In this document: positions 1-56,400 of the stretch, one piece after another
How positions within the stretch are numbered: position 1 is the first letter of the stretch
How the letters are laid out: each line of letters opens with the position of its first letter
Assembly: GCA_030667525.1 (NCBI GenBank)
Contig: DAOUVS010000001.1
Location: 1-56,400 of the forward strand
Direction of reading: 5' to 3'
Length of the DNA: 56,400 bases
DNA from: Candidatus Zixiibacteriota bacterium
GTDB lineage: Bacteria; Zixibacteria; MSB-5A5; GN15; PGXB01
Notes under the pieces: generated by a model
The model's database searches: none
Told to the model about the DNA's origin: nothing
The model's input: the letters and a program-made list of their open reading frames with translations, nothing else
Translations under genes and position numbers: made by a program

Positions 1-369
1 ATTGTGATCAAACGGGTTCACATATGGACTCGTTGAAAAATGCATTCCGAATGTACAAGGGTCATCATCTTCTTCACCCTTTTGAAAGATCGCGCCCACT
101 TTATAGAAATGGTCTTTTTGCCCTTCAAGAGATTTGGTTGGGCCTCCTAAGGCGTTTATTTCACCCCAGAAAATATTGGGATAATAATTAATGGTTGAAG
201 GATACATTGAGATATTGGCATTATCTTTTACCACGGTATTAAGGGCTGGCACGAATGTTCCATCATACCAAAAATTACCCATACCCATTGTTTCCAGGCG
301 GGTTTCGGTGGCAAATGCTGAGGATGCCATCAAAGCCAGCATCAATGCTACAAATAGAAATTTTTTCAA
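1..369 (-). CDS. N-terminal part of a secreted/outer-membrane protein (gene continues beyond window start)
   Basis: Absent from the ORF track because it starts with TTG (367-369 on minus), 7 nt after AGAGG. My translation is (M)KKFLFVALMLALMASSAFATETRLETMGMGNFWYDGTFVPALNTVVKDNANISMYPSTINYYPNIFWGEINALGG... The frame stays open to position 1. It has a classic signal peptide with an AFA cleavage site. Confidence 0.5.
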   Translation of the reverse strand, partial: MKKFLFVALMLALMASSAFATETRLETMGMGNFWYDGTFVPALNTVVKDNANISMYPSTINYYPNIFWGEINALGGPTKSLEGQKDHFYKVGAIFQKGEEDDDPCTFGMHFSTSPYVNPFDHN

Positions 370-789
370 AACATACCTCTTTAATTTTATACAAATGTTT
401 TTTTGTTTAATAGTCTGATTTTGTCGTTTCTAATTTAAAAACTTACTTCATAGCTAACGATTAACTTGTTTCACCTCCTTATGTTTAAAGTTGCCAGGCT
501 TAAAAATAGTCTTACGACTCAACTCCCCGTTTCGATTGAATTTATTTTTATCCAAAATTGTTTCCGATTCTAACATTATTTCAATCCCGGCGCAACATTA
601 AAATGAAAAATATGTTACAACTCGATGTATTGTAATGGATAAGGAGGAAGGGGAGGGTCTGTCAAAAAAGGGTTTTTTAGCATATTTTCATGAAATTTGA
701 ATAAATAGCAAAGTCGTACGAAAATCAAGCGGCTATGTTGGTATAGAAAGTATCTATTGAAATTAGAACCCTGCGGTCATCATCAGGTA

Positions 790-999
790 TTACCATAATG
801 CTGTTTCGGGGTCGGAACCTTTCCATTCTTCATGCGGCATAAACATTGAGAAACCGGTGTCGAGTGTGATTCCGGAAATATTCGAGGCGCTGACGGAGAG
901 ATCTAATTCACTGCCATATTCTTTGTCGCCGGCCACATTGCGTTCAACTGCAGATGAAAAGAGATGGAAATCGCCTTCTGAGGTTTGTCTATAATTGAT
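790..999 (-). pseudogene. C-terminal remnant of a beta-barrel outer-membrane protein gene
   Basis: A stop-to-stop frame with no start codon reads INYRQTSEGDFHLFSSAVERNVAGDKEYGSELDLSVSASNISGITLDTGFSMFMPHEEWKGSDPETALW*. It shows the alternating-hydrophobic pattern of barrel strands and ends in an aromatic residue. It is a GC-richer patch inside an AT-rich spacer. Confidence 0.3.
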
Positions 1000-1585
1000 T
1001 TATTTGAGTCGTGCATTCCCATATTTAATATTTTTTGTCACTTTTATTTATGGCCCGGCCGGATTATAGCCATAATGTTAAATTTTGAAGAACCAAAATA
1101 ATAATTATTATTGCAATATTTTTAGTTTATGAAGGGTATTTATTATAGGGTTGGCTGTTTTGGGGGAAACATAAAAAACGGTACAAAAAATAAGAAAGTA
1201 TTTCCTCTTCGCTAACTTCTTACCTGTGCAAGCGAATTATTGCGATGATACTTATGTTTTATGGTCATATGCCGACAATAATTTTAATGATACTGTATAG
1301 AAAATGAGCAAAAATATGGAAATTTATAAATTCAAATATATTTGTTTTTTATTGACAAGATATTTACAAATTTCTACTTTTTAAATGTAAGGTAACATAG
1401 GATGTAAATGACATGACAATATGTCAAAGCAATGGATATGCTTTTATGGGTCGGTTTTTTATTCAATTAATTAAAGATAATAATATATCTAATTAAACAT
1501 CTAATAAACACCCGATGGGTGAAAGGAGGATTTTACAAAATATTAGAATAGTTTATTAACCATTAACCAATGGAGGGTATGAAAA

Positions 1586-4447
1586 TTGAAGAGTAAAACA
1601 ATTTCCATACTGTTAATATTCGCTCTGTCGGTAATGATAGCTTTACCGATGAGCGTTTTTGCCGGAACTTCCGGGAAGTTATCCGGCACAATTATTAGCG
1701 AGGATACCGGTGAACCTCTGCCAGGTGTAGCCGTTTCTATCGCTGGAACAGTAATGGGGGGACTTACCAATGAGGACGGTGAATATTTTGTATTAAATGT
1801 TCCCGTTGGCACCTATGTTGTAAAGGTCTCTCTGATTGGTTATTCCCCGGTTGAAGTCTCGAATGTTAGAGTATCAGTTGACCTGACAAGTTATACTGAT
1901 GTTGCGCTTTCCAAGAAAGCTCTTGATTTGGGGAAAACCATTCGAGTCACTTCCCAGCGCCCATTGATTATCAGAGACAAAACGGCAACTATCAAGATTA
2001 TTGAATCCGAAGATATTGAAAATATGCCAACTCGTGGCTATCAGGATATCGTTGGTTATCAGGCTGGTGTTGTCGCGTTTCGGGATAATCCAAGTACCAG
2101 GCAGCGTGGCGGACGTGAATCAAGCAATACCGCTGAGATAAATATTCGCGGTGGTCGTCCGTCGGAAGTTGCCTATTTTGTCGATGGATTCTCTCAACAG
2201 GATCCTCTTTCCGGTCTGGCCACAGTAAATATAAGCAGTAATTCACTGGCTGAAATTGAGATAACGACCGGTGGATTCAATGCCGAATATGGCTGGGTAG
2301 CTTCCGGTGTTGTTAATGCAACTACCAAAGAAGGTGCTCAAAAATATGCCGGCGCCGTTGATGTAATTACCGATAATATTGGCAATCAGTATGATTACAA
2401 TATCTATAGCGGTAATGTCAGTGGTCCGGTTCCCGGCGTTGAAGGAGCTTCTTTCTTTCTCTCCGGTGAAAGACGGTGGCAGGGCGACCGTCAACCATCA
2501 TCTATTGTGGATGAACAACTGCCGCAGAACTGGCTGGGCGGATGGTCGGGTCATGGCAAGTTGTCATACAAAGTAAATGACAACATGAATCTTAAGGTTG
2601 GCGCCATGTATTCTAGAGACAACTGGTCTCAATACCTGCATACCTATCGCTTTAATATTGAGCATACCCCGCGTTATCTGGATTTAAACCAATCCGGATA
2701 TATTAAATGGACCCATACGCTTTCGCCCAAAACATTTTATACTTTGGCAGGAAGCTATTTCCAAACCGAACGTATGCGCGGCGATGGTGTCTATTTTACC
2801 AATGTTGGTGCTTATCAAAGACCTAACTGGCCGGGAACCGGAGGAAATCCGGCGCAGGATGCAACTGGTTTATTCTGGCAATGGGATGACATGTATGATA
2901 CTTCAGGCGTGACTACTCCCGATACCGACGAAGGTCATATCTATGATGATTATTTGAGAAGAAAATCATCTTATATTGGTATTGATGCTGATATCTCCAG
3001 TCAGGTAACCAATCAGCATCTGCTGAAGTTCGGACTTGACTTCCAGAGGCATACTTTAAGATCATACCGATCATTATTCCCGGCCAATGGCGATATCGTG
3101 AGCGTGGATAACTATGGATATGACGTTTATGGTGTTGAACTTGAATCCGGAGATGAAAATTGGCAAAACGAGGCCAAACATCCGGTAACCTGGGCATTAT
3201 ATCTTCAGGATAAGTTTGAATGGGAAGATATGGTTATCAATGCCGGCCTAAGATTTGATTACTTCAATACTAATACTAAATGGCTGAAAGATATTCAAAG
3301 ACCATTTTACCCGGATTCATCGGTGTCAACAGCCGTAAATAATCCTTCAACTCTTGATGAAGATTATGATTTAGTAGATAGCGAGGCTGAAACCAGATTA
3401 TCACCACGTCTCGGTGTTGGCTTCCCTGTTTCAGATCGCACTGTTCTTCATTTCAGCTATGGTAAATTTTTCCAGAGACCAGAGCTAAATCGCCTATATG
3501 CCAGTTACCGTTTTTATGAATATATGGTGGCAACTGGAGGTTTTTATTATAGCTTTGGTAACCCAAGTCTTGAGCCGGAGAAAATTACCGCCTTTGAGTT
3601 TGGTGTTTCACATCAGCTAAATGATAATACCGCCTTTGAAGTTACCGGTTATTATAAGGATGCGGCAGGTTTAACTCAGGCTACACAATTGACAAATGTT
3701 GATCCTAAGGCGTATAGTATTTTCGTGAATCAGGATTTTGGAACGGTCAAAGGTCTTGATTTTTCACTGAAAATGCGTCGGACGCAGAAAATCGCATTGG
3801 ATTTAAACTATTCGCTGTCATGGGCAACCGGCACCGGTTCATATGCCACGACTCAGAGAAATATAGCCTGGACATTATCTGAGGTTCCTCGGTTTGCCAA
3901 TCCTCTAACTTATGACCAGCGTCATAAGTTTACAGGTATTGTTGACGTTCGTTTTGGTAAGGGCGAAGGACCATTGATTGGCGATATTTATCCTCTGGAA
4001 AATGCCGGTGTTAACTTTATTGTTAATCTGGCCTCAGGAACTCCATATACGCCATCCGCGGCCGGTTATGATCCGGTAACGCTTTTTGCGGTTACCTCGA
4101 CTCCGACGGGAAGCGTAAACTCAAGATATAGTCCCTGGAGATTCAGAATTGATTTGAAGGCTACCAAAACATTATTCTTCAATAATGGCATTAGCCTTGA
4201 TTTCTACGTTTGGGTGATGAATTTACTTGATCGCGATAATGTCTTATCGGTTTATGAAACATCCGGTGATCCGGATGCAACTAATTATCTTGTTACCGGG
4301 GCCGGCACAGACTTTATAGCAAACAATAGTGAAGCTACTGATACATCCGGATTAACAGGAGAGGAAAAATATATATTGGCATCTCAAAACCCGGGCAATT
4401 ATGACATTCCGAGACAGATTCGTTTTGGTCTCAGGATGAGCTTTTAA
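1586..4447 (+). CDS. TonB-dependent-receptor-like outer-membrane barrel with N-terminal carboxypeptidase-regulatory-like domain
   Basis: 953-aa ORF with a TTG start 8 nt after GGAGGG and a signal peptide. It has a CarbopepD_reg-like segment (GTIISEDTGEPLPGVAVSI...GEYFVLNVPVGTYVV) and the plug motif INIRGGRPSEVAYFVDG. The long barrel ends in ...RFGLRMSF. Confidence 0.85.
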   Translation: MKSKTISILLIFALSVMIALPMSVFAGTSGKLSGTIISEDTGEPLPGVAVSIAGTVMGGLTNEDGEYFVLNVPVGTYVVKVSLIGYSPVEVSNVRVSVDLTSYTDVALSKKALDLGKTIRVTSQRPLIIRDKTATIKIIESEDIENMPTRGYQDIVGYQAGVVAFRDNPSTRQRGGRESSNTAEINIRGGRPSEVAYFVDGFSQQDPLSGLATVNISSNSLAEIEITTGGFNAEYGWVASGVVNATTKEGAQKYAGAVDVITDNIGNQYDYNIYSGNVSGPVPGVEGASFFLSGERRWQGDRQPSSIVDEQLPQNWLGGWSGHGKLSYKVNDNMNLKVGAMYSRDNWSQYLHTYRFNIEHTPRYLDLNQSGYIKWTHTLSPKTFYTLAGSYFQTERMRGDGVYFTNVGAYQRPNWPGTGGNPAQDATGLFWQWDDMYDTSGVTTPDTDEGHIYDDYLRRKSSYIGIDADISSQVTNQHLLKFGLDFQRHTLRSYRSLFPANGDIVSVDNYGYDVYGVELESGDENWQNEAKHPVTWALYLQDKFEWEDMVINAGLRFDYFNTNTKWLKDIQRPFYPDSSVSTAVNNPSTLDEDYDLVDSEAETRLSPRLGVGFPVSDRTVLHFSYGKFFQRPELNRLYASYRFYEYMVATGGFYYSFGNPSLEPEKITAFEFGVSHQLNDNTAFEVTGYYKDAAGLTQATQLTNVDPKAYSIFVNQDFGTVKGLDFSLKMRRTQKIALDLNYSLSWATGTGSYATTQRNIAWTLSEVPRFANPLTYDQRHKFTGIVDVRFGKGEGPLIGDIYPLENAGVNFIVNLASGTPYTPSAAGYDPVTLFAVTSTPTGSVNSRYSPWRFRIDLKATKTLFFNNGISLDFYVWVMNLLDRDNVLSVYETSGDPDATNYLVTGAGTDFIANNSEATDTSGLTGEEKYILASQNPGNYDIPRQIRFGLRMSF

Positions 4448-4468
4448 ACCAGGGAGGTTAAGGAGATT

Positions 4469-7400
4469 ATGAAAATAGGAAAAACACTTTTTATTATCTC
4501 GGTACTGGTATGCGCTTATTCGCTGGCGTTGGCTTTGCCGCCTGGGCATGTTGAGTCGGGAATGAACGCATCCAAGCCGGGACAAGCAATGACATTGGAC
4601 ACCAGGACAATGATCAATGTTAATAATCTGCAAATGTTTTGCACCAATATTGGTGGTTTTGCGGAAGACATTTCGGTTATGCTGGAAACAGGCAAAGCCG
4701 ACGGGCTTTATTTCCCAGCCGGCACAGACAGATCTGTTCTGTATTCCGGCGGTGTCTGGATTGGCGGAATAGTTGATGGTGATATTAGAGTTGCCATTGG
4801 GGCCTTTGACGCCCCCGAATATTGGCCAGGACCAGCCGATGATGATGGCGGTGTCCAGGCTGATAATGCCAGTTATAAGATATATAAAATCAATAGTAAC
4901 GCCGATTTTTGGAACAACCCGGTAAAAGCCGGCATTAATATGGCCGATGGAACCCCATATTTGAGAGTTGATTCGGCCCAGCATGTTGATGATTATACTA
5001 ATTGGCCGGTGACTGATGGCGCACCATTGGACGACGATGGTAATCCATTACTGCTTGGAGATCAAACGCTTTGGGCAGTGTTTAATGACGGCGGCTCGCA
5101 TGCTTATGATGGTTATGGCGGCGCCACAGATTCCCTGGGCGTTGAAGTGCATGCGTCTTATTTTGGGTTCAATCGTACCGGTGCTCTGGGAAATACGATC
5201 TACATGAAGTTTATGTTTATCAATAAATCACCAGATATTATCGATTCATTTTATGTGTCACTTTGGGCCGATCCAGATCTTGGTGGAGCATCCGATGACT
5301 TGGTTGGATGCGATACTGTCAGATCGCTCGGATTCTGTTACAATGCGACAAACAGTGATAATACCTATGGTAAGACGCCGCCAGCAGTTGGATATGACTT
5401 TTTGCAGGGACCTATTATTCGCGAAAGCGATAATGATCCCATATATGCAACACACGATTTTTCTGCTGATACGGCTTTCCTGAATACAGGAGATACAATT
5501 CCGCAGGCGTTTATTATGGGTCTTACATCATTCAACAAATATATCAATGGTACCGACCCGGATGAGCCGGAAGAATCATATGGATATATGCGTGGTAATG
5601 ACTCCAAGGGTGGCGAAGGTGGCGATCCTGATACCCCGCCGACAAATCCTCAAACAGGGGAACTGACCCGATTCTATCACCCGGGTGACCCTGTTAAAGG
5701 AACCGGCTGGCTGGATGATACGCCTGCTGACCGCCGGTATATGTGTAATACCGGTCCGTTTACCTTTAAGCCCGATGACACTCAGGTAGTTGTTGCTGCT
5801 GTGGTTGTTGGACAGGGTGCTGATAGAAAAACATCGGTGTTGGTGTTAAAGGCTTATGATGATATAGCTCAGTTCGCCTATGACATGAATTTTGATATTC
5901 CGCCACCACCGCCACAACCAATAGTTACTGCCACAGCTCTTGATAGAAAAATAGTTCTTTCCTGGACCGACAAATCGGAGTTGGAATATGAATCATCAAC
6001 TCACGACTTTGAAGGCTATGTTGTTTATCAAGGTGAAACCATAGCCGGTCCGTGGAAAGAGGCAGCTGTTTTTGATGTAAACGACGGTGAAGCTCTGTTG
6101 TTTGATGATGTCATTGATCCAGACTTTGGAGTTCCCGTATTTCAGCCGGTGGTAACCGGAACAGATGCCGGTGTACAGCATTATATAGAAATTGATGAAG
6201 ATTATGTTTTGGGTGGACCATTGCATAATGGCCGGAGCTATTATTATTGCGTTACTGCCTATTCTTATCCGGTTGGTAGGGCAGAGTCGGTAGCCAAAGG
6301 TTTAAGAGTGCTTAATGGTGCCCCATCGGCTGTAACAGCTATAACGATTGTCCCGATGGACGATCTTCTGGGCAGCGATTGGGAAACTGCGGCAGTAGAT
6401 GACGAAGATGCGGACTATTCCAGAATATCTGATCTTTTGCCGCCAACGACAAACTTCGTAACTGTTGAAGAAATCGACCCAATGTATGTCACGGGTCATG
6501 ATTATGAAGTCAGATTCGCTGCTATTTATCCAGATACGATAATTGATACGGTAACCGCTAGCCCTCTTGATACAGATACTACTTTATCATATAGGGATAC
6601 GACCGATCTATGGCAGGATGGTGCACAGGTTGATATTTTCCAATACTGGGAACTATTTGATGTTACCACTGACCCGGATACTAAACTTCTTGAAAAACAA
6701 TGGAATTTATCGGGCGATGGTAATTACAATGTTGTTGATGGTATTAAGGTAACAGTGATCGGAAATCATGTTCCTGGTTTGGCTGGCTTCAGTTATCTGG
6801 ATAATAATACCGACTATGCAGGTCGGGCAATTAGCTATGTTAATGCGGGCCTTGCGTTTTTTGGTGGCGGCACCGATTACGGAATTAATTTCTGGGGTGG
6901 TTACCTTGATCCGGAAACAATGCCAGATTCATTTTTTACCGTCGAATTGGTTTATACAGATGATATCCCATTGGCTGACCCGAGTAATGTGAGTGGACAG
7001 CGTGCGTATAATTATTGTCGCGGCTGCGATCCCAATTATGGTTATCAGGGATATTTCCAGGTTCCATTTGAAGCTTATGACATGACCGACGCTGACAATC
7101 CGCGTCAGGTTAATGTCTGTTTTGTGGAATCGAATGTCTCTGCCGTCTATGATTCGACATGGAATCCCGATGAATCGGATTTAGGCGGAAGAGAATATAT
7201 CTTTATTATGAAAACTGATTATGATGGTGACGATGAAGCGGATGCCGGCACCGGATCTATAGATTACACAACTGAAGACTTCTATGATGGCGGCACTTTT
7301 GACTTTGTTTATGCCGGTTGGTTTAGACATCGCCCGGTCGCAACTGAAGGTGATCCAACAAGAATCATTGATGACGGCGATGCTCTTCAATGGCTGTGGG

Positions 7401-7807
7401 CAAATCCGGCTGATAATAATGATGTCTTTTCATTTTCCACTACAGCTGCGACAGTAGATAATGCCGCTTTGGCTGAAGCGGCAATTGATGATATCAGAGT
7501 TATCCCTAATCCATACTATGCTTATTACAATGAAGAAGTCGATCAATTTGATAGAAAGGTCCGTTTCATGGGACTTCCTGAGGAGTTCACCATGAGAATA
7601 TTTAATGTTGCGGGCGATATGGTCAAACGGCTGGATTATACCGATAAACGTTTGATGAGTGATAGCTATATGGATTGGAACCTTCTGACTGATCAAGGTC
7701 TGCCGGTTGCTTCCGGTGTTTATATCTGGTATGTCGAATCGGAAGCAGGCACAAAATACGGCAAGTTCGCAGTTATTCAAGAAGTTGAACAATTAAACAC
7801 TTACTAA
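4469..7807 (+). CDS. Large secreted protein of unknown function with T9SS/FlgD-Ig-like C-terminal domain
   Basis: 1112-aa ORF with AAGGAG 6 nt upstream and a signal peptide (MKIGKTLFIISVLVCAYSLALA). It contains a PPPPPQP linker. The C-terminal ~90 aa read VIPNPYYAYY...GVYIWYVESEAGTKYGKFAVIQ. It lies 21 nt after the barrel gene and 1 nt before the next gene. Confidence 0.8.
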   Translation: MKIGKTLFIISVLVCAYSLALALPPGHVESGMNASKPGQAMTLDTRTMINVNNLQMFCTNIGGFAEDISVMLETGKADGLYFPAGTDRSVLYSGGVWIGGIVDGDIRVAIGAFDAPEYWPGPADDDGGVQADNASYKIYKINSNADFWNNPVKAGINMADGTPYLRVDSAQHVDDYTNWPVTDGAPLDDDGNPLLLGDQTLWAVFNDGGSHAYDGYGGATDSLGVEVHASYFGFNRTGALGNTIYMKFMFINKSPDIIDSFYVSLWADPDLGGASDDLVGCDTVRSLGFCYNATNSDNTYGKTPPAVGYDFLQGPIIRESDNDPIYATHDFSADTAFLNTGDTIPQAFIMGLTSFNKYINGTDPDEPEESYGYMRGNDSKGGEGGDPDTPPTNPQTGELTRFYHPGDPVKGTGWLDDTPADRRYMCNTGPFTFKPDDTQVVVAAVVVGQGADRKTSVLVLKAYDDIAQFAYDMNFDIPPPPPQPIVTATALDRKIVLSWTDKSELEYESSTHDFEGYVVYQGETIAGPWKEAAVFDVNDGEALLFDDVIDPDFGVPVFQPVVTGTDAGVQHYIEIDEDYVLGGPLHNGRSYYYCVTAYSYPVGRAESVAKGLRVLNGAPSAVTAITIVPMDDLLGSDWETAAVDDEDADYSRISDLLPPTTNFVTVEEIDPMYVTGHDYEVRFAAIYPDTIIDTVTASPLDTDTTLSYRDTTDLWQDGAQVDIFQYWELFDVTTDPDTKLLEKQWNLSGDGNYNVVDGIKVTVIGNHVPGLAGFSYLDNNTDYAGRAISYVNAGLAFFGGGTDYGINFWGGYLDPETMPDSFFTVELVYTDDIPLADPSNVSGQRAYNYCRGCDPNYGYQGYFQVPFEAYDMTDADNPRQVNVCFVESNVSAVYDSTWNPDESDLGGREYIFIMKTDYDGDDEADAGTGSIDYTTEDFYDGGTFDFVYAGWFRHRPVATEGDPTRIIDDGDALQWLWANPADNNDVFSFSTTAATVDNAALAEAAIDDIRVIPNPYYAYYNEEVDQFDRKVRFMGLPEEFTMRIFNVAGDMVKRLDYTDKRLMSDSYMDWNLLTDQGLPVASGVYIWYVESEAGTKYGKFAVIQEVEQLNTY

Positions 7808-7826
7808 TGTGGGAGGAGTGATAGTG

Positions 7827-8855
7827 ATGTATAGAAAGTTAGTAATAATATGCGTTATTTCGATCCTGGCCCTCGCATCAGTAAGTATGGCCGGATCAGA
7901 TAGACGTTTAGGGACAGCCGGTGCGCAGTATCTCAAAATACCTGTCGGTTCCAGAGGAACCGCCATGGCCGGGGCGATTGGTGCTGATGTGTATGGCGCC
8001 GAGGCGATATTTTATAATCCTGCCGGCGTTGCCATGATTGAAGGTACGGAGGTTATGTTTTCGCACCTTAATTATTTTGCCGATATGGACCTCAACTATT
8101 TTGCTATAACCACTGCAATTGAGGATTTTGGATCGATAGGTTTTTCGGCCAAAATTCTTTCAGTTGGGGAAATTATCAAAACTACGTGGAATGCTTCAAC
8201 CCCTGAAGGTACGGGCGAAACGTATAATCCTTCTTCGGCTGTAATTGGGTTGACATATTCCCGTGTTCTGACCGACAGGGTTACTTTTGGCATTACAGGT
8301 AAATTTATAAATGAGCAAATTGACCTGGTTTCTGCCAGTGGTATGGCTATTGATTTTGGTGTCAATTATGATACCAAATGGAATAATCTAAGGCTGGGAC
8401 TTATTATCAAGAATCTTGGTCCTTCAATGGCATTTGAAGGTGAAGGTCTTGATGTATCGGCCCAGGCTCCTGACACATATCCTCAGACCTCGCCAGAGAA
8501 AACTCTCTCTGCCAAATCAGCCAGCTTTGAGCTGCCGGCATGGGCGCAGTTATCAATGGCCTGGGACGCTTATAGTCAGGATATGCACCGTGCCACGGTT
8601 TTTGGAACATTTCAGGCAAATACCTTTTCCAAAGACCTGTTCCGCGGCGCCTTTGAATATGCTTATGACGAGAAGTATTTCATCAGAGGCGGATATACCC
8701 TTGATGATAGCCAGCTAGATTATCTTTACGGGTTGACCTTCGGAGTCGGTGCAGTATTTGGTTTTGGAGATACCGAAGTTACCTTCGAGTATTCCTGGAA
8801 CCAGACCGAGTACTTCGATAACAATCAGTATTTTACCGGGAAAATTAACTTCTAA
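7827..8855 (+). CDS. PorV/PorQ-family outer-membrane protein
   Basis: The ORF-track frame is 7809-8855. I prefer the ATG at 7827, 8 nt after GGGAGGAG. It has a signal peptide, and the N-terminal hallmark GTAGAQYLKIPVGSRGTAMAGAIGADVYGAEAIFYNPAGVA resembles PorV/FadL-like proteins. The beta-barrel pattern ends in an aromatic F. Confidence 0.75.
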   Translation: MYRKLVIICVISILALASVSMAGSDRRLGTAGAQYLKIPVGSRGTAMAGAIGADVYGAEAIFYNPAGVAMIEGTEVMFSHLNYFADMDLNYFAITTAIEDFGSIGFSAKILSVGEIIKTTWNASTPEGTGETYNPSSAVIGLTYSRVLTDRVTFGITGKFINEQIDLVSASGMAIDFGVNYDTKWNNLRLGLIIKNLGPSMAFEGEGLDVSAQAPDTYPQTSPEKTLSAKSASFELPAWAQLSMAWDAYSQDMHRATVFGTFQANTFSKDLFRGAFEYAYDEKYFIRGGYTLDDSQLDYLYGLTFGVGAVFGFGDTEVTFEYSWNQTEYFDNNQYFTGKINF

Positions 8856-8874
8856 TTTTTCCGCAGAATCTAAT

Positions 8875-8910
8875 AAGCCGGGTGATTATATTATCACCCG
8901 GCTTTTTTTG
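8875..8910 (+). terminator. Rho-independent terminator of the barrel/giant-protein/PorV operon
   Basis: The stem is aagccgggtgat / atcacccggctt (12-bp perfect) with a 6-nt loop, followed by a T-run. Confidence 0.85.
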
Positions 8911-9051
8911 TCTAAGAAGTCGCTGCTCGATTTTTAGGATAAAATTTAATCAAATTATGCCATTTACTCTAAAGGTTTCATGGAACCTTGATATATTCCA
9001 AAAATAGTCTATTTTTCCTGAGTTTTTGGTGCTATTTTGGGAAAAAACCTG

Positions 9052-9079
9052 TTGACATTCCTGCTATAGCTATTATATT
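9052..9079 (+). promoter_or_regulatory. Sigma70-like promoter for gdhA
   Basis: TTGACA (9052-9057), a 16-nt spacer, then TATATT (9074-9079), about 60 nt upstream of the gdhA ATG. Confidence 0.5.
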
Positions 9080-9130
9080 CGACTGGCTTTGTGAAAATAT
9101 TAACAAGCTTTTAACACTAGAGGTTTGTAG

Positions 9131-10483
<1,353 letters not shown>

Positions 10484-10534
10484 TTACTGAATATTTGTAG
10501 GTCGAAATCCCGTAGGGTTTCGACAATATAGATC

Positions 10535-10563
10535 AAGGCGGGAATTTTTTCCCGCCTTTTTTA
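10535..10563 (+). terminator. Rho-independent terminator after gdhA
   Basis: Stem ggcggga / tcccgcc followed by TTTTTT. A second weaker hairpin (gtcgaaa...tttcgac) lies at 10501-10524. Confidence 0.8.
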
Positions 10564-10767
10564 TTGGTAAAATTGCACTGGCATAATATCTTTAAAGATT
10601 TGATATAGAAGCCAATGTTGTCAGCTTACATTTGCCTTCTTCGCGGAAGACCTGATAGATCGATAAAAGAAAGAATGAAAGAGTTATTGTTATTGATTTG
10701 CAGCATAATCTTTACTATTTATGTGATAAAGGCACCAGCAAAAAGATGCCTACTGAAAAAGTAAAGA

Positions 10768-12135
10768 TTGAGAAGAATGTCTTGGCATAGTTTTTGGGTA
10801 GAAATGATGAATCTGAAACCTGAGCAGCAAATACGTCCCGTTCAGCGACTGACCAGACCCTTTCGGCGTTTCATTCATTTGGAAGCCTCCGGCGGGATGG
10901 TTCTTCTTGGTTGCACTATTGTTGCACTATTGATTGCCAACTCTCCTTTTGCTTCATCATATCATGCGTTTTGGAACCAATTGCTGAGTTTTACTTTGGG
11001 TGAATCTAGGATATCTTATCCATTGTGGTATTGGGTGAACGATGGCCTAATGGTTATCTTTTTCTTCGTAATTGGTTTGGAATTGAAGCGTGAACTTACG
11101 ACTGGGGAGCTTAGTGAAAAGCGTAAAATTATCTTACCCGCCGCAGCTGCAATAGGCGGAGCCATTATACCAGCAATCATCTTTCTGGTACTACAACAGG
11201 GCGAACCGTCACAGTCCGGCTGGGCCATACCAATGGCAACTGATATTGCCTTTGTTGTCGGCGTTCTGAGTCTATTGAGTAAACGGGTTCCGCATAGTCT
11301 CAAGATATTCCTTCTATCTGTGGCTATAGTCGATGATCTTCTGGCAGTTTCAGTTATTGCTATATTCTTTACCGAGACCATAAACTTCATGTGGCTTGCA
11401 ATGTCTGTATGTGGATTCGGCGTGATTGTGCTTATGAATAAATTGGGCATAAGAATGATTGCAATTTATGTATTGGTTGGATGTGCGCTATGGCTATTTA
11501 CCCTCAAATCAGGAATTCATCCTACCATCGCCGGAGTAATCCTGGGTTTGATGACACCGGCGACCAGTTTATTGGACAGGAAATCAGCGAGAGACGCGCT
11601 GGAATCGCTTAGATTAGAATTCTCTAAGAACGATCAGAATGGCATAAATAAAGCTGACGTTGGTATGTCCGATGTAGTTCAATTCACGGTGAGAGAATCA
11701 ATTTCTCCTCTTGAACGTCTTGAAACAGCTCTTCATCCGTGGGTAGTATTTGTCATTATGCCCCTTTTTGCTCTGGCCAACGCTGCCGTTTCACTTGACA
11801 TATCCAGTCTTGGGGCGTCATTATCGATTGCCGTCATACTTGGATTAGTAATTGGTAAACCTTTAGGAATTCTTCTGACCTCATATTTAGTTATTACAGT
11901 TGGTTGGACAAAGCTACCTGAAAATGTGAGTTGGTTAACGATGATTGGAGCTGGGCTACTTGCCGGCATAGGTTTTACAATGTCATTATTTATTGCATCA
12001 CTTGCTCTTGAAGGGAACCTTTTGGAAATTGCAAAGGGAGGAGTACTTATTGGATCTGGTATAAGCATGCTTCTGGGATTAGGTTTCTTGTTGATATCTC
12101 TAAGGAGAAGAGGGTCCAAATCATATAATGTATAG
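10768..12135 (+). CDS. nhaA: Na+/H+ antiporter NhaA
   Basis: Multi-TM protein with the NhaA signature WVNDGLMVIFFFVIGLELKREL and AIPMATDIAF. The track start at 10768 is TTG; the true start may be the ATG at 10777 or at 10804/10807. Confidence 0.9.
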   Translation: MRRMSWHSFWVEMMNLKPEQQIRPVQRLTRPFRRFIHLEASGGMVLLGCTIVALLIANSPFASSYHAFWNQLLSFTLGESRISYPLWYWVNDGLMVIFFFVIGLELKRELTTGELSEKRKIILPAAAAIGGAIIPAIIFLVLQQGEPSQSGWAIPMATDIAFVVGVLSLLSKRVPHSLKIFLLSVAIVDDLLAVSVIAIFFTETINFMWLAMSVCGFGVIVLMNKLGIRMIAIYVLVGCALWLFTLKSGIHPTIAGVILGLMTPATSLLDRKSARDALESLRLEFSKNDQNGINKADVGMSDVVQFTVRESISPLERLETALHPWVVFVIMPLFALANAAVSLDISSLGASLSIAVILGLVIGKPLGILLTSYLVITVGWTKLPENVSWLTMIGAGLLAGIGFTMSLFIASLALEGNLLEIAKGGVLIGSGISMLLGLGFLLISLRRRGSKSYNV

Positions 12136-12574
12136 TTTTATAAATATTGGCGGTTTTGTTTGTCGAAATTGTGTCTGAGGTGGTGACCGCCGCCGAAGTA
12201 GTAAATACAATTCTGAAGATGAATAATATTGATAGATGATTTCAGGGTAACATGCTGTCAGGTCACACCCTCAATTCTTTCGGCCAAGACCTGACAGAAC
12301 TATATATCCAATAAAATGATAATTCCTTGTAACTTTATCACCTCCATGTAATTACAGCAAAATGGGTTCCCTCCAGAGGCGGACAGGCGTTTTGTCATAT
12401 TTCTATTTTTCACGACAATTTCGTTTAACAAAATGGCTTCGTTTCGTCAGGAAAAAGTTTTTTATCTACCAGCCTTCCTGCAAATTGCAATTTATATTTT
12501 TGTATCATTGACATCATAATTAAGGAAAGCGGGATGAATCAACGGTGATTTGATAGTGAATTTGTTTTGATAGC

Positions 12575-12610
12575 CCCCTCGGGCAGATGTGGACATCTGC
12601 CGCGCACAAA
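12575..12610. repeat. GC-rich hairpin element, copy 1
   Basis: ccctcgGGCAGATGtggaCATCTGCCgcgcacaaa: an 8-bp perfect stem (12582-12589 / 12594-12601) with a 4-nt loop. Confidence 0.85.
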
Positions 12611-12866
12611 TCACCTCCATGTAATTACGGCAAAATGGGTTCCCTCCAGAGGCGGACAGGCGTTTTGTCATATTTCTATTTTTCACGACAATTTCGTTTA
12701 ACAAAATGGCTTTCCTCCTTTGAAGGACAAGCGTTTCGTCAGGAAAAAGTTTTTTATCTACCAGCCTTCTTGCAAATTGTAATTTATGTTTATGTATCAT
12801 TGACATCATAATTATGTAAAGCGGGATGAATCAACGGTGATTCGATGGTGAATTTGTTTTGATAGC

Positions 12867-12902
12867 CCCCTCGGGCAGATGAGGACATCTGCCGCGCACA
12901 AA
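12867..12902. repeat. GC-rich hairpin element, copy 2
   Basis: ccctcgGGCAGATGaggaCATCTGCCgcgcacaaa: the same stem as copy 1, with one loop base different. Confidence 0.85.
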
Positions 12903-12923
12903 TGGGTAATCCAAAAAAGTTAC

Positions 12924-12956
12924 GCCGGGGCAGACGAGGCGTCTGCCGCCCACAGA
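12924..12956. repeat. GC-rich hairpin element, copy 3
   Basis: gccggGGCAGACGaggCGTCTGCCgcccacaga. The stem differs from copies 1/2 at a paired position on both arms (AT/AT becomes AC/GT), so pairing is kept. Confidence 0.8.
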
Positions 12957-13044
12957 TTTCGACCGCTCCGAATCAGGTTTTATATGGACATAGATACATA
13001 TGTTGCTATCTTGTATATTGATATATAATAACATAATAAAGGAA

Positions 13045-13073
13045 GGGGCAGACGAGGCCTGCCGCCCACGAAA
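13045..13073. repeat. GC-rich hairpin element, copy 4 (degenerate), abutting the start codon of the next gene
   Basis: ggGGCAGacgaggcCTGCCgcccacgaa. It matches copy 3 except for a 2-nt deletion in the 3' arm. It ends 3 nt before the ATG at 13076. Confidence 0.7.
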
Positions 13074-13075
13074 TT

Positions 13076-14203
13076 ATGTCCAAATTGATAACACCAATAA
13101 AAATGGCAATTGAAGCTGAAGCGCGGGTTTTTAGCGACAATAATTTTAGGTATTCTGCATTATTTGAAAAATCATGTTTCGATTATTTCAATAATAATTA
13201 TATGGACCATGAAAATATCAATACATGTTTTATAGAAATGGGCGTTTTCTGGCATAGATTTGATGGTCTTATTATTCGTCCGTATCCTTATCAGCGGGTT
13301 TCAAGAGCGCTCCAAGGAATAATAAATATTGCTGAAAAATGGGAATTAATTAATCCAGGGAAAAGGCTCCATAAGGGAACACCATATTATTTTTATGGAG
13401 TGATTTGTATTTTGCAGGGCGATATAGATCAAGGTCTATTATCAATGCACCAAGCATATAGGGAAGATATTTTATCAAATTTTACTGATATAAACAAACC
13501 TGCACGATCCTTTATATCATTAAATGTTGATAATAAATATCAATTCTTTCGTCAAAAAGTTGTTGAAGTTACTGATTTTTTGGAGGAATTGCTGAAAAAT
13601 TACTGCAAATATAATAGTTCAAAATTCTCATTAAGCAGTTTAAGGAAATGTTTTCTTGATAATTCACTGTATAATAATGAAGCATATTATTTTATTTATT
13701 GCCTATTTAAAATTCAGAAACTCATTAAACATGTTAATGCAAATATCCGCAAAAATGAATTGGCATCATACATTGAAACATCTTCAATTTTTGAGTTATG
13801 CAAATTATCAGAGGTCTTGGTTAGGAAAATTTATAAAGATGAAGAGAGTAGGTGTGGGTATAATCTTGGCAAAAAGCCAAGCTTTACTCATTTTTTAGAA
13901 TGCTTTTGCAGGGATGATCAAATAAAATTAAATTTAACGCAAAAAATTCTTACCGATACAAATAATAATAAGTTTAATCAAGACCTAGACAAAACAATAT
14001 CCTCACTATTGAATAATGACTTGTCAATTAAAATAGGTTCTTCAAAATTACAGCCAATTGAATGTTCAATCTTATTGGCATATTGCCTCAGAAATTTTGG
14101 GGGCCATAAAATTGAAGATCAAAAAGTAATATATCAAAATTTTGACTCGATTATGGAATCTCTTTTCTATACAATTTTCTTTATAATCGAAAAGAAGTTA
14201 TAA
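13076..14203 (+). CDS. Orphan AT-rich protein with C-terminal RNxxxH (HEPN-like) motif; possible abortive-infection/toxin RNase
   Basis: 375-aa ORF with no recognisable SD. Composition is very AT-rich: my hand counts of two 60-nt lines gave 23/60 and 11/60 G+C, against 28/60 in a line of the next gene. The motif LRNFGGHKIED at residues ~330-340 fits the HEPN Rx4-6H signature. Nothing else is recognisable. Confidence 0.6.
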   Translation: MSKLITPIKMAIEAEARVFSDNNFRYSALFEKSCFDYFNNNYMDHENINTCFIEMGVFWHRFDGLIIRPYPYQRVSRALQGIINIAEKWELINPGKRLHKGTPYYFYGVICILQGDIDQGLLSMHQAYREDILSNFTDINKPARSFISLNVDNKYQFFRQKVVEVTDFLEELLKNYCKYNSSKFSLSSLRKCFLDNSLYNNEAYYFIYCLFKIQKLIKHVNANIRKNELASYIETSSIFELCKLSEVLVRKIYKDEESRCGYNLGKKPSFTHFLECFCRDDQIKLNLTQKILTDTNNNKFNQDLDKTISSLLNNDLSIKIGSSKLQPIECSILLAYCLRNFGGHKIEDQKVIYQNFDSIMESLFYTIFFIIEKKL

Positions 14204-14243
14204 GATAGAAAAGATTCTATTGGCCGATCATTAACTTATTAAA

Positions 14244-14272
14244 TTGACTTTGGATGTTTATCCAAATATTAT
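14244..14272 (+). promoter_or_regulatory. Sigma70-like promoter with palindromic spacer upstream of 14312 gene
   Basis: TTGACT (14244-14249), a 17-nt spacer, then TATTAT (14267-14272). The spacer contains the palindrome ttggat-gttt-atccaa (14250-14265). Confidence 0.4.
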
Positions 14273-14311
14273 CTAATTATAAATAATTTAACTGATACGT
14301 AGATATGGTAT

Positions 14312-17272
14312 ATGAAACCTGAAATTGATTTAAGAGATTTTGAAAAAGGGTCGGCGCGGTTTGATTCGCTGATGCCGTATAAAGTCAAGGATATTCTCCT
14401 TGTCTCAAGCCTGTATGATATGTATATCCTGCGCGAGGATGGCCAACTGGCTTATATGGTTTTATCAGAATATGCCGAGTTTAATCTGTCCAATGCTCCG
14501 GCTATCAGAAGGGTCGGCTCGGGTGAAGAGGCGCTTGAGGCCTTAAATGACAGAAAATTCGATCTGATCATAATTTTTCGTTCTCTGGTTGATATTGATT
14601 CGGTTGCCTTCAGTCGCAAGGCGAAACTGCTCTGTCCAAATATTCCGATTATCCTTCTGGCGTTTCATACGCGGGAACTGGAGATCATGAGAGAGAAGGG
14701 CGGGTATCTCGGTTTTGATAAAGCATTTATCTGGAGTGGTGAATCGAAAATATTTCTGGCTATTATCAAATATATTGAAGACAAGAAGAATGTGGAAGCC
14801 GATACTGCGCTGGTCGGTGTCCGGGTGATTATTTTGGTCGAAGATTCGGTTCGGTTTTATTCGTCATATTTACCGTTGATATACACCGAAATTATGCGTC
14901 AGACAGCCGATTTGATGTCGGAAAGTGTTAACCTTGCCCATCGATTGCTGCGGATGCGAGCGCGCCCGAAGATTTTATTGGCCGACAATTTTGAGGAAGG
15001 GTTACAGCTTTTTAAGAAATACAAGAAGTATCTACTTGGACTGATATCGGATATTCAATTTTCAAAGGATGGGCAGGATGATGCCACCGCTGGAATTCAA
15101 CTGGTTGAAGAATTAAAAAAGGAGATGGCGGATCTTCCGGTTCTGCTGCAGTCATCCGACAGCAGTAAGGCTGAATTGGCGGCATCCTGCAACGCCTGCT
15201 TTTTGAATAAAAGATCACCGACGTTATTAAATGAATTGAGCGCTTTTGTTAAACAGAATTTCGGATTTGGTGATTTTGTCTTCAGGCTGCCTGATGGGAC
15301 CGAGCTTGCCAGAGCGAATAATTTCCGTACAATGGAAAAATGTTTGGCCGAAGTTGATTCCGAATCGCTGGTTTACCACGCCAACAATAATCATTACTCT
15401 AACTGGCTATTGGCCCGAACCGAATTTGATCTGGCGCTGCGATTGCGCCCCAGAAAAGCAACAGAGTTTAGCAACAATGACGAATTGCGTGCTTTTCTAA
15501 TGAGTACTTTCCGTGATTTTCGACATGAAAAACAGATGGGTGTTGTTACCGATTTTTCGCGGGAGAACTTTGACAGTCAGGCCGAATTTGTCAGAATTGG
15601 CGAAGGTTCTCTCGGTGGGAAGGGCCGTGGATTGGCCTTTGTTAATAGCCTTCTCAATCGATATCATGTTCACAATGCTTTTGAAGGAGTTAATATAACG
15701 GTGCCTCCATCGGCTGTCATTGGAACTTCCGGTTTTGATTTGTTTATGGAGAACAATAATCTTACTAATTTTGCTCTTGGTGACCGGACTGACGAGGAAA
15801 TTGCCAAAGCATTTATAAAAGCGAGTCTGCCGCATGATCTCACCGAGGATCTCAAAGCATTTCTGGCTGTAACCGAATATCCTCTGGCGGTCAGATCATC
15901 GTCGCTTCTTGAGGATTCGCATTATCAGCCGTTTGCAGGAATTTTTGATACTCATTTTTTACCGAATAATGCATCATCATTTGAAGGGCGACTGGAACGG
16001 CTTGAGGCGGCGATCAAGTACATCTATGCTTCAGTGTTCTTAAGGAATTCTAAAAATTATATTGAAGCAACCGGCAATCGAACCGAGGAAGAAAAGATGG
16101 CTATTGTCCTGCAAAAATTAGTCGGTCAAAACCATAACGGCTATTTTTATCCGGTTATTTCCGGTATTGCACGGTCATATAATTTTTATTCGGTGGGACG
16201 AATCAAACCGGAAGAGGGGATAGCTTATGTCGCCCTCGGATTGGGGCGGACAGTTGTGGAAGGGGATAATTGCTTATTCTTTTCGCCGTCGAATCCACAG
16301 GTTTTGCCTCAGTTTTCTACTGCGCAGGATTATTTGAAAAAATCACAGCATGAGTTTTTTGCGGTTGATATGCATGATCCCGATGTCTTCCCGGAACCGG
16401 GGGGAGAGGTTGGACAAATTAAATTGCATATGGTCGAGGCCGAGGATCATGATGTGCTGAAATATATCGGCTCGACATATTCGGCAGATAACGATCGGAT
16501 CTATTCCGGTGTCGGCCGCAAGGGCGCCCGTATTATAACTTTCGAGCCTATTTTAAAGTCGAAAATATTCCCGCTTGATGAAATAATAAAGTTTTTATTG
16601 CAGCTTGGCAGCAGTGCCATGAATGTTCCGGTGGAAATGGAATTTGCGGCTGAACTTAATTCCGATCCGGGCAGGAGCGATGAATTTCAGTTTCTTCAGA
16701 TTCGCCCGATGGCGGTTGAAACAACGCTGGAAGATATATCGTTGTTTGATGGTGACTACGACAAGATTCTATGCAAATCAGACCAGGCATTAAGTAATGG
16801 CCGGATGACGAATATTCAAGATATTGTTTATATCCGAACCGACAATTTTGATCGTTCCAATACCGTTAAGATTGCCCAAGAGGTCGGTCGGTTTAATGAA
16901 TTTTTTAAGGAAAAAGATATTCCTTATATGCTAATCGGTCCGGGTCGCTGGGGAACTTCTGATCGCTGGCTTGGTATTCCCACTCAATGGCGGCAGATTT
17001 CATCGGCGCAGGTGATTGTCGAAGCGGCTTACGGTGATTTTGTCGTTGAGCCGTCATTCGGAACTCATTTTTTCCAAAACCTGATTACATTTCAAATCGG
17101 ATATATGACTATTAATAAGACCGATCAAAATAACTTTATCGATTGGGATTGGTTAAATTCAATCTCCGCAGTAAAAGAAACTAAGAATATCAGGCATGTT
17201 CATCTGCCACAGCCGCTGCTTATTCTATTTGATGGTCGCAACGGCAAAGCAGTTGTATTTAAGCGGGACTAA
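14312..17272 (+). CDS. Receiver-domain protein fused to a PEP/pyruvate-binding (PPDK_N-type ATP-grasp) domain
   Basis: 986 aa. The N-terminus holds a degenerate receiver (KDILLVSSLYD) followed by a canonical-looking receiver (VRVIILVEDS...LLGLISDIQF). The central segment GEGSLGGKGRGLAFVN...AVRSSSLLEDS resembles the nucleotide-binding domain of PEP synthase/PPDK. I could not find a TSH phosphohistidine swivel motif. Confidence 0.7.
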   Translation: MKPEIDLRDFEKGSARFDSLMPYKVKDILLVSSLYDMYILREDGQLAYMVLSEYAEFNLSNAPAIRRVGSGEEALEALNDRKFDLIIIFRSLVDIDSVAFSRKAKLLCPNIPIILLAFHTRELEIMREKGGYLGFDKAFIWSGESKIFLAIIKYIEDKKNVEADTALVGVRVIILVEDSVRFYSSYLPLIYTEIMRQTADLMSESVNLAHRLLRMRARPKILLADNFEEGLQLFKKYKKYLLGLISDIQFSKDGQDDATAGIQLVEELKKEMADLPVLLQSSDSSKAELAASCNACFLNKRSPTLLNELSAFVKQNFGFGDFVFRLPDGTELARANNFRTMEKCLAEVDSESLVYHANNNHYSNWLLARTEFDLALRLRPRKATEFSNNDELRAFLMSTFRDFRHEKQMGVVTDFSRENFDSQAEFVRIGEGSLGGKGRGLAFVNSLLNRYHVHNAFEGVNITVPPSAVIGTSGFDLFMENNNLTNFALGDRTDEEIAKAFIKASLPHDLTEDLKAFLAVTEYPLAVRSSSLLEDSHYQPFAGIFDTHFLPNNASSFEGRLERLEAAIKYIYASVFLRNSKNYIEATGNRTEEEKMAIVLQKLVGQNHNGYFYPVISGIARSYNFYSVGRIKPEEGIAYVALGLGRTVVEGDNCLFFSPSNPQVLPQFSTAQDYLKKSQHEFFAVDMHDPDVFPEPGGEVGQIKLHMVEAEDHDVLKYIGSTYSADNDRIYSGVGRKGARIITFEPILKSKIFPLDEIIKFLLQLGSSAMNVPVEMEFAAELNSDPGRSDEFQFLQIRPMAVETTLEDISLFDGDYDKILCKSDQALSNGRMTNIQDIVYIRTDNFDRSNTVKIAQEVGRFNEFFKEKDIPYMLIGPGRWGTSDRWLGIPTQWRQISSAQVIVEAAYGDFVVEPSFGTHFFQNLITFQIGYMTINKTDQNNFIDWDWLNSISAVKETKNIRHVHLPQPLLILFDGRNGKAVVFKRD

Positions 17273-17284
17273 TATTATTTATGA

Positions 17285-17983
17285 TTATTCATCTGGTGTA
17301 AACTTATACCCGACACTGCGAATGGTATGAATATATTTCGGTTTTGACGGATCAGGTTCGAATATTTTCCGAAGTTTGACAATAAAGTTATCAACGGTGC
17401 GGCTGGTTGGATAGGCATCATAACCCCAGACAACATCGAGAATCATATCCCGGTCGACGACCTCATTGATGTGTTCGGAAAATAGTTTCATAATCATACA
17501 TTCTTTTTGCGATAAATCAAATTCACCGGAAATCCCTTTGGCTCGGTATGAATCAAAATCAACCCAATTAGATCCAAACTTATATTGTTGTGATGTCGTT
17601 GAGATATTTCCATACCAAACCTGTCTTCTGAACATCGCCGCTATTCTCAATAGTAATTCTTTTAGATTAAACGGTTTGGTGATATAATCATCGCCGCCAG
17701 CCTCAAACCCGGCGACCCGATCATCGCCTCGGTCTCGGGCGGTTAGGAAAAGTATGGGAACCCAGCCCGATTCTTTTCTTATAATTTGACAAACTTCAAG
17801 GCCGCTTTTGCCCGGTAACATCACATCAAGAACAATTAAATCAAAGGCACCTTTGCGCCACATTTCTAATGCAATATTGCCATCAGGCGCAATTACAACC
17901 TTATAACCTGCCGCCTCAAGATTAATTTGCAATCCGTCGGCGATATGCTCTTCGTCCTCTACAACCAGAATTCTTTTTTTCAT
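17285..17983 (-). CDS. OmpR-family response regulator
   Basis: 232 aa. The receiver reads ILVVEDEEHIADGL...DLIVLDVMLPGKSG...ARD. The C-terminal winged helix reads TSRTVDNFIVKLRKIFEPDPSKPKYIHTIRSVGYKF. Confidence 0.9.
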   Translation of the reverse strand: MKKRILVVEDEEHIADGLQINLEAAGYKVVIAPDGNIALEMWRKGAFDLIVLDVMLPGKSGLEVCQIIRKESGWVPILFLTARDRGDDRVAGFEAGGDDYITKPFNLKELLLRIAAMFRRQVWYGNISTTSQQYKFGSNWVDFDSYRAKGISGEFDLSQKECMIMKLFSEHINEVVDRDMILDVVWGYDAYPTSRTVDNFIVKLRKIFEPDPSKPKYIHTIRSVGYKFTPDE

Positions 17984-19323
17984 TTTGTCACCATTGGGAG
18001 TTCAATTATAAAAGAAGTTCCTTTATCTATCCCGGCTGACTGCGCCTTGATTGTACCGCGATGCGCTTTTATAATTTGTTCGGCAATAAAAAGCCCCAGC
18101 CCGGTTCCTTTAATTGTTTCAGTCTTACTATTGCTGATACGGTAAAAGCGATCAAAAATATTTTTGAGTTCACCGCTTTTGATACCAAACCCGGAATCGA
18201 TTATTGTGATTGAAGCGCAATTATTTTGACCAATCAGTCTTACTTCGAGAACTTTTCTATCCGGCGGTGAATATTTTAATGCATTTTCAATCACAGTTTT
18301 AATTGCTCGATTTAATTCATCACTGTTGGCGCGAATTATAATTCCATCGTCAATCTCTCGCTTAAGGATACCATTTTGTTGGCTGATATTATTTTCGAAA
18401 CCGTTTAGGAAATCATTGAGGTTGTTCGATAAATTTATTTCGGATAAATCCATTTTGGAATTGATAGAATCGAGCCGGCTGGCTCCAAGAACATCATCAA
18501 CCATTTCATCGAGCCGGTCACAATCGACAATCATTTTATTGTAAATCTCATCTGTTTTAGAACTGTCTATATTTCCGCTCTGGAGTGTTTCCAGATATAG
18601 GCGAATTGATGTCAGCGGAGTTTTTAATTCGTGAGTCATAGCATGCATAAAATTGGTTTGGCGGGCTTTTAACTCTTCTGTCTTTTGCAGCGCCCGGTAT
18701 ATCAGATATGCCCCAAGTATCATAATAAGCAGGAATATTGAGCCCTCCGAAGCGAACATTTTAACCGCCCGGTGGGAGTTATCTTTTAAGTGTTCAATTG
18801 TTTGAGGCGAAATAGTGATATTGTTTTGATCGATCCATATTCCATTTTGGCCATTATGCGGAACTGAAAAATCTATCATGAAATCGTCGGCATCATCATC
18901 AAAAAGAGTAACAATAAATTGCTTGCTAAAATATATAGTAAATCCATCTTCAATGGTCGCATATAGGGTAGAGTCAATTTCACCCGCAGTTAGTTTTCCC
19001 CCCCGGTTCGTGACATATGAGTATCCCAAAACGGCACGGTTTTCCTTAATAGGTTCGAGAAGCCCAATCAACTTTTTTGGATCGATTTGAGCGGATGCGA
19101 TGGCGTGGGCATGATCGACAATTTGGCAAAACATATTGTTGACCAGTTCGGAAACCGTTTCGATTTTTTGTTCTCTGTTACTTATTTGATTTTCTAATCT
19201 ATCGGAACTTTGCTCGATCTGAAAAATTACCCACCAGGTCAACTGGGCAATACAGAAAATTACCAGGGCGACAAAAACAATAAAGCCGAATTTTATATTT
19301 TTCGATGAATTGTCCAATAACAC
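17980..19323 (-). CDS. Sensor histidine kinase
   Basis: 447 aa with two TM segments flanking a periplasmic domain. It has the H-box MTHELKTPLTSI and HATPase N/G boxes (NALKYSP, DSGFGI, GTGLGLFIA). It overlaps the regulator gene by 4 nt. The start is GTG. Confidence 0.9.
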   Translation of the reverse strand: MLLDNSSKNIKFGFIVFVALVIFCIAQLTWWVIFQIEQSSDRLENQISNREQKIETVSELVNNMFCQIVDHAHAIASAQIDPKKLIGLLEPIKENRAVLGYSYVTNRGGKLTAGEIDSTLYATIEDGFTIYFSKQFIVTLFDDDADDFMIDFSVPHNGQNGIWIDQNNITISPQTIEHLKDNSHRAVKMFASEGSIFLLIMILGAYLIYRALQKTEELKARQTNFMHAMTHELKTPLTSIRLYLETLQSGNIDSSKTDEIYNKMIVDCDRLDEMVDDVLGASRLDSINSKMDLSEINLSNNLNDFLNGFENNISQQNGILKREIDDGIIIRANSDELNRAIKTVIENALKYSPPDRKVLEVRLIGQNNCASITIIDSGFGIKSGELKNIFDRFYRISNSKTETIKGTGLGLFIAEQIIKAHRGTIKAQSAGIDKGTSFIIELPMVTK

Positions 19324-19502
19324 CTCATTCTATTATTTATGGGATTAATTTAATCCCCTGCCTCCATTGTGACAACAGATTTGTTGCAGTAATAATAATA
19401 TTTTTGTGGGAACAAATTTCAATTATCGACTGTTTTGATTGATAATTGGTAGTAATAAAATAGTTTAAATTATAATCGCTTAATCCGAAAGGGAAATTAA
19501 TT

Positions 19503-20090
19503 ATGAATGGGAAACTAATTTTAATTGCATTGATTATTGGACTTTTTGCTGTTTCAGTCGCCTTTGCCTCTGATGAATACGAGATTGATGTGGTTCATTC
19601 TTCGATTGGGTTTTCTGTCCGCCATTTGATGATTTCAAATGTAACCGGTAACTTTAACGATTTTTCCGGGAAATTGTTATTTGATGAGGACGATCTGACC
19701 AAATCTTCAGTTGAAATCGGTATCAAAACGGCAAGTGTAAACACAAATAACGAGAATCGTGATAATCACCTTCGAGCCGCAGATTTTTTCAATGCCGAGA
19801 AATTTCCTGAAATAACATTCAAAAGCAGCAAAGTTGAGAAATCCGGAGAAACCTTTGTTTTGTTGGGGAGCTTCACGATGCATGGTGTTTCAAAAGAAAT
19901 ATCAATACCTTTTGAGTTTATTGGGAAAATCATGGGGCCGATGGGTAAACAAATATTAGGTTTTGAGGGTAGCACAAAATTAGATCGCAAAGATTTTGGC
20001 ATTACCTGGAATAAAACTCTTGATGAAGGTGGACTGGCTGTCGGCAACGAGGTCAAGATTCAATTAAATATTGAGGCAGTAAAAAAGTAG
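19503..20090 (+). CDS. YceI-family periplasmic (polyisoprenoid-binding-like) protein
   Basis: 195 aa with a signal peptide. It shows the YceI pattern YEIDVVHSSIGFSVRHLMISNVTGNF...F..D...S.V...I...S..T.N..RD.HL....FF. Confidence 0.8.
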   Translation: MNGKLILIALIIGLFAVSVAFASDEYEIDVVHSSIGFSVRHLMISNVTGNFNDFSGKLLFDEDDLTKSSVEIGIKTASVNTNNENRDNHLRAADFFNAEKFPEITFKSSKVEKSGETFVLLGSFTMHGVSKEISIPFEFIGKIMGPMGKQILGFEGSTKLDRKDFGITWNKTLDEGGLAVGNEVKIQLNIEAVKK

Positions 20091-20111
20091 TCTATTATAT
20101 AGCAACTATTA

Positions 20112-20150
20112 AATAACCGCCGGGCTAATTACCCGGCGGTTATTATTTTT
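20112..20150. terminator. Bidirectional rho-independent terminator
   Basis: Stem aataaccgccggg / cccggcggttatt (13 bp) with a 7-nt loop, A-rich before and T-rich after. It sits between convergent genes. Confidence 0.85.
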
Positions 20151-20158
20151 AATTTGGA

Positions 20159-20454
20159 TTATAGCTTTTCTTCTTGAAGATCGGATACTTCGTCTTCGTC
20201 ATATCCTAGCGATTTAAAATCAATGACTCCGTTGGCCGAATGACAATTATTACAGCTTAAAGCGCCTTCCCGACGAATGGCATGACTGATTTCCATTGAA
20301 GCATCTTGCGGAATCCAGCGCGCTTCGACATTTTTCAACTGGCTGGCATCATTATATGCCCCGCCGTTCCACTGATCGGCATCCATGAATGACATGAATT
20401 AAGCAATTACAACAACAATCAATAATATTACTACAATAGTAAGAAAAATTTCAT
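20159..20454 (-). pseudogene. Decayed small membrane-anchored monohaem c-type cytochrome
   Basis: The 78-aa ORF (20159-20395) carries one CNNCH. Directly upstream and in the same frame, after a TAA (20399-20401), lies a TM helix (...IFLTIVVILLIVVVIA). The ATG with a GGGAG SD (20452-20454) is one base out of frame with that helix, across an A5/T5 homopolymer (20444-20448). Confidence 0.45.
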
Positions 20455-20801
20455 ATCGACTCCCACATTATATTTTTTTGCATACCATAAAATATAATCT
20501 AATTGAATTGAAATCAAGAGGAGAATTGAATTTAGCAAGTTTGGAAATTAAGTTACAATTAATCTTCCGGTTGACGTCAATAGCTATTGTCCAGACAGGC
20601 TCAAGGAAACAAAATCGCAATAAAGCCTATTCTGATTTTCAGGCGATTTGAAAGTAGTATTAATATTCAGTTTAATATATGATAAGAAGAGCCAAATTGA
20701 AATGAATCCAATTAAGTAGAGTATTAGATTAAAAAATGATTTTTTGGAAATAATGTGTTGTCTTTTTTGTGAATATTTATTTATATAAACATTAGATGTT
20801 A

Positions 20802-20817
20802 TGTGAAGATTTTCACA
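20802..20817. promoter_or_regulatory. CRP-type palindrome TGTGA-N6-TCACA upstream of the cytochrome operon
   Basis: tgtgaagattttcaca is a perfect match to both CRP half-sites. Its extended form atgtgaa-gatt-ttcacat ends 37 nt upstream of the ATG at 20854. Confidence 0.4.
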
Positions 20818-20853
20818 TTTTAGACAAATTGAAATATAGGTGGGCAAGGTATC

Positions 20854-22758
20854 ATGACTGATATATTAAAAAAAACTAAAATGAGTTTGATTAATTATTT
20901 TGCAGTTTCCATAATTTTATTTTTGCCATATGTGTTATCGGCAAATGAGAATACTGACTGTCTTGAGTGCCATGAGGAAACAGAATCCGAACGAGCGGTT
21001 GGCTATGATGAAAATTTAGCCCTTTCGATTCATCAGGATTTCAATTGTATTGATTGTCATGCCGATCTGGATGGAATTGAATTACCCCATGATGAGCAAT
21101 TAGAAATAGTTGATTGTGGGATATGCCATGAAGATGCAGCAAAAACTTATGTCGCTCATGGCCGGGAATTGGTTGAGGAGTGCGTGGATATTCCCTGTTG
21201 TGTCGAATGTCATGGGAAACATGATATACTGCCCTCAACGGATAAACGCTCATTGACAAATCCATTAAACTTGCCTAAGACATGCGGAAACTGTCATGAG
21301 GATATAGATTTAACAGAAAGACATGAGATATTATACGGCAAAGCGGTTGAAGTTTATCAAAGCAGTGTGCATGGCCGAGCGTCAATGGGTGGAATTTATT
21401 TCGCAGCCACCTGTAATGATTGTCATTCCACCGGTGGCACGGCTCATCGTATTCTGGGACCGGGCGATCCTGAATCGGCAATCAATCATTTTAATATCCC
21501 TAAAACATGCGGCAAATGTCATAAGGCTATTGAACAGGATTTTTGGGAAGGTATCCATGGGAAACTGGTCAAACGTGGCGAAACCGATGCACCAATTTGT
21601 ACTGATTGTCATGGCGAACATGGAATAATTTCTCCGTCTGACCCGAAATCACGGGTCAGTCCGGCGCGAGTGGCAGAAGCGACCTGTTCCCCATGTCATG
21701 AATCGGCCCGCCTTAACGAAAAATATGGTACGCCGACAAGGCGACTGGAATCCTGGGTTGACAGTTATCATGGATTAAAAAGTAAGGCCGGTGATATGAC
21801 AGTTGCCAATTGTGCCTCCTGTCACGGGGCGCATAGAATTTTGCCGCATACCGATTCAACATCGGCTATTTATAGCGACAATCTCATCTCAACCTGCGGC
21901 GAGTGCCATAAAGGAATATCGGCCGAAATGGCATTGACTCCAATCCATAGTGATCCCGGTATATCGCAAACCCCTATCGCGAATATTGTCAGACAGATTT
22001 ACATTATTTTAATTATTGTGACGATTGGCTTAATGGTTATTCATTGGCTGATAGACCTTAGAAGAGAGATTAAAAAAGTAAGGCAAAAACCTCAGATGAC
22101 ACGAATGAATCTAAATGAGGTCTGGCAACATTATCTTTTGATGATATCATTTATTGTTTTGGTTTTAACCGGCTTTTCCTTGAGATTCTCTGAAGCTTAC
22201 TGGGTACAATTGTTATTCGGCTGGGAAGGCGGTTTTGAGCTTCGAGGCATCATTCATCGAATAGCGGCCGTTATTATGATGATATCAACCGTCTGGCATT
22301 TATTATATCTTTTTACCCCAAGAGGCAGACAGTTCTTCAAAGATATGATTCCCAATCGTACGGACTGGAATAACGTCATCCATTTAGTAAGATATAATAT
22401 TGGACTGAAAGACGATAAGCCGCGATTTGGCCGCTTCATGTATGTTGAAAAGATCGAATACTGGGCCCTGATCTGGGGAACAATTGTTATGATCGTGACC
22501 GGACTAATGCTCTGGCTCGATAATTTGGCCATTCTCTGGGTTCCGAAAGGTTTTCTTGATGTTATGCTTGTAATTCATTATTATGAAGCCTGGTTGGCGA
22601 CGCTGGCAATTTTAATTTGGCATATGTATTCAACGATTTTTAATCCGGGTATTTATCCGATGAATCCGGCTTGGATTGATGGAAAAATGCCGGTAGAAAT
22701 GTATAAGCACGAACATCCTGATGATCCGGCGATAAAAGATATGGAAAAAGGGGAATAG
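20854..22758 (+). CDS. Undecahaem c-type cytochrome fused to a membrane cytochrome b (FdnI/HydC-like) domain; CbcL-like quinol oxidoreductase
   Basis: 634 aa with AGGTGG upstream and a signal/anchor segment. I count 11 CxxCH motifs. The C-terminal ~250 aa have 5 predicted TM helices with conserved His residues (WQHYLL, IHRIAAV..VWHLLY, VIHYYEAW...IWHMY). Confidence 0.85.
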   Translation: MTDILKKTKMSLINYFAVSIILFLPYVLSANENTDCLECHEETESERAVGYDENLALSIHQDFNCIDCHADLDGIELPHDEQLEIVDCGICHEDAAKTYVAHGRELVEECVDIPCCVECHGKHDILPSTDKRSLTNPLNLPKTCGNCHEDIDLTERHEILYGKAVEVYQSSVHGRASMGGIYFAATCNDCHSTGGTAHRILGPGDPESAINHFNIPKTCGKCHKAIEQDFWEGIHGKLVKRGETDAPICTDCHGEHGIISPSDPKSRVSPARVAEATCSPCHESARLNEKYGTPTRRLESWVDSYHGLKSKAGDMTVANCASCHGAHRILPHTDSTSAIYSDNLISTCGECHKGISAEMALTPIHSDPGISQTPIANIVRQIYIILIIVTIGLMVIHWLIDLRREIKKVRQKPQMTRMNLNEVWQHYLLMISFIVLVLTGFSLRFSEAYWVQLLFGWEGGFELRGIIHRIAAVIMMISTVWHLLYLFTPRGRQFFKDMIPNRTDWNNVIHLVRYNIGLKDDKPRFGRFMYVEKIEYWALIWGTIVMIVTGLMLWLDNLAILWVPKGFLDVMLVIHYYEAWLATLAILIWHMYSTIFNPGIYPMNPAWIDGKMPVEMYKHEHPDDPAIKDMEKGE

Positions 22759-25542
22759 GTGAAGCTAGCATCCATATTTGGGGTACTACTAATATCGACA
22801 CTGGTAGTATTGCCCTTATCTGTTTTGGCTCAATCGAGTGAGGATTGTTTCGATTGTCATGAGGATGAAGAACTGACCAAGGAGCGAAACGGCCGGGAAA
22901 TTTTTCTCCATATCGATGAAAGTCGTTTTGCCGGTTCCATTCATGGCGAAGCCGATTGTATCGATTGCCATGCCGATCTCGATGGTGTCGAACTTCCCCA
23001 CGACGAAGAACTTGAAACGGTTGATTGCGGTCTTTGCCATGATGATATAGCCGATAAGTATAGTAAGAGCCTTCATGGTCAGGCGGTGGAAAATGGAATA
23101 ACTCTGGCTCCCCGTTGCTGGGACTGTCATGGCGCCCATTATATTGATCCGGTCGATTCGCCCAATTCACAGGTTACCAAATTTAATATTCCATTTGTGT
23201 GCGGTCGATGTCATAAGGAAGGAACTCCTGTTTCCAAAACTTTTGATATTCCTCAGGATTCAATATTAAGTCATTATTCCCAGAGTATTCATGGCGTTGG
23301 ACTGTTTCAACAGGGATTGACCGTTACCGCTGTCTGCAATAATTGCCATACTTCGCATAACGTTTTGCCGCATACCGATCCAAAGTCGAGTATCCATCGT
23401 GATAATGTTGCCGAAACCTGTCAGCAATGTCATGGCCGAATTGAGCAGGTGCATAAAAAAGTAATCAGGGGAGAGTTGTGGGAGAAGGAGCCTCATAAGG
23501 TTCCGGTTTGTGTTGATTGTCATGAACCCCATGAGGCGAGAAAAATATTTTATGCAGAGGGAATAGCCGACAGCGAGTGTCTTAAGTGTCACCAAAACAA
23601 AAATCTCACCGCCCAGCGGGATACCGGTGTTATCTCGATGTATGTTGATTCGATAGAGACTCATAGTTCCATTCATCGTTCGATAGCATGCGCCCAGTGT
23701 CACACTGGCGCCAATCCCAGCCTTGAGCGCTCCTGTGCTTCTGTTGCCAATAAGGTTGATTGTTCTATCTGTCACACAGAAATTGTAGACACGTTTGCAA
23801 CAAGTATGCATGGTAAGCTTGGGAATCGGGGAGACCAGCGAGTTCCTGAATGTACAACATGTCACGGGATTCATGGCATGAAAAGTTTTAAGGACCCGAC
23901 CTCAAAAACATTTCCGACCAAGGTGCCTGAATTGTGCGGTCAATGTCACGGCCCGGAAGGTGTTGCCCTAAAGGAAATGGCCGATGGAGAGGTTGATCCG
24001 GTTACCGGTTATCTCAAAGGCATTCATGGCAAGGGTCTAATAGAAAGCGGTCTGATTGTTACCGCCAAATGTACCGATTGTCATTCGACTCATAATATGC
24101 TCCCCAAAGATGATCCTAACTCATCGGTTCATAAGGATAATATTCCGCAAACCTGTGCCCAGTGCCATGAAGGGATTTTCGAAAAATTTGCCAATAGTGT
24201 GCATTGTGAGGAAACAAGCGATTCTGATTTACCGCTTCCCAAATGTGTTGACTGCCATGATTCGCATTCAATTACCCGAACGGACAAGGCTGGATTTAGA
24301 ACTGAAATTATGGATCAGTGCGGGAAATGTCACCTTGAGGTGACGGAAACATATTTTGAAACGTTTCATGGTAAGGTTTCCAAGCTTGGTTATGGTGCCG
24401 CCGCCAAATGCTTTGACTGTCACGGCTCGCACAATATATTGGCGATCAATAATCCGAATTCGACCTTATCGCGCCAGAATATTGTCAAAACCTGTGGAGC
24501 CTGCCATGAAGGATCACACCGGCAGTTTGCCGGGTATCTGACTCATGCGACGCATCATGATCGCGATAAATATCCAATCCTGTTTTATACTTTCTGGTTT
24601 ATGACAATTCTTCTTGTTGGGACGCTGATTGTATTTGGAACGCATACATTATTGTGGTTGCCGCGCTCATTTAAAATGATGAAAGAGCATCAGAAGATTC
24701 GTAAAAGAAGTGTTGGCCAAAAAGTATATAGTCGTTTTTCGCCGCTTCAGCGCCGTATGCATATTTTAGTTATTATTAGTTTCCTTGGTTTGGCCATTAC
24801 CGGTATGACTCTGAAATTCTCATACCTGGGATGGGCGCAGTGGATATCAGGTATGTTTGGCGGCTTTGAGTCGGCCGGTTATATTCATCGGGTTTGCGCC
24901 ATAATAACATTTGTCTATTTTGGTTTGCATATTTTTGATGTCATCCGAAAGAAAAGGCAATCAGGAAAATCATGGTTTAAATATCTTACCGATGAAGATA
25001 GTATGCTGCCGAATAAAACTGATTTAAAAGAGATTGTTCAGACGCTCAAATGGTTTATCGGGATGGGACGCCGGCCAAGATATGGGCGCTGGACCTATTG
25101 GGAAAAATTTGATTACTTTGCCGTTTTCTGGGGAGTGGCAATTATTGGTTCGACCGGTTTGATGTTATGGTTCCCTGAATTCTTTACACTATTTCTTCCC
25201 GGCTGGATGATTAACGTTGCCACAATTGTTCATTCTGATGAAGCTCTTCTGGCGGTTGCTTTTATATTTACTGTTCATTTCTTTAATACTCATTTTCGTC
25301 CAGATAAATTCCCGATGGACACGGTTATTTTTTCTGGCCGAATAACAGTTGATGAGTTAATGGAAGATAGACCACGCGAATATGAAAAATTAGTCGCCAA
25401 TAAGGAATTGGGCAAACATTTGGTAGACCCGATGCCGGAGCCGTTCCTTAAGGGATTCAAGATTTTTGGTGCAATCGCTTTGACAATTGGTATCATCTTA
25501 ATTTTACTGATCATCTGGGCAGAAATTTTCGGTTATAGATAA
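22759..25542 (+). CDS. 19-haem c-type cytochrome fused to a membrane cytochrome b (FdnI/HydC-like) domain; CbcL-like paralogue
   Basis: 927 aa with a GTG start immediately after the previous stop, and a signal peptide. I count 19 CxxCH motifs. The N-terminus is paralogous to the previous ORF (CIDCHADLDGVELPHDEELETVDCGLCH vs CIDCHADLDGIELPHDEQLEIVDCGICH). The C-terminal multi-TM b-type domain reads RMHILVI..., YIHRVCAI...GLHIF, IVHSDEAL...VHFFNTHF. Confidence 0.85.
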   Translation: MKLASIFGVLLISTLVVLPLSVLAQSSEDCFDCHEDEELTKERNGREIFLHIDESRFAGSIHGEADCIDCHADLDGVELPHDEELETVDCGLCHDDIADKYSKSLHGQAVENGITLAPRCWDCHGAHYIDPVDSPNSQVTKFNIPFVCGRCHKEGTPVSKTFDIPQDSILSHYSQSIHGVGLFQQGLTVTAVCNNCHTSHNVLPHTDPKSSIHRDNVAETCQQCHGRIEQVHKKVIRGELWEKEPHKVPVCVDCHEPHEARKIFYAEGIADSECLKCHQNKNLTAQRDTGVISMYVDSIETHSSIHRSIACAQCHTGANPSLERSCASVANKVDCSICHTEIVDTFATSMHGKLGNRGDQRVPECTTCHGIHGMKSFKDPTSKTFPTKVPELCGQCHGPEGVALKEMADGEVDPVTGYLKGIHGKGLIESGLIVTAKCTDCHSTHNMLPKDDPNSSVHKDNIPQTCAQCHEGIFEKFANSVHCEETSDSDLPLPKCVDCHDSHSITRTDKAGFRTEIMDQCGKCHLEVTETYFETFHGKVSKLGYGAAAKCFDCHGSHNILAINNPNSTLSRQNIVKTCGACHEGSHRQFAGYLTHATHHDRDKYPILFYTFWFMTILLVGTLIVFGTHTLLWLPRSFKMMKEHQKIRKRSVGQKVYSRFSPLQRRMHILVIISFLGLAITGMTLKFSYLGWAQWISGMFGGFESAGYIHRVCAIITFVYFGLHIFDVIRKKRQSGKSWFKYLTDEDSMLPNKTDLKEIVQTLKWFIGMGRRPRYGRWTYWEKFDYFAVFWGVAIIGSTGLMLWFPEFFTLFLPGWMINVATIVHSDEALLAVAFIFTVHFFNTHFRPDKFPMDTVIFSGRITVDELMEDRPREYEKLVANKELGKHLVDPMPEPFLKGFKIFGAIALTIGIILILLIIWAEIFGYR

Positions 25543-25613
25543 CAAACGGGATGAACGAAAGTATATTCCAGATTGAATCGTGAATAAAAAGTTGAGAAAT
25601 GATTCAAAATCTC

Positions 25614-25642
25614 TTGCTATATTTCACGAGGTATGGTAATAT
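25614..25642 (+). promoter_or_regulatory. Possible internal sigma70-like promoter
   Basis: TTGCTA (25614-25619), a 17-nt spacer, then TAATAT (25637-25642), in the 136-nt gap before the ImcH-like gene. Confidence 0.35.
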
Positions 25643-25678
25643 GGATAAAATCAGTATTGTTTTAAAGGAAATGTAACT

Positions 25679-27196
25679 ATGTCATTGAGAGAAATGAAGT
25701 TGCCAAGGCTGGCTTACAATTGGATAAGCGGCATTGGCATTATTATTGCAGTTGTAACCGGCGTCCTGATGACATTTTTATATATAATTGGAATATTTGC
25801 TAAGGTTACCAATCCATATCTCGGCATTTTCTTATATATGGTTCTGCCGCCGGTATTAATAGGCGGTCTTATTTTGGTTCCACTTGGAATGTTAAAGACA
25901 TGGTACAGATTCAAAAAATCCGGAGTGGCATCGTATCCAACCTGGCCATATTTTGATCTGAATAAAAAAAGTCATAGAAACGCCGCATTGCTTTTTATTG
26001 TTGGCTCGATTTTCTTTTTAATAATAAGTGCTGTTGGTGGATATGAGGCCTTTCACTATTCTGAATCAGTTAATTTCTGCGGTAAAACCTGTCACTCGGT
26101 AATGAAACCTGAATTTGTTGCCTATCAAAATTCACCTCACGCACGGGTTTCCTGTGTTAGTTGCCATGTTGGTCCCGGTGCCGATTGGTATGCCAAATCG
26201 AAGATGTCAGGATTGTATCAGGTTTATGCGGTTCTGGCAGACAAATACCCGAGGCCGATACCGACGCCGATTGCTAATCTTCGTCCCGCCCGGGAAACTT
26301 GTGAGCAGTGCCACTGGCCAGAGAAATTTTTTGGCGCTCAACAAAAATCATTCAACCATTATATGTATGATGAAGAAAACAGTTACTGGCCAATTGAAAT
26401 GTTGATAAAGGTTGGCGGCGGTAATCCGGAATCCGGACTTACTTCAGGCATCCATTGGCATACATTTATTGCCAATAAAATTGAATATATTGCTCGTGAT
26501 GAGCGTCATCAGGAAATTCCCTGGGTGCGGGCAACCAATGTAAAAACGGGGTATCAAACTGTTTATCAGGATACAGAAAATCCTCTTACCGAGGAAGAGA
26601 TTGCTGCTGCGGAGCCGCGTGTGTTTGACTGTATGGATTGCCATAATCGTCCGAGTCATATTTATAACTCGCCCGATCATGCCATTGATGAAGCGCTTTA
26701 TACAGAAAAAATTGATGTCACCCTACCGGAGATAAAACGGATTTCAGTTGAAGCAATGGCTGAACTATATGAAACCGAGGAAGCTGCATGGCATGGGATT
26801 GCAAACAGAATCAAAGATTTTTATAGTGAAGAGTATCCTGATATATATAATGAGAAACAGGATGAGATCAACGAAGCGATTTTGGAGGTTCAGGATAAAT
26901 ATCAGAAGAATATTTTCCCCGAAATGAAAGTAAGATGGGAAGAGTATCCTAATAATATCGGACATTTTGGCAATCCTGGCTGCATGCGGTGCCATACCGG
27001 CAATCTTCAGGCTAAGGATGGCTCCATAATAACCAGAGATTGTAATAGCTGCCACACTATACTTGCTCAGGGGAGCGGTGAGAGAAGTATGATGGCTAAA
27101 TCGATGGACGGTTTGGAATTTGTCCATCCTGAAGATATTGATGAAGCCTGGAAAGAGATGGGCTGCCACGAGTGCCATAGCGGAACGCAGCCATAA
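25679..27196 (+). CDS. Inner-membrane NapC/NirT-related heptahaem cytochrome, ImcH-like
   Basis: 505 aa with three N-terminal TM helices. A NapC/NirT-like block follows (FCGKTCHSVMKPEFVAYQNSPHARVSCVSCHVGPGADWYAKSKMSGLYQVY). I count 6 CxxCH plus one CxxxCH (CGKTCH). Confidence 0.75.
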   Translation: MSLREMKLPRLAYNWISGIGIIIAVVTGVLMTFLYIIGIFAKVTNPYLGIFLYMVLPPVLIGGLILVPLGMLKTWYRFKKSGVASYPTWPYFDLNKKSHRNAALLFIVGSIFFLIISAVGGYEAFHYSESVNFCGKTCHSVMKPEFVAYQNSPHARVSCVSCHVGPGADWYAKSKMSGLYQVYAVLADKYPRPIPTPIANLRPARETCEQCHWPEKFFGAQQKSFNHYMYDEENSYWPIEMLIKVGGGNPESGLTSGIHWHTFIANKIEYIARDERHQEIPWVRATNVKTGYQTVYQDTENPLTEEEIAAAEPRVFDCMDCHNRPSHIYNSPDHAIDEALYTEKIDVTLPEIKRISVEAMAELYETEEAAWHGIANRIKDFYSEEYPDIYNEKQDEINEAILEVQDKYQKNIFPEMKVRWEEYPNNIGHFGNPGCMRCHTGNLQAKDGSIITRDCNSCHTILAQGSGERSMMAKSMDGLEFVHPEDIDEAWKEMGCHECHSGTQP

Positions 27197-27258
27197 AAGA
27201 AGTAGACAAGTAAGACATAAATTGTATATATAAAAAGTTAATAATTGTTAAGAAGAAT

Positions 27259-27708
27259 ATGAGCGATAATAATTCCAGACGAAAATTTTTATCTTGGCTA
27301 ACCGGATTAGGGAGCGTGGCATTTCTTGGGTCGATCATTTATCCGGCGTATAAGTTTCTTGTCCCGCCTGAATCGGGCGAGGCGAATGTTTCTCAAGTGA
27401 AACTTCCTTTTACCCGTTCCGAAATTGAAGGAGATGAGAAAAAAGCCAAAACTTTTAAATTCGGCCGGACCCTTGGTTTAATTGTTTTAACCGGTGAAGG
27501 TGAACTCAAAGCAATGGCTGCCACCTGCACTCATTTGGATTGTACCGTGCAGCATCGTCCCGATCTCGGTATTATCTGGTGCTCATGTCATAATGGGCGA
27601 TATGATCTTGATGGTAAGAATATTTCCGGTCCTCCGCCCAAACCTCTTGAACAGTATATTGTCAATGAGATCAAGGGTGAAATATTTGTCTCGAAGGAGA
27701 CAGCCTAA
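27259..27708 (+). CDS. Rieske [2Fe-2S] subunit of a cytochrome bc-type complex
   Basis: 149 aa with the twin-arginine signal SRRKFLSWL. The Rieske boxes are CTHLDC and CSCHNGRYD. Confidence 0.9.
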   Translation: MSDNNSRRKFLSWLTGLGSVAFLGSIIYPAYKFLVPPESGEANVSQVKLPFTRSEIEGDEKKAKTFKFGRTLGLIVLTGEGELKAMAATCTHLDCTVQHRPDLGIIWCSCHNGRYDLDGKNISGPPPKPLEQYIVNEIKGEIFVSKETA

Positions 27709-28823
27709 TGGATGGCTCCCAAAATGGCCTGATAAAAAAAGGGTACCAATGGCTTGATGATCGGCTGCATATAAATTCGCTGGTTGAATATATGAGCAGC
27801 AAAGAGGTTCCCAAGCACAGCCATTCAATTTTCTATTATTTAGGCGGCATTACTCTTTTCTTATTTATTGTTCAGATTATTACCGGTATTCTTTTATTGA
27901 TGTATTACCGTCCCGGCGCCGATTCGGCTTATGAATCAGTAAAATTTATTGTTTCCGAAGTCTCTTTTGGATGGCTGATTCGAGCGATCCATTCATGGTC
28001 GGCAAATCTGATGGTACTGTCTGCCTTCCTGCATATGTTTACCGTCTTTTTTACCCGCGCGTATCGGAAACCGCGGGAGATGACATGGTACACCGGGATG
28101 GGGCTTTTGGCACTTTCGATGACCTTTGGTTTTTCCGGGTATCTTTTACCATGGAATGAATTGGCTTTCTTTGCTACTCGCGTTGGTACGGGTATGGCCG
28201 GTGCAATGCCGGTTATTGGTGATTATTTGATGGTGATCATGCGAGGCGGAGAAGAGGTCACCGGGGCAACTATTGGAAGATTCTTTGGTTTGCACGTTGC
28301 CATTTTACCGCTTTTGACAACAGGTCTGTTGACCTTGCATTTAGTATTTATTCAGCGTCAGGGAATGAGCGAACCGATGAACTGGGCTGGGAAAAAACAG
28401 GAAGACAAAAAATTTATGAAATTTTTCCCAAATTTCATTTATCGCGATGCATTGGTTTGGCTGATTGCATTAAACATATTGGCTCTCTTGGCAGTAATAT
28501 TCCCCGATGGTATCGGTGTGGTGCACTGGCCTTTGGGAGAGAAGGCCGACCCGTTTGCGGCTCCTCCGGCGGTTATTCGACCGGAGTGGTATTTTATGTT
28601 TGCTTTTCAGGCGTTAAAGATGTTGCCGGCTCATATCTGGTTTATTGAAGGCGAACTTTTTGGGATTATTGTTTTTGGAATAGGCGGATTAATCTGGATG
28701 TTGATTCCATTATTGGATCGTCGAGCTAATGAGAATAAACGATCTCCGATGGTCATGGCTTTTGGAACATTTATTGTCCTGTTCATTGTGGTGATGACAA
28801 TTGTGGGATATTTGGTGGAATAG
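27708..28823 (+). CDS. Cytochrome b (fused b6 + subunit IV type)
   Basis: 371 aa with the motifs SFGWLIRAIHSWSANLMV, YLLPWNELAFFAT, FFGLHVAILP and PEWYFMFAFQALK. Its start overlaps the Rieske stop (TAATG). Confidence 0.9.
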   Translation: MDGSQNGLIKKGYQWLDDRLHINSLVEYMSSKEVPKHSHSIFYYLGGITLFLFIVQIITGILLLMYYRPGADSAYESVKFIVSEVSFGWLIRAIHSWSANLMVLSAFLHMFTVFFTRAYRKPREMTWYTGMGLLALSMTFGFSGYLLPWNELAFFATRVGTGMAGAMPVIGDYLMVIMRGGEEVTGATIGRFFGLHVAILPLLTTGLLTLHLVFIQRQGMSEPMNWAGKKQEDKKFMKFFPNFIYRDALVWLIALNILALLAVIFPDGIGVVHWPLGEKADPFAAPPAVIRPEWYFMFAFQALKMLPAHIWFIEGELFGIIVFGIGGLIWMLIPLLDRRANENKRSPMVMAFGTFIVLFIVVMTIVGYLVE

Positions 28824-28835
28824 GGGCAAAATAGA

Positions 28836-30071
28836 ATGATAAAATTTGTAATTATATTTATTGGATTGTTACTGTTTTCAATTAATGGATTTGGCTCAGT
28901 TAACAACTGTATGAGTTGCCACCTTGATTTAGAAGATGAGGGCGGTAGTGCCTCCAAATTTGCAAAAGATATCCATTCGCAAAAAGGTTTAGGCTGTGCC
29001 GATTGTCATGGTGGTGATCCAACTTTGGATGATATGGATGATGTGCGCGATTCCAGGGGATTTCGCGGTGTGCCCAATCATCTGGAAGTCCCTGACTTCT
29101 GTGCGCGCTGTCATTCCGATGCCACCTACATGCATAATCATAATCCATCGTTGCCGGTAGATCAGTTGGCGAAATATAAGACCTCGATTCATGGCCAACT
29201 TTTATTTTCCGCAAAAGATAAAAAAGTAGCCAATTGTGTCTCGTGCCATTCGGTTCATGAAATCGGTAATGGTCAGATGCCTTATTCCAGTACTCATCCG
29301 TCCAATTTGCCGGCCACCTGCGCGAAATGCCACTCCGATAAAGATTATATGGCTGAATACAAGATACCGACCGACCAATTTGAAAAATACAGTTCCTCGG
29401 TTCATGGTCAGGCGCTTCTCGAGCGAGGTGATCTCGGTGCACCGGCCTGTAACGATTGTCATGGAAACCATGGTGCTGCTCCTCCCGGAGTATCCTCACT
29501 GGCCGCGGTATGTGGTGTTTGTCATGCCCTTGAAGCTGAACTATTTGAGAAATCACCGCATGCCGATGCTTTTTTAGAAAATGATTTTCCGATGTGCGAA
29601 ACTTGTCATTCCAATCATGATATTGTAAAACCATCTGATAAAATGATAGGTACTGCCGAATCTTCTCTATGTACCGAGTGCCATGCTGCCGATGATGGCA
29701 CCATCGGGTTGCCAACCGCTGACAGCATCCTGACTTCGTTGAATAATCTTGTTTTGGCACATCTCAATGCTAAACAAAGTCTTGATGAGGCGATATTAAA
29801 AGGAATGATGACAACTAACGAAGAGTTTCTATTAAAAGAAGTTGACCAGTCGCTGATTCAGGCTCGGACTTTGATTCATTCTTTTGATATGGATTCGGTC
29901 GCTCCCAAAGCGATGGAAGGTATTGCTAAAGCTGATACGATCATCGTAAATTCAGCCGGGCTTATCGATGAGTATTATTTCCGGCGCAAAGGTTTGGCGG
30001 TTGCTACTCTGATAATTACATTTCTGGCCTTTATGTTATATCGAAAAATACGGAAAATCGAGCAGAAGTAA
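28836..30071 (+). CDS. Membrane-anchored nonahaem c-type cytochrome (c-subunit of the adjacent Rieske/cyt b complex)
   Basis: 411 aa with an N-terminal signal. I count 9 CxxCH. A C-terminal TM anchor reads GLAVATLIITFLAFMLY. It lies 12 nt after cytochrome b. Confidence 0.8.
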   Translation: MIKFVIIFIGLLLFSINGFGSVNNCMSCHLDLEDEGGSASKFAKDIHSQKGLGCADCHGGDPTLDDMDDVRDSRGFRGVPNHLEVPDFCARCHSDATYMHNHNPSLPVDQLAKYKTSIHGQLLFSAKDKKVANCVSCHSVHEIGNGQMPYSSTHPSNLPATCAKCHSDKDYMAEYKIPTDQFEKYSSSVHGQALLERGDLGAPACNDCHGNHGAAPPGVSSLAAVCGVCHALEAELFEKSPHADAFLENDFPMCETCHSNHDIVKPSDKMIGTAESSLCTECHAADDGTIGLPTADSILTSLNNLVLAHLNAKQSLDEAILKGMMTTNEEFLLKEVDQSLIQARTLIHSFDMDSVAPKAMEGIAKADTIIVNSAGLIDEYYFRRKGLAVATLIITFLAFMLYRKIRKIEQK

Positions 30072-30099
30072 CTCAAATCAAAATTCTCCAAATTGGCAA

Positions 30100-30133
30100 T
30101 AAAAAAAGCTGCCGGGATAAATATCCCGACAGC
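30100..30133 (-). terminator. Rho-independent terminator for the minus-strand barrel gene
   Basis: On the minus strand, stem gctgtcgggat / atcccggcagc (one mismatch) is followed by TTTTTTT (complement of 30101-30107). Confidence 0.7.
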
Positions 30134-30164
30134 CAACCTAAATGCATTAACATAGGAGAGAAAC

Positions 30165-32351
30165 TTAGAATACGAATCTAATGCCGGATCTAATCATAAA
30201 CATTGAACCGGATTCAATTCCATACACATACCCTTCGTTATCTTTCAATTCAGCATACTCACCATCTGCCGTCCAAACCACATCTTTTGAAAGCATATAT
30301 TCAAGTCCTAATGAGAAATTCATCAATTGATAATCGAGGTTTGAATAATCATGCATATGTAGAAATGTGAAATCCTGATGGCCAAGATCGGTGATATCAT
30401 TAATCTCGTCATAAAGACGATCGGTTATATCAGGGAAAATGACCTGATCCATCTCGGCGGTCGATTTATTGTAGCCAACCGTACCATGGAATTTCAGTTT
30501 AGGTGAATAAATATAAGATGTCGTAAGATAAAGATTCTGGGACTTGGTTTCATAATCAGACATGGCATAGGCAGAACCATAATGAACTGCTTGATATAGG
30601 TCGTCGACCGGATCGCTCACGGCGTCCGTATACATATGACCTGCTCAGCCATCGAACAGTGCAATGGCGACTGGTCCCCGCGATTTTTTAAACGCGTAAG
30701 AACCTCCAAACGATACGGCCAAATTCTGATTAAGATTAACATTTAAAGCCAGGCTTGGCTGCATCGAAAAATGACTAACATCAAGGGAATCGAGATCGTC
30801 GTTCTTATCATATTTCGCTTTAAATCCAAAATTCAGATTTACTTTATTATTAGGCCGCCAGCTGGAGGTCACATCAATAACATGTGCCTGCGTCGGAGCC
30901 GTTGTAATATCCTGATAGCGAAGAGCCTCCCTTTGCCAATAATACACAAAGGCTGTACCATCAACCGGATTTAAAACATCGCGGCCTCGTGCCTCAAATA
31001 AACCTTTGGCTGAGGTAAAAGGATTTGAAATACTCTCAAATCGATATTTGATTGATGCCGAATGTCTTAATCCTTTACGGAAGCGGATTTTCGCTTGACC
31101 AAACAGAGTTGTTGTGGCATCGGCATCTTCGGCGGGATAATACTCGCGATCAATCGACCGTAATCCAGCAGTAAAAGATGCTGTCAGTTTTCTGTTCAAT
31201 CTTGAGATAATCTCAACCGAACCTCGCAGATCGACTCTGTTTAGCGAAGAATATCGAGTGAAATCGAAATCCTTTGGCGTACTGGATTGTCCATCCCTAA
31301 AGAGAGGCAGATCAATAAAAGTACTATCAACTTCAAGTTTGGTGACGCTGAATTTTGCAATCAAGCGGGTAAGTTTAGCCAGCGATGTTGAATAAAAAGC
31401 AGAACCGCTAATTGCTGAGCTTGACAAATCGTTGTTTTTGTTGGTCGCCTTACTAAAACCGATTGAACTGCCATAACTGCTATTGCCAGCATCCCCTTTA
31501 TAAGTCACCTTGTGTGATAACTTCTCGGTTTTGGGATATACACCAACTGGCAAGTTCGCATCTTCATAAATCAATCGGGATTCAAATTCAGCGCCGGAAC
31601 CGCCATTGACCGGATGCCTGGCATCGTCAAAATGGCCAAAATTAGCAGGGGCTTTCGATTCAAAAGCGCGATAGTCAAATTGATAACCGACTGTACTTTT
31701 GCCAATATCGGCTTGCAGTCCTGCCATAATCTGATGAGTAATTTTGTCGATGGTGGCCGTGCTGGATGTTATATGGCAACTGAAGCAATGATTGCTGGCA
31801 AGATGTTGTTCTGTTCCGGTCTGTAAAACTGTCCGATGCGCCGCAATTAGTCTGATATTATTTTTCTTAGACAGCCTAAGATTAAAGTTACTTTCAACTT
31901 CTTTGCGGTGCACGTAATAGTCAGTACCCGGATCAAGGATTTCATGGGTCAGTATTTTACCACCACCAGCTTCTCTGGTTTCCAGGTTGGTTAGCAAATC
32001 CTGTTCGGCCTGTTTGTACATCGACCGATATTTAAAACCGGCAGAAAAACCATCGCCGATCCTGCTTGACATATCAGCCACGATATTATTCTCATCACGA
32101 TATTTGCCATTTAATGAGTAAATATGGTTGATGCCGCGTGATAGATAATCAATACTGAATTCAGGCAGGAATTCATCATCGCCATTTCTAAACTCGCCGA
32201 TTTTTTTTGTATAATCGGTAAAATCGGTATAACTGGAACCGACCCAAACCGAATATTTCTCGTCAATCGCATCTTCTTGACCCGATGCAACCATGAAGGT
32301 TAGCGCGATAAGAAGGAGGTTTTGAAGCGTAATTGTTAAAAATCTTTTCAT
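30165..32351 (-). pseudogene. MtrB/PioB-like decahaem-associated outer-membrane barrel, interrupted by one in-frame TGA
   Basis: The 568-aa ORF (30645-32351) and the 156-aa ORF (30165-30635) are in the same frame, separated only by TGA (30645-30647) and 3 codons (...ALFDG*AGHMYTDAV...). Combined, they make ~728 aa with a signal peptide. Beta-strand periodicity runs throughout and the protein ends ...IRSGIRFVF. The gene lies directly downstream of the decahaem gene, as in mtrAB/pioAB/mtoAB. Confidence 0.65.
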
Positions 32352-32360
32352 TATATCCTC

Positions 32361-33320
32361 CTATCTTGTCAGGGCATTGCCTGAAGTTGAAATTGTCTGA
32401 GACGGCATATCACTGCCATGAATCTCAGTATGACATTGAGTACATTTGGTCAATATACCGATTTTCCAGCCATCGACTGTTGTTGTACCTGCTCGTTCCG
32501 GCGCCTGAGGGTTTTCAAAATCGCCATCCCATCCTTCAACTGCGGCATGAAAATGCATCGCATGGCAATTGAGGCAAAGTGCCGGTTCTGTCTGGGTTAA
32601 AAGATTGTCCGCTACCGTTCCGTGCGGCGAATGACAAAGCATACAATCTTCATTAACCGGGGCATGTTCAAAAATGAATGGCCCCTCTTTTTCCGGATGA
32701 CAGCTAAAACATAATTCCCGGGTGGAGCTTTCGTGTGCAAAGGTCGCTTGTCCACCATGCGGATCATGGCAGTCAAGACAGCTCATGTTGCCCTCTTTTA
32801 GGGGATGATGCGATGGCATAAAGGCAGCGGCTTTGACATCAAGATGACATTCGGTGCAAAGATTATTAATCTTTCCGGTTGTCATTGCTTCATACTCAGA
32901 GTGAATGGAATGACAGCTTGAGCAATTCATGTCAGCGGCGTTATGGTCAGTCATCGCCCAATTACTAAAATTGTCAGTATTGTGACAATTTAAACAAGTT
33001 GACTTTCCATCAAACTGATCCTGTTTGGCCGGGTTAATGATCATAGCCGGATCCTGATTTTCGACATGTGCCGATCCCGGGCCATGACACGATTCACACG
33101 AATTTTCTGAGGCCTTACTCAGCAATGTACCATGCATGGTTTTTGCAAAATCGTTTCCCACATCCTCATGGCAATCCAGACATACGCTACTTCCTACAGA
33201 AACAGCGTCTGCCGGTGGCATCTTGGCTTTCACCGATGTCGATGATAAAACGATCATGCAAAAAAACATAACCATGGAGACCCCGAATAGAATTGACTGA
33301 GGTCTTGTTTGTTTTTTCAT
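32361..33320 (-). CDS. Periplasmic decahaem c-type cytochrome, MtrA/MtoA/PioA (DmsE) family
   Basis: 319 aa with a signal peptide. I count 10 CxxCH. The C-terminal CTQCHTEIHGSDMPSQ...GNALTR is typical of the family, and the size matches MtrA (~330 aa). Confidence 0.85.
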   Translation of the reverse strand: MKKQTRPQSILFGVSMVMFFCMIVLSSTSVKAKMPPADAVSVGSSVCLDCHEDVGNDFAKTMHGTLLSKASENSCESCHGPGSAHVENQDPAMIINPAKQDQFDGKSTCLNCHNTDNFSNWAMTDHNAADMNCSSCHSIHSEYEAMTTGKINNLCTECHLDVKAAAFMPSHHPLKEGNMSCLDCHDPHGGQATFAHESSTRELCFSCHPEKEGPFIFEHAPVNEDCMLCHSPHGTVADNLLTQTEPALCLNCHAMHFHAAVEGWDGDFENPQAPERAGTTTVDGWKIGILTKCTQCHTEIHGSDMPSQTISTSGNALTR

Positions 33321-33369
33321 CCTAGTCCTTTTCCCTTGTTTGTGGTTGGTTTAATATATAATTAATATT

Positions 33370-33984
33370 TTATTTTCTGAGTCCGCGTGCGAATATTGGT
33401 ACATTATTTTTCATGATTTCTTCCGGTTTAAAATCACCGCCCTGCATGCCTTTCCAAAGGTTGATGCCGAGAACGCACTCGGTAATCATGCCGGTAAAAC
33501 AATTGGCCGTTATTATAGGATTGATAGGCCTAATCAAATCATTTTTCTTAAGCCGTTCCAATGCTCTTCTGAGAATAGTTATATATGGAAGTCGTAAAGT
33601 ATTAACGATATTTTTTGTCAAGGTATGTTTTTTAAGAGAACAGAAAAGAAGGAGGCGGAATAACTCAGGATTTGATAAATAGATTTGAAATATATGTTTC
33701 GATATGGCAAAAAGAATTTCCTCGATATCATTTAGTTTTTCGATCTCCTTTGAAAGAGAGGAGGTATCGATTTTCTCCTTTAATGCTTTTAGGACTTCTG
33801 AAAACAGTTCTTCTTTTGAGGAGAAATATCTATATAAAGCCGGTTCGGAGATACCGCATGATTTGGCCAGTGAAGCGACCGTCGTTTTTTCATATCCTAA
33901 TTTTGAGAATGATTCAGTTGCTTTTTCAATAATCTGCTTTCGGCGCTCCGCAGAGGCCAATCTTTTTTGTTTTTTCTCAGTCAT
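33370..33984 (-). CDS. TetR/AcrR-family transcriptional regulator
   Basis: 204 aa. The N-terminal HTH reads RRKQIIEKATESFSKLGYEKTTVASLAKSCGISEPALYRYFSSKEELF. Confidence 0.9.
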   Translation of the reverse strand: MTEKKQKRLASAERRKQIIEKATESFSKLGYEKTTVASLAKSCGISEPALYRYFSSKEELFSEVLKALKEKIDTSSLSKEIEKLNDIEEILFAISKHIFQIYLSNPELFRLLLFCSLKKHTLTKNIVNTLRLPYITILRRALERLKKNDLIRPINPIITANCFTGMITECVLGINLWKGMQGGDFKPEEIMKNNVPIFARGLRK

Positions 33985-33994
33985 AATTAATCTT

Positions 33995-34023
33995 TAACTA
34001 CAAGTTAGTTATCGTTCACTAAC
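33995..34023. promoter_or_regulatory. Overlapping palindromes, candidate TetR operator
   Basis: taact-aca-agtta (33995-34007) and gttagt-N8-actaac (34004-34023), 11-40 nt upstream of the tetR start. Confidence 0.3.
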
Positions 34024-34155
34024 ATAATATATTTATAGATTTGTCACAGAATTGTCAAGAAAAAAAAGGGGAGAATGATATATTATTCACATTGGGGAAT
34101 AATTGGATATTTGATATAACTCAGTAACTTATTTTAAGGTATTTAGTTACGGAAA

Positions 34156-34188
34156 TAAAAAAAGGCGCCCGTTAACGGCGCCTTTTTT
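34156..34188. terminator. Bidirectional rho-independent terminator after the tetrahaem gene
   Basis: aaaaaaaa-GGCGCC-cgttaac-GGCGCC-tttttt: a GC stem with an A-run before and a T-run after. Confidence 0.85.
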
Positions 34189-34204
34189 AAAAGATATTGT
34201 TATC

Positions 34205-34714
34205 TTATCCCTTTTTTTCCTCAGCCTTTTTGGCCATTTCATGCGAGCCTTTTGTTTTCATTTTCTCGAAATCGAATTTTTCTTTGGCGCGGAATTTCTC
34301 GGGAACATTGTCATGACAGACTTTACAGGTCTTCTCATCCGGCATGATCAGACCGGCGGCTATTGCTTTCTCATGATCTTCCATTGTTGATTTTTTCTTA
34401 TAATCGGCTCCGGCGCCATGACAGGCTTCACACTGAACACCTTCCAATAATACACCCTTAGCGGTAGTTCCGGTCGTGTGACACTTGACACAATCCTTAT
34501 CCTTTTTCTCTTCGTCTGACAGAAGATCATAGACTTTGGCATGTTTGGACTCGGCCCATGAAGGATGAATGCCGTCTTTTTTGTGGCACATTTTACATTT
34601 CTTTTCGCCAACAAATTCATGTTTGGTTTTTGCTTCTTCGCCTGAAAATGCCAGACTGCCAAAAAGCAAAACGACGGCGAGAAGAGTGGTGAGGATAGTT
34701 ACTTTTTTTAACAT
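34205..34714 (-). CDS. Periplasmic tetrahaem c-type cytochrome
   Basis: 169 aa with a signal peptide. It has 4 CxxCH (CKMCH, CVKCH, CEACH, CKVCH) and a Lys-rich tail. Confidence 0.85.
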   Translation of the reverse strand: MLKKVTILTTLLAVVLLFGSLAFSGEEAKTKHEFVGEKKCKMCHKKDGIHPSWAESKHAKVYDLLSDEEKKDKDCVKCHTTGTTAKGVLLEGVQCEACHGAGADYKKKSTMEDHEKAIAAGLIMPDEKTCKVCHDNVPEKFRAKEKFDFEKMKTKGSHEMAKKAEEKKG

Positions 34715-34812
34715 TGATGAACCTCTTAAATTAATTATATATAATATCTTTATTGTCCTATATTAATTACCATATCATTTATACAAAAAAAAATGTCTTA
34801 TGGCAATTATTA

Positions 34813-34842
34813 TTTTGATTTTATACTACCTTAAAATCAAAA
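34813..34842. promoter_or_regulatory. 11-bp perfect inverted repeat in the divergent cytochrome/crcB intergenic region
   Basis: ttttgatttta-N8-taaaatcaaaa, ~100 nt upstream of the tetrahaem start codon. Confidence 0.3.
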
Positions 34843-35029
34843 ATAATCATCAACAGTTATGGCCATTTTTCTGTATCTTATTGCAAGTTATTGTTGGTCA
34901 GTATATTATAAGCTCTTGGTAAATAAATTTGTTAGATACTATTATTTTATAATAGATTGAAATAATTGTTTGATAGATACTAATACAGAAAAGTAATAAC
35001 ATGATGAATTACAAATTGGATTAATATCG

Positions 35030-35058
35030 TTGACTTTGTCTGGTGATAATCTTAGAAT
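35030..35058 (+). promoter_or_regulatory. Sigma70-like promoter for the crcB leader
   Basis: TTGACT (35030-35035), a 17-nt spacer, then TAGAAT (35053-35058). This predicts a ~70-nt leader. Confidence 0.55.
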
Positions 35059-35064
35059 GTTTTT

Positions 35065-35133
35065 TGCAGCTGGGGATGGAGTCTCTGGTTACCATCCTTG
35101 TTTGAATTACTTTTGATATGGAGAACTCCATAA
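35065..35133 (+). promoter_or_regulatory. Candidate fluoride riboswitch (crcB-motif RNA), translational type
   Basis: GGGGAUGGAGU (35072-35082) matches the conserved 5' core GGnGAUGGnGU of the crcB motif. ACUCCAU (35125-35131) is perfectly complementary to AUGGAGU and could form the pseudoknot. A second AUGGAG (35118-35123, containing the SD) competes for the same CUCCAU. The element lies directly upstream of crcB. The central part deviates from the consensus as I remember it. Confidence 0.5.
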
Positions 35134-35511
35134 ATGCTTCAGAAACTTGTCTGGCTTTCCATTGCCGGAGCTCTGGGAACACTTGCTCGTTATGGGTTGT
35201 CAGGTTATCTCAATAGAATTAACGGTGCCTCTTTTCCTTGGGGGACAGTTGCTGTCAATATAATTGGATGTCTTCTGGCCGGACTGGCTTGGGCGCTGTT
35301 TGAAAAAAGATGGCCTGTTTCGGTTGATATTCGGATGATTGTATTAATCGGTTTTATGGGTGCTTTCACCACCTTTTCGGCTGTGGTCTTAGATACCGGT
35401 GAGCTGCTCCGTTCAGCAGAGTGGATGCGAGCAGTGGCCAATGTTTTATTGCAAAACGGCGTCGGAATTATTGCTTTGTTTATTGGAGTGGCACTCGGAC
35501 GGTTAGCCTAA
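35134..35511 (+). CDS. crcB: Fluoride ion channel CrcB/FluC
   Basis: 125 aa with 4 TM helices. Motifs are GALGTLARY, GTVAVNIIGC and GFMGAFTTFS. Confidence 0.9.
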   Translation: MLQKLVWLSIAGALGTLARYGLSGYLNRINGASFPWGTVAVNIIGCLLAGLAWALFEKRWPVSVDIRMIVLIGFMGAFTTFSAVVLDTGELLRSAEWMRAVANVLLQNGVGIIALFIGVALGRLA

Positions 35512-35722
35512 ATTGGTATATGAAGGTGGTTGTTCTGCAAATTGTTAATATCACCGGCTATAATAGACATCCCGAATATTATTATAGTCAGTAATTATTT
35601 CAAATTATTTGTCTGTTTTGTGTGTGATTGTATCTTCTTCATACTATTGGAGTTGTCTTTTTAAATGTAGGATTTATCCCATACAACATGAGTCATTATG
35701 AAACGACGGTATCAAATATTAC

Positions 35723-35750
35723 TTGACAAAATGGACTTATTCTATATACT
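35723..35750 (+). promoter_or_regulatory. Possible promoter of the aromatic supraoperon leader
   Basis: TTGACA (35723-35728), a 16-nt spacer, then TATACT (35745-35750). It sits only ~7 nt before the leader ATG, so the leader ORF would be nearly leaderless. Confidence 0.35.
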
Positions 35751-35756
35751 ATTTCA

Positions 35757-35885
35757 ATGAGTAACAAAACCACATTTAAATCCATTGCGAATTTTTCCGA
35801 TAACTATTATTGGAATAGCTTTTATTTTTGGTGGTATCAATTGCCAAATGATAGTGGATTAAATGCTGTTATGGTTTCTCCCTAA
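35757..35885 (+). CDS. Aromatic-rich leader peptide of the trp/aro supraoperon (attenuation sensor)
   Basis: The 42-codon ORF MSNKTTFKSIANFSDNYYWNSFYFWWYQLPNDSGLNAVMVSP is too short for the ORF track. Codons 17-27 (35805-35837) are YYWNSFYFWWY, i.e. 9 of 11 aromatic, with tandem TGG TGG at 35829-35834. A terminator follows it, just before trpE. Confidence 0.7.
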   Translation: MSNKTTFKSIANFSDNYYWNSFYFWWYQLPNDSGLNAVMVSP

Positions 35886-35909
35886 CAAAAGAGAAAATAA
35901 ATTGTTTAA

Positions 35910-35943
35910 CCCGCTATCGTAAATCGATAGTGGGTTTTTTTTT
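35910..35943 (+). terminator. Attenuator terminator upstream of trpE
   Basis: Stem cccgctatcg / cgatagtggg (10 bp including one G-U) with loop taaat, followed by nine T. It ends 16 nt before the trpE ATG. The upstream segment gatagtgg (35850-35857) duplicates the 3' arm and can pair with the 5' arm as an antiterminator. Confidence 0.8.
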
Positions 35944-35959
35944 GGCATAAGAGGCAAAT

Positions 35960-37423
35960 ATGAAAAATGAGAAAACAACAACCGACAGTTCCCAAAAAAG
36001 CGGCAAAGTCATGAAAGTAATGACCAAAGAGATGCCGGCTGATTTGGAAAACCCGGTCTCGGAATATTTGAAACTCAAAAATTATGGAGCCAAAATCCTT
36101 CTGGAAAGTGTCGAGAGCGGAACGATTTTGGGGCGGTATTCCTTTATAGGGATCAAGCCGAGTTCCAAAATTATTATTGATCAGAATGAACTGGTCATTA
36201 AAAATGGCGGGCCAGATATTAAAATTCCGCATTCCGGAGTCGATTCTCCCTTGGAATCTATTAAAGATATATTGGATGATTTCAAGCTGGAGGTTTCATC
36301 AGATTACCCGCCTCTTCTTGGGGGAGCGGTTGGCTATATCAGCTATGATTTTGTTCGTTTCTTTGAAAAAATTCCGAACGAAACGGAAGACTCTCTTAAT
36401 ATGCCGTTGGCTCTTTTTTATCTGATTGATACGCTGTTGGTTTTTGATCATGTTAAACGATGCTTAAAAATTATGACTTTGGTTGAAGAGGGCCAGGAAG
36501 ATTCTGCACTGGATAAGATTATTCAAATCGTAAAAAGGCTTTCATCACCTCTGATGATGCCAGATTATTCTTCCGTCAATAAAAGCACAAAAAATCTCAA
36601 ATCCAATTTTGAAAAAGAGGAATTCTGCGAGGCGGTAAGAAAAGTAAAAGAATATATTGTCGCCGGTGATGCTTATCAATTGGTGATTTCACAGCGATTT
36701 AGCGGAACCACTGAGTCGGAACCGTTTATGATTTATCGCGCCTTGAGAATGCTCAATCCTTCTCCTTATATGTTTTTCCTCGATTTTGATGACATCAAAC
36801 TGGTTGGTTCATCACCTGAGGCTTTGGTTCGGCTTGAAAAAGGAGTTGCCACGGTCAGACCGATTGCCGGAACCAGACCGAGAAGCGAAGATATGGAAGA
36901 AGATAAAAAACTCGAAGAACAATTACAATCCGATGAAAAAGAAAAAGCTGAGCATGTTATGCTCGTTGATCTGGGTCGTAATGATCTTGGGCGCTGTTGT
37001 GAAATCGGTTCGGTCAAGGTGACCGATTTCATGAAAACCGAGCGCTATTCTCATGTGATGCACATGACTTCAAATGTTGTCGGCAGATTAAAACCTGATT
37101 TGGATCAATTCGATCTGTTTAAAGCTGCTTTCCCGGCTGGAACCGTTACCGGTGCACCGAAGATAAAAACAATGCAATTGATTGAGGGACTTGAAAGCAC
37201 CCGCCGTGGCCCGTATGCCGGAGCGGCAGGATATTTCAGTTTGACCGGTGATATGGATTGGTGCATTACTATCAGAACGATAATAATGAAAGATAAAGAC
37301 TTTTTCCTGCAGGCCGGCGCCGGAATTGTCGCTGACTCTGTCCCCGAAAAAGAATACCAGGAAACCTGTGACAAACTCGCGGCTCTCAAAAAAGCAATTG
37401 AAATGGCCGAGGAGGGATTCTAA
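35960..37423 (+). CDS. trpE: Anthranilate synthase component I
   Basis: 487 aa with the motifs LVGSSPEALV, IAGTRPR, LVDLGRNDLGR, FPAGTVTGAPK and GPYAGAAGYF. Confidence 0.95.
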   Translation: MKNEKTTTDSSQKSGKVMKVMTKEMPADLENPVSEYLKLKNYGAKILLESVESGTILGRYSFIGIKPSSKIIIDQNELVIKNGGPDIKIPHSGVDSPLESIKDILDDFKLEVSSDYPPLLGGAVGYISYDFVRFFEKIPNETEDSLNMPLALFYLIDTLLVFDHVKRCLKIMTLVEEGQEDSALDKIIQIVKRLSSPLMMPDYSSVNKSTKNLKSNFEKEEFCEAVRKVKEYIVAGDAYQLVISQRFSGTTESEPFMIYRALRMLNPSPYMFFLDFDDIKLVGSSPEALVRLEKGVATVRPIAGTRPRSEDMEEDKKLEEQLQSDEKEKAEHVMLVDLGRNDLGRCCEIGSVKVTDFMKTERYSHVMHMTSNVVGRLKPDLDQFDLFKAAFPAGTVTGAPKIKTMQLIEGLESTRRGPYAGAAGYFSLTGDMDWCITIRTIIMKDKDFFLQAGAGIVADSVPEKEYQETCDKLAALKKAIEMAEEGF

Positions 37424-37992
37424 TGATACTGATTATAGATAATTACGATTCTTTCACCTGGAATCTGGCTCAATATATTGGCGAGTTTGGAAAATCGTTT
37501 CAGGTAATTAGGAATGACGAAATCAGTTTGGATGATGCAATAAAACTTGATCCGTCTCATTTGGTTATTTCGCCCGGACCCGGTCGTCCGGAAAACGCAG
37601 GTGTCTCTTGTGAATTAATTTCTCACTTCACTGGAAAAATTCCAATTTTGGGCGTTTGTCTGGGACATCAATGTATTGCTTATGCTTTTAAAGGTAAAAT
37701 TGAAAATGCCGCAATTTTAATGCATGGAAAAACATCAATGGTCTTTCATAATGGGGTCGGTATTTACAATGGCCTGCCGAACCCGTTTGAGGCGACTCGT
37801 TATCACTCCCTTATGGTTGGTGAAGATGATCTGCCGGAAAATTTGCAGATCACTGCTCATACTTCAGAAGGCGAGATTATGGGGATCAGAATCAATGGTT
37901 ATCCGGTTGATGGTGTCCAATTTCATCCTGAATCTATTCTAACCAAACATGGCAAATTATTGATCTCCAACTTTCTCAACGGCAGACAATAG
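37423..37992 (+). CDS. trpG: Anthranilate synthase component II (glutamine amidotransferase)
   Basis: 189 aa with the motifs IDNYDSFTWNL, GVCLGHQ and GVQFHPES. Its start overlaps the trpE stop. Confidence 0.93.
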   Translation: MILIIDNYDSFTWNLAQYIGEFGKSFQVIRNDEISLDDAIKLDPSHLVISPGPGRPENAGVSCELISHFTGKIPILGVCLGHQCIAYAFKGKIENAAILMHGKTSMVFHNGVGIYNGLPNPFEATRYHSLMVGEDDLPENLQITAHTSEGEIMGIRINGYPVDGVQFHPESILTKHGKLLISNFLNGRQ

Positions 37993-37993
37993 G

Positions 37994-39016
37994 ATGATCA
38001 GGGAAGAGATAAATAAAGTTCTGGATGGTGTTGATCTTTCGACTGATGAAAGCAACCATGTCATCGATTTAATAATGTCAGGCAAAGTTTCGCATATCCA
38101 AATTGCCGCATTCCTGACTGCGCTGCGTCAAAAGGGGGAGACCTCTGATGAAATAATCGGAGCTGCGCGGGCGATGCGGGATAAGGTTGTTCGTATCAAT
38201 CATCACCAAGAAGCTCTTTTCGATAATTGTGGAACTGGTGGCGATGGCGCCGGAACTTTTAATATTTCAACAACAACATCATTTATTCTGGCTGGATGCG
38301 GTTTAGCTATTGGGAAACATGGCAATCGTTCGGTTTCAAGTCAGTGCGGAAGTGCCGATGTTCTTCAGGAGCTTGGTGTTGATATAATATTAACTCCGGA
38401 ACAGGTCGGGTTATGTATCGACGAAATCGGAATCGGTTTTATGTTTGCACCGGCTCTTCATCCGGCGATGAAAGAAGTTGTCCCGGTAAGAAAAGAGCTC
38501 GGCTTTCGGACGATATTTAATCTTCTCGGACCGATGACCAATCCGGCTTTTGCGACGCATCAAATGATCGGCGTATTTTCGGGATCATACACGTCATTAC
38601 TCGCTGATGCCGCCGGTGAGCTGGGGATAAAAAGAGTTGGTGTCGTTTATAATCAATGCGGTATTGATGAGATAACGACTGCTGGCCCCAATAAGATCAA
38701 CTTTGTTTTTAATGACACAAAGGAAGAGTTGCTCTTCGATCCTGAAGAGTACCAGTTTAAAAAATGCTCAATAGAAGATTTGGCCGGTGGAAACGCCGAA
38801 GAAAATGCCGGGATTACCCGTTCGATATTAAACGGTGAGTTGGGACCAAAAAGAGATACTGTCATATTAAACAGTGCTATCGGCCTGCTAATAGCCGAGA
38901 AGGTCGGCGATATCAAAGAGGGAATTGAACAGGCGGTCGAAGCAATTGATTCCGGTCAGGCGACTGATAAGTTAGATAAACTGATAGCATTTACAAGGGG
39001 GCTTTCAAATGCTTAA
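37994..39016 (+). CDS. trpD: Anthranilate phosphoribosyltransferase
   Basis: 340 aa with the motifs CGTGGDGAGTFNISTT and KHGNRSVSSQCGSADVL. Confidence 0.95.
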   Translation: MIREEINKVLDGVDLSTDESNHVIDLIMSGKVSHIQIAAFLTALRQKGETSDEIIGAARAMRDKVVRINHHQEALFDNCGTGGDGAGTFNISTTTSFILAGCGLAIGKHGNRSVSSQCGSADVLQELGVDIILTPEQVGLCIDEIGIGFMFAPALHPAMKEVVPVRKELGFRTIFNLLGPMTNPAFATHQMIGVFSGSYTSLLADAAGELGIKRVGVVYNQCGIDEITTAGPNKINFVFNDTKEELLFDPEEYQFKKCSIEDLAGGNAEENAGITRSILNGELGPKRDTVILNSAIGLLIAEKVGDIKEGIEQAVEAIDSGQATDKLDKLIAFTRGLSNA

Positions 39017-39785
39017 TGAAATAGTAGCAAAGAAGAAACAACAGTTACAGGCAATTGATCAAAAAAGAGAAATAGAAAAAATAAGCGAGGCTATTGATGA
39101 TTTGCCTCCGACCAGAAGCTTGAAGAGAAGTATCTGCAAGGACTACACAATATCAATTATTGCCGAAATTAAAAGACGTTCGCCGTCTAAAGGGATTCTT
39201 ATCGAAAATCTTCAGGTCGATAAAATGGTAACAATATATGAAGAAGCAGGTGCCTCGGCGATTTCTGTTTTGACCGAGAGTAGTTACTTTGACGGTTCCG
39301 TTGATGATTTAAAGCTGGCGAAAAAAAGTAGTACTCTTCCGATTTTAAGGAAAGATTTTATTTTCGAAGAATATCAGGTTTGGGAAAGTCGATCTATTGG
39401 TGCCGATGCAATTTTGCTGATTGTCGGTCTTATGTCTCCTGATAAGATTAATCATCTGTACATGGTTGCCGAGCAGTTGGACCTGGAAGTTTTGTTTGAA
39501 GTTCATGATGTGTGTGAATTTGAAATCTTAAGACTTATTCATCCCCAGATTATTGGAATCAATAATCGTGATCTGAAAACTTTTGAAGTAAATCTGGAAA
39601 CCTCTGAGACTCTGGCACCGATGATCCCGCCTCGAATAGTTAGAGTTGCCGAAAGCGGCATTAATAGCCGGGACGATATTATCAGAATGGAAGAGAGTTG
39701 CATTGATGCTGTTCTTATCGGCGAGGCAATTATCACAAATCCCGATCCGGGAAGAAAAATCAGGGAGCTATTAGGCAAGCAATGA
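39009..39785 (+). CDS. trpC: Indole-3-glycerol-phosphate synthase
   Basis: 258 aa with the motifs IIAEIKRRSPSKG, ISVLTE, LRKDFI and GINNRDL. Confidence 0.93.
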   Translation: MLNEIVAKKKQQLQAIDQKREIEKISEAIDDLPPTRSLKRSICKDYTISIIAEIKRRSPSKGILIENLQVDKMVTIYEEAGASAISVLTESSYFDGSVDDLKLAKKSSTLPILRKDFIFEEYQVWESRSIGADAILLIVGLMSPDKINHLYMVAEQLDLEVLFEVHDVCEFEILRLIHPQIIGINNRDLKTFEVNLETSETLAPMIPPRIVRVAESGINSRDDIIRMEESCIDAVLIGEAIITNPDPGRKIRELLGKQ

Positions 39786-40408
39786 CGACGAGAATAAAAA
39801 TATGCGGCATAACTAATCTGGATGATGCAAAAAAGGTCGTGGAATTAGGTGCTCATGCCATCGGATTTGTGTTTGCCGAAAGCCCGAGAAAAATTGAGCC
39901 GTCAGTTGCCAGAGAAATTTCAAATTTGCTACCACCATTTATTAGCAAGATCGGTGTTTTTGTCAATGAAGAGATAAAGACAATCAAAGAGATGTATGAT
40001 TACTGTTTTTTGGATGCGGTACAGTTGCACGGAGATGAAGACAGCCAATATATCAATGCGCTATCATTACCATTTATTAAAGCGTTTAAAGTTAGCGGCA
40101 ATGAAGTGATCAAACAGATTGAAAAATTTGGTTTGCCATATTTTCTGCTTGATGCATTCGATAAAAATCTGTCAGGTGGGACCGGAAAAAAATTCGACTG
40201 GCAGATTGCAATTGAAGCTTCAAAACTTGGAGATATCATCTTGTCTGGCGGATTGAACCAAGCCAATATCAGAGAAGCACTTGAAACAGTTAATCCGTAT
40301 GCGGTTGATGTTAGCAGCGGAGTTGAAAAAAGTCCAGGCAAGAAAGATTTTCAAAAAATGGAATCAGTAATTAATGAGGTTCATAGATGGAACAGCCGAA
40401 TAAATTAG
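39782..40408 (+). CDS. trpF: Phosphoribosylanthranilate isomerase
   Basis: 208 aa with the motifs IKICGIT, VQLHGDE, LLDA...GGTGKKFDW and VDVSSGVE. Its ATGA overlaps the trpC stop. Confidence 0.92.
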
Positions 40409-41610
40409 GATACTTTGGCGACTATGGTGGCCGTTTTGTTCCCGAGACGCTTATGGCGGCTCTTCTGGAACTTGAGGAAGGTTACAAAGACGCGCTAAGA
40501 GATCCTGAGTTCAAATCCGAACTTAAACGGTTGCTAAGTACCTATGTTGGCCGTCCTACTCCTTTGTATTTTGCCAAGAGTTTAACGATGAAATATAAAG
40601 GTGCTCAGATATATCTTAAACGGGAAGATTTGGCTCATACCGGCGCACATAAAATCAATAACTGTATCGGACAGGGATTATTGGCCCGAAGGATGAACAA
40701 AAAACGGATTGTCGCCGAAACTGGCGCCGGGCAACATGGAGTTGCGGTTGCTACGATAGCAAGTTTGTTCAATCAGAGTTGTGTTATCTATATGGGTATT
40801 GAAGATATGAAACGGCAGGCACCTAATGTTGCTCGGATGAATCTTCTTGGAGCAGAAGTAGTCCCGGTTGATTCGGGAAGTAAAACATTAAAAGATGCAA
40901 CCAATGAAGCAATTCGTGACTGGGTAACAAATGTCGAAACGACTCATTATATTATCGGTTCCACGGTTGGTCCGCACCCATATCCAAAATTAGTGCGCGA
41001 TTTCCAAGCGGTTATCGGTCGGGAAACAAAGATCCAAATTAAAAAACAAATCAATCGTTTGCCGGATCAGATTATTGCTTGTGTTGGCGGCGGAAGCAAT
41101 TCTCTGGGGATGTTTTACCCATTTATTAAAGATAAATCTGTTAAGCTGACTGGTGTGGAATCGTCGGGCAATGGACTGAATACTCATCTGCATGCGGCAA
41201 CTCTAACCAAAGGCAAACCGGGTGTACTACATGGAAGTTTTAGCTATTTGCTGCAAGACAAATTCGGGCAGGTGAAAACATCACATTCAATAGCGGCCGG
41301 ACTTGATTATCCCGGAGTCGGCCCGGAGCATAGTTTCCTCAAAGATCAAAGCCGGGTGAACTATGTTTCAGTGACCGATAAGGAAGCATTATCAGCATTT
41401 ATCGAACTGACCGAAACCGAAGGAATTATTCCTGCACTGGAGTCTTCGTTTGCTCTGGCGTATGCCAAAAAGATTGCATCAAAATTACCGAAAAAATATA
41501 TCCTCGTTGTCAATCTTTCGGGGCGTGGCGATAAAGATCTGGCTAATGATGAAGTTGCATCTTTGATAAATAAACGACTTGAAGCAAGACAGAAAAAGGG
41601 GAGAGAATAA
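40387..41610 (+). CDS. trpB: Tryptophan synthase beta chain
   Basis: 407 aa with the motifs [31 protein letters not shown] and GGGSN. Confidence 0.95.
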
Positions 41611-41616
41611 ACAGTT

Positions 41617-42438
41617 ATGAATAATCACCTTCCCATATCTATTTCGAGTGCATTTGAAGAACTCCGGAAGAATAATAAAAAGGCACTTATGCCGTATTTA
41701 ACCGCTGGATACCCGGATGCTAAAACATTTATTTTATTATTAAAAGAGATCATCAAAGCCGGTGCCGATATGGTAGAAATCGGTATTCCATTTTCCGATC
41801 CGTTAGCCGATGGAAAAACAATCCAAAGTTCATCCCAAATTGCACTACAGAATGGGACCAATATCGATGAAATCTTTCGGCAACTTGGTGAGCTAGAGGA
41901 CAGATACAAAGTACCGCTGATAATTATGAGTTACTATAATCCTGTTTTACAGTATGGCATATCTAAATTTTTGAAGAAGTCAAAAACAGCTGGCGGGTTT
42001 GGTTTGTTAATACCAGATATGATCCCCGACGAAGGAATAGCGATTGAAAATAAATGCCGGACATCCGGCGTTGATCTGATATACTTATTGGCGCCGACCT
42101 CAAGTGCTTTGAGGCGTAAGCTTATTCTAAAGAGATCGCAAGGCTTTATTTATCTGGTGTCGGTGGCCGGGGTTACCGGAGCGAGAAAATCTCTTCCCGG
42201 AAAATTGAATCGTTGGATAACTCAGATAAAAAAAGAAAGCTGCTTACCTGTTTGTGTCGGTTTTGGAATCTCCGACCTGACTCAAGCGAAATCGGTGGCG
42301 CGGGTCGCCGATGGTGTGATAATAGGAAGTGCTATTATTGATATCATAAAAAAATCTTCAGGTTCACAGGAGGCTGTATCAAATGTGGGAAGATTTATTG
42401 GAAAAATTAGAAAAGGAATGGACAATGTCAAAAGTTAG
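41617..42438 (+). CDS. trpA: Tryptophan synthase alpha chain
   Basis: 273 aa with the motifs MPYLTAGYPD, EIGIPFSDPLADG and GFGIS. Confidence 0.93.
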   Translation: MNNHLPISISSAFEELRKNNKKALMPYLTAGYPDAKTFILLLKEIIKAGADMVEIGIPFSDPLADGKTIQSSSQIALQNGTNIDEIFRQLGELEDRYKVPLIIMSYYNPVLQYGISKFLKKSKTAGGFGLLIPDMIPDEGIAIENKCRTSGVDLIYLLAPTSSALRRKLILKRSQGFIYLVSVAGVTGARKSLPGKLNRWITQIKKESCLPVCVGFGISDLTQAKSVARVADGVIIGSAIIDIIKKSSGSQEAVSNVGRFIGKIRKGMDNVKS

Positions 42439-42799
42439 AGGTATCAGAGGTGCCATCAAGGTTGCCGAGAACAGCGAGGAAGAAATTATTTCCGCAACCA
42501 AAGAGCTGTTTTTGAAAATGATAGAATCAAATGATGTCAAACCTGAAGATATCGCCAGTGTCTTTTTTACAGCGACCTCGGATTTAAATGCAGAATATCC
42601 CGCCTATGCGACCAGAGGTCTGGGATTTGATTTGGTCCCGCTTCTTTGCGCAAGAGAAATAGAAGTACCCAAAGGAATGAGTCGATTAATCAGAATATTA
42701 ATACATGTCAATACAGAAAAATCTCAAGAAAAAATAAAGCATCAATATTTGGGTGAAACCAGCAAGCTCAGACCTGAATTGTGCGGAGGAAAGCAATGA
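42425..42799 (+). CDS. aroH: Monofunctional chorismate mutase, AroH class
   Basis: The track ORF starts at 42383. I prefer the ATG at 42425 because [21 protein letters not shown]...[22 protein letters not shown]...IRILIHVN aligns from residue 1 with Bacillus AroH (MMIRGIRGATTV...). Confidence 0.85.
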
Positions 42800-43812
42800 T
42801 GATCGTAGTAATGAAATCGGACGCCACTGTTAAACAGACCAGCACAGTGATAAAAAAAATCCAGGAGCTTGGGTTTGAGCCGCATCTGTCAAAAGGTGAG
42901 GAAAAAACAATTGTCGGGATGGTCGGTAGCGGCAAAAAGGTTGAACCGGAAATTTTTATGGCAATACCGGGAGTAGATTCGGTTGTACCTATCCTAAAAC
43001 CGTTTAAACTGGCCAGTAGAGAATTTCAAAAAAGACCAACAATTATTCCTTTTAATGGTTTCACCATTGGTGGCGATGAGGTTATCGTTATGGCCGGACC
43101 CTGCTCGGTTGAAAGCCGGGAGCAGACTTTGGAAGCGGCCGATGCGGTCGTCAAGGCCGGAGCCAAAGTGTTGAGGGGTGGAGCCTACAAACCAAGAACT
43201 TCACCATACAGTTTTCAGGGACTTGGCGAAGAAGGTCTGAAAATTCTAAAGGAAGCTTCTGACAGAACCGGTCTGGCAATTGTAACCGAAGTAATGTCAC
43301 CCGATAAAGTCGAATTAGTGGCAAAGTATGCCGATATTCTTCAGATCGGAGCGAGAAACATGCAGAATTATTCGCTGCTTGAGGCAGTCGGCAAATCAAC
43401 TCGTCCGGTACTTTTGAAGCGCGGTATGATGTCAACCATCGAGGAACTTCTGATGGCGGCAGAATATATTCTGGCCAACGGTAATCCGAATGTGATGCTC
43501 TGTGAGCGTGGTATCAGGACATTTGAAAAATATACCCGTAACACACTGGACATCTCTGCCGTCCCGATAATCAAACAATTGAGCCATCTGCCTGTTATTA
43601 TTGATCCGAGTCATGCCTCGGGCAAAAGAGAACTGGTCGATCCGATGTCAAAATGTGCCATTGCTGCCGGAGCCGACGGATTAATAATTGAGGTGCATCC
43701 GCATCCCGAAGAAGCCTTATCAGACGGAGCGCAGAGTCTGCATCCGGAAGAGTTTGATAAATTGATGATTGGACTAAAAACTATCGCCGCTGCGGTTAAC
43801 AAAAAGATATAA
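42796..43812 (+). CDS. aroF: 3-deoxy-7-phosphoheptulonate (DAHP) synthase, class I-beta with N-terminal ferredoxin-like regulatory domain
   Basis: The track frame begins at a GTG at 42781. I prefer the ATG at 42796, 5 nt after GGAGGA. The N-terminal ~75 aa form a regulatory domain ([14 protein letters not shown]...). The catalytic core shows [28 protein letters not shown] and IIDPSHASG. Confidence 0.9.
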
Positions 43813-44687
43813 TGAAGCTTAAGAATCTAAATGTTTTTATAATCGGCTTGGGACAAATTGGCGGATCAATAGCCAAGGCACTGACAGCAAATAAATCAGT
43901 GGTCAGTGTGTACGGCTATGATATAGATAAATCGGTAAGAAAAGCAGCCAAAGACAACGGGTATATTAACAACCAGGCAGAATCAATAAGTGATGGTATC
44001 AACAAAGCTGATTTAATTATTCTTGCGACACCGATTCGGACAACGATAGAACTTATCCCGGAAATTATCAGAGAGACCAATCCAAATCAGGTTGTCCTTG
44101 ATGTTGCTGGAATTCAATCCGGGATTCTGGAGACAGTATCGAAACATAATAATCAAATAAATTATATCAGTGGTCACCCGATTGCAGGCAATGAAGGGAC
44201 CGGATTGGAAGCATCGTCCGCTGATAAATTCAGGAATGCAATATTTTTTCTTTCACCGGTGTTGTCCGCCAAAAAAGAATCAATTGATATTGTTGTCGAA
44301 TTGATTAAAGCACTTGATGCGATACCGGTAATAATCGATCCCAACAAACATGATTTTCTGATTTCAATGACAATTAATCTTCCATACTTGATTGCATTAA
44401 CTCTTATGAAAATGGCCTCCAAACAGGAAAGCTCTTATGAAGATTTCTGGCAACTGGCCGGAGGAAGTTTCAAAGGTGCCACCAGAGTCGCTTCGTCATC
44501 GCCGGAATTAACGCTTGATATGTTTATGACCAATAGAGAAAATATTTTAAACATAATTGAAAAATTCCAGGCTGAATTATCGGAAGTTGCCGAGATGATA
44601 AGTAAAAAAGATGAGGTTGCTCTGCGCTCCCGAATTACTCTGGCGAAAGCTCAAAAAGATAATATGAACCGGGTTCAAAATGGATAA
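43812..44687 (+). CDS. tyrA: Prephenate dehydrogenase
   Basis: 291 aa with the Rossmann motif VFIIGLGQIGGSIAKAL and the motif ISGHPIAG. Confidence 0.85.
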   Translation: MKLKNLNVFIIGLGQIGGSIAKALTANKSVVSVYGYDIDKSVRKAAKDNGYINNQAESISDGINKADLIILATPIRTTIELIPEIIRETNPNQVVLDVAGIQSGILETVSKHNNQINYISGHPIAGNEGTGLEASSADKFRNAIFFLSPVLSAKKESIDIVVELIKALDAIPVIIDPNKHDFLISMTINLPYLIALTLMKMASKQESSYEDFWQLAGGSFKGATRVASSSPELTLDMFMTNRENILNIIEKFQAELSEVAEMISKKDEVALRSRITLAKAQKDNMNRVQNG

Positions 44688-45963
44688 ACTCATTTCGGCG
44701 GCAAAGAGCCTCAAAGGAACAATCGATATTCCCGGCGATAAATCTATTTCGCATCGCGCCTTAATTTTTGCATCAATGGCCAATGGAATCTCAAAAATAC
44801 AAAATTTATCGACTGCGGCAGATTGTATGTCAACAATTTCCTGTTTGAATTATTTGGGCGCAAAAATAGATAGGCAGGCCAATAGTACATTTATAGTCGA
44901 AGGAAAAGGACGATTCGGCTTTACACAACCGTTAAATATTTTGGATGCCGGAAATTCAGGAACAACAATTCGACTGCTGTCGGGACTTCTGGCCGGTTTA
45001 TCTTTTGAATCAGAAATAACCGGTGATAAGTCGCTTAGAAAAAGACCGATGAAACGGATAATCGATCCATTGTCACAAATGGGTGCAAAAATCTCTGCCG
45101 TCGATAATAAAAATTATCCACCGATCAGTATAATTGGTCAAAAACTCAAATCGATTTCTTATACGATGCCTGTCGCCAGCGCCCAGGTAAAGACAGCTAT
45201 AATGATCGCGGGATTACTCTGCAATGGTACAACTACTATTATTGAAAAATATCAATCGCGTGACCATACCGAACGGATGTTTAAATATCTTGGTGCCGAT
45301 ATTTCGGCAGCTTTTCCAAAAATAGAAATCAGAGGCGGGCAATTGACTTCGGCAGAAATATTTATCCCGGGAGATATCTCATCGGCGATATTTTTTGTGG
45401 TTGCGGCACTGCTTGTCAAAAACTCAAATATTAAACTAAAGAATGTCGGTTTGAATCCAACCCGAACCGGCTGTTTGACCGCATTAAAAAAGATGGGTGC
45501 CAATATCAATATCATCCCTGATGAAACCAGGAATGAAGAACCACTGGGGACGATTGAAGTATCTTCGTCTAAGCTTAATGCAATAAATATTAGTGCAGGG
45601 GATATCCCATCGATGATAGACGAAATTCCGATTCTGGCTCTGGCGGCGACGCAGGCAGAAGGTAAAACGATAATTTCAGGCGCTGAGGAATTAAGGTTTA
45701 AGGAAAGCGACCGTCTCAAAGCAATCACCGATGGATTAAAACGGCTGGGAGCATCGATTATTGAAAAACCTGATGGCCTTGAGATTGATGGTCCGACCCC
45801 GCTAATTGGAACCGAGACAGAATCATTTGGGGATCATCGTCTGGCGATGACGATGGCGATTGCCGGGTTGATTGCTGAAGGGGAAACAAAAATCAACAAT
45901 TTTGAAGCGGTTAATATTTCATTTCCTGAATTCATTAACAATTTACAGATGTTGATTAATTAA
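44680..45963 (+). CDS. aroA: 3-phosphoshikimate 1-carboxyvinyltransferase (EPSP synthase)
   Basis: 427 aa with the motifs LKGTIDIPGDKSISHRALIF, LDAGNSGTTIRLL, LRFKESDRL and DHRLAM. Confidence 0.95.
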   Translation: MDKLISAAKSLKGTIDIPGDKSISHRALIFASMANGISKIQNLSTAADCMSTISCLNYLGAKIDRQANSTFIVEGKGRFGFTQPLNILDAGNSGTTIRLLSGLLAGLSFESEITGDKSLRKRPMKRIIDPLSQMGAKISAVDNKNYPPISIIGQKLKSISYTMPVASAQVKTAIMIAGLLCNGTTTIIEKYQSRDHTERMFKYLGADISAAFPKIEIRGGQLTSAEIFIPGDISSAIFFVVAALLVKNSNIKLKNVGLNPTRTGCLTALKKMGANINIIPDETRNEEPLGTIEVSSSKLNAINISAGDIPSMIDEIPILALAATQAEGKTIISGAEELRFKESDRLKAITDGLKRLGASIIEKPDGLEIDGPTPLIGTETESFGDHRLAMTMAIAGLIAEGETKINNFEAVNISFPEFINNLQMLIN

Positions 45964-45964
45964 G

Positions 45965-46828
45965 ATGATTAACGCGCAGAAACATAAATTGTATGGAATA
46001 ATCGGCGGTTCACTAGGGCATTCTTTTTCTCCTTTGATACACAATTATCTGTTTGAAAAATATAAACTTAATTGTTGTTACACTACTTTCGAATCTGAGG
46101 AATCAAAATTAAAAGCTGTCGTCGGCGGTATCAGGGTGCTTAATATATCGGGTCTTAATGTCACCTATCCATACAAAGAAAATATAATTCCATATCTTGA
46201 TAACTTGGATATAACCGCTAAAACAACTGGAGCGGTTAATACGATAAAAAACTCGCGTGGAAAATTAATTGGATATAACACCGATATTATCGGTATCCAA
46301 AAAACGATACAGCACAAATTGAAAACAGATATCAAAGATAAAACAGTGCTGTTGCTTGGGGCGGGTGGTGCCGCTCGAGCCTGTTTGGTTGAACTGATTC
46401 GCCAAAAAGCGAATAAAATTATTGTGGCCAACAGAGATATTTCAAAAGCAAAAAAAATGATAAAGAATTTGAAGAATAACTCAGATATAAAGGCGATAAA
46501 TATCAACCATATTAATAGTCTGAACCAGTCGGATTGTCCGGCATTATTAATTAATTCAACTTCGGCCAAATCTTCTTTATTGATTGGAATTATCAAAGTA
46601 TTATCAAAGCAGAAATTGATTAATAATACAAAAATATTTGATTTGAACTATGGCCAGCGGGCTGTATCAAAAAATCATCAAAAATTCCCAAATAGGTATG
46701 TCGATGGGCTTTATATGCTGGCAACCCAGGCGGCGGCAAGTTTTAATATCTGGACTGGGATAAAAGTTGAACCTGACGATATTTATAGGTATATCGCAAA
46801 AAAACTACGGGATAATAAATATGCTTAG
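45965..46828 (+). CDS. aroE: Shikimate dehydrogenase
   Basis: 287 aa with the motifs YGIIGGSLGHSFSPLIHN, LNVTYPYKE, VNTI and LLGAGGAARA. Confidence 0.9.
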   Translation: MINAQKHKLYGIIGGSLGHSFSPLIHNYLFEKYKLNCCYTTFESEESKLKAVVGGIRVLNISGLNVTYPYKENIIPYLDNLDITAKTTGAVNTIKNSRGKLIGYNTDIIGIQKTIQHKLKTDIKDKTVLLLGAGGAARACLVELIRQKANKIIVANRDISKAKKMIKNLKNNSDIKAININHINSLNQSDCPALLINSTSAKSSLLIGIIKVLSKQKLINNTKIFDLNYGQRAVSKNHQKFPNRYVDGLYMLATQAAASFNIWTGIKVEPDDIYRYIAKKLRDNKYA

Positions 46829-47942
46829 ATTTTTAACTGCCGGGGAATCGCACGGACCGGCGCTGGTTGGGATAATTGAAGGACTTCCGGCGGGGCTGGT
46901 TATCGATGAAGAGAAAATAAATGCTGACCTTTCCAGACGGCAGAAATCTTACGGTCGTGGCAACCGGATGAAAAAAATTGAAAATGACCGAGTTGAAATT
47001 CTTGGTGGGCTTCGCAATGGTATCAGTATCGGTTCACCACTCGCCTTGCAGATCGAGAATAAGGATTGGGCTATTAGGAAAGACCGGAAAAGTCAAAAAA
47101 AGTCAATTCCGCGCCCGGGACATGCCGATCTGGCCGGAGCAGTTAAATACGGTTTTACTGACATACAGAATGTTATCGAAAGGGCGAGCGCACGGGAAAC
47201 AGCGATGCGTACGGCAATCGGTTCGGTCGCCAAAATTTTACTGGCGGCATTTGGGATCGAAGTAATCAGCCATGTCATCAGAATCGGAAAAGTAAAAGTT
47301 GGTAAGCAGAATCTAAATATCGACCAAATAAAAATGGGTTTAACAAAGTCACCTGTCTATTGTGCCAATCCTCAAATTTCAGAGAAAATGTGCCGGGAAA
47401 TTGATCAGGCCAAAGAACAAGGTGATACGCTTGGCGGGGTTTTCGAAGTGATTGCATACAATCTTCCGGTTGGACTCGGCAGCTATGTCCATTATGATCG
47501 TAAGCTGGAGGGGAAATTGGCGCATATCATCATGAGCATACCAAGTATCAAAGCGGTTGAATTTGGAGAAGGTATTATTAATGCCTCACGTTATGGCTCG
47601 AAGGTTCATGATGAGATCAATCTGAAATCTGGAAAAATCGCTCGCACTTCAAATCGTGCCGGAGGTATCGAGGGTGGTGTTTCCAACGGAGAACCGATTA
47701 TTGTGCGTGGCTATGCAAAACCGATATCATCTCTTCGTGATCCGCTAAAATCGGTCGATCTGAAAAAAAACAAAACTACTCGTGCTCCATACGTAAGATC
47801 AGATGTTTGCATTGTCCCGGCAGCGGGAGTTATCGGTGAATCGCTTACCGCCTGGGTGATAGCCGAACTGTTTTTGGAAAAATTCGGCGGTGACTCAATG
47901 AATGAAATTAAGACTAACTTTGATAATTTTAACAAAGCTTAA
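46821..47942 (+). CDS. aroC: Chorismate synthase
   Basis: The track ORF starts at 46767. The family-typical start [26 protein letters not shown] is the ATG at 46821. Other motifs are RPGHAD and SARETA. Confidence 0.93.
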   Translation: [373 protein letters not shown]

Positions 47943-47951
47943 AGTAAAGTT

Positions 47952-48488
47952 GTGATTAGTAGTAAAAACATAATTCTTACCGGTTTTATGGGTGCCGGAA
48001 AATCAACTGTCGGCAAAGAGATTGCTTCAATACTTCGACGCGAATTTAATGATACTGATAAAATAATCGAAAAAGAACAAAATCGGACGATCTCCAGTAT
48101 CTTCAGAGAAGAGGGCGAAGATTATTTTCGTCTGCTTGAAAAATTGGTGGTTACTGATATAAGTAGAAAGTCTGATTTGGTAATTGCTACCGGCGGTGGG
48201 ACATTATTAGAAAAAAATAATTTGGAATTGTTGACCCAAACCGGAACGGTATTTTGTCTGACAGCCAATATTGATATTTTAATTAGCAGAATGGGTAATC
48301 GTCAAAGCCGGCCAATGGTTGCCGAAAAAAATAGAACTGCAATATTAGAGCTTTATGAAAGTAGGAAAGACGGCTACAATAAACTGCCGAATCAAATTGA
48401 TACGTCCGATATTTCTCCGCAAGAAGCGGCCGATACAATAATTAAATTGTTTAACAATCTTCACAATAGTCCCGGTGTTGCAAAATGA
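47952..48488 (+). CDS. aroK: Shikimate kinase
   Basis: 178 aa with a GTG start. It has the P-loop LTGFMGAGKSTVGK and the motif ATGGG. Confidence 0.9.
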   Translation: MISSKNIILTGFMGAGKSTVGKEIASILRREFNDTDKIIEKEQNRTISSIFREEGEDYFRLLEKLVVTDISRKSDLVIATGGGTLLEKNNLELLTQTGTVFCLTANIDILISRMGNRQSRPMVAEKNRTAILELYESRKDGYNKLPNQIDTSDISPQEAADTIIKLFNNLHNSPGVAK

Positions 48489-49561
48489 ATATTAGGGTAG
48501 CATCATCAGCGCATAATAATGGCTATTCAATACAAATTAAAAGCGGCCTGCTTTCAAAGTTTGGCCAAATAATAAAGAAGAACACAAATGGCCCAGTGGT
48601 TTTATTAACAAACAAAACCATTCACAAACTATGGTACAAAGATCTACGCCATTCATTTGAAAAAGCCGGTTTAAAAGAGAAACTGATTATGGTCCCTGAT
48701 GGCGAACGGTACAAAAACAATCGTACCTATAATCAGGTGATCTCGGAAATGCTGGAAAATGGAATCAATCGCTACTCCACTCTTGTTACATTTGGGGGAG
48801 GCGTCATAGGCGATTTGGGTGGATTGGTTGCGGCGACATATATGCGTGGAATTAAATTGATTCATGTCCCGACCTCATTGATTGCCCAAGTCGACTCCAG
48901 TATTGGCGGTAAAGTTGCAATTGATCATCCTATGGCAAAAAATATTGTTGGCGTTTTTTACAATCCAACGCAAGTCCTGACCGACCCAAATATTCTGGGG
49001 ACTCTCGCCGAGAAAGAATATATAAACGGATTGTTCGAGATAGTCAAAATTGCTTTGGTTCGCGATAAAGGGCTATATGAATATATCTACAAAAACATTA
49101 ATGCAATTCTGATTCGAGATACCAAAGCGATTGAATATTTAGTATCCAAATCGGCAAGCTTAAAAGCAGAAATTATCCAGAAAGACCCGTATGAAAAAAG
49201 ACTCAGGATGATTTTAAATTTCGGCCATACTTTTGGGCATGCTCTGGAAACTTCGGGTCAGTATAAAAATATCTCACACGGAGTCGCGGTTGGCTGGGGG
49301 ATGCTTCTGGCGCTGCAATTATCGCACCATTATAAATTATTAGATTTAGGCAAACATCAGGATAAAATTGATCTTATCAAAAAATTAATAGGTAAAAATA
49401 AATTATATAATATTAATCCCAAAAATATCTGGAAGACGATGACTCTTGACAAAAAGGCAAAAAACAACAAAGTTCGTTTTGTGTTATTGAAGGGAATTGC
49501 CCGACCGATAATACAGGATATAGACAAAAACAGTTTTATAAAATCACTGGAAAACTTATGA
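48485..49561 (+). CDS. aroB: 3-dehydroquinate synthase
   Basis: 358 aa with the motifs GGGVIGDLGG, DSSIGGKVAIDHP, NFGHTFGHALE and HGVAV. Confidence 0.93.
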   Translation: MNIRVASSAHNNGYSIQIKSGLLSKFGQIIKKNTNGPVVLLTNKTIHKLWYKDLRHSFEKAGLKEKLIMVPDGERYKNNRTYNQVISEMLENGINRYSTLVTFGGGVIGDLGGLVAATYMRGIKLIHVPTSLIAQVDSSIGGKVAIDHPMAKNIVGVFYNPTQVLTDPNILGTLAEKEYINGLFEIVKIALVRDKGLYEYIYKNINAILIRDTKAIEYLVSKSASLKAEIIQKDPYEKRLRMILNFGHTFGHALETSGQYKNISHGVAVGWGMLLALQLSHHYKLLDLGKHQDKIDLIKKLIGKNKLYNINPKNIWKTMTLDKKAKNNKVRFVLLKGIARPIIQDIDKNSFIKSLENL

Positions 49562-50007
49562 CTGATTCTCAAAACATAAAGAAAAAATATCTGATAATCC
49601 ACGGTCCCAACCTCAATCTCTTAGGTACAAGAGAACCTGAGATTTACGGAACAACTTCACTGGCCGATATCAATTTCAGATTAAACGAATTTGCCGATAA
49701 AAACGGTATTGAGCTTGAAATTATCCAATCCAATTCCGAGGGTGCAATTATTGATGCTCTTCATAATGCAATGGATAAGGTCAATGGAATTATTATAAAT
49801 CCCGGCGCCTACACCCATTATAGTCTGGCGATATTTGATGCCGTCGTAGCATGCGGTTTGCCGGTTGTTGAAGTGCATTTGTCTAACATTTATTCCCGTG
49901 AACAGTTTCGGCGACACTCGGTTATCGCACCGGCCTGTATCGGTCAAATCACCGGATTGGGATGGTATGGATATATTTTGGGATTAGAGGCTTTAATACG
50001 ATTATAA
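49558..50007 (+). CDS. aroQ: Type II 3-dehydroquinate dehydratase
   Basis: 149 aa with the motifs IIHGPNLNLLGTREPEIYG, INPGAYTHYS and EVHLSNI. Confidence 0.93.
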   Translation: MTDSQNIKKKYLIIHGPNLNLLGTREPEIYGTTSLADINFRLNEFADKNGIELEIIQSNSEGAIIDALHNAMDKVNGIIINPGAYTHYSLAIFDAVVACGLPVVEVHLSNIYSREQFRRHSVIAPACIGQITGLGWYGYILGLEALIRL

Positions 50008-50256
50008 ATTAATATCTGCTTCATATTTGAACTTGATGTCAACAATTGTCCTAATTCGTTACAGATATTTTAAACAATCAATAAAACATCATATCTATAT
50101 TTGACATTATTTATCCGTTGTCTACTTCTATCTTACTGTTCTTCAAAGATATACAAAATGCTTGATTATTTATTCAAAGAAGCCGCTAAGTGGCATAAAA
50201 ATTGATTTACTCCAACAGGCTTATCGTTCCGATATAATCCTTTGAAAGGAGAAATT

Positions 50257-53200
50257 ATGAATCGATTATTATCGTTTATTATTGTTGGCTTTTTGGTGAT
50301 GTCCGTGTCAGCTTTCGGTACAGATTATTATGTGGCAGTCGATGGTGATGATACCGGTGGAAGCGGCGCCATTGATAGTCCTTTTGCCTCCATTCAGCAT
50401 GGATTAGATATTGCCAGCTATGGCGATTCTATTTATGTCGGACCCGGAGTTTATTTTGAAAATATAGATTTCTTAGGCAAAACTGTTTTAGTTAAATCAT
50501 TAAATGGCGCGGGGGAGACTTTCATTGAACCTGTGATTCCGACCAACCCGATATTGAGTTTTATTAGTGGTGAAGATAATGCCACAATCATTGATGGTTT
50601 TACATTGAGGAATACAACCGATGCGCCTGGTATAATTTGTGATGCTTCAGGACCGAAAATTCAAAATTGTTTTGTTTACGACTGCACAACTTCGGGCAAT
50701 GGCGGCGGAATTCTCTGTCTCAATGGTGCCGATCCGACTATTAGAAGCAACCGTTTTGATAACAATAGCGCTTCGTTTGGCGGTGCGATTTATTTTGAAA
50801 ACAGTAATCCGGTTATTACTGAAAATATATTTATGAGTAACAGCGCCGTAGTTGGTGGAGCAATAGCATTTAACACCAGACTATTCCATACATTCTCATA
50901 TAATCTATTTGCTTATAATGAATCATCTCAAAATGGCGGCGCTATTGCTAACAATTCAACCTTTGGACCGACCTTAACTGTCAGCTATTGTACCTTCTAT
51001 CAAAATCAAACAGATGGATATGGTGGTGCTATTTATATCGATGGCACTATTCTGGTCGTCGAAAAATCTATCCTATGGGAAGATATTGCAGTTATTGATG
51101 GAAATGAAATCTATAGGAATTCATCCGCCCCGATTTTTGTCTCATACTGTAATATCAGTGGTGGATGGACCGGCAGCGGTTCCGGCAACTCAGATGTCGA
51201 TCCGGAATTCTGCGATGTCGCAAACGAAGATTTTCACCTGCAGGAGATCTCATTTCTGTCCGCTTATTCTTACAATAGCGGCGATCCGATTGGAGCCTTT
51301 GGGGCAGGATGTTTAATTATTGAATGTGATGATTTTGATGCCGATGGAATTTGTGATGAGGTAGATAACTGCCCTGCGATAGCAAACGCTGACCAGTCTG
51401 ATACAGATGGTGATGGATTTGGTGATGTTTGCGATAATTGCCCTGCGATAGCGAACGCCGATCAGATTGATACTGATGGTGACGGATTCGGTGACTTGTG
51501 TGATAACTGTCCCGATATAGCGAATGCCGATCAGGTTGATACTGATGCCGATGGTATCGGTGACTTGTGTGATAACTGTCCTGAGATAGCTAACGTTGAT
51601 CAGGCTGATGCTGATGGTGATGGCTTCGGTGACTTGTGTGATAACTGTCCTGATATCGCTAACGCTGATCAGATTGATACCGATGGTGACGGCTCCGGCG
51701 ACTTATGCGATAACTGTCCTGAGATAGCTAATGCTGATCAGGCTGATTCCGATGGTGATGGATTTGGTGATGTTTGCGACAACTGTCCTGATATCGCGAA
51801 CGCGGATCAGGCTGATACCGACGGTGATGGATTCGGTGACCTGTGCGATAACTGTCCTGCGATAGCGAACGCCGATCAGCTTGATTCCGATGGTGACGGA
51901 TTTGGTGACGACTGCGATAACTGTCCTGAGATAGCGAACGCCGATCAGCTTGATTCCGATGGCGACGGATTTGGCGACAACTGCGATAACTGTCCTGATA
52001 TAGCTAATGCTGATCAGTCTGATTCCGATGCTGACGGTTTCGGTGACTTATGCGATAACTGTCCTGATATAGCGAATGCCGATCAGCTTGATTCCGATGG
52101 TGATGGATTTGGTGATGTTTGCGACAACTGTCCTGATATCGCGAACGCCGATCAGACTGATGCCGACAGTGATGGTTTCGGTGACTTATGCGACAACTGT
52201 CCTGAGATAGCTAACGCCGATCAGGTTGATGCCGACGGTGATGGCATAGGGGATGCTTGTACTATTACCGAATATGGTTCAATTATTGGTTATATCACCA
52301 ACGAAACAGGTGCTGTATTGGGTGTCTTTGTTGATTTGCTGGGCTCTGAGGACAATTTGATTGCTTCTGCTGAATCTGATAATGAAGGGTTCTATCAATT
52401 TTTGGACCTCCCGTACGGAATCTATCAGGTATCGGTAACTGCTCCGGCTGGTTATACCGCTGATTTGGCACAAAAAGAAGCAGAGGTCAACGGCGCGGCG
52501 GTCCATATCGATTTCCATCTGACAGAAGTTACTACTTCTGGAATGTGGCGCGGTCGCGGATATTGGATGCATCAGGTAAAATGTCTAATTCGTGGACGTG
52601 GTCATCTTCATGAATCGTTCGAACAGATGTGTAATTATCTGGAGCAAATATATACATATTTCAACTCCAACCCTGAACATCCTGTGGGAGCTTTCACAGT
52701 CGATCCTGATGCGACTTGTATTGAGCGATTAATAAGTCTGTTTGATGTTCTCCGACCGCATCATAGGAATAAAATGCTTCATCGGGCACAAAGTAGTTTT
52801 GCCATTCTTTTGCTGAATCTGGTTTCCGGTAAAATATCGCAGGATGCAAATGTTAATGATGGCGCTTCATTTGTATCTTCCGGTGAAAGCAGTTTGTCAG
52901 GATCATCATCGTTTGATATTACCGTGGCCCAGGCGATTGTTTACAGCGATAGATTATTAACTGATGGCGACGACAGCAATGACGAATTGGTTTATCTGAT
53001 TGATAGCTTGATTATTGCAGGTGAACCGATTCCGTCCGGTTTAATTGATCCTTCGACGCCAAATATTGATTTTATTCCGGCACTTGATGTTGGTGAAGAC
53101 GAGTATTCAGCTTTGCCGACCGGTTTTTCGCTTGAGCAGAATTATCCTAATCCATTTAATCCGGTGACCGAGATAAAGTTTAGTTTGCCGACTGCCACTG

Positions 53201-53379
53201 ATTGGTTAATAACGATTTATAATATCTCAGGTCAGACCGTGAAACAATTCGAAGGTTTTGGCGAAACCGGAGTTATTTCGGTCAAATGGGATGCTTCCGA
53301 ACAGGCATCGGGAATTTATATGTATAAGGCACAAACTTCAACGTTCGCAGAGACGAAGAAGATGGTGCTTTTGAAATAG
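50257..53379 (+). CDS. Secreted multidomain surface protein: right-handed beta-helix + 13 thrombospondin type-3 Ca-binding repeats + CarboxypepD_reg-like domain + T9SS C-terminal sorting domain
   Basis: The track frame starts at a TTG at 50242. I prefer the ATG at 50257 after AAAGGAG. It has a signal peptide. The N-terminus reads DYYVAVDGDDTGGSG...SPFASIQHGLD (DUF1565/pectate-lyase-like). There are 13 DNCPxIANADQxDxDGDGFGDxC repeats. The C-terminus reads NYPNPFNPVTEIKFSLP...GIYMYKAQTS...KKMVLLK. Confidence 0.85.
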   Translation: MNRLLSFIIVGFLVMSVSAFGTDYYVAVDGDDTGGSGAIDSPFASIQHGLDIASYGDSIYVGPGVYFENIDFLGKTVLVKSLNGAGETFIEPVIPTNPILSFISGEDNATIIDGFTLRNTTDAPGIICDASGPKIQNCFVYDCTTSGNGGGILCLNGADPTIRSNRFDNNSASFGGAIYFENSNPVITENIFMSNSAVVGGAIAFNTRLFHTFSYNLFAYNESSQNGGAIANNSTFGPTLTVSYCTFYQNQTDGYGGAIYIDGTILVVEKSILWEDIAVIDGNEIYRNSSAPIFVSYCNISGGWTGSGSGNSDVDPEFCDVANEDFHLQEISFLSAYSYNSGDPIGAFGAGCLIIECDDFDADGICDEVDNCPAIANADQSDTDGDGFGDVCDNCPAIANADQIDTDGDGFGDLCDNCPDIANADQVDTDADGIGDLCDNCPEIANVDQADADGDGFGDLCDNCPDIANADQIDTDGDGSGDLCDNCPEIANADQADSDGDGFGDVCDNCPDIANADQADTDGDGFGDLCDNCPAIANADQLDSDGDGFGDDCDNCPEIANADQLDSDGDGFGDNCDNCPDIANADQSDSDADGFGDLCDNCPDIANADQLDSDGDGFGDVCDNCPDIANADQTDADSDGFGDLCDNCPEIANADQVDADGDGIGDACTITEYGSIIGYITNETGAVLGVFVDLLGSEDNLIASAESDNEGFYQFLDLPYGIYQVSVTAPAGYTADLAQKEAEVNGAAVHIDFHLTEVTTSGMWRGRGYWMHQVKCLIRGRGHLHESFEQMCNYLEQIYTYFNSNPEHPVGAFTVDPDATCIERLISLFDVLRPHHRNKMLHRAQSSFAILLLNLVSGKISQDANVNDGASFVSSGESSLSGSSSFDITVAQAIVYSDRLLTDGDDSNDELVYLIDSLIIAGEPIPSGLIDPSTPNIDFIPALDVGEDEYSALPTGFSLEQNYPNPFNPVTEIKFSLPTATDWLITIYNISGQTVKQFEGFGETGVISVKWDASEQASGIYMYKAQTSTFAETKKMVLLK
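51364..52260 (+). repeat. 13 tandem 69-bp (23-codon) coding repeats (TSP3 repeats)
   Basis: Near-identical units begin gataactg(c/t)cctg(c/a)(g/t)ata(g/t)c... Variation is mostly at codon third positions and at 3-4 variable residues per unit. Confidence 0.9.
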
Positions 53380-53403
53380 ATATTGCTTGAATTATTGCCG
53401 CAC

Positions 53404-53432
53404 AAAAAAGGGCCGGTTTCCCGGCCCTTTTG
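53404..53432. terminator. Bidirectional rho-independent terminator
   Basis: aaaaaa-GGGCCGG-tttc-CCGGCCC-tttt, between convergent genes. Confidence 0.8.
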
Positions 53433-53469
53433 TATATTGTAAATCATAACTTAAGTTTAATAATAAGTA

Positions 53470-55596
53470 CTATTGGCTTTTTTCCATAATATCCATACGT
53501 GATTTGAGTTCGTCATTTTCTTTCTTGAGTTCTTTGATTGCCTCAAGCAAAACCGCTGTCATTTTGGAATAACTGACTGATTTATAACCCTGATCATCGG
53601 TACTGACCAGTTCCGGGAAGACTTCTTCGACGTCCTGCGCTACCAGTCCTATTTGTCTTCTTTCATTGAATTTTCTATTATCTGTTAACTCATTTTTCCA
53701 GTCATATTTCACCCCATCGATCAGCATGACGCTAGCTAATGCATTGTTGATAGTTTTAATATTTTTCTTGAAGCGAATATCTGAGGTTTGAGTTAGACTA
53801 ACACAACGAATGTCACCATTAACATCAAGTTCAGCTCCTGTTGGAGAGGCAGTGTTAATACCTACGCCACCAGGTGCATTGATCAGAAACTGACCTGTGT
53901 CGGTTGATATAAACGAGCCTGTAGTATCCCCGTTCCAAACAAATGTACTCTTATGAAATGCCCAGGCCGAATATCCAGCGGCATAGGAGAAATCGCCCGT
54001 AGCACTGTTGTCTTTCCCGCCTGGAATGGTAGAGAAGGCACCACCTGTAAGGTTTGATAATCCGCCACCGATGACTGAGTAAGCAGACTCATTCTTGTTT
54101 CCACCGCCTCCGCCTATCACTGAGTAACCCTCGGATGCGATTGTCACCACATTATTGCTTCCGCCGCAGATATTTGAGTTGTCACCAAAGACCGTATCTT
54201 GATATCCTCCGCCAATAAAACTATGAGTTCCATAGACGGCACTTCGTTCTCCACCAACAATTGCGGATGCAGTTCCTTCGGCATAGTTGTATCCACCACC
54301 CCCAATGAAGACCATTTGACTATCGGTATGATTGGCGAGTCCGCCTGCAATCGACGAGTATTGTCCCTGAGCATAATTCTGATGTCCCCCTCCGATGAAG
54401 CCATTACCCCCGGTAGTCTGGTTCACATACCCGCCGCCAATGAAATCATACTGTCCAAGGGCTTGGTTAGCGTATCCTCCCGCGATTGTAGAAGCCTGCA
54501 AAGCGGTTACGTTGTTATATCCTCCGCCCACAGTTGAGTAGTCTCCAAGGGCGGTATCACCATACCCTCCACCTACAAACGAATAGGAACTATCGGTCAG
54601 GTTATAGTAGCCACCCCCAATAGTCGAGTAATGCCCACCGGCCGTGTTTCCCTCACCACCCCCAATGAAGTCATAGGCGTCTTTGGCTCGGTTCAATGTT
54701 CCACCAACTATCGTCGAGTATCCTCCCGAGGAGGCGGTTGTTGAATTGTAAGTACCGCCACAAATGGTAGCAACAATACCATAGGCGGTATCACGTCCGC
54801 CGCCCCCTATGAAGCTATGGGTACCGTAAATTTTGTTGCTTTCACCTCCGCCAATATGCGAATAGGCCGCGACGACACTGTTGGAGTCACCGCCAGTAAT
54901 CGACGAGTAGCCTGCACTGATCGTGTGATTGGTTCCGACTTTAATTTCTTTGGTAGCCATGAGACTGCCGATAACTTCCAGATTGGCTCTGGGGAAAGCC
55001 GTTCCAATACCGACTGAGTCGGTTGATGTATTTAAACGGACAACGGTTCCGTCATCGACCCAGCCTTCACCAGGTTCTGCTCCACCGACTTCATCATCGC
55101 CGGGGACCCATTCGGCACCGTTCCATTTCAACGCCTGTCCCGGTGAGGCATTGCCGTTGTGTAAATCAAATAATGATATCGAACCATTTTCAATTTTGGC
55201 TGAATCAATTGAATTATCTGCCACGCTATCAGCGAATTTCGCTACATATGCGTATGGCATCGATGCTATCTGATACCGGGGAGACATCTCACTTTGACCG
55301 GTTATTTGAACACCGATCCAGATATTACCGCTGAAAGCGATATCTATCGGCGTTGCTTCGCCGAGTAGAATCGAATAATAGCCGTCAGTAACATCGAAAG
55401 TGCGTGTTTCAGTCCATAATTCTGTCCCCGCAGTCGGAACATCATATATCTTGAAGGTTAATTCAAAACTTCCATCAAGTGGAGTCCCGGCATTTGACAG
55501 GTATCCCTGAAAATTAATAATATTCGGAACCTCAACGGCCAATAGGCTGGCCGTGAAAATCATCACTAAGACTAATAGAGTAATTGTAAAACGCAT
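53470..55596 (-). CDS. Secreted tail-fibre-like protein with Gly-rich beta-roll repeats and C-terminal peptidase-S74 intramolecular chaperone domain
   Basis: 708 aa with a signal peptide. The N-terminus INFQGYLSNAGTPLDGSFELTFKIYD...LWTETR..V.DGYYSILLG is typical of FCB tail-fibre-domain proteins. There are more than 12 degenerate repeats of the form YSxIGGGxxNxAxGxxS. The C-terminus reads SDIRFKKNIKTI...GVKYDWKNE...RQIGLVAQDVEEVFPELV and ends in a coiled coil. Confidence 0.8.
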   Translation of the reverse strand: MRFTITLLVLVMIFTASLLAVEVPNIINFQGYLSNAGTPLDGSFELTFKIYDVPTAGTELWTETRTFDVTDGYYSILLGEATPIDIAFSGNIWIGVQITGQSEMSPRYQIASMPYAYVAKFADSVADNSIDSAKIENGSISLFDLHNGNASPGQALKWNGAEWVPGDDEVGGAEPGEGWVDDGTVVRLNTSTDSVGIGTAFPRANLEVIGSLMATKEIKVGTNHTISAGYSSITGGDSNSVVAAYSHIGGGESNKIYGTHSFIGGGGRDTAYGIVATICGGTYNSTTASSGGYSTIVGGTLNRAKDAYDFIGGGEGNTAGGHYSTIGGGYYNLTDSSYSFVGGGYGDTALGDYSTVGGGYNNVTALQASTIAGGYANQALGQYDFIGGGYVNQTTGGNGFIGGGHQNYAQGQYSSIAGGLANHTDSQMVFIGGGGYNYAEGTASAIVGGERSAVYGTHSFIGGGYQDTVFGDNSNICGGSNNVVTIASEGYSVIGGGGGNKNESAYSVIGGGLSNLTGGAFSTIPGGKDNSATGDFSYAAGYSAWAFHKSTFVWNGDTTGSFISTDTGQFLINAPGGVGINTASPTGAELDVNGDIRCVSLTQTSDIRFKKNIKTINNALASVMLIDGVKYDWKNELTDNRKFNERRQIGLVAQDVEEVFPELVSTDDQGYKSVSYSKMTAVLLEAIKELKKENDELKSRMDIMEKSQ

Positions 55597-55624
55597 TTTA
55601 TCTCCAAACGTATTTGTAAATATT

Positions 55625-56152
55625 TTATTTTAGTAGAAGCATCTTATTAACTTTTGTGAAATCACCAGCAACGATCTTGTAGAAATAGATTCCGGATGCT
55701 GTTTCAATTCCATTATCATCAAGACCGTTCCAACTAACGGCGTGGTTTCCGGCTTCCTGATCGTCATTAACGATTTTTTTAACTCTTTGCCCCAATATGT
55801 TATAGATGATCAGACTGACATTCGAACGTCTCGCGAGACTATATTCTATTTTTGTTGAGGGATTAAATGGATTAGGATAATTTTGGTGAAGAGCATATTC
55901 CATCGGAAGCAAAATTTCATCTTCCACATCTACTACTAAAGTAGTTTTAAACCTGAGACCGGCCCAGTGAATATTTGACCCATCACCGCTTGAACCTCCA
56001 GATATAAATCCGGCCATACCTTTTATATCATTTTGAGTATCACCGGCTATTCCTCCGGCAGAACCAATTGCCTGCCATTTCGAAATCGTTTGCGCATGAA
56101 GCCCCGAAAACATTAATAGACAGAACAGAGCAATATTTAGAAGTTTTATCAT
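55625..56152 (-). CDS. Small secreted protein with T9SS C-terminal sorting domain
   Basis: 175 aa with a signal peptide, a ~70-aa Gly/Ser-rich N-domain, and then LHQNYPNPFNPSTKIEYSL...GIYFYKIVAGDFTKVNKMLLLK. It lies 28 nt upstream of the tail-fibre-like gene on the same strand. Confidence 0.8.
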   Translation of the reverse strand: MIKLLNIALFCLLMFSGLHAQTISKWQAIGSAGGIAGDTQNDIKGMAGFISGGSSGDGSNIHWAGLRFKTTLVVDVEDEILLPMEYALHQNYPNPFNPSTKIEYSLARRSNVSLIIYNILGQRVKKIVNDDQEAGNHAVSWNGLDDNGIETASGIYFYKIVAGDFTKVNKMLLLK

Positions 56153-56376
56153 TATCCCCCCGGAATATTTAATTTGTCTGGGTTTTTATAAATATTGTCG
56201 GAATAATGTAGAAATAGATTACCAAAATTGTGATAAAAGGGAGAAATAAATTTTTGTATGTCATTACGGCTCAATACCTTTAATGTCGGGCGATGTTTCT
56301 GAGGCATCTTGTGATTTGGAAAAATAATTGAGATAAAGAAAAGATTTGTTTTAAAGCCAAAATGATTATTATTAAA

Positions 56377-56400
56377 TAGCGGTGCAGGGACTTGAACCCC
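56377..56400 (-). tRNA. 3' end of a tRNA gene (T-arm plus acceptor 3' strand), truncated by the window end; isotype unknown
   Basis: The reverse complement ggggTTCAAGTccctgcaccgcta shows a canonical T-loop (TTCAAGT) flanked by a G/C stem, 7 acceptor bases and a discriminator A. No CCA is encoded. Confidence 0.5.

Follow-up and report, generated by a model that had tools for sequence, protein, structure and literature searches.

HEPN ribonucleases are recognized by an Rx4-6H motif at the end of helix 3, in which a polar residue (N, D, or H) follows the arginine, and by a further conserved site, an acidic residue of helix 2 that most often forms part of Ex3[KR]; a helical insert between helices 2 and 3 has also been described (PMC3710099). 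One such protein, the Abi_2 HEPN protein AbiF of C. difficile, is neutralized by an upstream ncRNA that contains two abiF motifs (PMC12373285). Among the short palindromic REP elements, forms headed by GTGG have been documented (PMC2817692).

The window analyzed here is the whole 56.4-kb stretch of DNA. The initial annotation had proposed that it contains an orphan gene with a HEPN-type motif and, directly upstream, a set of repeats that might encode a cognate RNA antitoxin. Our analysis indicates that the locus likely consists of two unrelated neighbors, an acquired gene for a predicted HEPN protein and a group of lineage-typical intergenic repeats, with the latter providing no cognate antitoxin.

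The 375-aa protein and its family

The gene, its two diagnostic motifs, and its upstream neighbor are placed as follows.

10768-12135, plus strand: nhaA-like Na+/H+ antiporter gene, upstream neighbor (from the ORF list)
13076-14203, plus strand: 375-aa gene; conserved N-terminal domain at residues 1 to ~185, HEPN-like C-terminal domain at ~186-375
13811-13825, plus strand: codons E246-V-L-V-R250, the [ED]x3[KR] motif in predicted helix 2 (alignment A4)
14090-14107, plus strand: codons R339-N-F-G-G-H344, the Rx4H motif (alignment A4 and AlphaFold model)

The AT-rich 375-aa ORF (GC 0.29) with its LRNFGGH sequence was confirmed, and its start at 13076 is backed by alignment of the N terminus with those of homologs. 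Its description as an orphan did not hold up: 15 homologs were found at ~40% identity, and a full scan at E ≤ 0.001 returned 969 representative clusters, giving a family of at least that size whose genomes include those of probable archaea. The protein had no match in Pfam and no family in PADLOC-DB 2.0, both searched at E ≤ 10. When the protein and as many as 114 of its relatives were scanned against Pfam, PADLOC, and NCBIfam, nothing came up beyond weak TPR_2 noise, and PDB sequence-profile searches were likewise empty; no sequence profile from Pfam, NCBIfam, or the PDB links the family to any named HEPN family. Comparison by hhalign with three neighboring RNxxxH/HEPN proteins was uninformative, with probabilities below 1%.

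The HEPN reading of LRNFGGH is supported by motif conservation, by the position of the motif on helix 3, by the presence of [ED]x3[KR], and by the best structural matches, which are HEPN proteins (E ~0.5-1). Across the diverse members of alignment A4, R339 and H344 are each present in 114 of 114 sequences and N340 in 113, and RNxxxH is invariant or nearly so. Position 246 is E in 58/114 and D in 55/114, and position 250 is K in 51/114 and R in 28/114 (79/114 with either). AlphaFold models the whole protein with a pLDDT of 86 and the C-terminal domain with one of 93; in the latter, helices span residues 197-219, 228-252, 327-342, and 356-374, with a helical insert at 270-312; the helix at 327-342 ends at R339/N340, and H344 lies in the loop. 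When the C-terminal domain was compared to the PDB with Foldseek, the top matches were to the HepT toxin (7bxo_D/G, 6m6u, 6m6w; TM 0.65-0.70 over the target, probability 0.90-0.95), with HI0074 (1jog) also among the best, all with weak E-values. The top match in BFVD was likewise a HEPN protein, E-values across both libraries being weak at ~0.5-9. The HEPN similarity is visible with the domain-level model, as the full-length model returned only low-TM matches to TPR and Fic-like proteins in the PDB. Together, the alignment and the structural model support assignment of the C-terminal half as a HEPN domain with a complete predicted active site, formed by R339, N340, H344, and the acidic residue of helix 2; a complete site of this kind predicts that the protein is a putative metal-independent RNase. 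The N-terminal domain of ~185 aa is also conserved across the family, with the motifs HKGTPYYF and MHQAxEED and with G101 and D131 invariant.

Acquisition and genomic context

The gene has a GC content of 0.29, well below that of the window as a whole (0.41) or of the genes on either side (0.43-0.46), and its nearest relatives are found in genomes of 28-34% GC. In the syntenic relative L063, gdhA is followed directly by the homolog of the 986-aa gene, and both nhaA and the islet are absent. An exact look-up of this 986-aa neighbor returned no record. Based on the deviant GC content, the low GC of the genomes holding its relatives, and the absence of the islet from L063, the gene was probably acquired horizontally and is intact.

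A gene of this origin might be a silenced or decaying remnant with no present function in the host. It stands alone among housekeeping genes with a strongly deviant GC content, and it has no usable SD next to its ATG because the fourth copy of the hairpin described below occupies that position. The ORF, however, is full length and free of frameshifts and internal stops, and it retains both the nearly invariant N-terminal residues that were checked (E90, H99, K100, G101, Y105, G120, H125, A127, E130, and D131) and the whole C-terminal motif set. We therefore regard decay as quite unlikely.

Some homologs of the gene are found within defense islands. At L009, the order is GmrSD, a short pAgo pair, the family gene, HEPN_Swt1/PDC-M34B, QueC/TGT, and CBASS, with the neighbors matching the PADLOC entries pAgo_I, Aga_REase_Archaea, PDC-M34B, and TGT. 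HEPN_AbiV is encoded near the family gene at L001, and a neighbor at L166 belongs to the Polbeta nucleotidyltransferase family by a weak Pfam match. The gene is not part of a defense island in the window or at L046, at both of which it is surrounded by housekeeping genes. The contexts of the homologs make a defense or Abi-type role for the family plausible. By analogy with single-gene HEPN/Abi effectors, the conserved N-terminal domain would hold the RNase inactive until it is triggered, for instance by phage infection, whereupon cleavage of RNA would bring the cell to arrest.

A dispersed, REP-like hairpin

The four copies of the hairpin named in the initial annotation (GGCAGAYG-loop-CRTCTGCC-GCSCAC) were all recovered on the plus strand, with 3 nt between the last of them and the ATG at 13076.

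12581-12610, plus strand: REP-like palindrome copy 1, GGCAGATG-TGGA-CATCTGCC followed by GCGCACAAA; stem 12582-12601
12873-12902, plus strand: REP-like palindrome copy 2, loop AGGA, within unit 2; stem 12874-12893
12927-12956, plus strand: REP-like palindrome copy 3, GGCAGACG-AGG-CGTCTGCC followed by GCCCACAGA; stem 12929-12947
13045-13072, plus strand: REP-like palindrome copy 4, degenerate; preceded by an SD-like AAGGAAG and followed by the ATG; stem 13047-13063

Each of the four stems is directly followed by GCGCAC or GCCCAC. A stem pair that is T-A in copies 1 and 2 has become C-G in copy 3, a compensatory change, and copy 4 is two bases short in its 3' arm, with the RAA tail ending at 13072. 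Chance does not account for the copies: a pattern comprising hairpin plus tail, which found two of the copies, gave 0.00 matches in shuffled sequence, and a pattern for the tail, which found all four, gave 0.74, with four matches reached in 1 of 100 shuffles. No further copy is present elsewhere in the 56.4-kb window. The copies are irregularly spaced at 292, 55, and 118 nt, which speaks against a CRISPR array. Judged likewise from sequence and spacing, the hairpin is too short for an integron attC site, and the matching left-end hairpin of an IS200/IS605-type MITE is absent.

A pattern scan of genome contigs returned more than 120 stretches carrying the hairpin, a lower bound. These included at least 95 palindromic copies, spread over 82 or more loci whose flanks are unrelated, in genomes of Zixibacteria, Ignavibacteria, and further members of the FCB group. 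Among the 95 palindromic copies listed, 79 fall outside ORFs of at least 120 aa, and one stem pair is C-G in 72 and T-A in 23, the two variants that also set copy 3 apart from copies 1 and 2, copies with a mismatch at that pair having been set aside by the filter. Several contigs per MAG carry the hairpin, and 26-mers identical to those of copy 1 occur at unrelated loci. Read on the minus strand, the element consists of a GTGGGC or GTGCGC head followed by an 8-bp stem, a loop of 3-4 nt, and the return stem; the GTGC head found in copies 1 and 2 does not fit the GT[AG]G form of REP head. The dispersal scan also led to L078, where a Y1_Tnp gene (PF01797, E 5.7e-14) has the hairpin ~100 nt upstream. 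The palindromes directly flanking this gene are of a related sister type, GGCAGAACC, and the contig, which is the single RAYT-associated locus, ends just beyond the gene. From its sequence and distribution, the hairpin is a dispersed REP-like element, with dispersal seen in related genomes and the contig of the window carrying it at this locus only. It would be the kind of element spread by RAYT (Y1) transposases. A near-identical REP sequence in many FCB-group species may itself be of interest to students of REP/RAYT evolution.

The duplicated non-coding unit

The tandem duplication of 273 and 292 bp between nhaA and the 375-aa gene was likewise confirmed, with the two units 95% identical by pairwise alignment and differing by one 19-nt indel, in copy 2.

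12321-12609, plus strand: non-coding mosaic unit, copy 1; duplicated part from ~12337, homology to the Zixibacteria copy from 12321
12335-12347, plus strand: TTATCACCTCCAT block at the 5' end of the unit, conserved in the window, L051, and L161
12359-12411, plus strand: hairpin T1, base CAAAATGG...CGTTTTGTC, variable apex, then a T-rich run; second copy at 12632-12684
12430-12448, plus strand: hairpin T2, a short form of the T1 motif; second copy at 12703-12740
12610-12901, plus strand: non-coding mosaic unit, copy 2, 292 bp, with the 19-nt insert at 12713-12731

The unit of ~280 bp thus comprises two A/T-rich terminator-like hairpins (T1 and T2) and one REP. Its direct repeats fall into two segments, D2 (12337-12439 and 12610-12712, 99% identical, start-to-start spacing 273 nt) and D1 (12440-12611 and 12732-12903, 95% identical, spacing 292 nt), and the difference in unit length is due to the 19-nt apical insert in the second copy of T2. 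T1 looks like a plus-strand terminator, and a T.G position within it would pair in plus-strand RNA only. The TTATCACCTCCAT block recurs without its leading TT at 12610-12620; we take it to resemble the 3' end of 16S rRNA. Because the indel is 19 nt long, the unit has no conserved reading frame: ORFs of 74 and 105 aa are not kept between the copies. A tiny minus-strand ORF (MEVIKL...) lacks an SD and is variable in length.

A nhmmer search matched the unit to positions 6282-6615 of L051, a Zixibacteria MAG (E 2.8e-83; ~76% over ~330 nt), where it lies in a different gene context, and a further partial copy was also found. A metagenome scan with the 5' block gave 36 matches, nearly all due to chance and many representing one recurring protein-coding stretch; the sole true relative among them, L161, is orthologous to L051. 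The short T2 motif is present in L124 as well as in L051. This conservation in another gene context, the retention of the 5' block in three lineages, and the tolerance of apical inserts in the hairpins would fit an independent small-RNA gene, present here as two tandem paralogs and unrelated in role to the HEPN gene. Against this, the unit has no Rfam family match and no clear promoter/terminator pair, and folding of the whole unit gave a stability no better than that of shuffled sequences on either strand (z 0.08 and 0.32). It was also found in just three independent contexts across ~1.2 Mb of related DNA and a metagenome scan, a number that does not allow covariation to be analyzed. A small-RNA gene is in our view unlikely.

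The repeats and the RNA-antitoxin model

The proposal that the upstream repeats give rise to a processed, structured RNA that neutralizes the HEPN toxin, as in type III toxin-antitoxin systems or AbiF/RCd22, has some points in its favor. The repeats lie directly upstream of the gene and share its strand, a compensatory change is seen in the hairpin stem, and the C. difficile precedent of AbiF neutralized by an upstream ncRNA is real (PMC12373285). The distribution of the hairpin argues strongly in the other direction, as its occurrence at no fewer than 82 unrelated loci is without a family gene nearby, with the exception of L046, where an inverted REP pair lies 3' (downstream) of the family gene. 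Upstream repeats are absent from seven other homologous loci (L001, L003, L005, L007, L009, L166, and L168), several of which have an upstream gap of less than 50 nt, as they are from L046. Known type III antitoxin repeats are ~34-45 nt long, and the spacing of 292, 55, and 118 nt seen here, alongside large units of 273 and 292 bp, does not form a regular array of short repeats.

Searches for known partners of such systems pointed the same way. Although Rfam holds a model for the abiF motif, Rfam 15 gave no match at the gathering threshold in the window, and at E ≤ 10 the region 12100-13120 yielded chance-level matches to unrelated families only. An ARAGORN search found nothing. The lack of any Pfam match at E ≤ 10 for the window protein means that neither Abi_2 nor a type III toxin family is detected, and Abi_2 was also absent among the best 25 of 57 Pfam families obtained for 114 members at E ≤ 1. 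The failure of the 280-nt unit to fold better than shuffles is a further point against the model. Dispersal of the hairpin and its lack of co-conservation with the gene largely refute the antitoxin model, which we consider highly improbable; a dedicated RNA antitoxin is not supported, and by sequence comparison the repeats appear to be lineage-typical dispersed intergenic material.

Possible effects in cis

If the repeats act at all, they would do so at most in cis. Transcription running on from nhaA would be kept out of the gene by as many as four terminator-like hairpins, and the fourth REP copy, located between the SD-like AAGGAAG and the ATG, would dampen translation. An AT-rich stretch between copies 3 and 4 likely contains the promoter region of the HEPN gene, judging from consensus matches.

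12975-13040, plus strand: AT-rich stretch; promoter-like hexamers at 12985 and 12991, identified by consensus match only

One reading compatible with our preferred explanation is that generic repeats were co-opted to quiet a toxic gene, T1/T2 and the REPs ending or stalling nhaA transcription and REP copy 4 separating the SD from the AUG or occluding the start site. On the plus strand, the T1 hairpin leads into a T-rich run, and deletion of REP copy 4 in silico yields AAGGAAG-AAATT-ATG, with normal SD spacing as found in the homologs L009 and L005. REPs are also reported to affect termination and mRNA stability (PMC3733652). Set against these points, the terminator scan gave no plus-strand call at T1/T2 or at the REPs, the hairpin of copy 4 is weak because that copy is degenerate, and the arrangement could be accidental. 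We consider exaptation of this kind rather unlikely.

Combining the homolog contexts with the predicted structure, we tentatively propose that the family is an unrecognized single-gene Abi/defense effector in which an N-terminal sensor gates a C-terminal HEPN RNase, that it is widespread and travels with pAgo/CBASS/GmrSD islands, and that its translation is tuned here by the REP between SD and AUG. Taken as a whole, this proposal may be correct but falls short of an even chance.

Significance and comparison with known systems

If the family does prove to be an active HEPN effector, a sizeable unnamed family would join the candidate anti-phage and toxin genes, and a new N-terminal domain, which may sense infection, would be defined. 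The locus also offers a caution for genome scans, in that hairpin repeats beside a toxin-like gene point to an RNA antitoxin only where gene and repeats travel together; in this case, one pattern scan exposed the repeats as generic REP-like elements.

The hairpin resembles REP, BIME, and REPIN elements, palindromes of which the REPs measure 20-40 nt and which RAYT proteins (TnpA-REP, Y1 HUH transposases) mobilize, in being a GC-rich imperfect palindrome of 26-28 nt with an unpaired GTGG or GTGC head next to GC on one side. As with REPs, there are many copies with unrelated flanks, mostly extragenic and either single or clustered, inverted pairs occur (L046), and in one genome a Y1_Tnp gene adjoins a copy. 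Unlike the commonest REPs, which are headed by GTAG, the hairpin carries a GTG[GC] head, and the four copies of the window are all in direct orientation. REP classes are also usually specific to a species or genus, whereas the near-identical hairpin is found in MAGs labeled Zixibacteria, Ignavibacteria, Calditrichaeota, and others; such near-identity across several phyla is unusual for REPs and could reflect another constrained function.

As in AbiF/RCd22 and the type III systems ToxIN, CptIN, and TenpIN, hairpin-forming non-coding repeats lie upstream of a putative RNase gene and share its strand. In contrast to those systems, the locus has generic dispersed elements as its repeats, their spacing is irregular, and they are not conserved along with the gene. 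The locus differs from AbiF/RCd22 in addition in that Rfam detects no abiF-motif RNA and the 375-aa protein is neither Abi_2 nor otherwise recognized by Pfam.

The 375-aa protein has in common with HEPN RNase toxins and Abi effectors, which include HepT of MNT-HEPN, AbiD/F (Abi_2), AbiJ, AbiU2, AbiV, Swt1-like proteins, and the HEPN domains of Cas13/Csm6, an RNxxAH motif that lies where helix 3 ends and in which the arginine is followed by a polar residue. The likeness extends to the [ED]x3[KR] motif in helix 2, the helical insert between helices 2 and 3, a predicted all-alpha bundle with its best matches to HepT and HI0074, and the location of some family members in defense islands. The family differs in matching none of the named HEPN families profiled in Pfam, NCBIfam, or PADLOC, in possessing a conserved N-terminal domain of ~185 aa, and in lacking a conserved partner gene such as an MNT antitoxin. 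On the strength of the modeled domain and its motifs, the 375-aa protein is predicted to be a putative HEPN toxin or Abi-like effector of a kind already known.

A large protein family with a predicted HEPN domain

The family gene (13076-14203, + strand) encodes a protein of 375 aa and has a GC content of 29%, compared to 41% for the window and 43-46% for the neighboring genes. The initial annotation described it as an orphan, a description that can now be set aside: a word-indexed search identified 15 relatives at ~40% identity, and a full HMMER scan with an alignment of these 15 as query returned 969 representative clusters at E <= 0.001, 339 of which reach E <= 1e-30. Most family members have 355-390 aa and align over their full length. 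Searches of the family against Pfam, NCBIfam and PADLOC models and PDB sequences produced no match; this large family has no name in Pfam, NCBIfam or PADLOC. The product start assigned by the gene caller is M10; the nine residues before it align with the N-termini of homologs, thus 13076 is the better start.

HEPN domains are marked by Rx4-6H with a polar residue after the R and by a helix 2 bearing an acidic Ex3[KR] motif, and helical inserts are frequent between helices 2 and 3 (PMC3710099). In 114 diverse family members, down to ~20% identity, columns G101, D131, R339 and H344 are invariant and N340 is present in 113, giving the consensus YGxRNxxAH around the catalytic motif. E or D occupies position 246 in 113 of the 114, and K or R follows at position 250 in 79, forming an [ED]x3[KR] motif. 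The window gene is an intact member with the complete HEPN motif set. An AlphaFold model of residues 185-375 (pLDDT 93, pTM 0.90) contains the following elements.

Predicted elements of the C-terminal domain (residues)
197-219, long helix
228-252, long helix carrying E246
after helix 228-252, three-helix insert
327-342, helix ending at R339/N340, with H344 in the next loop
356-374, final helix

As modeled, this layout corresponds exactly to the published HEPN layout. The first Foldseek matches of this domain are to the HEPN toxin HepT (7bxo_D/G; also 6m6u and 6m6w), with target-normalized TM scores of 0.65-0.70, rmsd of ~3.6-4.4 A and probability up to 0.95. HI0074 (1jog) is also among the matches, and the top match in the BFVD library is a phage HEPN protein. 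As the E-values are weak (0.5-9), the fold evidence is supportive rather than decisive; the full-length model returned only TPR-like noise in Foldseek. Together with the invariant R339 and H344, these results support the HEPN assignment made earlier from the RNxxxH signature, and we consider it likely that the C-terminal half is a HEPN domain.

The N-terminal domain (residues 1-185, nt 13076-13630) is also well conserved, with W89-E90, H99-K100-G101, Y105, G120, H125, E130-D131 and P142 nearly invariant. It matched no known family and has no recognizable relative; it might act as a sensor or provide a further catalytic site.

Dispersal of the REP-like hairpin

The tandem units, four hairpins and 375-aa ORF of the initial annotation were all present as described. 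The hairpin, GGCAGAYG-loop-CRTCTGCC followed by GCSCAC, occurs in four copies.

Hairpin stems from pattern scans
12582-12601, + strand, copy 1
12874-12893, + strand, copy 2
12929-12947, + strand, copy 3
13047-13063, + strand, copy 4 (REP4), degenerate, the RAA end of its tail 3 nt ahead of the ATG at 13076

No further copies were found in the 56.4-kb window. Shuffled sequences gave 0.00 matches to the hairpin-plus-tail pattern and 0.74 to the tail pattern, for which the observed 4 were reached by 1/100 shuffles.

A scan for GGCAGAYGN{4,7}CTGCCGCSCAC, with one genome per species, found at least 120 stretches. The 133 matches listed include 95 true palindromes, which are spread over 82 loci, overwhelmingly in MAGs labeled Zixibacteria, Ignavibacteria, Calditrichaeota, FCB group or unclassified "bacterium", on several contigs per MAG and with unrelated flanks; 79 of these 95 lie outside ORFs of >= 120 aa. 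The seventh stem pair is C-G in 72 of the listed palindromes and T-A in 23 (the few copies mismatched there were filtered into the non-palindromic class), and both variants are found in the window. The 38 non-palindromic matches listed are mostly chance occurrences within genes of unrelated high-GC bacteria.

Read on the opposite strand, the element is GTGGGC (or GTGCGC), stem, loop, stem, which by sequence is the architecture of a REP; GTGG-headed REPs were listed by Nunvar et al. (PMC2817692). Copies occur in direct-orientation clusters (comparison loci L039, L099 and L029) and as inverted pairs (L046). At locus L078 (1640-2309), a 173-aa Y1_Tnp protein (IS200-like, RAYT type; PF01797, E 5.7e-14) is encoded ~100 nt from a copy of the element. 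Upstream of its gene are the GTGG-headed element and GTAGGGCAGAACC...GGTTCTGCC, and downstream, where the contig ends, is GTGGCAGAACC; the palindromes immediately bordering it are of a sister type. This transposase is a candidate mobilizing enzyme for this REP group.

A near-identical 26-28-nt sequence, GGGGCAGACGAGGRCGTCTGCCGCCCAC (window 12581-13072; L010-L129), is shared by dozens of species-level MAGs labeled Zixibacteria, Ignavibacteria/-ales, Calditrichaeota, FCB group and even Phycisphaerae. A REP class is usually confined to one species or genus; a range this wide is therefore unusual, unless it reflects unreliable binning labels or a further constrained role. At L063 540-700 the GGCAGACG element is accompanied by another REP type, whose head is the classical GTAG (GTAGGTCAGGAGGCC...CCTCCTGAC; the inverse ends GACCTAC); fragments of this GTAG-headed type are frequent in the flanks of dispersed copies.

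A mosaic unit in tandem

The two upstream units (12321..12609 and 12610..12901) are 95% identical with a single 19-nt indel and have start-to-start spacings of 273 and 292 nt. A ~330-nt copy at ~76% identity is present in another gene context in a Zixibacteria MAG (L051), which carries a further, partial copy at a distance of 6 kb; the L161 locus is an ortholog of that in L051. A coding function for the unit was rejected, as no ORF is preserved and the indel length is not divisible by three. The unit contains two hairpins whose A/T base (CAAAATGG...CGTTTTGTC) is conserved and whose apices vary, an AT-rich stretch of lower conservation and a terminal REP; the indel is exactly an apical insert in one such hairpin.

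Recurring sequences of the unit
TTATCACCTCCAT, unit 5' end in three lineages: window 12335-12347 and 12610-12620; L051 6583-6595 (-); L161 2275-2287
ACAAAATGG[0-20 nt insert]CGTTTTGTCA, palindromic, usually followed by a T run: window 12359-12396, 12430-12448, 12632-12669 and 12703-12740; L124 1321-1339 (-); L051 6542-6576 (-)

The first block resembles the anti-Shine-Dalgarno sequence at the 16S rRNA 3' end, and reads ATGGAGGTGATAA on the other strand. The second is another small dispersed palindromic motif, and the short hairpin motif is present alone in an Ignavibacteriales MAG. We read the unit as a tandemly duplicated, BIME-like mosaic of small palindromic elements. Its folding showed no gain over shuffled sequence on either strand (z 0.08 and 0.32). 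Hairpin T1 precedes a T-rich run and has a T.G position that pairs only on the + strand, and thus looks like a + strand terminator; a simple terminator scan did not call it. The other GC-rich hairpins of the window have T runs and are ordinary terminators.

The nhaA 3' flank (12154-12172) and each unit (12415-12433 and 12688-12706) form a 19-nt inverted repeat with 84% complementarity, which may be chance since it is not conserved in L051. Elsewhere in the window, 51364-52203 is internally repetitive coding sequence, with self-matches at several offsets, in a 1040-aa ORF (50257-53379) that is probably a repeat-domain surface protein; its repeats match those of L039, L067 and L127 at ~65% identity.

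Genomic neighborhoods and acquisition

Surroundings of the family gene
L009 700-12800, in order: GmrSD, short pAgo pair (Aga_REase_Archaea + pAgo_I), family gene, HEPN_Swt1/PDC-M34B, QueC/TGT, SMODS CBASS, Cap17
L001: HEPN_AbiV gene nearby and a 214-aa neighbor with an RNxxxH motif
L005: 446-aa neighbor with RNDIVH
L166: neighbor with a weak match to a Polbeta nucleotidyltransferase family
L003, L007, L168: little recognizable
L046 and window: housekeeping genes

These loci share no conserved partner gene. The dense defense island of L009, on a 29% GC contig, is probably archaeal. The closest relatives lie on contigs of 28-34% GC, and some are probably archaeal, judging from OapB/OapC families and the archaeal-type pAgo partner. 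These low-GC contigs fit the deviant GC of the window gene, which suggests horizontal acquisition. In a syntenic FCB-group MAG (L063), gdhA (72% identical at the DNA level) is followed after 80 nt by the homolog of the 986-aa gene, with neither nhaA nor the islet. A tentative reading, which we hold at less than even weight, is that the family is an unrecognized defense effector with a new sensor domain.

Relationship of the repeats to the gene

The initial annotation proposed an RNA antitoxin in a type III-like module, and named dispersal of the hairpin as an observation that would refute it. At none of the homolog loci examined is the family gene preceded by the hairpin or by another repeat, and at L003, L009 and L166 it starts <50 nt after the upstream gene or overlaps it. 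L046 (3380-4623) is the only REP-bearing locus among the matches listed that has a family member (29% identity): this bacterial gene is flanked by genes for an iron-type alcohol dehydrogenase and a transporter, with an inverted REP-like pair (GGCAGACG type and GGCAGGTCGGGAGCCCTGCC type) right after its stop codon and no REPs in its 48-nt upstream gap. Rfam gave no match beyond chance level, even at E <= 10. These results and the dispersal of the hairpin at many unrelated loci argue against such a module. What lies upstream are generic REP-like and mosaic repeats, and the family gene is in ordinary repeat-rich intergenic DNA.

The repeats may nonetheless affect expression. Within 13036-13078 of the window, REP4 takes up exactly the interval from an SD-like AAGGAAG to the start codon, and its in silico removal returns the SD-ATG spacing to a normal ~6-7 nt, suggesting that REP4 may lower translation; insertion of a REP may have broken the coupling of SD and AUG in a toxin-like gene. 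The stacked terminator-like hairpins and REPs would form a putative shield against read-through from nhaA.

The AbiF/RCd22 precedent requires an Abi_2 protein and an abiF-motif RNA (PMC12373285); this locus has neither. The family protein is predicted to be a latent RNase whose N-terminal domain would control activation, as in other single-gene HEPN and Abi effectors.

Follow-up and report, generated by a model that had tools for sequence, protein, structure and literature searches.

Closest described systems

A conduit closely similar to that described here is formed by OmcK and OmcL (GSU2203 and GSU2204) of Geobacter sulfurreducens, whose up-regulation has been observed in Geobacter on hematite and magnetite (PMC4070692) and which are treated as a porin:cytochrome conduit in the sulfate reducers that partner ANME archaea (PMC10553843). 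At the inner membrane of G. sulfurreducens, ImcH (GSU3259) takes electrons from menaquinol and passes them to trihaem cytochromes of the periplasm (bioRxiv 10.1101/2023.05.03.539133), while CbcL (GSU0274; 619 aa, 9 haems) joins a multihaem domain in the periplasm to a cytochrome b of the FdnI/HydC type. For overall gene content, the nearest described locus is that of RBG-1, the founding Zixibacteria genome, in which Castelle et al. (2013) reported a cluster of MtrA and MtrB homologues, several periplasmic or inner-membrane multihaem cytochromes and PetAB (PMC3903129). The RBG-1 ImcH homologue is already listed by Zhong and Shi (2018), as are 19-haem CbcL-family proteins.

The block analysed in this study belongs to the same phylum and, when compared by description rather than gene by gene, has the same content as the RBG-1 Mtr-like cluster. 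Both comprise a decahaem resembling MtrA, a barrel resembling MtrB, a PetAB Rieske/cytochrome b complex, monohaem cytochromes and several multihaem cytochromes of the periplasm or inner membrane, and both lack an extracellular cytochrome (PMC3903129). The expectation that no described locus combines all of these parts consequently fails against a cluster known by description. The 2013 account is older than the names ImcH and CbcL and makes no mention of selenocysteine.

Gene content and organization of the cytochrome block

Positions 20159 to 34714 of the 56-kb window (the entire 56,400-nt stretch of DNA that was analysed) contain 61 CxxCH motifs and one CxxxCH motif, which are spread over eight ORFs (Table 1). 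When the residues of each protein were shuffled 1,000 times, 0.34 motifs arose on average and never more than 3, and the window's remaining stop-to-stop ORFs of 100 aa or longer (16,654 aa in total) contain no CxxCH. The original prediction was exact in its coordinates and motif counts and correct in naming a T9SS-bearing non-proteobacterial host, which belongs to the Zixibacteria. Its assignment of two CbcL-type fusions, an ImcH-type heptahaem, a Rieske/cytochrome b complex with its own nine-haem subunit, a TetR gene, an MtrA/MtoA-like decahaem and a soluble periplasmic tetrahaem was likewise borne out by the profile matches, diagnostic residues and gene linkage presented below and in Table 1.

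Table 1. Features of the multihaem cytochrome block (coordinates within the window)
Feature	Coordinates	Strand	Properties
ORF A	20159..20395	-	78 aa; one CxxCH
B, multihaem-c::cytochrome b fusion	20854..22758	+	11 CxxCH; signal peptide; C-terminal FdnI/HydC-type dihaem cytochrome b domain
C, multihaem-c::cytochrome b fusion	22759..25542	+	19 CxxCH
D, inner-membrane heptahaem	25679..27196	+	3 TM helices; six CX2CH, one CX3CH
E, Rieske [2Fe-2S] subunit	27259..27708	+	PF00355 42.7 bits
F, cytochrome b	27708..28823	+	PF00033 177.9 bits; PF00032 44.2 bits
G, c-type cytochrome	28836..30071	+	9 CxxCH; signal peptide; TM helix 387-405 as C-terminal anchor
Intrinsic terminator, tetR-decahaem-barrel operon	30107..30134	-	12-bp stem followed by T-run
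H, outer-membrane barrel	30165..32351	-	728 aa; one CxxCH (HCFSCH, residues 188-193)
SECIS-like hairpin	30603..30625 (approximate)	-	about 20-42 nt 3' of UGA; apical loop CGUGA
UGA codon	30645..30647	-	H residue 569; conserved motif FDG-U-AGH
I, decahaem c-type cytochrome	32361..33320	-	10 CxxCH
J, TetR-family regulator	33370..33984	-	PF00440 60.5 bits; first gene of tetR-decahaem-barrel operon
Palindromic terminator	34158..34188	-	arms AAAAAAGGCGCC / GGCGCCTTTTTT, 100% complementary
K, tetrahaem cytochrome	34205..34714	-	4 CxxCH; signal peptide; PF13435 38.1 bits

The block is proposed to represent a respiratory island composed of three transcription units. The first is the putative operon B-C-D-E-F-G, which would supply three classes of quinone-pool oxidoreductase equipped with periplasmic haem wires, while the second and third are predicted to comprise the monocistronic gene for K and a tetR-regulated operon specifying decahaem I and barrel H, respectively. 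K is considered to form its own unit because the palindromic terminator closes its gene; its product, which shows a weak match to cytochrome c554 (1BVB), is predicted to be a soluble, periplasmic, c554-like tetrahaem cytochrome. ORF A is a doubtful gene, probably left over from a monohaem cytochrome gene of the PF11783 type: no signal peptide was predicted, no counterpart was present in 137 related loci, and its sole family match, to the C-terminal end of PF11783, is sub-threshold (16.5 bits, cut-off 22.1; E 0.008).

Quinone-linked modules of the plus-strand operon

The products of B and C, the latter of which begins at a GTG codon directly abutting the stop codon of B, share the plan of CbcL while carrying 11 and 19 haems, respectively, rather than nine. 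B scores 45 bits against PF01292 (cut-off, 30.1), retains all four b-haem histidine ligands when aligned to FdnI (1KQF_C) and has about five TM helices following its haem domain, while the corresponding score of C, at 26.9 bits, lies under the cut-off. Residues 33 to 624 of B align with residues 271 to 874 of C (E 2e-90), and C contains an internal repeat (residues 60 to 278 versus 304 to 525; 36% identity, E 7e-46). C is, on these alignments, a paralogue of B in which duplication of an 8-haem module (about 245 aa) has extended the plan of B, and its motif spacing is the same as that of the 19-haem Ignavibacteria CbcL-family proteins (Zhong and Shi, Table S2). Both proteins are assigned to the CbcL/MtrH/MtoC family, and B is predicted to act as a quinol:cytochrome c oxidoreductase.

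D has the architecture and key residues of Geobacter ImcH. Its CX3CH motif is CGKTCH at residue 134, its NapC/NirT N-terminal domain scores 32 bits (cut-off, 24.1), and residues E129, H139, K175, Q181 and Y190 correspond to E127, H137, K173, Q179 and Y188 of the Geobacter protein. The residues for His/Gln ligation of haem 1 are included, every ImcH-defining feature is present, and the motif positions match those of the RBG-1 ImcH homologue (Zhong and Shi, Table S3). D is predicted to be an ImcH-family heptahaem quinol oxidase; unlike Mtr/Mto-type modules, the locus has no CymA-type tetrahaem.

The three remaining genes of the operon follow the order (Rieske, b6-like cytochrome b, multihaem c subunit) seen in Rieske/cytochrome b systems with multihaem c subunits and in ExtMNOPQS (Cbc6) of Geobacter. 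E carries a twin-arginine signal/anchor (SRRKFL) and the cluster-binding boxes CTHLDC and CSCHNG; its best NCBIfam matches are b6f PetC-like, with the PetC TM anchor scoring under its cut-off. F differs from the cytochrome b of ExtMNOPQS and of other Rieske/cytochrome b systems with multihaem c subunits in being a fusion of a b6-like N-terminal half to a subunit-IV-like C-terminal half, and G differs from their c subunits in its complement of nine haems. The best PDB matches of F are cytochrome b6 chains (about 222 bits), and its leading NCBIfam matches, each under its cut-off, are the generic cytochrome b6 model (251 bits) followed by ExtP, the best-scoring curated equivalog (221.7 bits against 290). 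At what we take to be the position of the haem-ci cysteine of b6, F has Tyr. Of the 11 imcH-linked genome loci with a Rieske/cytochrome b pair, 10 also contain a G-like gene, and the E-F-G trio stays linked in other phyla; G is presumed to be the c subunit of the complex. Rieske/cytochrome b complexes are typical of high-potential chains to oxidases or N-oxide reductases more than of known metal-reduction pathways, which counts against the electron path proposed below.

The tetR-decahaem-barrel operon

I and H pass both curated cut-offs of the OmcK/OmcL families. I scores 342 bits against NF041028 (cut-off, 325) and 232.7 bits against TIGR03508 (cut-off, 192.2), is homologous to MtrA (6R2Q chain A; E 4.5e-46 over residues 40 to 307) and is accordingly classified as a member of the GSU2203 (OmcK) subfamily within the DmsE/MtrA/MtoA family. 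H scores 529 bits against NF041027 (cut-off, 350), a model which stops at the UGA, shares with the GSU2204 family both the CxxCH motif and the in-frame UGA, and ends in a C-terminal OMP beta-signal (IRSGIRFVF). An MtrB/PioB-like barrel had been anticipated, which was upheld with respect to fold but not family: an AlphaFold2 model of residues 1 to 568 is closest to MtrB (6R2Q_B; E 6.5e-11, TM-score 0.65; other barrels at most 0.50), whereas H has no match to the MtrB/PioB profiles PF11854 and TIGR03509 and is assigned to the GSU2204 (OmcL) family with a predicted MtrB-like fold. It further differs from the barrels of MtrAB, MtoAB and PioAB in possessing its own haem-binding motif and a predicted selenocysteine, and MtrC is missing from the locus.

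The decahaem-barrel pair is present in every one of the 24 longer barrel-centred loci that covers it, and tetR immediately precedes it in 19 of the 24, this one included. Loci without an upstream tetR comprise two from close family members (L110 and L116) and four of 24 to 25% identity (within L130 to L134), with L098 being cut at its 5' end. As in Geobacter and the ANME-partner sulfate reducers, porin and cytochrome form a two-gene unit with no adjoining periplasmic or outer partner; the pair here and in the 18 other loci may differ from OmcK/OmcL systems in following tetR and, in this clade, in being joined to inner-membrane quinol modules.

Proposed electron path and its direction

The block probably encodes the parts that one would expect in an extracellular electron transfer (EET) pathway, for which we infer the physical protein contacts, the partition of redox potentials and the direction of flow. 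Quinol would be oxidised by B, C, D or E-F-G according to acceptor potential, a choice proposed by analogy with the potential-dependent use of ImcH and CbcL in Geobacter. Electrons would then pass to the long haem domains and/or to K, a likely periplasmic carrier, and subsequently to decahaem I, which is presumed to be threaded through the MtrB-fold barrel H, and so to the cell surface.

As originally predicted, the direction of flow cannot be read from the sequence. We lean towards outward flow, in which Fe(III)/Mn(IV) minerals, humics or a partner cell would be reduced, because every organism in which an ImcH homologue is so far known exports electrons (PMC6295460). The lack of an extracellular MtrC/OmcA-type cytochrome in the 56-kb window, which has no CxxCH outside the block, counts against export, and its absence from the RBG-1 cluster was taken by Castelle et al. 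(2013) as an argument for Fe(II) oxidation, which they favoured (PMC3903129). Inward flow, which we regard as a rather unlikely but substantive alternative, would see the conduit take electrons from Fe(II), a mineral or a syntrophic partner, with the periplasmic cytochromes delivering them to the Rieske/cytochrome b complex and CbcL-like proteins, acting as quinone reductases or feeding a terminal oxidase or reductase elsewhere. MtoAB and PioAB of Fe(II) oxidisers similarly lack an extracellular cytochrome, CbcL/MtrH/MtoC-family proteins adjoin mtoAB in Fe(II) oxidisers, and sulfate reducers that receive electrons from ANME archaea express the OmcKL conduit at high levels (PMC10553843). Against this alternative, besides the distribution of ImcH, is the presence next to the module, in related loci L002 and L137, of a further multihaem cytochrome (PF13447; about 505 aa) which could be an outer cytochrome.

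It appears less probable still that the modules do not form a single pathway, such that E-F-G and the CbcL- and ImcH-like proteins feed periplasmic reductases for soluble substrates (for example, nitrite, selenite/tellurite or sulfur compounds), with the outer-membrane OmcKL-type unit an unrelated neighbour. Each module does occur by itself or in different company, K and the outer-membrane operon have a terminator and a regulator of their own, respectively, F is near ExtP of the Geobacter selenite/tellurite operon, and relatives differ by an inversion of the entire block. However, at least four loci with different arrangements retain the same set, and the block encodes neither a catalytic reductase nor a molybdoenzyme. 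The competing assignment to Nrf, HAO, MccA or Otr families, against which the original prediction had been set, was not supported: the best Nrf score was 45.6 bits, far under the cut-offs of 134 to 184, and neither a match to HAO, MccA or Otr nor a CxxCK motif was present among the block ORFs.

Recoding of an in-frame UGA in the barrel gene

An in-frame TGA, which the original prediction did not mention, splits H into two mechanical ORFs (568 and 156 aa). Each of the 43 related loci examined (24 to 84% protein identity) has TGA at this codon and none has a Cys codon, and the TGA is followed by 140 to 160 in-frame residues in all but three, namely L084, which has a downstream stop, and L089 and L105, with 45 and 38 in-frame residues, respectively. 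This continuation is conserved and closes with an OMP beta-signal in nearly all 43 loci, while 120 of 120 database homologues end at the UGA position. Cys occupies this position in three distant homologues that are full length (P0295, P0330 and P0368). The 6-bp stem of the SECIS-like hairpin is 92.7% paired over 32 sequences, compared with 23 to 46% when partner columns were slid; two pairs vary on both sides (CG/GC/UA and AU/GC/UA/CG), and the covariation score was reached by none of 500 shuffles. A curated NCBIfam selenoprotein model covers the barrel family, which also features in a 2026 selenoproteome review.

Because the UGA is kept in 43 loci, precedes a SECIS-like hairpin that covaries and gives way to Cys in the three distant homologues, H is interpreted as one gene for a selenoprotein, in which UGA is read as selenocysteine; on this reading the barrel itself binds one haem and contains one selenocysteine. 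That it is instead a pseudogene or split gene with TGA as a true stop, as the two listed ORFs, public gene calls that all end at the TGA, a hairpin that folds unexceptionally as a single sequence (z -0.85, not significant) and the lack of selenocysteine-insertion genes, or of any tRNA, in the 56-kb window might suggest, is effectively refuted by the conserved continuation, covariation, Cys replacement and curated family records.

Recurrence of the modules in related genomes

The genes imcH and cbcL are unlinked in Geobacter, as the original prediction stated, but this is peculiar to Geobacter: the genes are adjacent and apparently co-transcribed here, as in many FCB-group genomes, and among 38 species-level genomes sampled around imcH with full flanks, 23 carry a cbcL-like gene within 10 kb of imcH. 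Over the same distance, 19 of the 38 harbor a K-like gene, 11 a Rieske/cytochrome b pair and none an OmcL barrel. The novelty of the combination is also undermined by close relatives that have these genes too, in some cases rearranged: the order is the same in L084, the outer-membrane module is flipped in L002, and the genes are permuted in L091 and L099. Conversely, the tetR-decahaem-barrel unit stands alone in one 3.8-Mb genome (L085), and imcH is nearly alone in another Zixibacteria genome (L003).

Since the modules occur separately and none of the 38 imcH-centred genomes has an OmcL barrel within 10 kb, their co-location is clade specific, and they might serve different acceptors. The presence of the same gene set in varied arrangements, on the other hand, speaks for selection to keep the modules together and against simple inheritance of a single arrangement.

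Gene content and borders of the cytochrome locus

The ORFs of the cytochrome block (window positions 20159 to 34714) are designated A to K and are collected, with their flanking features, in the table below. The haem-binding motif CxxCH occurs 1, 11, 19, 6 (plus one CX3CH), 9, 1, 10 and 4 times in ORFs A, B, C, D, G, H, I and K, respectively, amounting to 61 motifs plus one; residue shuffling of each block protein yielded a mean of 0.34 motifs with a maximum of 3, and no CxxCH motif was detected among the 16,654 amino acids of the window's remaining long ORFs. Both the gene list and the motif counts of the original prediction were reproduced exactly on recount, and its identification of the constituent parts, including two CbcL-type fusions, an ImcH-type heptahaem protein and a Rieske/cytochrome b complex with a dedicated 9-haem subunit, proved largely right, the barrel assignment being the exception.

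Features of the cytochrome block and its flanks, in window coordinates
Feature	Position	Strand	Description
Regulatory genes	14312-19323		Upstream flank
YceI gene	19503-20090		Block border
Terminator	20112-20144		Strong; at the YceI border
ORF A	20159-20395	-	Single-motif ORF
Inner-membrane operon	20854-30071	+	B-C-D-E-F-G
B	20854-22758	+	CbcL/MtrH/MtoC family
C	22759-25542	+	CbcL/MtrH/MtoC family
D	25679-27196	+	ImcH homologue
E	27259-27708	+	Rieske protein
F	27708-28823	+	Cytochrome b
G	28836-30071	+	9-haem cytochrome
Terminator	30134-30107	-	tetR-decahaem-barrel operon
H	30165-32351	-	Barrel
In-frame TGA	30645-30647	-	Predicted selenocysteine codon in H
I	32361-33320	-	Decahaem cytochrome
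J	33370-33984	-	TetR
Terminator	34158-34188	-	K gene; palindromic, own
K	34205-34714	-	Tetrahaem cytochrome
crcB and trp/aromatic amino-acid operon	35134 onward		Other block border
T9SS sorting domain	50242-53379		
T9SS sorting domain	55625-56152		

The best homologues are encoded by metagenome-assembled genomes of Candidatus Zixiibacteriota, and the contig has close relatives in JGI 3300033143 Ga0366829_1008647 and 3300022701 Ga0248656_100165. That the host bears a T9SS, as had been predicted, is confirmed by two genes with T9SS C-terminal sorting domains, one of which also specifies 14 thrombospondin type 3 repeats; a 708-amino-acid protein encoded in the same region (50242 to 56152) bears an endosialidase-chaperone (Peptidase_S74) domain. 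In the upstream flank, a 986-amino-acid protein combines a receiver domain with a PEP-utilizing (PPDK_N) domain, and its gene is followed, directly upstream of the block, by those of an OmpR-type response regulator and a histidine kinase, an arrangement which is conserved in the related locus L084. It is possible that these genes regulate the cytochrome cluster. No shared TetR operator palindrome emerged from a search of the regions preceding the operons, which yielded only terminators and AT-rich pseudo-palindromes, and a promoter scan performed no better than in shuffled sequence (58 sites versus 46.5 +/- 7.4).

The inner-membrane operon

Members of the CbcL/MtrH/MtoC family are defined as proteins of 416 to 1034 amino acids with 3 to 23 CX2CH motifs in an N-terminal periplasmic domain and a multi-TM cytochrome b (Zhong & Shi 2018, PMC6295460), and B (634 amino acids, 11 motifs) and C (927 amino acids, 19 motifs) both lie within these ranges. 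B possesses a signal peptide and a C-terminal FdnI/HydC-type cytochrome b which scores 45 bits against PF01292 (cut-off, 30.1) and in which all four b-haem histidines of Escherichia coli FdnI (1KQF_C) are conserved, only weak FdnI matches being retrieved for B among PDB sequences. The coding region of C starts at the base following the stop codon of B, and its PF01292 score of 26.9 bits falls below the cut-off; its cytochrome b domain is homologous to that of B throughout, with the histidines, as read from the sequence, in corresponding helices (residues 33 to 624 of B align to residues 271 to 874 of C; E 2e-90). Within C, an 8-haem module of approximately 245 amino acids is duplicated in tandem (residues 60 to 278 versus 304 to 525; 36% identity, E 7e-46), which explains the haem number of the protein, 19 being 11 plus 8; apart from the duplicated module, C is a paralogue of B. 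C shares its exact motif spacing with the 19-haem Ignavibacteria members of Table S2 of Zhong & Shi 2018. Because Geobacter CbcL (GSU0274) has 9 haems and 619 amino acids, B and C are members of this family and not CbcL orthologues.

The third gene of the operon specifies D, a protein of 505 amino acids with three TM helices (hydropathy peaks at residues 19 to 37, 49 to 67 and 102 to 120). For the ImcH family, to which D is assigned here, Levar 2014 is reportedly a source beside the 2018 survey by Zhong and Shi. The published definition of the family comprises three N-terminal TM helices, a length of 495 to 519 amino acids, a CX3CH motif directly after TM3 and six CX2CH motifs (PMC6295460), and D fits it, with CGKTCH at residues 134 to 139 directly after TM3 and CX2CH motifs at 159, 208, 318, 435, 455 and 496. 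Corresponding motifs are found at 134, 158, 207, 316, 433 and 453 of the ImcH homologue listed by Zhong & Shi 2018 for RBG-1, the founding Zixibacteria genome, and D is 46 to 48% identical to proteins of the Melioribacter and Draconibacterium loci whose homologues are classed as ImcH in the same work. In Geobacter ImcH, E127, H137, K173, Q179 and Y188 serve as haem-1 ligands or quinol-site residues (Pimenta et al., bioRxiv 10.1101/2023.05.03.539133), and their counterparts in D are E129, H139, K175, Q181 and Y190, i.e., at the Geobacter positions plus two, an offset set from the haem-1 histidine and not from an alignment to GSU3259; these residues are invariant or nearly so among 18 homologues. 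Among PDB sequences, D retrieved only weak NrfH matches.

The remaining genes of the operon encode a Rieske/cytochrome b trio. E, a Rieske protein with a twin-arginine signal (PF00355, 42.7 bits), carries the cluster-binding boxes CTHLDC and CSCHNG, as read from its sequence, and its gene overlaps at 27708 with that of F, which matches PF00033 (177.9 bits) and PF00032 (44.2 bits). F is a fusion of a b6-like N-terminal half (PDB b6 chains, approximately 222 bits) with a subunit-IV-like half, its histidine pairs being spaced by 14 and 15 residues. The adjacent gene encodes G, a C-terminally anchored 9-haem cytochrome without a close solved relative among PDB sequences.

The outer-membrane operon and the tetrahaem gene

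On the opposite strand, tetR precedes the gene for the decahaem cytochrome I (319 amino acids, 10 CxxCH motifs). I matches NF041028, the GSU2203/OmcK family, over the full model length (342 bits versus a cut-off of 325) and, as had been anticipated, TIGR03508, the DmsE/MtrA/MtoA family (232.7 bits versus 192.2), and it is related to MtrA in the Mtr complex structure (6R2Q_A; E 4.5e-46). GSU2203 and GSU2204 correspond to OmcK and OmcL, whose expression in Geobacter is raised on hematite and magnetite (PMC4070692), and an "OmcKL" porin:cytochrome conduit has been discussed for the sulfate-reducing partners of ANME (PMC10553843).

The 728-amino-acid barrel H, which had been described as MtrB/PioB-like, returned no match to any Pfam profile, PF11854 included, or to TIGR03509 at an E value of 0.01 or below, and precomputed PF11854 matches are present in only 2 of 120 barrel homologues. 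H instead scores 529.4 bits (cut-off, 350) against NF041027, the "GSU2204 family CXXCH-containing (seleno)protein, part 1," a model which ends exactly at an in-frame TGA. The CxxCH motif of H is conserved, residues H188, C189, C192 and H193 showing no variation among 24 homologues. In an AlphaFold2 model of residues 1 to 568 (pLDDT 76), which omits the last ~160 residues and hence the predicted selenocysteine, the clearly best structural match was MtrB (6R2Q_B; E 6.5e-11, TM-score 0.65), with TonB-dependent and other barrels reaching 0.50 or less. The MtrB/PioB likeness thus holds for the predicted fold but not for the profiles, and H is an OmcL-type (GSU2204 family) protein and a predicted selenoprotein.

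K is a c554-like periplasmic tetrahaem cytochrome and, like G, has no close solved relative among PDB sequences. It matches the C-terminal region of NCBIfam NF041198, the "UshA-like (seleno)protein" (positions 398 to 510 of 519, 70 bits); the members of that selenoprotein family thus seem to carry a comparable c554-like tetrahaem domain at their C-terminal end.

An in-frame UGA in the barrel gene

Because of the TGA, the barrel gene is read as two ORFs, of 568 and 156 amino acids. All 120 barrel homologues in the database end at the same residue, where public gene calls stop, and the family is consequently mis-sized in a systematic manner. Within the motif [LM]FDG-x-[AG]GH, TGA occupies position x in 36 of 36 related loci, so that the context FDG-U-AGH has UGA in every clade member examined, and it recurs at the aligned position in seven further loci, down to 24% identity (DG*AAH, AAG or AGV), giving 43 of 43 overall. 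The frame continues beyond the TGA for 140 to 160 residues to a typical outer-membrane beta-signal (…R[ST]G[VIF]xxxF) in nearly all 43 loci; the exceptions are L084, in which a stop closes the frame 90 residues on, and the loci L089 and L105, with 45 and 38 in-frame residues, respectively.

A hairpin of 6 bp, its apical loop containing G/U, is situated approximately 20 to 42 nt 3′ of the UGA and is 92.7% paired across 32 sequences, as compared to 23 to 46% when the partner columns are slid. As a single-sequence fold of this SECIS region is unremarkable (z -0.85), support for the hairpin derives instead from covariation, two pairs being changed on both sides and none of 500 shuffles reaching the observed score. 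A profile search of 1.84 billion representatives recovered 393 barrel family members, few of them full-length; among the latter, the distant homologues P0295, P0330 and P0368 have cysteine at the UGA position, and others have neither residue. The family is also listed in a 2026 selenoproteome review. An Rfam scan of positions 19000 to 36000 detected neither a SECIS family nor a riboswitch, its sub-threshold sRNA-like matches being terminator hairpins, and the window contains no Sec-insertion genes and, according to ARAGORN, no tRNA and hence no tRNA-Sec.

A pseudogene stop is rejected in view of the invariance of the TGA, the mostly continuing frame, the covarying hairpin and the cysteine of distant homologues, and the UGA is accordingly presented as a predicted conserved selenocysteine codon, specifying residue 569 of H (Sec569). 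Since automated calls split the gene in two, metagenomic surveys of electron transfer will under-detect or mis-size this barrel.

Recurrence and rearrangement of the modules

A scan with an ImcH alignment, using one genome per species, returned more than 599 matches, the best 80 of which derive from Zixibacteria, Ignavibacteria, Calditrichota, Bacteroidota, KSB1, Latescibacteria, Acidobacteria, Verrucomicrobia and others. The 38 imcH loci with full 10-kb flanks include 23 with a B- or C-like gene nearby, 11 with a Rieske/cytochrome b pair (10 of these also with a G-like gene), 7 with both, and 19 with a K-like tetrahaem gene; an OmcL-type barrel gene was found in none of the 38. The scattering of imcH and cbcL noted for Geobacter is not general. 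The trio of 19-haem cbcL, imcH and tetrahaem genes is present in the cultured Bacteroidota Draconibacterium sediminis, Mangrovibacterium and Maribellus. ImcH-like genes with 47 to 49% identity were also encountered in L077 (WAPZ01000698.1, binned as a Heimdallarchaeota archaeon) and L081 (binned as a Syntrophomonadaceae bacterium); as the former contig spans only 4.7 kb, these unusual hosts probably reflect binning contamination.

When loci were centred on the barrel, 19 of the 24 longer ones contained the tetR-decahaem-barrel core, and the decahaem-barrel pair was present in every locus covering that stretch; which of K, C, B, D or E-F-G accompanies the core varies. L084, a close relative (82 to 90% protein identity), has the full set in unchanged order; in L002 the outer-membrane module is flipped, in L091 the set is permuted, and L099 and L137 harbor it without E-F-G within reach. 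An extra multihaem cytochrome of approximately 505 amino acids (PF13447), absent from the window, adjoins the tetrahaem gene in L002 (14503 to 16023) and L137 (11554 to 13065) and is a candidate outer or accessory cytochrome.

Compared with L084, the window carries the entire cytochrome block in the opposite orientation (window 20888 to 34818 versus L084 7510 to 21373; ~79% nucleotide identity) and the flanking two-component genes (window 14738 to 19385) are colinear, indicating that the 14-kb block was inverted as a unit. In L084, ClpB takes the place of YceI and ORF A. The latter, of 78 amino acids with one CxxCH motif, has no signal peptide and no homologues in related loci (tblastn against all those collected, best E 0.03, haem motifs only), and is separated from gene B by approximately 460 bp of AT-rich non-coding DNA (20396 to 20853). 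ORF A probably represents a remnant at the border of the inversion.

The original prediction knew of no described locus that combined all of these parts. A comparable cluster has, however, been reported in RBG-1 (Castelle et al. 2013, PMC3903129). It combines homologues of MtrA and MtrB with a PetAB Rieske/cytochrome b complex, two monohaem cytochromes and several multihaem cytochromes of the periplasm or inner membrane, lacks an extracellular cytochrome, and was tentatively linked by its authors to Fe(II) oxidation; its likeness to the present block holds at the level of described gene content. Zhong & Shi 2018 (PMC6295460) stated that no mtrAB/mtoAB genes adjacent to imcH were found. The Zixibacteria loci are exceptions, but the present barrel is of OmcL type and may have escaped that search. 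A 2026 preprint on EET in peat makes no mention of ImcH, CbcL or Rieske proteins. The present block is thus a further example of an already described kind of locus.

Electron flow and biological meaning

Zixibacteria are, like their FCB-group neighbours, abundant members of sediment and aquifer communities, and, to our knowledge, none of the cluster-bearing Zixibacteria has been cultured. The required topologies are present in the locus: quinone-pool oxidoreductases of three kinds, whose periplasmic haem wires comprise 7, 9, 11 and 19 haems, a soluble tetrahaem cytochrome and, as a pair, an MtrA homologue and a barrel of MtrB fold. Together, the modules would constitute a single pathway linking quinol with the cell surface, in either direction, in which, by analogy with ImcH and CbcL in Geobacter, the alternative quinol modules would be divided by acceptor potential. 

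Outward electron flow is modestly favoured, because ImcH homologues are so far known only from electron exporters (PMC6295460) and Geobacter ImcH works at low potential (bioRxiv 10.1101/2023.05.03.539133). Inward flow through the same parts, against which these two observations speak, stays plausible owing to the missing outer cytochrome, none being encoded in the window, and to the DIET precedent of the OmcKL conduit in ANME-partner sulfate reducers. A role of the cytochromes as catalytic reductases of nitrite, hydroxylamine or sulfite, the alternative named at the outset, is rejected, as the block proteins contain no CxxCK motif, their NrfH/NrfB matches (17.9 to 45.6 bits) lie far below cut-offs of 134 to 184, and no HAO, MccA or Otr match was obtained.

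The predicted covalent haem of H lies on the tip of its longest beta-hairpin, a tip that we place at the extracellular mouth on the basis of the short-turn/long-loop pattern of the predicted model. It is conceivable, though rather unlikely, that the OmcL-type barrel is an active redox component and not a passive sheath, its haem and selenocysteine forming a terminal surface-facing site in replacement of the missing MtrC-type cytochrome. On the same footing, the one operon that carries the genes for ImcH, two CbcL paralogues and Rieske/cytochrome b might act as a potential-sensing "gearbox" common to FCB-group bacteria.

None of these findings overturns current understanding. The locus provides a clean and complete parts list for possible mineral respiration or partner electron exchange in Zixibacteria and their FCB neighbours, phyla in which, unlike in Geobacter with its scattered imcH and cbcL, the quinol modules are usually neighbours, and in which the MtrA-like and OmcL-like pair is a stable unit, usually following tetR and joined to inner-membrane modules that differ between genomes. 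Its most interesting feature is a barrel with a haem motif and a predicted selenocysteine, conserved throughout the clade; should this barrel indeed be active, this kind of extracellular electron transfer would be selenium-dependent.

Follow-up and report, generated by a model that had tools for sequence, protein, structure and literature searches.

A probable ribosome-mediated attenuator for tryptophan, and probably tyrosine, upstream of a 16-gene aromatic supraoperon of the candidate phylum Zixibacteria

The stretch of DNA analysed here (56.4 kb, hereafter the window) carries a 16-gene aromatic operon (35960..50007; like all the features of the window described below, on the + strand), and immediately upstream of its first gene, trpE, lies a short open reading frame rich in aromatic codons. 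The locus raises the question of whether this leader controls the operon, by which mechanism, and in response to which amino acids. The genes of the operon follow one another in the order trpE, trpG, trpD, trpC, trpF, trpB, trpA, chorismate mutase (type I), DAHP synthase and tyrA, and then aroA, aroE, aroC, aroK, aroB and aroQ; the gaps between them range from -62 to +9 nt, forming one 14-kb unit, and the gene order is seen likewise in relatives. This gene content agrees with the initial annotation of the locus, according to which the operon makes Trp, Tyr and chorismate. The pheA gene (prephenate dehydratase) was found neither in the operon nor elsewhere in the 56.4-kb window. The source names of the TrpE homologues place the window in the candidate phylum Zixibacteria of the FCB group. 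Our analyses suggest that the whole supraoperon is probably under the control of a ribosome-mediated transcription attenuator, read from the sequence as sensing Trp and probably Tyr.

The leader ORF (35757..35885) consists of 42 codons followed by UAA and its translation is MSNKTTFKSIANFSDNYYWNSFYFWWYQLPNDSGLNAVMVSP; homologous ORFs occur upstream of trpE in 17 related loci. Both the length and the aromatic run YYWNSFYFWWY, as first described, were recovered. Codons 17-27 (35805..35837) read TAT TAT TGG AAT AGC TTT TAT TTT TGG TGG TAT, so that aromatic residues make up 9 of the 11 (Tyr four times, Trp three times, Phe twice), and a tandem TGG TGG is found at 35829-34. When all six frames of the 56.4 kb were divided into stop-free segments of 11 residues, only 3 of the 67,995 segments contained at least 8 aromatic residues, and these three overlap one another and all belong to the leader ORF, which makes the run unique in the window.

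Downstream of the ORF, region 3 (35908..35919) and the arm at 35925-35936 form the two sides of a strong terminator, with a stem of 12 pairs (6 G-C) and a 5-nt loop, followed by nine T at 35935-35943 (region 4 together with the nine U, 35925..35943). Between the T run and the trpE ATG (35960) there are 16 nt, and it is in this interval that the trpE Shine-Dalgarno sequence AAGAGG is read (35949..35954). The terminator proposed in the initial annotation is thus confirmed, and so is the antiterminator. Region 2 (35849..35858, UGAUAGUGGA), which encodes N-D-S-G within the leader ORF, is a copy of the terminator 3' arm and provides one strand, the 5' one, of the antiterminator. Its gatagtgg (35850-35857) repeats that arm and finds its complement in ccgctatc (35911-35918), and this pairing is conserved in relatives with compensatory changes. 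Since region 3 is common to both structures, antiterminator and terminator are mutually exclusive. The minimum free energy (MFE) of 35757-35945 was -50.5 kcal/mol (z = -5.2 versus shuffles), and when region 4 was withheld the MFE fold of the window became the 2:3 antiterminator, at -20.3 kcal/mol. The whole antiterminator hairpin (35848..35920) is made in this fold of the outer 2:3 helix and of inner helices, the latter enclosing the leader stop codon (35883-35885) in the apical loop.

In the nascent leader, region 2 has another partner, region 1 (35779..35788, AAUCCAUUGC), which corresponds to codons 8-11, upstream of the aromatic run, and pairs with it at a probability of up to 0.99. This 1:2 pairing (AAAUCCA / UGGAUUU) is preserved in the relatives L161 and L163. 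In more distant relatives, a degenerate region 3 copy takes the place of region 1; its last bases are those of the first UAU, and it abuts the first UGG, for example in L167 (AGCCCGCUAU followed directly by UGG). The initial annotation had located the 1:2 pairing between 35802-35813 and 35844-35855. These two segments are indeed complementary (11 pairs with one bulged A), but the probability of their pairing is approximately 0; this candidate was rejected because forcing it costs 7.6 kcal/mol (-12.8 versus -20.4) and because region 2 prefers 35779-35788.

Related leaders were collected in two ways. TrpE scans of genome and metagenome contig collections, in which the best identity was 60%, led to similar leaders in L048 (KSB1 genome), L001 (FCB-group genome) and L081-L083 (metagenome contigs), and a protein database gave TrpE relatives at 58-87% identity, whose encoding contigs provided L161-L173. 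The close TrpE relatives (84-87%) came only via the protein database and not from the contig scans. Altogether, 19 homologous attenuators were obtained from 17 distinct loci of Zixibacteria, KSB1 and FCB-group relatives, L165 and L171 each having two in tandem; the TrpE of these loci is 46-87% identical to that of the window, and every sequence compared is metagenome-derived. All 19 present a promoter of the TTGACA/TATACT type, a leader ORF in which Tyr codons flank a run of Trp, and a terminator that can be written CCCRCYAUC-loop-GAURGYGGG-U run, as well as an in-ORF copy of the terminator 3' arm, GAUAGUGGG, which is translated as D-S-G. The comparison of the leaders upstream of trpE, suggested in the initial annotation, revealed the small ORF and the Trp/Tyr run as well as covariation of the RNA helices. 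Within the leader peptide, D-S-G and an S/T-P at the C-terminus seem to be conserved.

The helices were counted on a MAFFT alignment of the 19 sequences (A1), in which region 2 occupies columns 30-39 in 19/19 attenuators. For the terminator helix 3:4, 96.1% of the cells were paired, 8 of the 12 pairs showed compensatory changes, and none of 500 shuffles was as good (33-53% with a slid partner). For the antiterminator helix 2:3, 89.5% of the cells were paired (32-57% with a slid partner), compensatory changes were observed in 3 of the 10 pairs, and the covariation score was reached by 1 of 500 shuffles. In this helix a U of region 2 faces a position of region 3 that varies between G and A, the pairing being kept with either. 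With region 4 withheld, the 2:3 helix was the outer stem in 19/19 folds, at energies from -13.6 to -30.2 kcal/mol, and RNAalifold, working on its own alignment, independently predicted it as the consensus. For the inner antiterminator helices, which differ from one sequence to the next, the same program gave no consensus. The attenuators also served to build a covariance model (R1), which was run against 173 TrpE loci from many phyla and matched only the loci already collected, some 150 other TrpE loci yielding nothing similar; in the window the model finds a single copy, at 35838-35942, with 85 bits.

The leader is preceded by a sigma-70-type promoter (35723..35750) composed of TTGACA (35723-35728), an N16 spacer and TATACT (35745-35750), which matches 11 of the 12 consensus positions, and similar TTGACA-N16/17-TATACT-like hexamers are present upstream of every homologous leader. 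The distance from the -10 hexamer to the leader ATG is exactly 6 nt in the window, L161 and L163, and the transcript is thus predicted to begin at the AUG or 1 nt before it (A35757 or A35756). The N-terminal leader peptide sequences of these three differ despite the equal distance. A Shine-Dalgarno sequence before the leader ATG is absent, as read from the sequence, and the ORF contains no alternative in-frame start, so that leaderless translation is predicted for the leader in the clade of the window. The more distant relatives have leaders of 13-44 nt with AGGAG-like sites before the ORF. The predicted start site is the main weak point of the whole interpretation: translation of the leader would depend on the leaderless start, and a transcription start situated only 1-2 nt further downstream would abolish it.

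These data bear on whether a ribosome makes the choice between the two structures at all. A protein, a tRNA or a metabolite could make this choice, or else the ORF could encode a functional small protein and the terminator could end an upstream unit, and the ATG without a Shine-Dalgarno sequence as well as the apparent conservation of D-S-G and of the C-terminal S/T-P would be in line with such explanations. However, the leader frame, the Trp run and the position of the stop codon are conserved across the homologues while the remaining peptide is not, and the conservation of D-S-G is accounted for at the nucleotide level, by that of GAUAGUGGG. The gene upstream of the element varies between loci (crcB, a tRNA-Leu with a PBP gene, GT87, others) and trpE is constant, so the element stays with trpE regardless of its other neighbour, and the 16 nt between the U run and trpE leave no room for a second promoter, which argues against the termination of an upstream unit. 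Concerning other sensors, no Rfam family reached its gathering score in the whole window, and in the leader region, searched at E up to 10, none was at threshold and neither the T-box covariance model nor any riboswitch gave a match. The weak matches to His, Trp and PyrG leaders are driven by the terminator, with 17.5 bits for RF00513 Trp_leader (gathering score 41) and 25.9 bits for RF00514 His_leader (gathering score 49). A leader bound by TRAP would have about 11 (G/U)AG repeats (PMC3064811), 2-3 nt apart, that overlap the antiterminator, whereas 35757-35959 contains only 6 such triplets, irregularly spaced at 35-57 nt. We consequently regard a choice made by something other than the ribosome, or a role of the ORF as a small protein, as very improbable.

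For the ribosome-mediated attenuator, the following sequence of events can be proposed. Transcription would begin at the leader AUG or 1 nt before it, and a ribosome would translate the 42-codon leader with the RNA polymerase ahead of it. A shortage of charged tRNA-Trp or tRNA-Tyr would stall the ribosome within codons 17-27, leaving region 2 and the 3' part of the leader free to pair with region 3 in an antiterminator of about -20 kcal/mol before region 4 is made, and the polymerase would read through into trpE. When both tRNAs are charged, the ribosome would enter the 5' strand of the hairpin and stop at the UAA inside it; region 3 would then pair with region 4 and the terminator would end transcription 16 nt before trpE.

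The geometry of the leader was examined with a ribosome model in which the RNA is masked as far as 12 nt beyond the first base of the A site. With the ribosome stalled anywhere in codons 1-27, the 2:3 pairing kept a probability of approximately 1; this fell to 0.83 for codon 28 and 0.50 for codon 29, and was 0 for all codons from 30 on. Y27, the last aromatic codon, is therefore also the last stall position leaving region 2 fully free. In the family, 12/19 attenuators have their last Trp/Tyr codon 12-18 nt ahead of region 2, 12/19 have the stop codon exactly 33 nt past the point where region 2 begins, and in 14/19 region 3 begins 19-28 nt past the stop codon; with this spacing, a ribosome at the stop codon would sit within the antiterminator hairpin. 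The modelled footprint of this ribosome begins about 8 nt downstream of region 2 and does not cover it, so that its block of 2:3 would have to be steric. At equilibrium, the full-length RNA always adopts the terminator (P about 0.99). Equilibrium folding was for this reason discarded as a discriminator of the two states, and the switch would have to be kinetic, as in E. coli trp. The window differs from E. coli trp in that the ribosome-free transcript up to region 3 favours the antiterminator (P 0.998), and termination may, on this modelling, depend on active translation into the hairpin. Taken together, a leader ORF, a terminator and an antiterminator conserved with compensatory changes, and a codon run positioned so that a stall would free the antiterminator, support the classical ribosome-mediated attenuator of the initial annotation, and the existence of the attenuator as such seems to us very likely.

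The amino acids to which it would respond were inferred from codon content. The initial annotation had the leader sense Tyr, Phe and Trp together. Codon enrichment was determined in the 14-codon regulatory windows of 14 leaders from tyrA-containing operons (196 codons), the proteins of the window serving as background (Tyr 2.8%, Trp 0.5%, Phe 4.0%). Tyr represented 28.6% of the codons versus 2.8% in the background, an enrichment of about 10-fold (p about 2e-39), and Trp 22% versus 0.5%, whereas Phe was at background level (9/196 = 4.6%, p = 0.38). The Trp and Tyr parts of the joint reading are therefore supported by conserved and enriched codons, with a Tyr number that follows the presence of tyrA (see below), and the Phe part is not. 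On these grounds a Trp input to the attenuator appears highly likely.

A leader sensing the three amino acids together would agree with several features of the window itself, where TTT is found at codons 22 and 24 of the run in addition to F7 and F13 (4 Phe in 31 codons, p=0.03, of which 2 in the 14-codon run, p=0.10), where a stall at codons 22 and 24 would permit the antiterminator, and where the chorismate mutase and the common pathway of the operon serve Phe synthesis too. The relatives do not share these features: in the closest one, L161, F22 and F24 are Tyr (YNY versus FYF in the window, TAT versus TTT, one base), and L163 has no Phe within its aromatic run. Together with the background frequency of Phe and the absence of pheA from the operon and the window, this led us to reject Phe as a conserved signal. 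The Phe codons would be at most a quirk of the genome of the window, a Phe input is unlikely at best, and the sensing of all three amino acids together is quite improbable.

The case of Tyr is less simple, as the attenuator could respond to Trp only, the Tyr codons being kept for RNA pairing, in region 1 or in local hairpins of region 2, or by descent. In many relatives the first UAU indeed belongs to the degenerate region 3 copy located next to the first UGG (L167), and since region 1 of these distant relatives ends in that UAU, part of the Tyr signal there is structural; in the MFE fold of L170, region 2 is paired with the YYY codons. Operons without tyrA also have leaders that keep 1-3 Tyr codons, and the transcription of aroR of Corynebacterium glutamicum, whose leader contains F-Y-F, is reportedly unaffected by the availability of Tyr (PMC11802643). 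On the other hand, the roughly 10-fold enrichment comes from leaders with 3-5 Tyr codons each, differently arranged (YWWWYYY, YWWYWYY, WYWYYY, YY..FYF..Y); in the predicted folds most of these codons do not pair with region 2, and both UAU and UAC are used. In the window, all the Tyr codons are within the zone where a stall would permit the antiterminator. Moreover, the number of Tyr codons is higher where the operon has tyrA: 3-5 in the 14 leaders of tyrA operons versus 1, 1, 3 and 2 where the operon is limited to trpEGDCFBA and DAHP synthase (four leaders; one-sided Mann-Whitney p = 0.0018, for 18 sequences that are phylogenetically non-independent). Sensing of Trp only therefore seems unlikely, and a Tyr input in addition to the Trp input is, on balance, the better supported possibility.

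If this interpretation is correct, leader-peptide attenuation operates in a candidate phylum of the FCB group known only from metagenomes, and the codon content of a leader predicts which end products control the operon, here Trp and Tyr for a trp-tyrA-shikimate supraoperon. It would also provide a compact motif for the annotation of the trp/aro operons of Zixibacteria and KSB1, namely the triad GAUAGUGGG / CCCRCUAUC / GAUAGYGGG. The principle of attenuation is unchanged, the mechanism being a classical one with a variant in the codon mix, and the finding would not surprise a specialist. A more tentative hypothesis could be issued, that Zixibacteria, KSB1 and their relatives may share an undescribed family of Trp+Tyr leader attenuators governing the 16-gene supraoperon, in which the number of Tyr codons would be tuned to tyrA, the start would be leaderless in the clade of the window, the ribosome would come to rest inside the antiterminator owing to a stop codon fixed 33 nt after region 2, and the C-terminal Ser/Thr-Pro would perhaps slow termination.

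Among the known systems, the E. coli-type trpL offers the closest parallel in layout, with a short ORF containing tandem Trp codons before trpE and a region 3 common to the antiterminator and to an intrinsic terminator, the position of the ribosome deciding between the two. The differences are that there is no sequence or model similarity, that the leader of the window is three times longer, has 3 Trp and 4 Tyr codons and is devoid of a Shine-Dalgarno sequence, that its ORF extends 33 nt past region 2 into the antiterminator, and that the attenuator would govern 16 genes, with tyrA and the complete shikimate pathway among them. Multivalent leaders are well known in enterobacteria, where thr (Thr and Ile) and ilvGMEDA or ilvBN (Leu, Val and Ile) each possess, as proposed for the window, a single leader peptide mixing codons for several amino acids made via the operon, although these are other amino acids and other RNA families. 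To our knowledge, no multivalent attenuator for Trp plus Tyr has been reported. Predictions of trp attenuators in Bacteroidetes/Chlorobi are said to have been made by Vitreschak and colleagues in 2004. In the literature covered, from which most subscription papers are absent so that an earlier description is possible, a Trp+Tyr leader, the RNA family of the window and attenuation in Zixibacteria were not found described.

The mixed leader had been called unusual in the initial annotation, which was overstated given the thr and ilv leaders and the precedent of C. glutamicum aroR, and holds at most for the combination of Trp and Tyr. According to the summary of Neshat et al. 2014 in PMC11802643, the aroR leader, located upstream of aroF, carries Phe-Tyr-Phe and responds to Phe, reportedly not to Tyr. 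As described there, it resembles the leader of the window by its mixed aromatic codons (the window too has F-Y-F), by its association with a DAHP synthase operon and by ribosome stalling, and it differs by having no Trp codons; in organism, sequence and operon it is unrelated to the window. Leaderless leader peptides of attenuators, such as predicted here, are documented in Deinococcus deserti, one of them for trpEGD with a start at -1; the starts of D. deserti were mapped by dRNA-seq, (PMC4007540), whereas that of the window is predicted from promoter geometry.

Concerning the operon itself, trp-tyrA supraoperons were catalogued by Song et al. 2005, some of them with predicted attenuators of unspecified type (PMC1173090), and knowledge of tyrA regulation in prokaryotes is called sparse in the review of TyrA (PMC1173090). 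The aro-trp-tyrA supraoperon of Bacillus subtilis is under the control of TRAP, which binds 11 (G/U)AG repeats and is Trp-specific (PMC3064811, PMC1173090). The sensor would thus differ, being the TRAP protein in B. subtilis and the leader peptide, without such repeats, in the window, but in both cases the trp genes belong to one unit with aro genes and tyrA, and the leader offers the choice between an antiterminator and a terminator.

Upstream of trpE in two Zixibacteria relatives, the loci L165 and L171, two full attenuators are found in tandem (9589-9762 and 9776-9984 in L165, 9612-9779 and 9797-9981 in L171). All four copies score with R1, the covariance model built from the homologous attenuators, and every copy has its own Trp/Tyr-rich leader ORF, its own region 2 (the in-ORF copy of the terminator 3' arm) and its own terminator.

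In most of the homologous leaders, the tail that follows the D-S-G encoded by region 2 is about 8 codons long; in the window it extends over 35859-35885. Among the 14 leaders whose tail has 7 codons or more, 10 have a proline within the final three codons, the endings being SP*, PT*, PG*, PM*, PA*, YP* and DPS*. In the RNA, this proline-bearing stretch often reads UCUCC and makes up the 5' side of a small stem-loop that encloses the stop codon. The C-terminal proline pattern could stem from a constraint on the RNA, or it could be a signal that slows termination.

Some 40 nt before the -35 hexamer lies an inverted repeat that is conserved at aligned positions in the window (35667-35684, TAGGATTTATCCCA) and in its two closest relatives, L161 (TGGGGCATGCCCCA) and L163 (TGGGTGATATCCCA); this repeat might bind a protein or fold into a small hairpin. 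Upstream of the trp promoter, both relatives carry a penicillin-binding-protein gene and a tRNA-Leu(CAA) gene (L161:2506-2591 and L163:9545-9630), the place of which is occupied in the window by the CrcB fluoride-channel gene crcB (35134-35511), just upstream of the promoter. No tRNA gene was found anywhere in the window; about 20 nt at 35513-35532 resemble part of the tRNA-Leu(CAA) gene, a remnant suggestive of rearrangement at that gene. No Rfam family, the fluoride riboswitch included, reached its gathering score anywhere in the window.

At 20854-34714 the window also holds a closely packed group of multihaem c-type cytochromes (Cytochrome_C7, Paired_CXXCH and MtrC/MtrF-like). Cytochrome b and b561 domains occur there too, as does a TetR regulator, and the cluster suggests extracellular or periplasmic electron transfer.

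A separate family of Trp-only leaders was observed upstream of trpE in L028, L100, L108, L109, L117, L122, L123, L125, L137, L140 and L141, loci which resemble those labelled Syntrophaceae or Deltaproteobacteria; these leaders, for example MENIYRIKQGNYWWWQNTEGEVCLAPS, share a conserved tail ...E(A/V)CP(V/A).., and the Lentisphaerae-type loci L065 and L071 present a short leader ...NRWWLWR. The operons behind both kinds of leader are devoid of tyrA, and the leaders themselves are not Tyr-rich. In L161-L173, the DAHP synthase of the operon has a ferredoxin-like regulatory domain at its N-terminus (PF18152, DAHP_snth_FXD). The presence of this domain would fit with Tyr as a control signal, since in the Thermotoga DAHP synthase the ferredoxin-like domain mediates feedback inhibition by Tyr and Phe.
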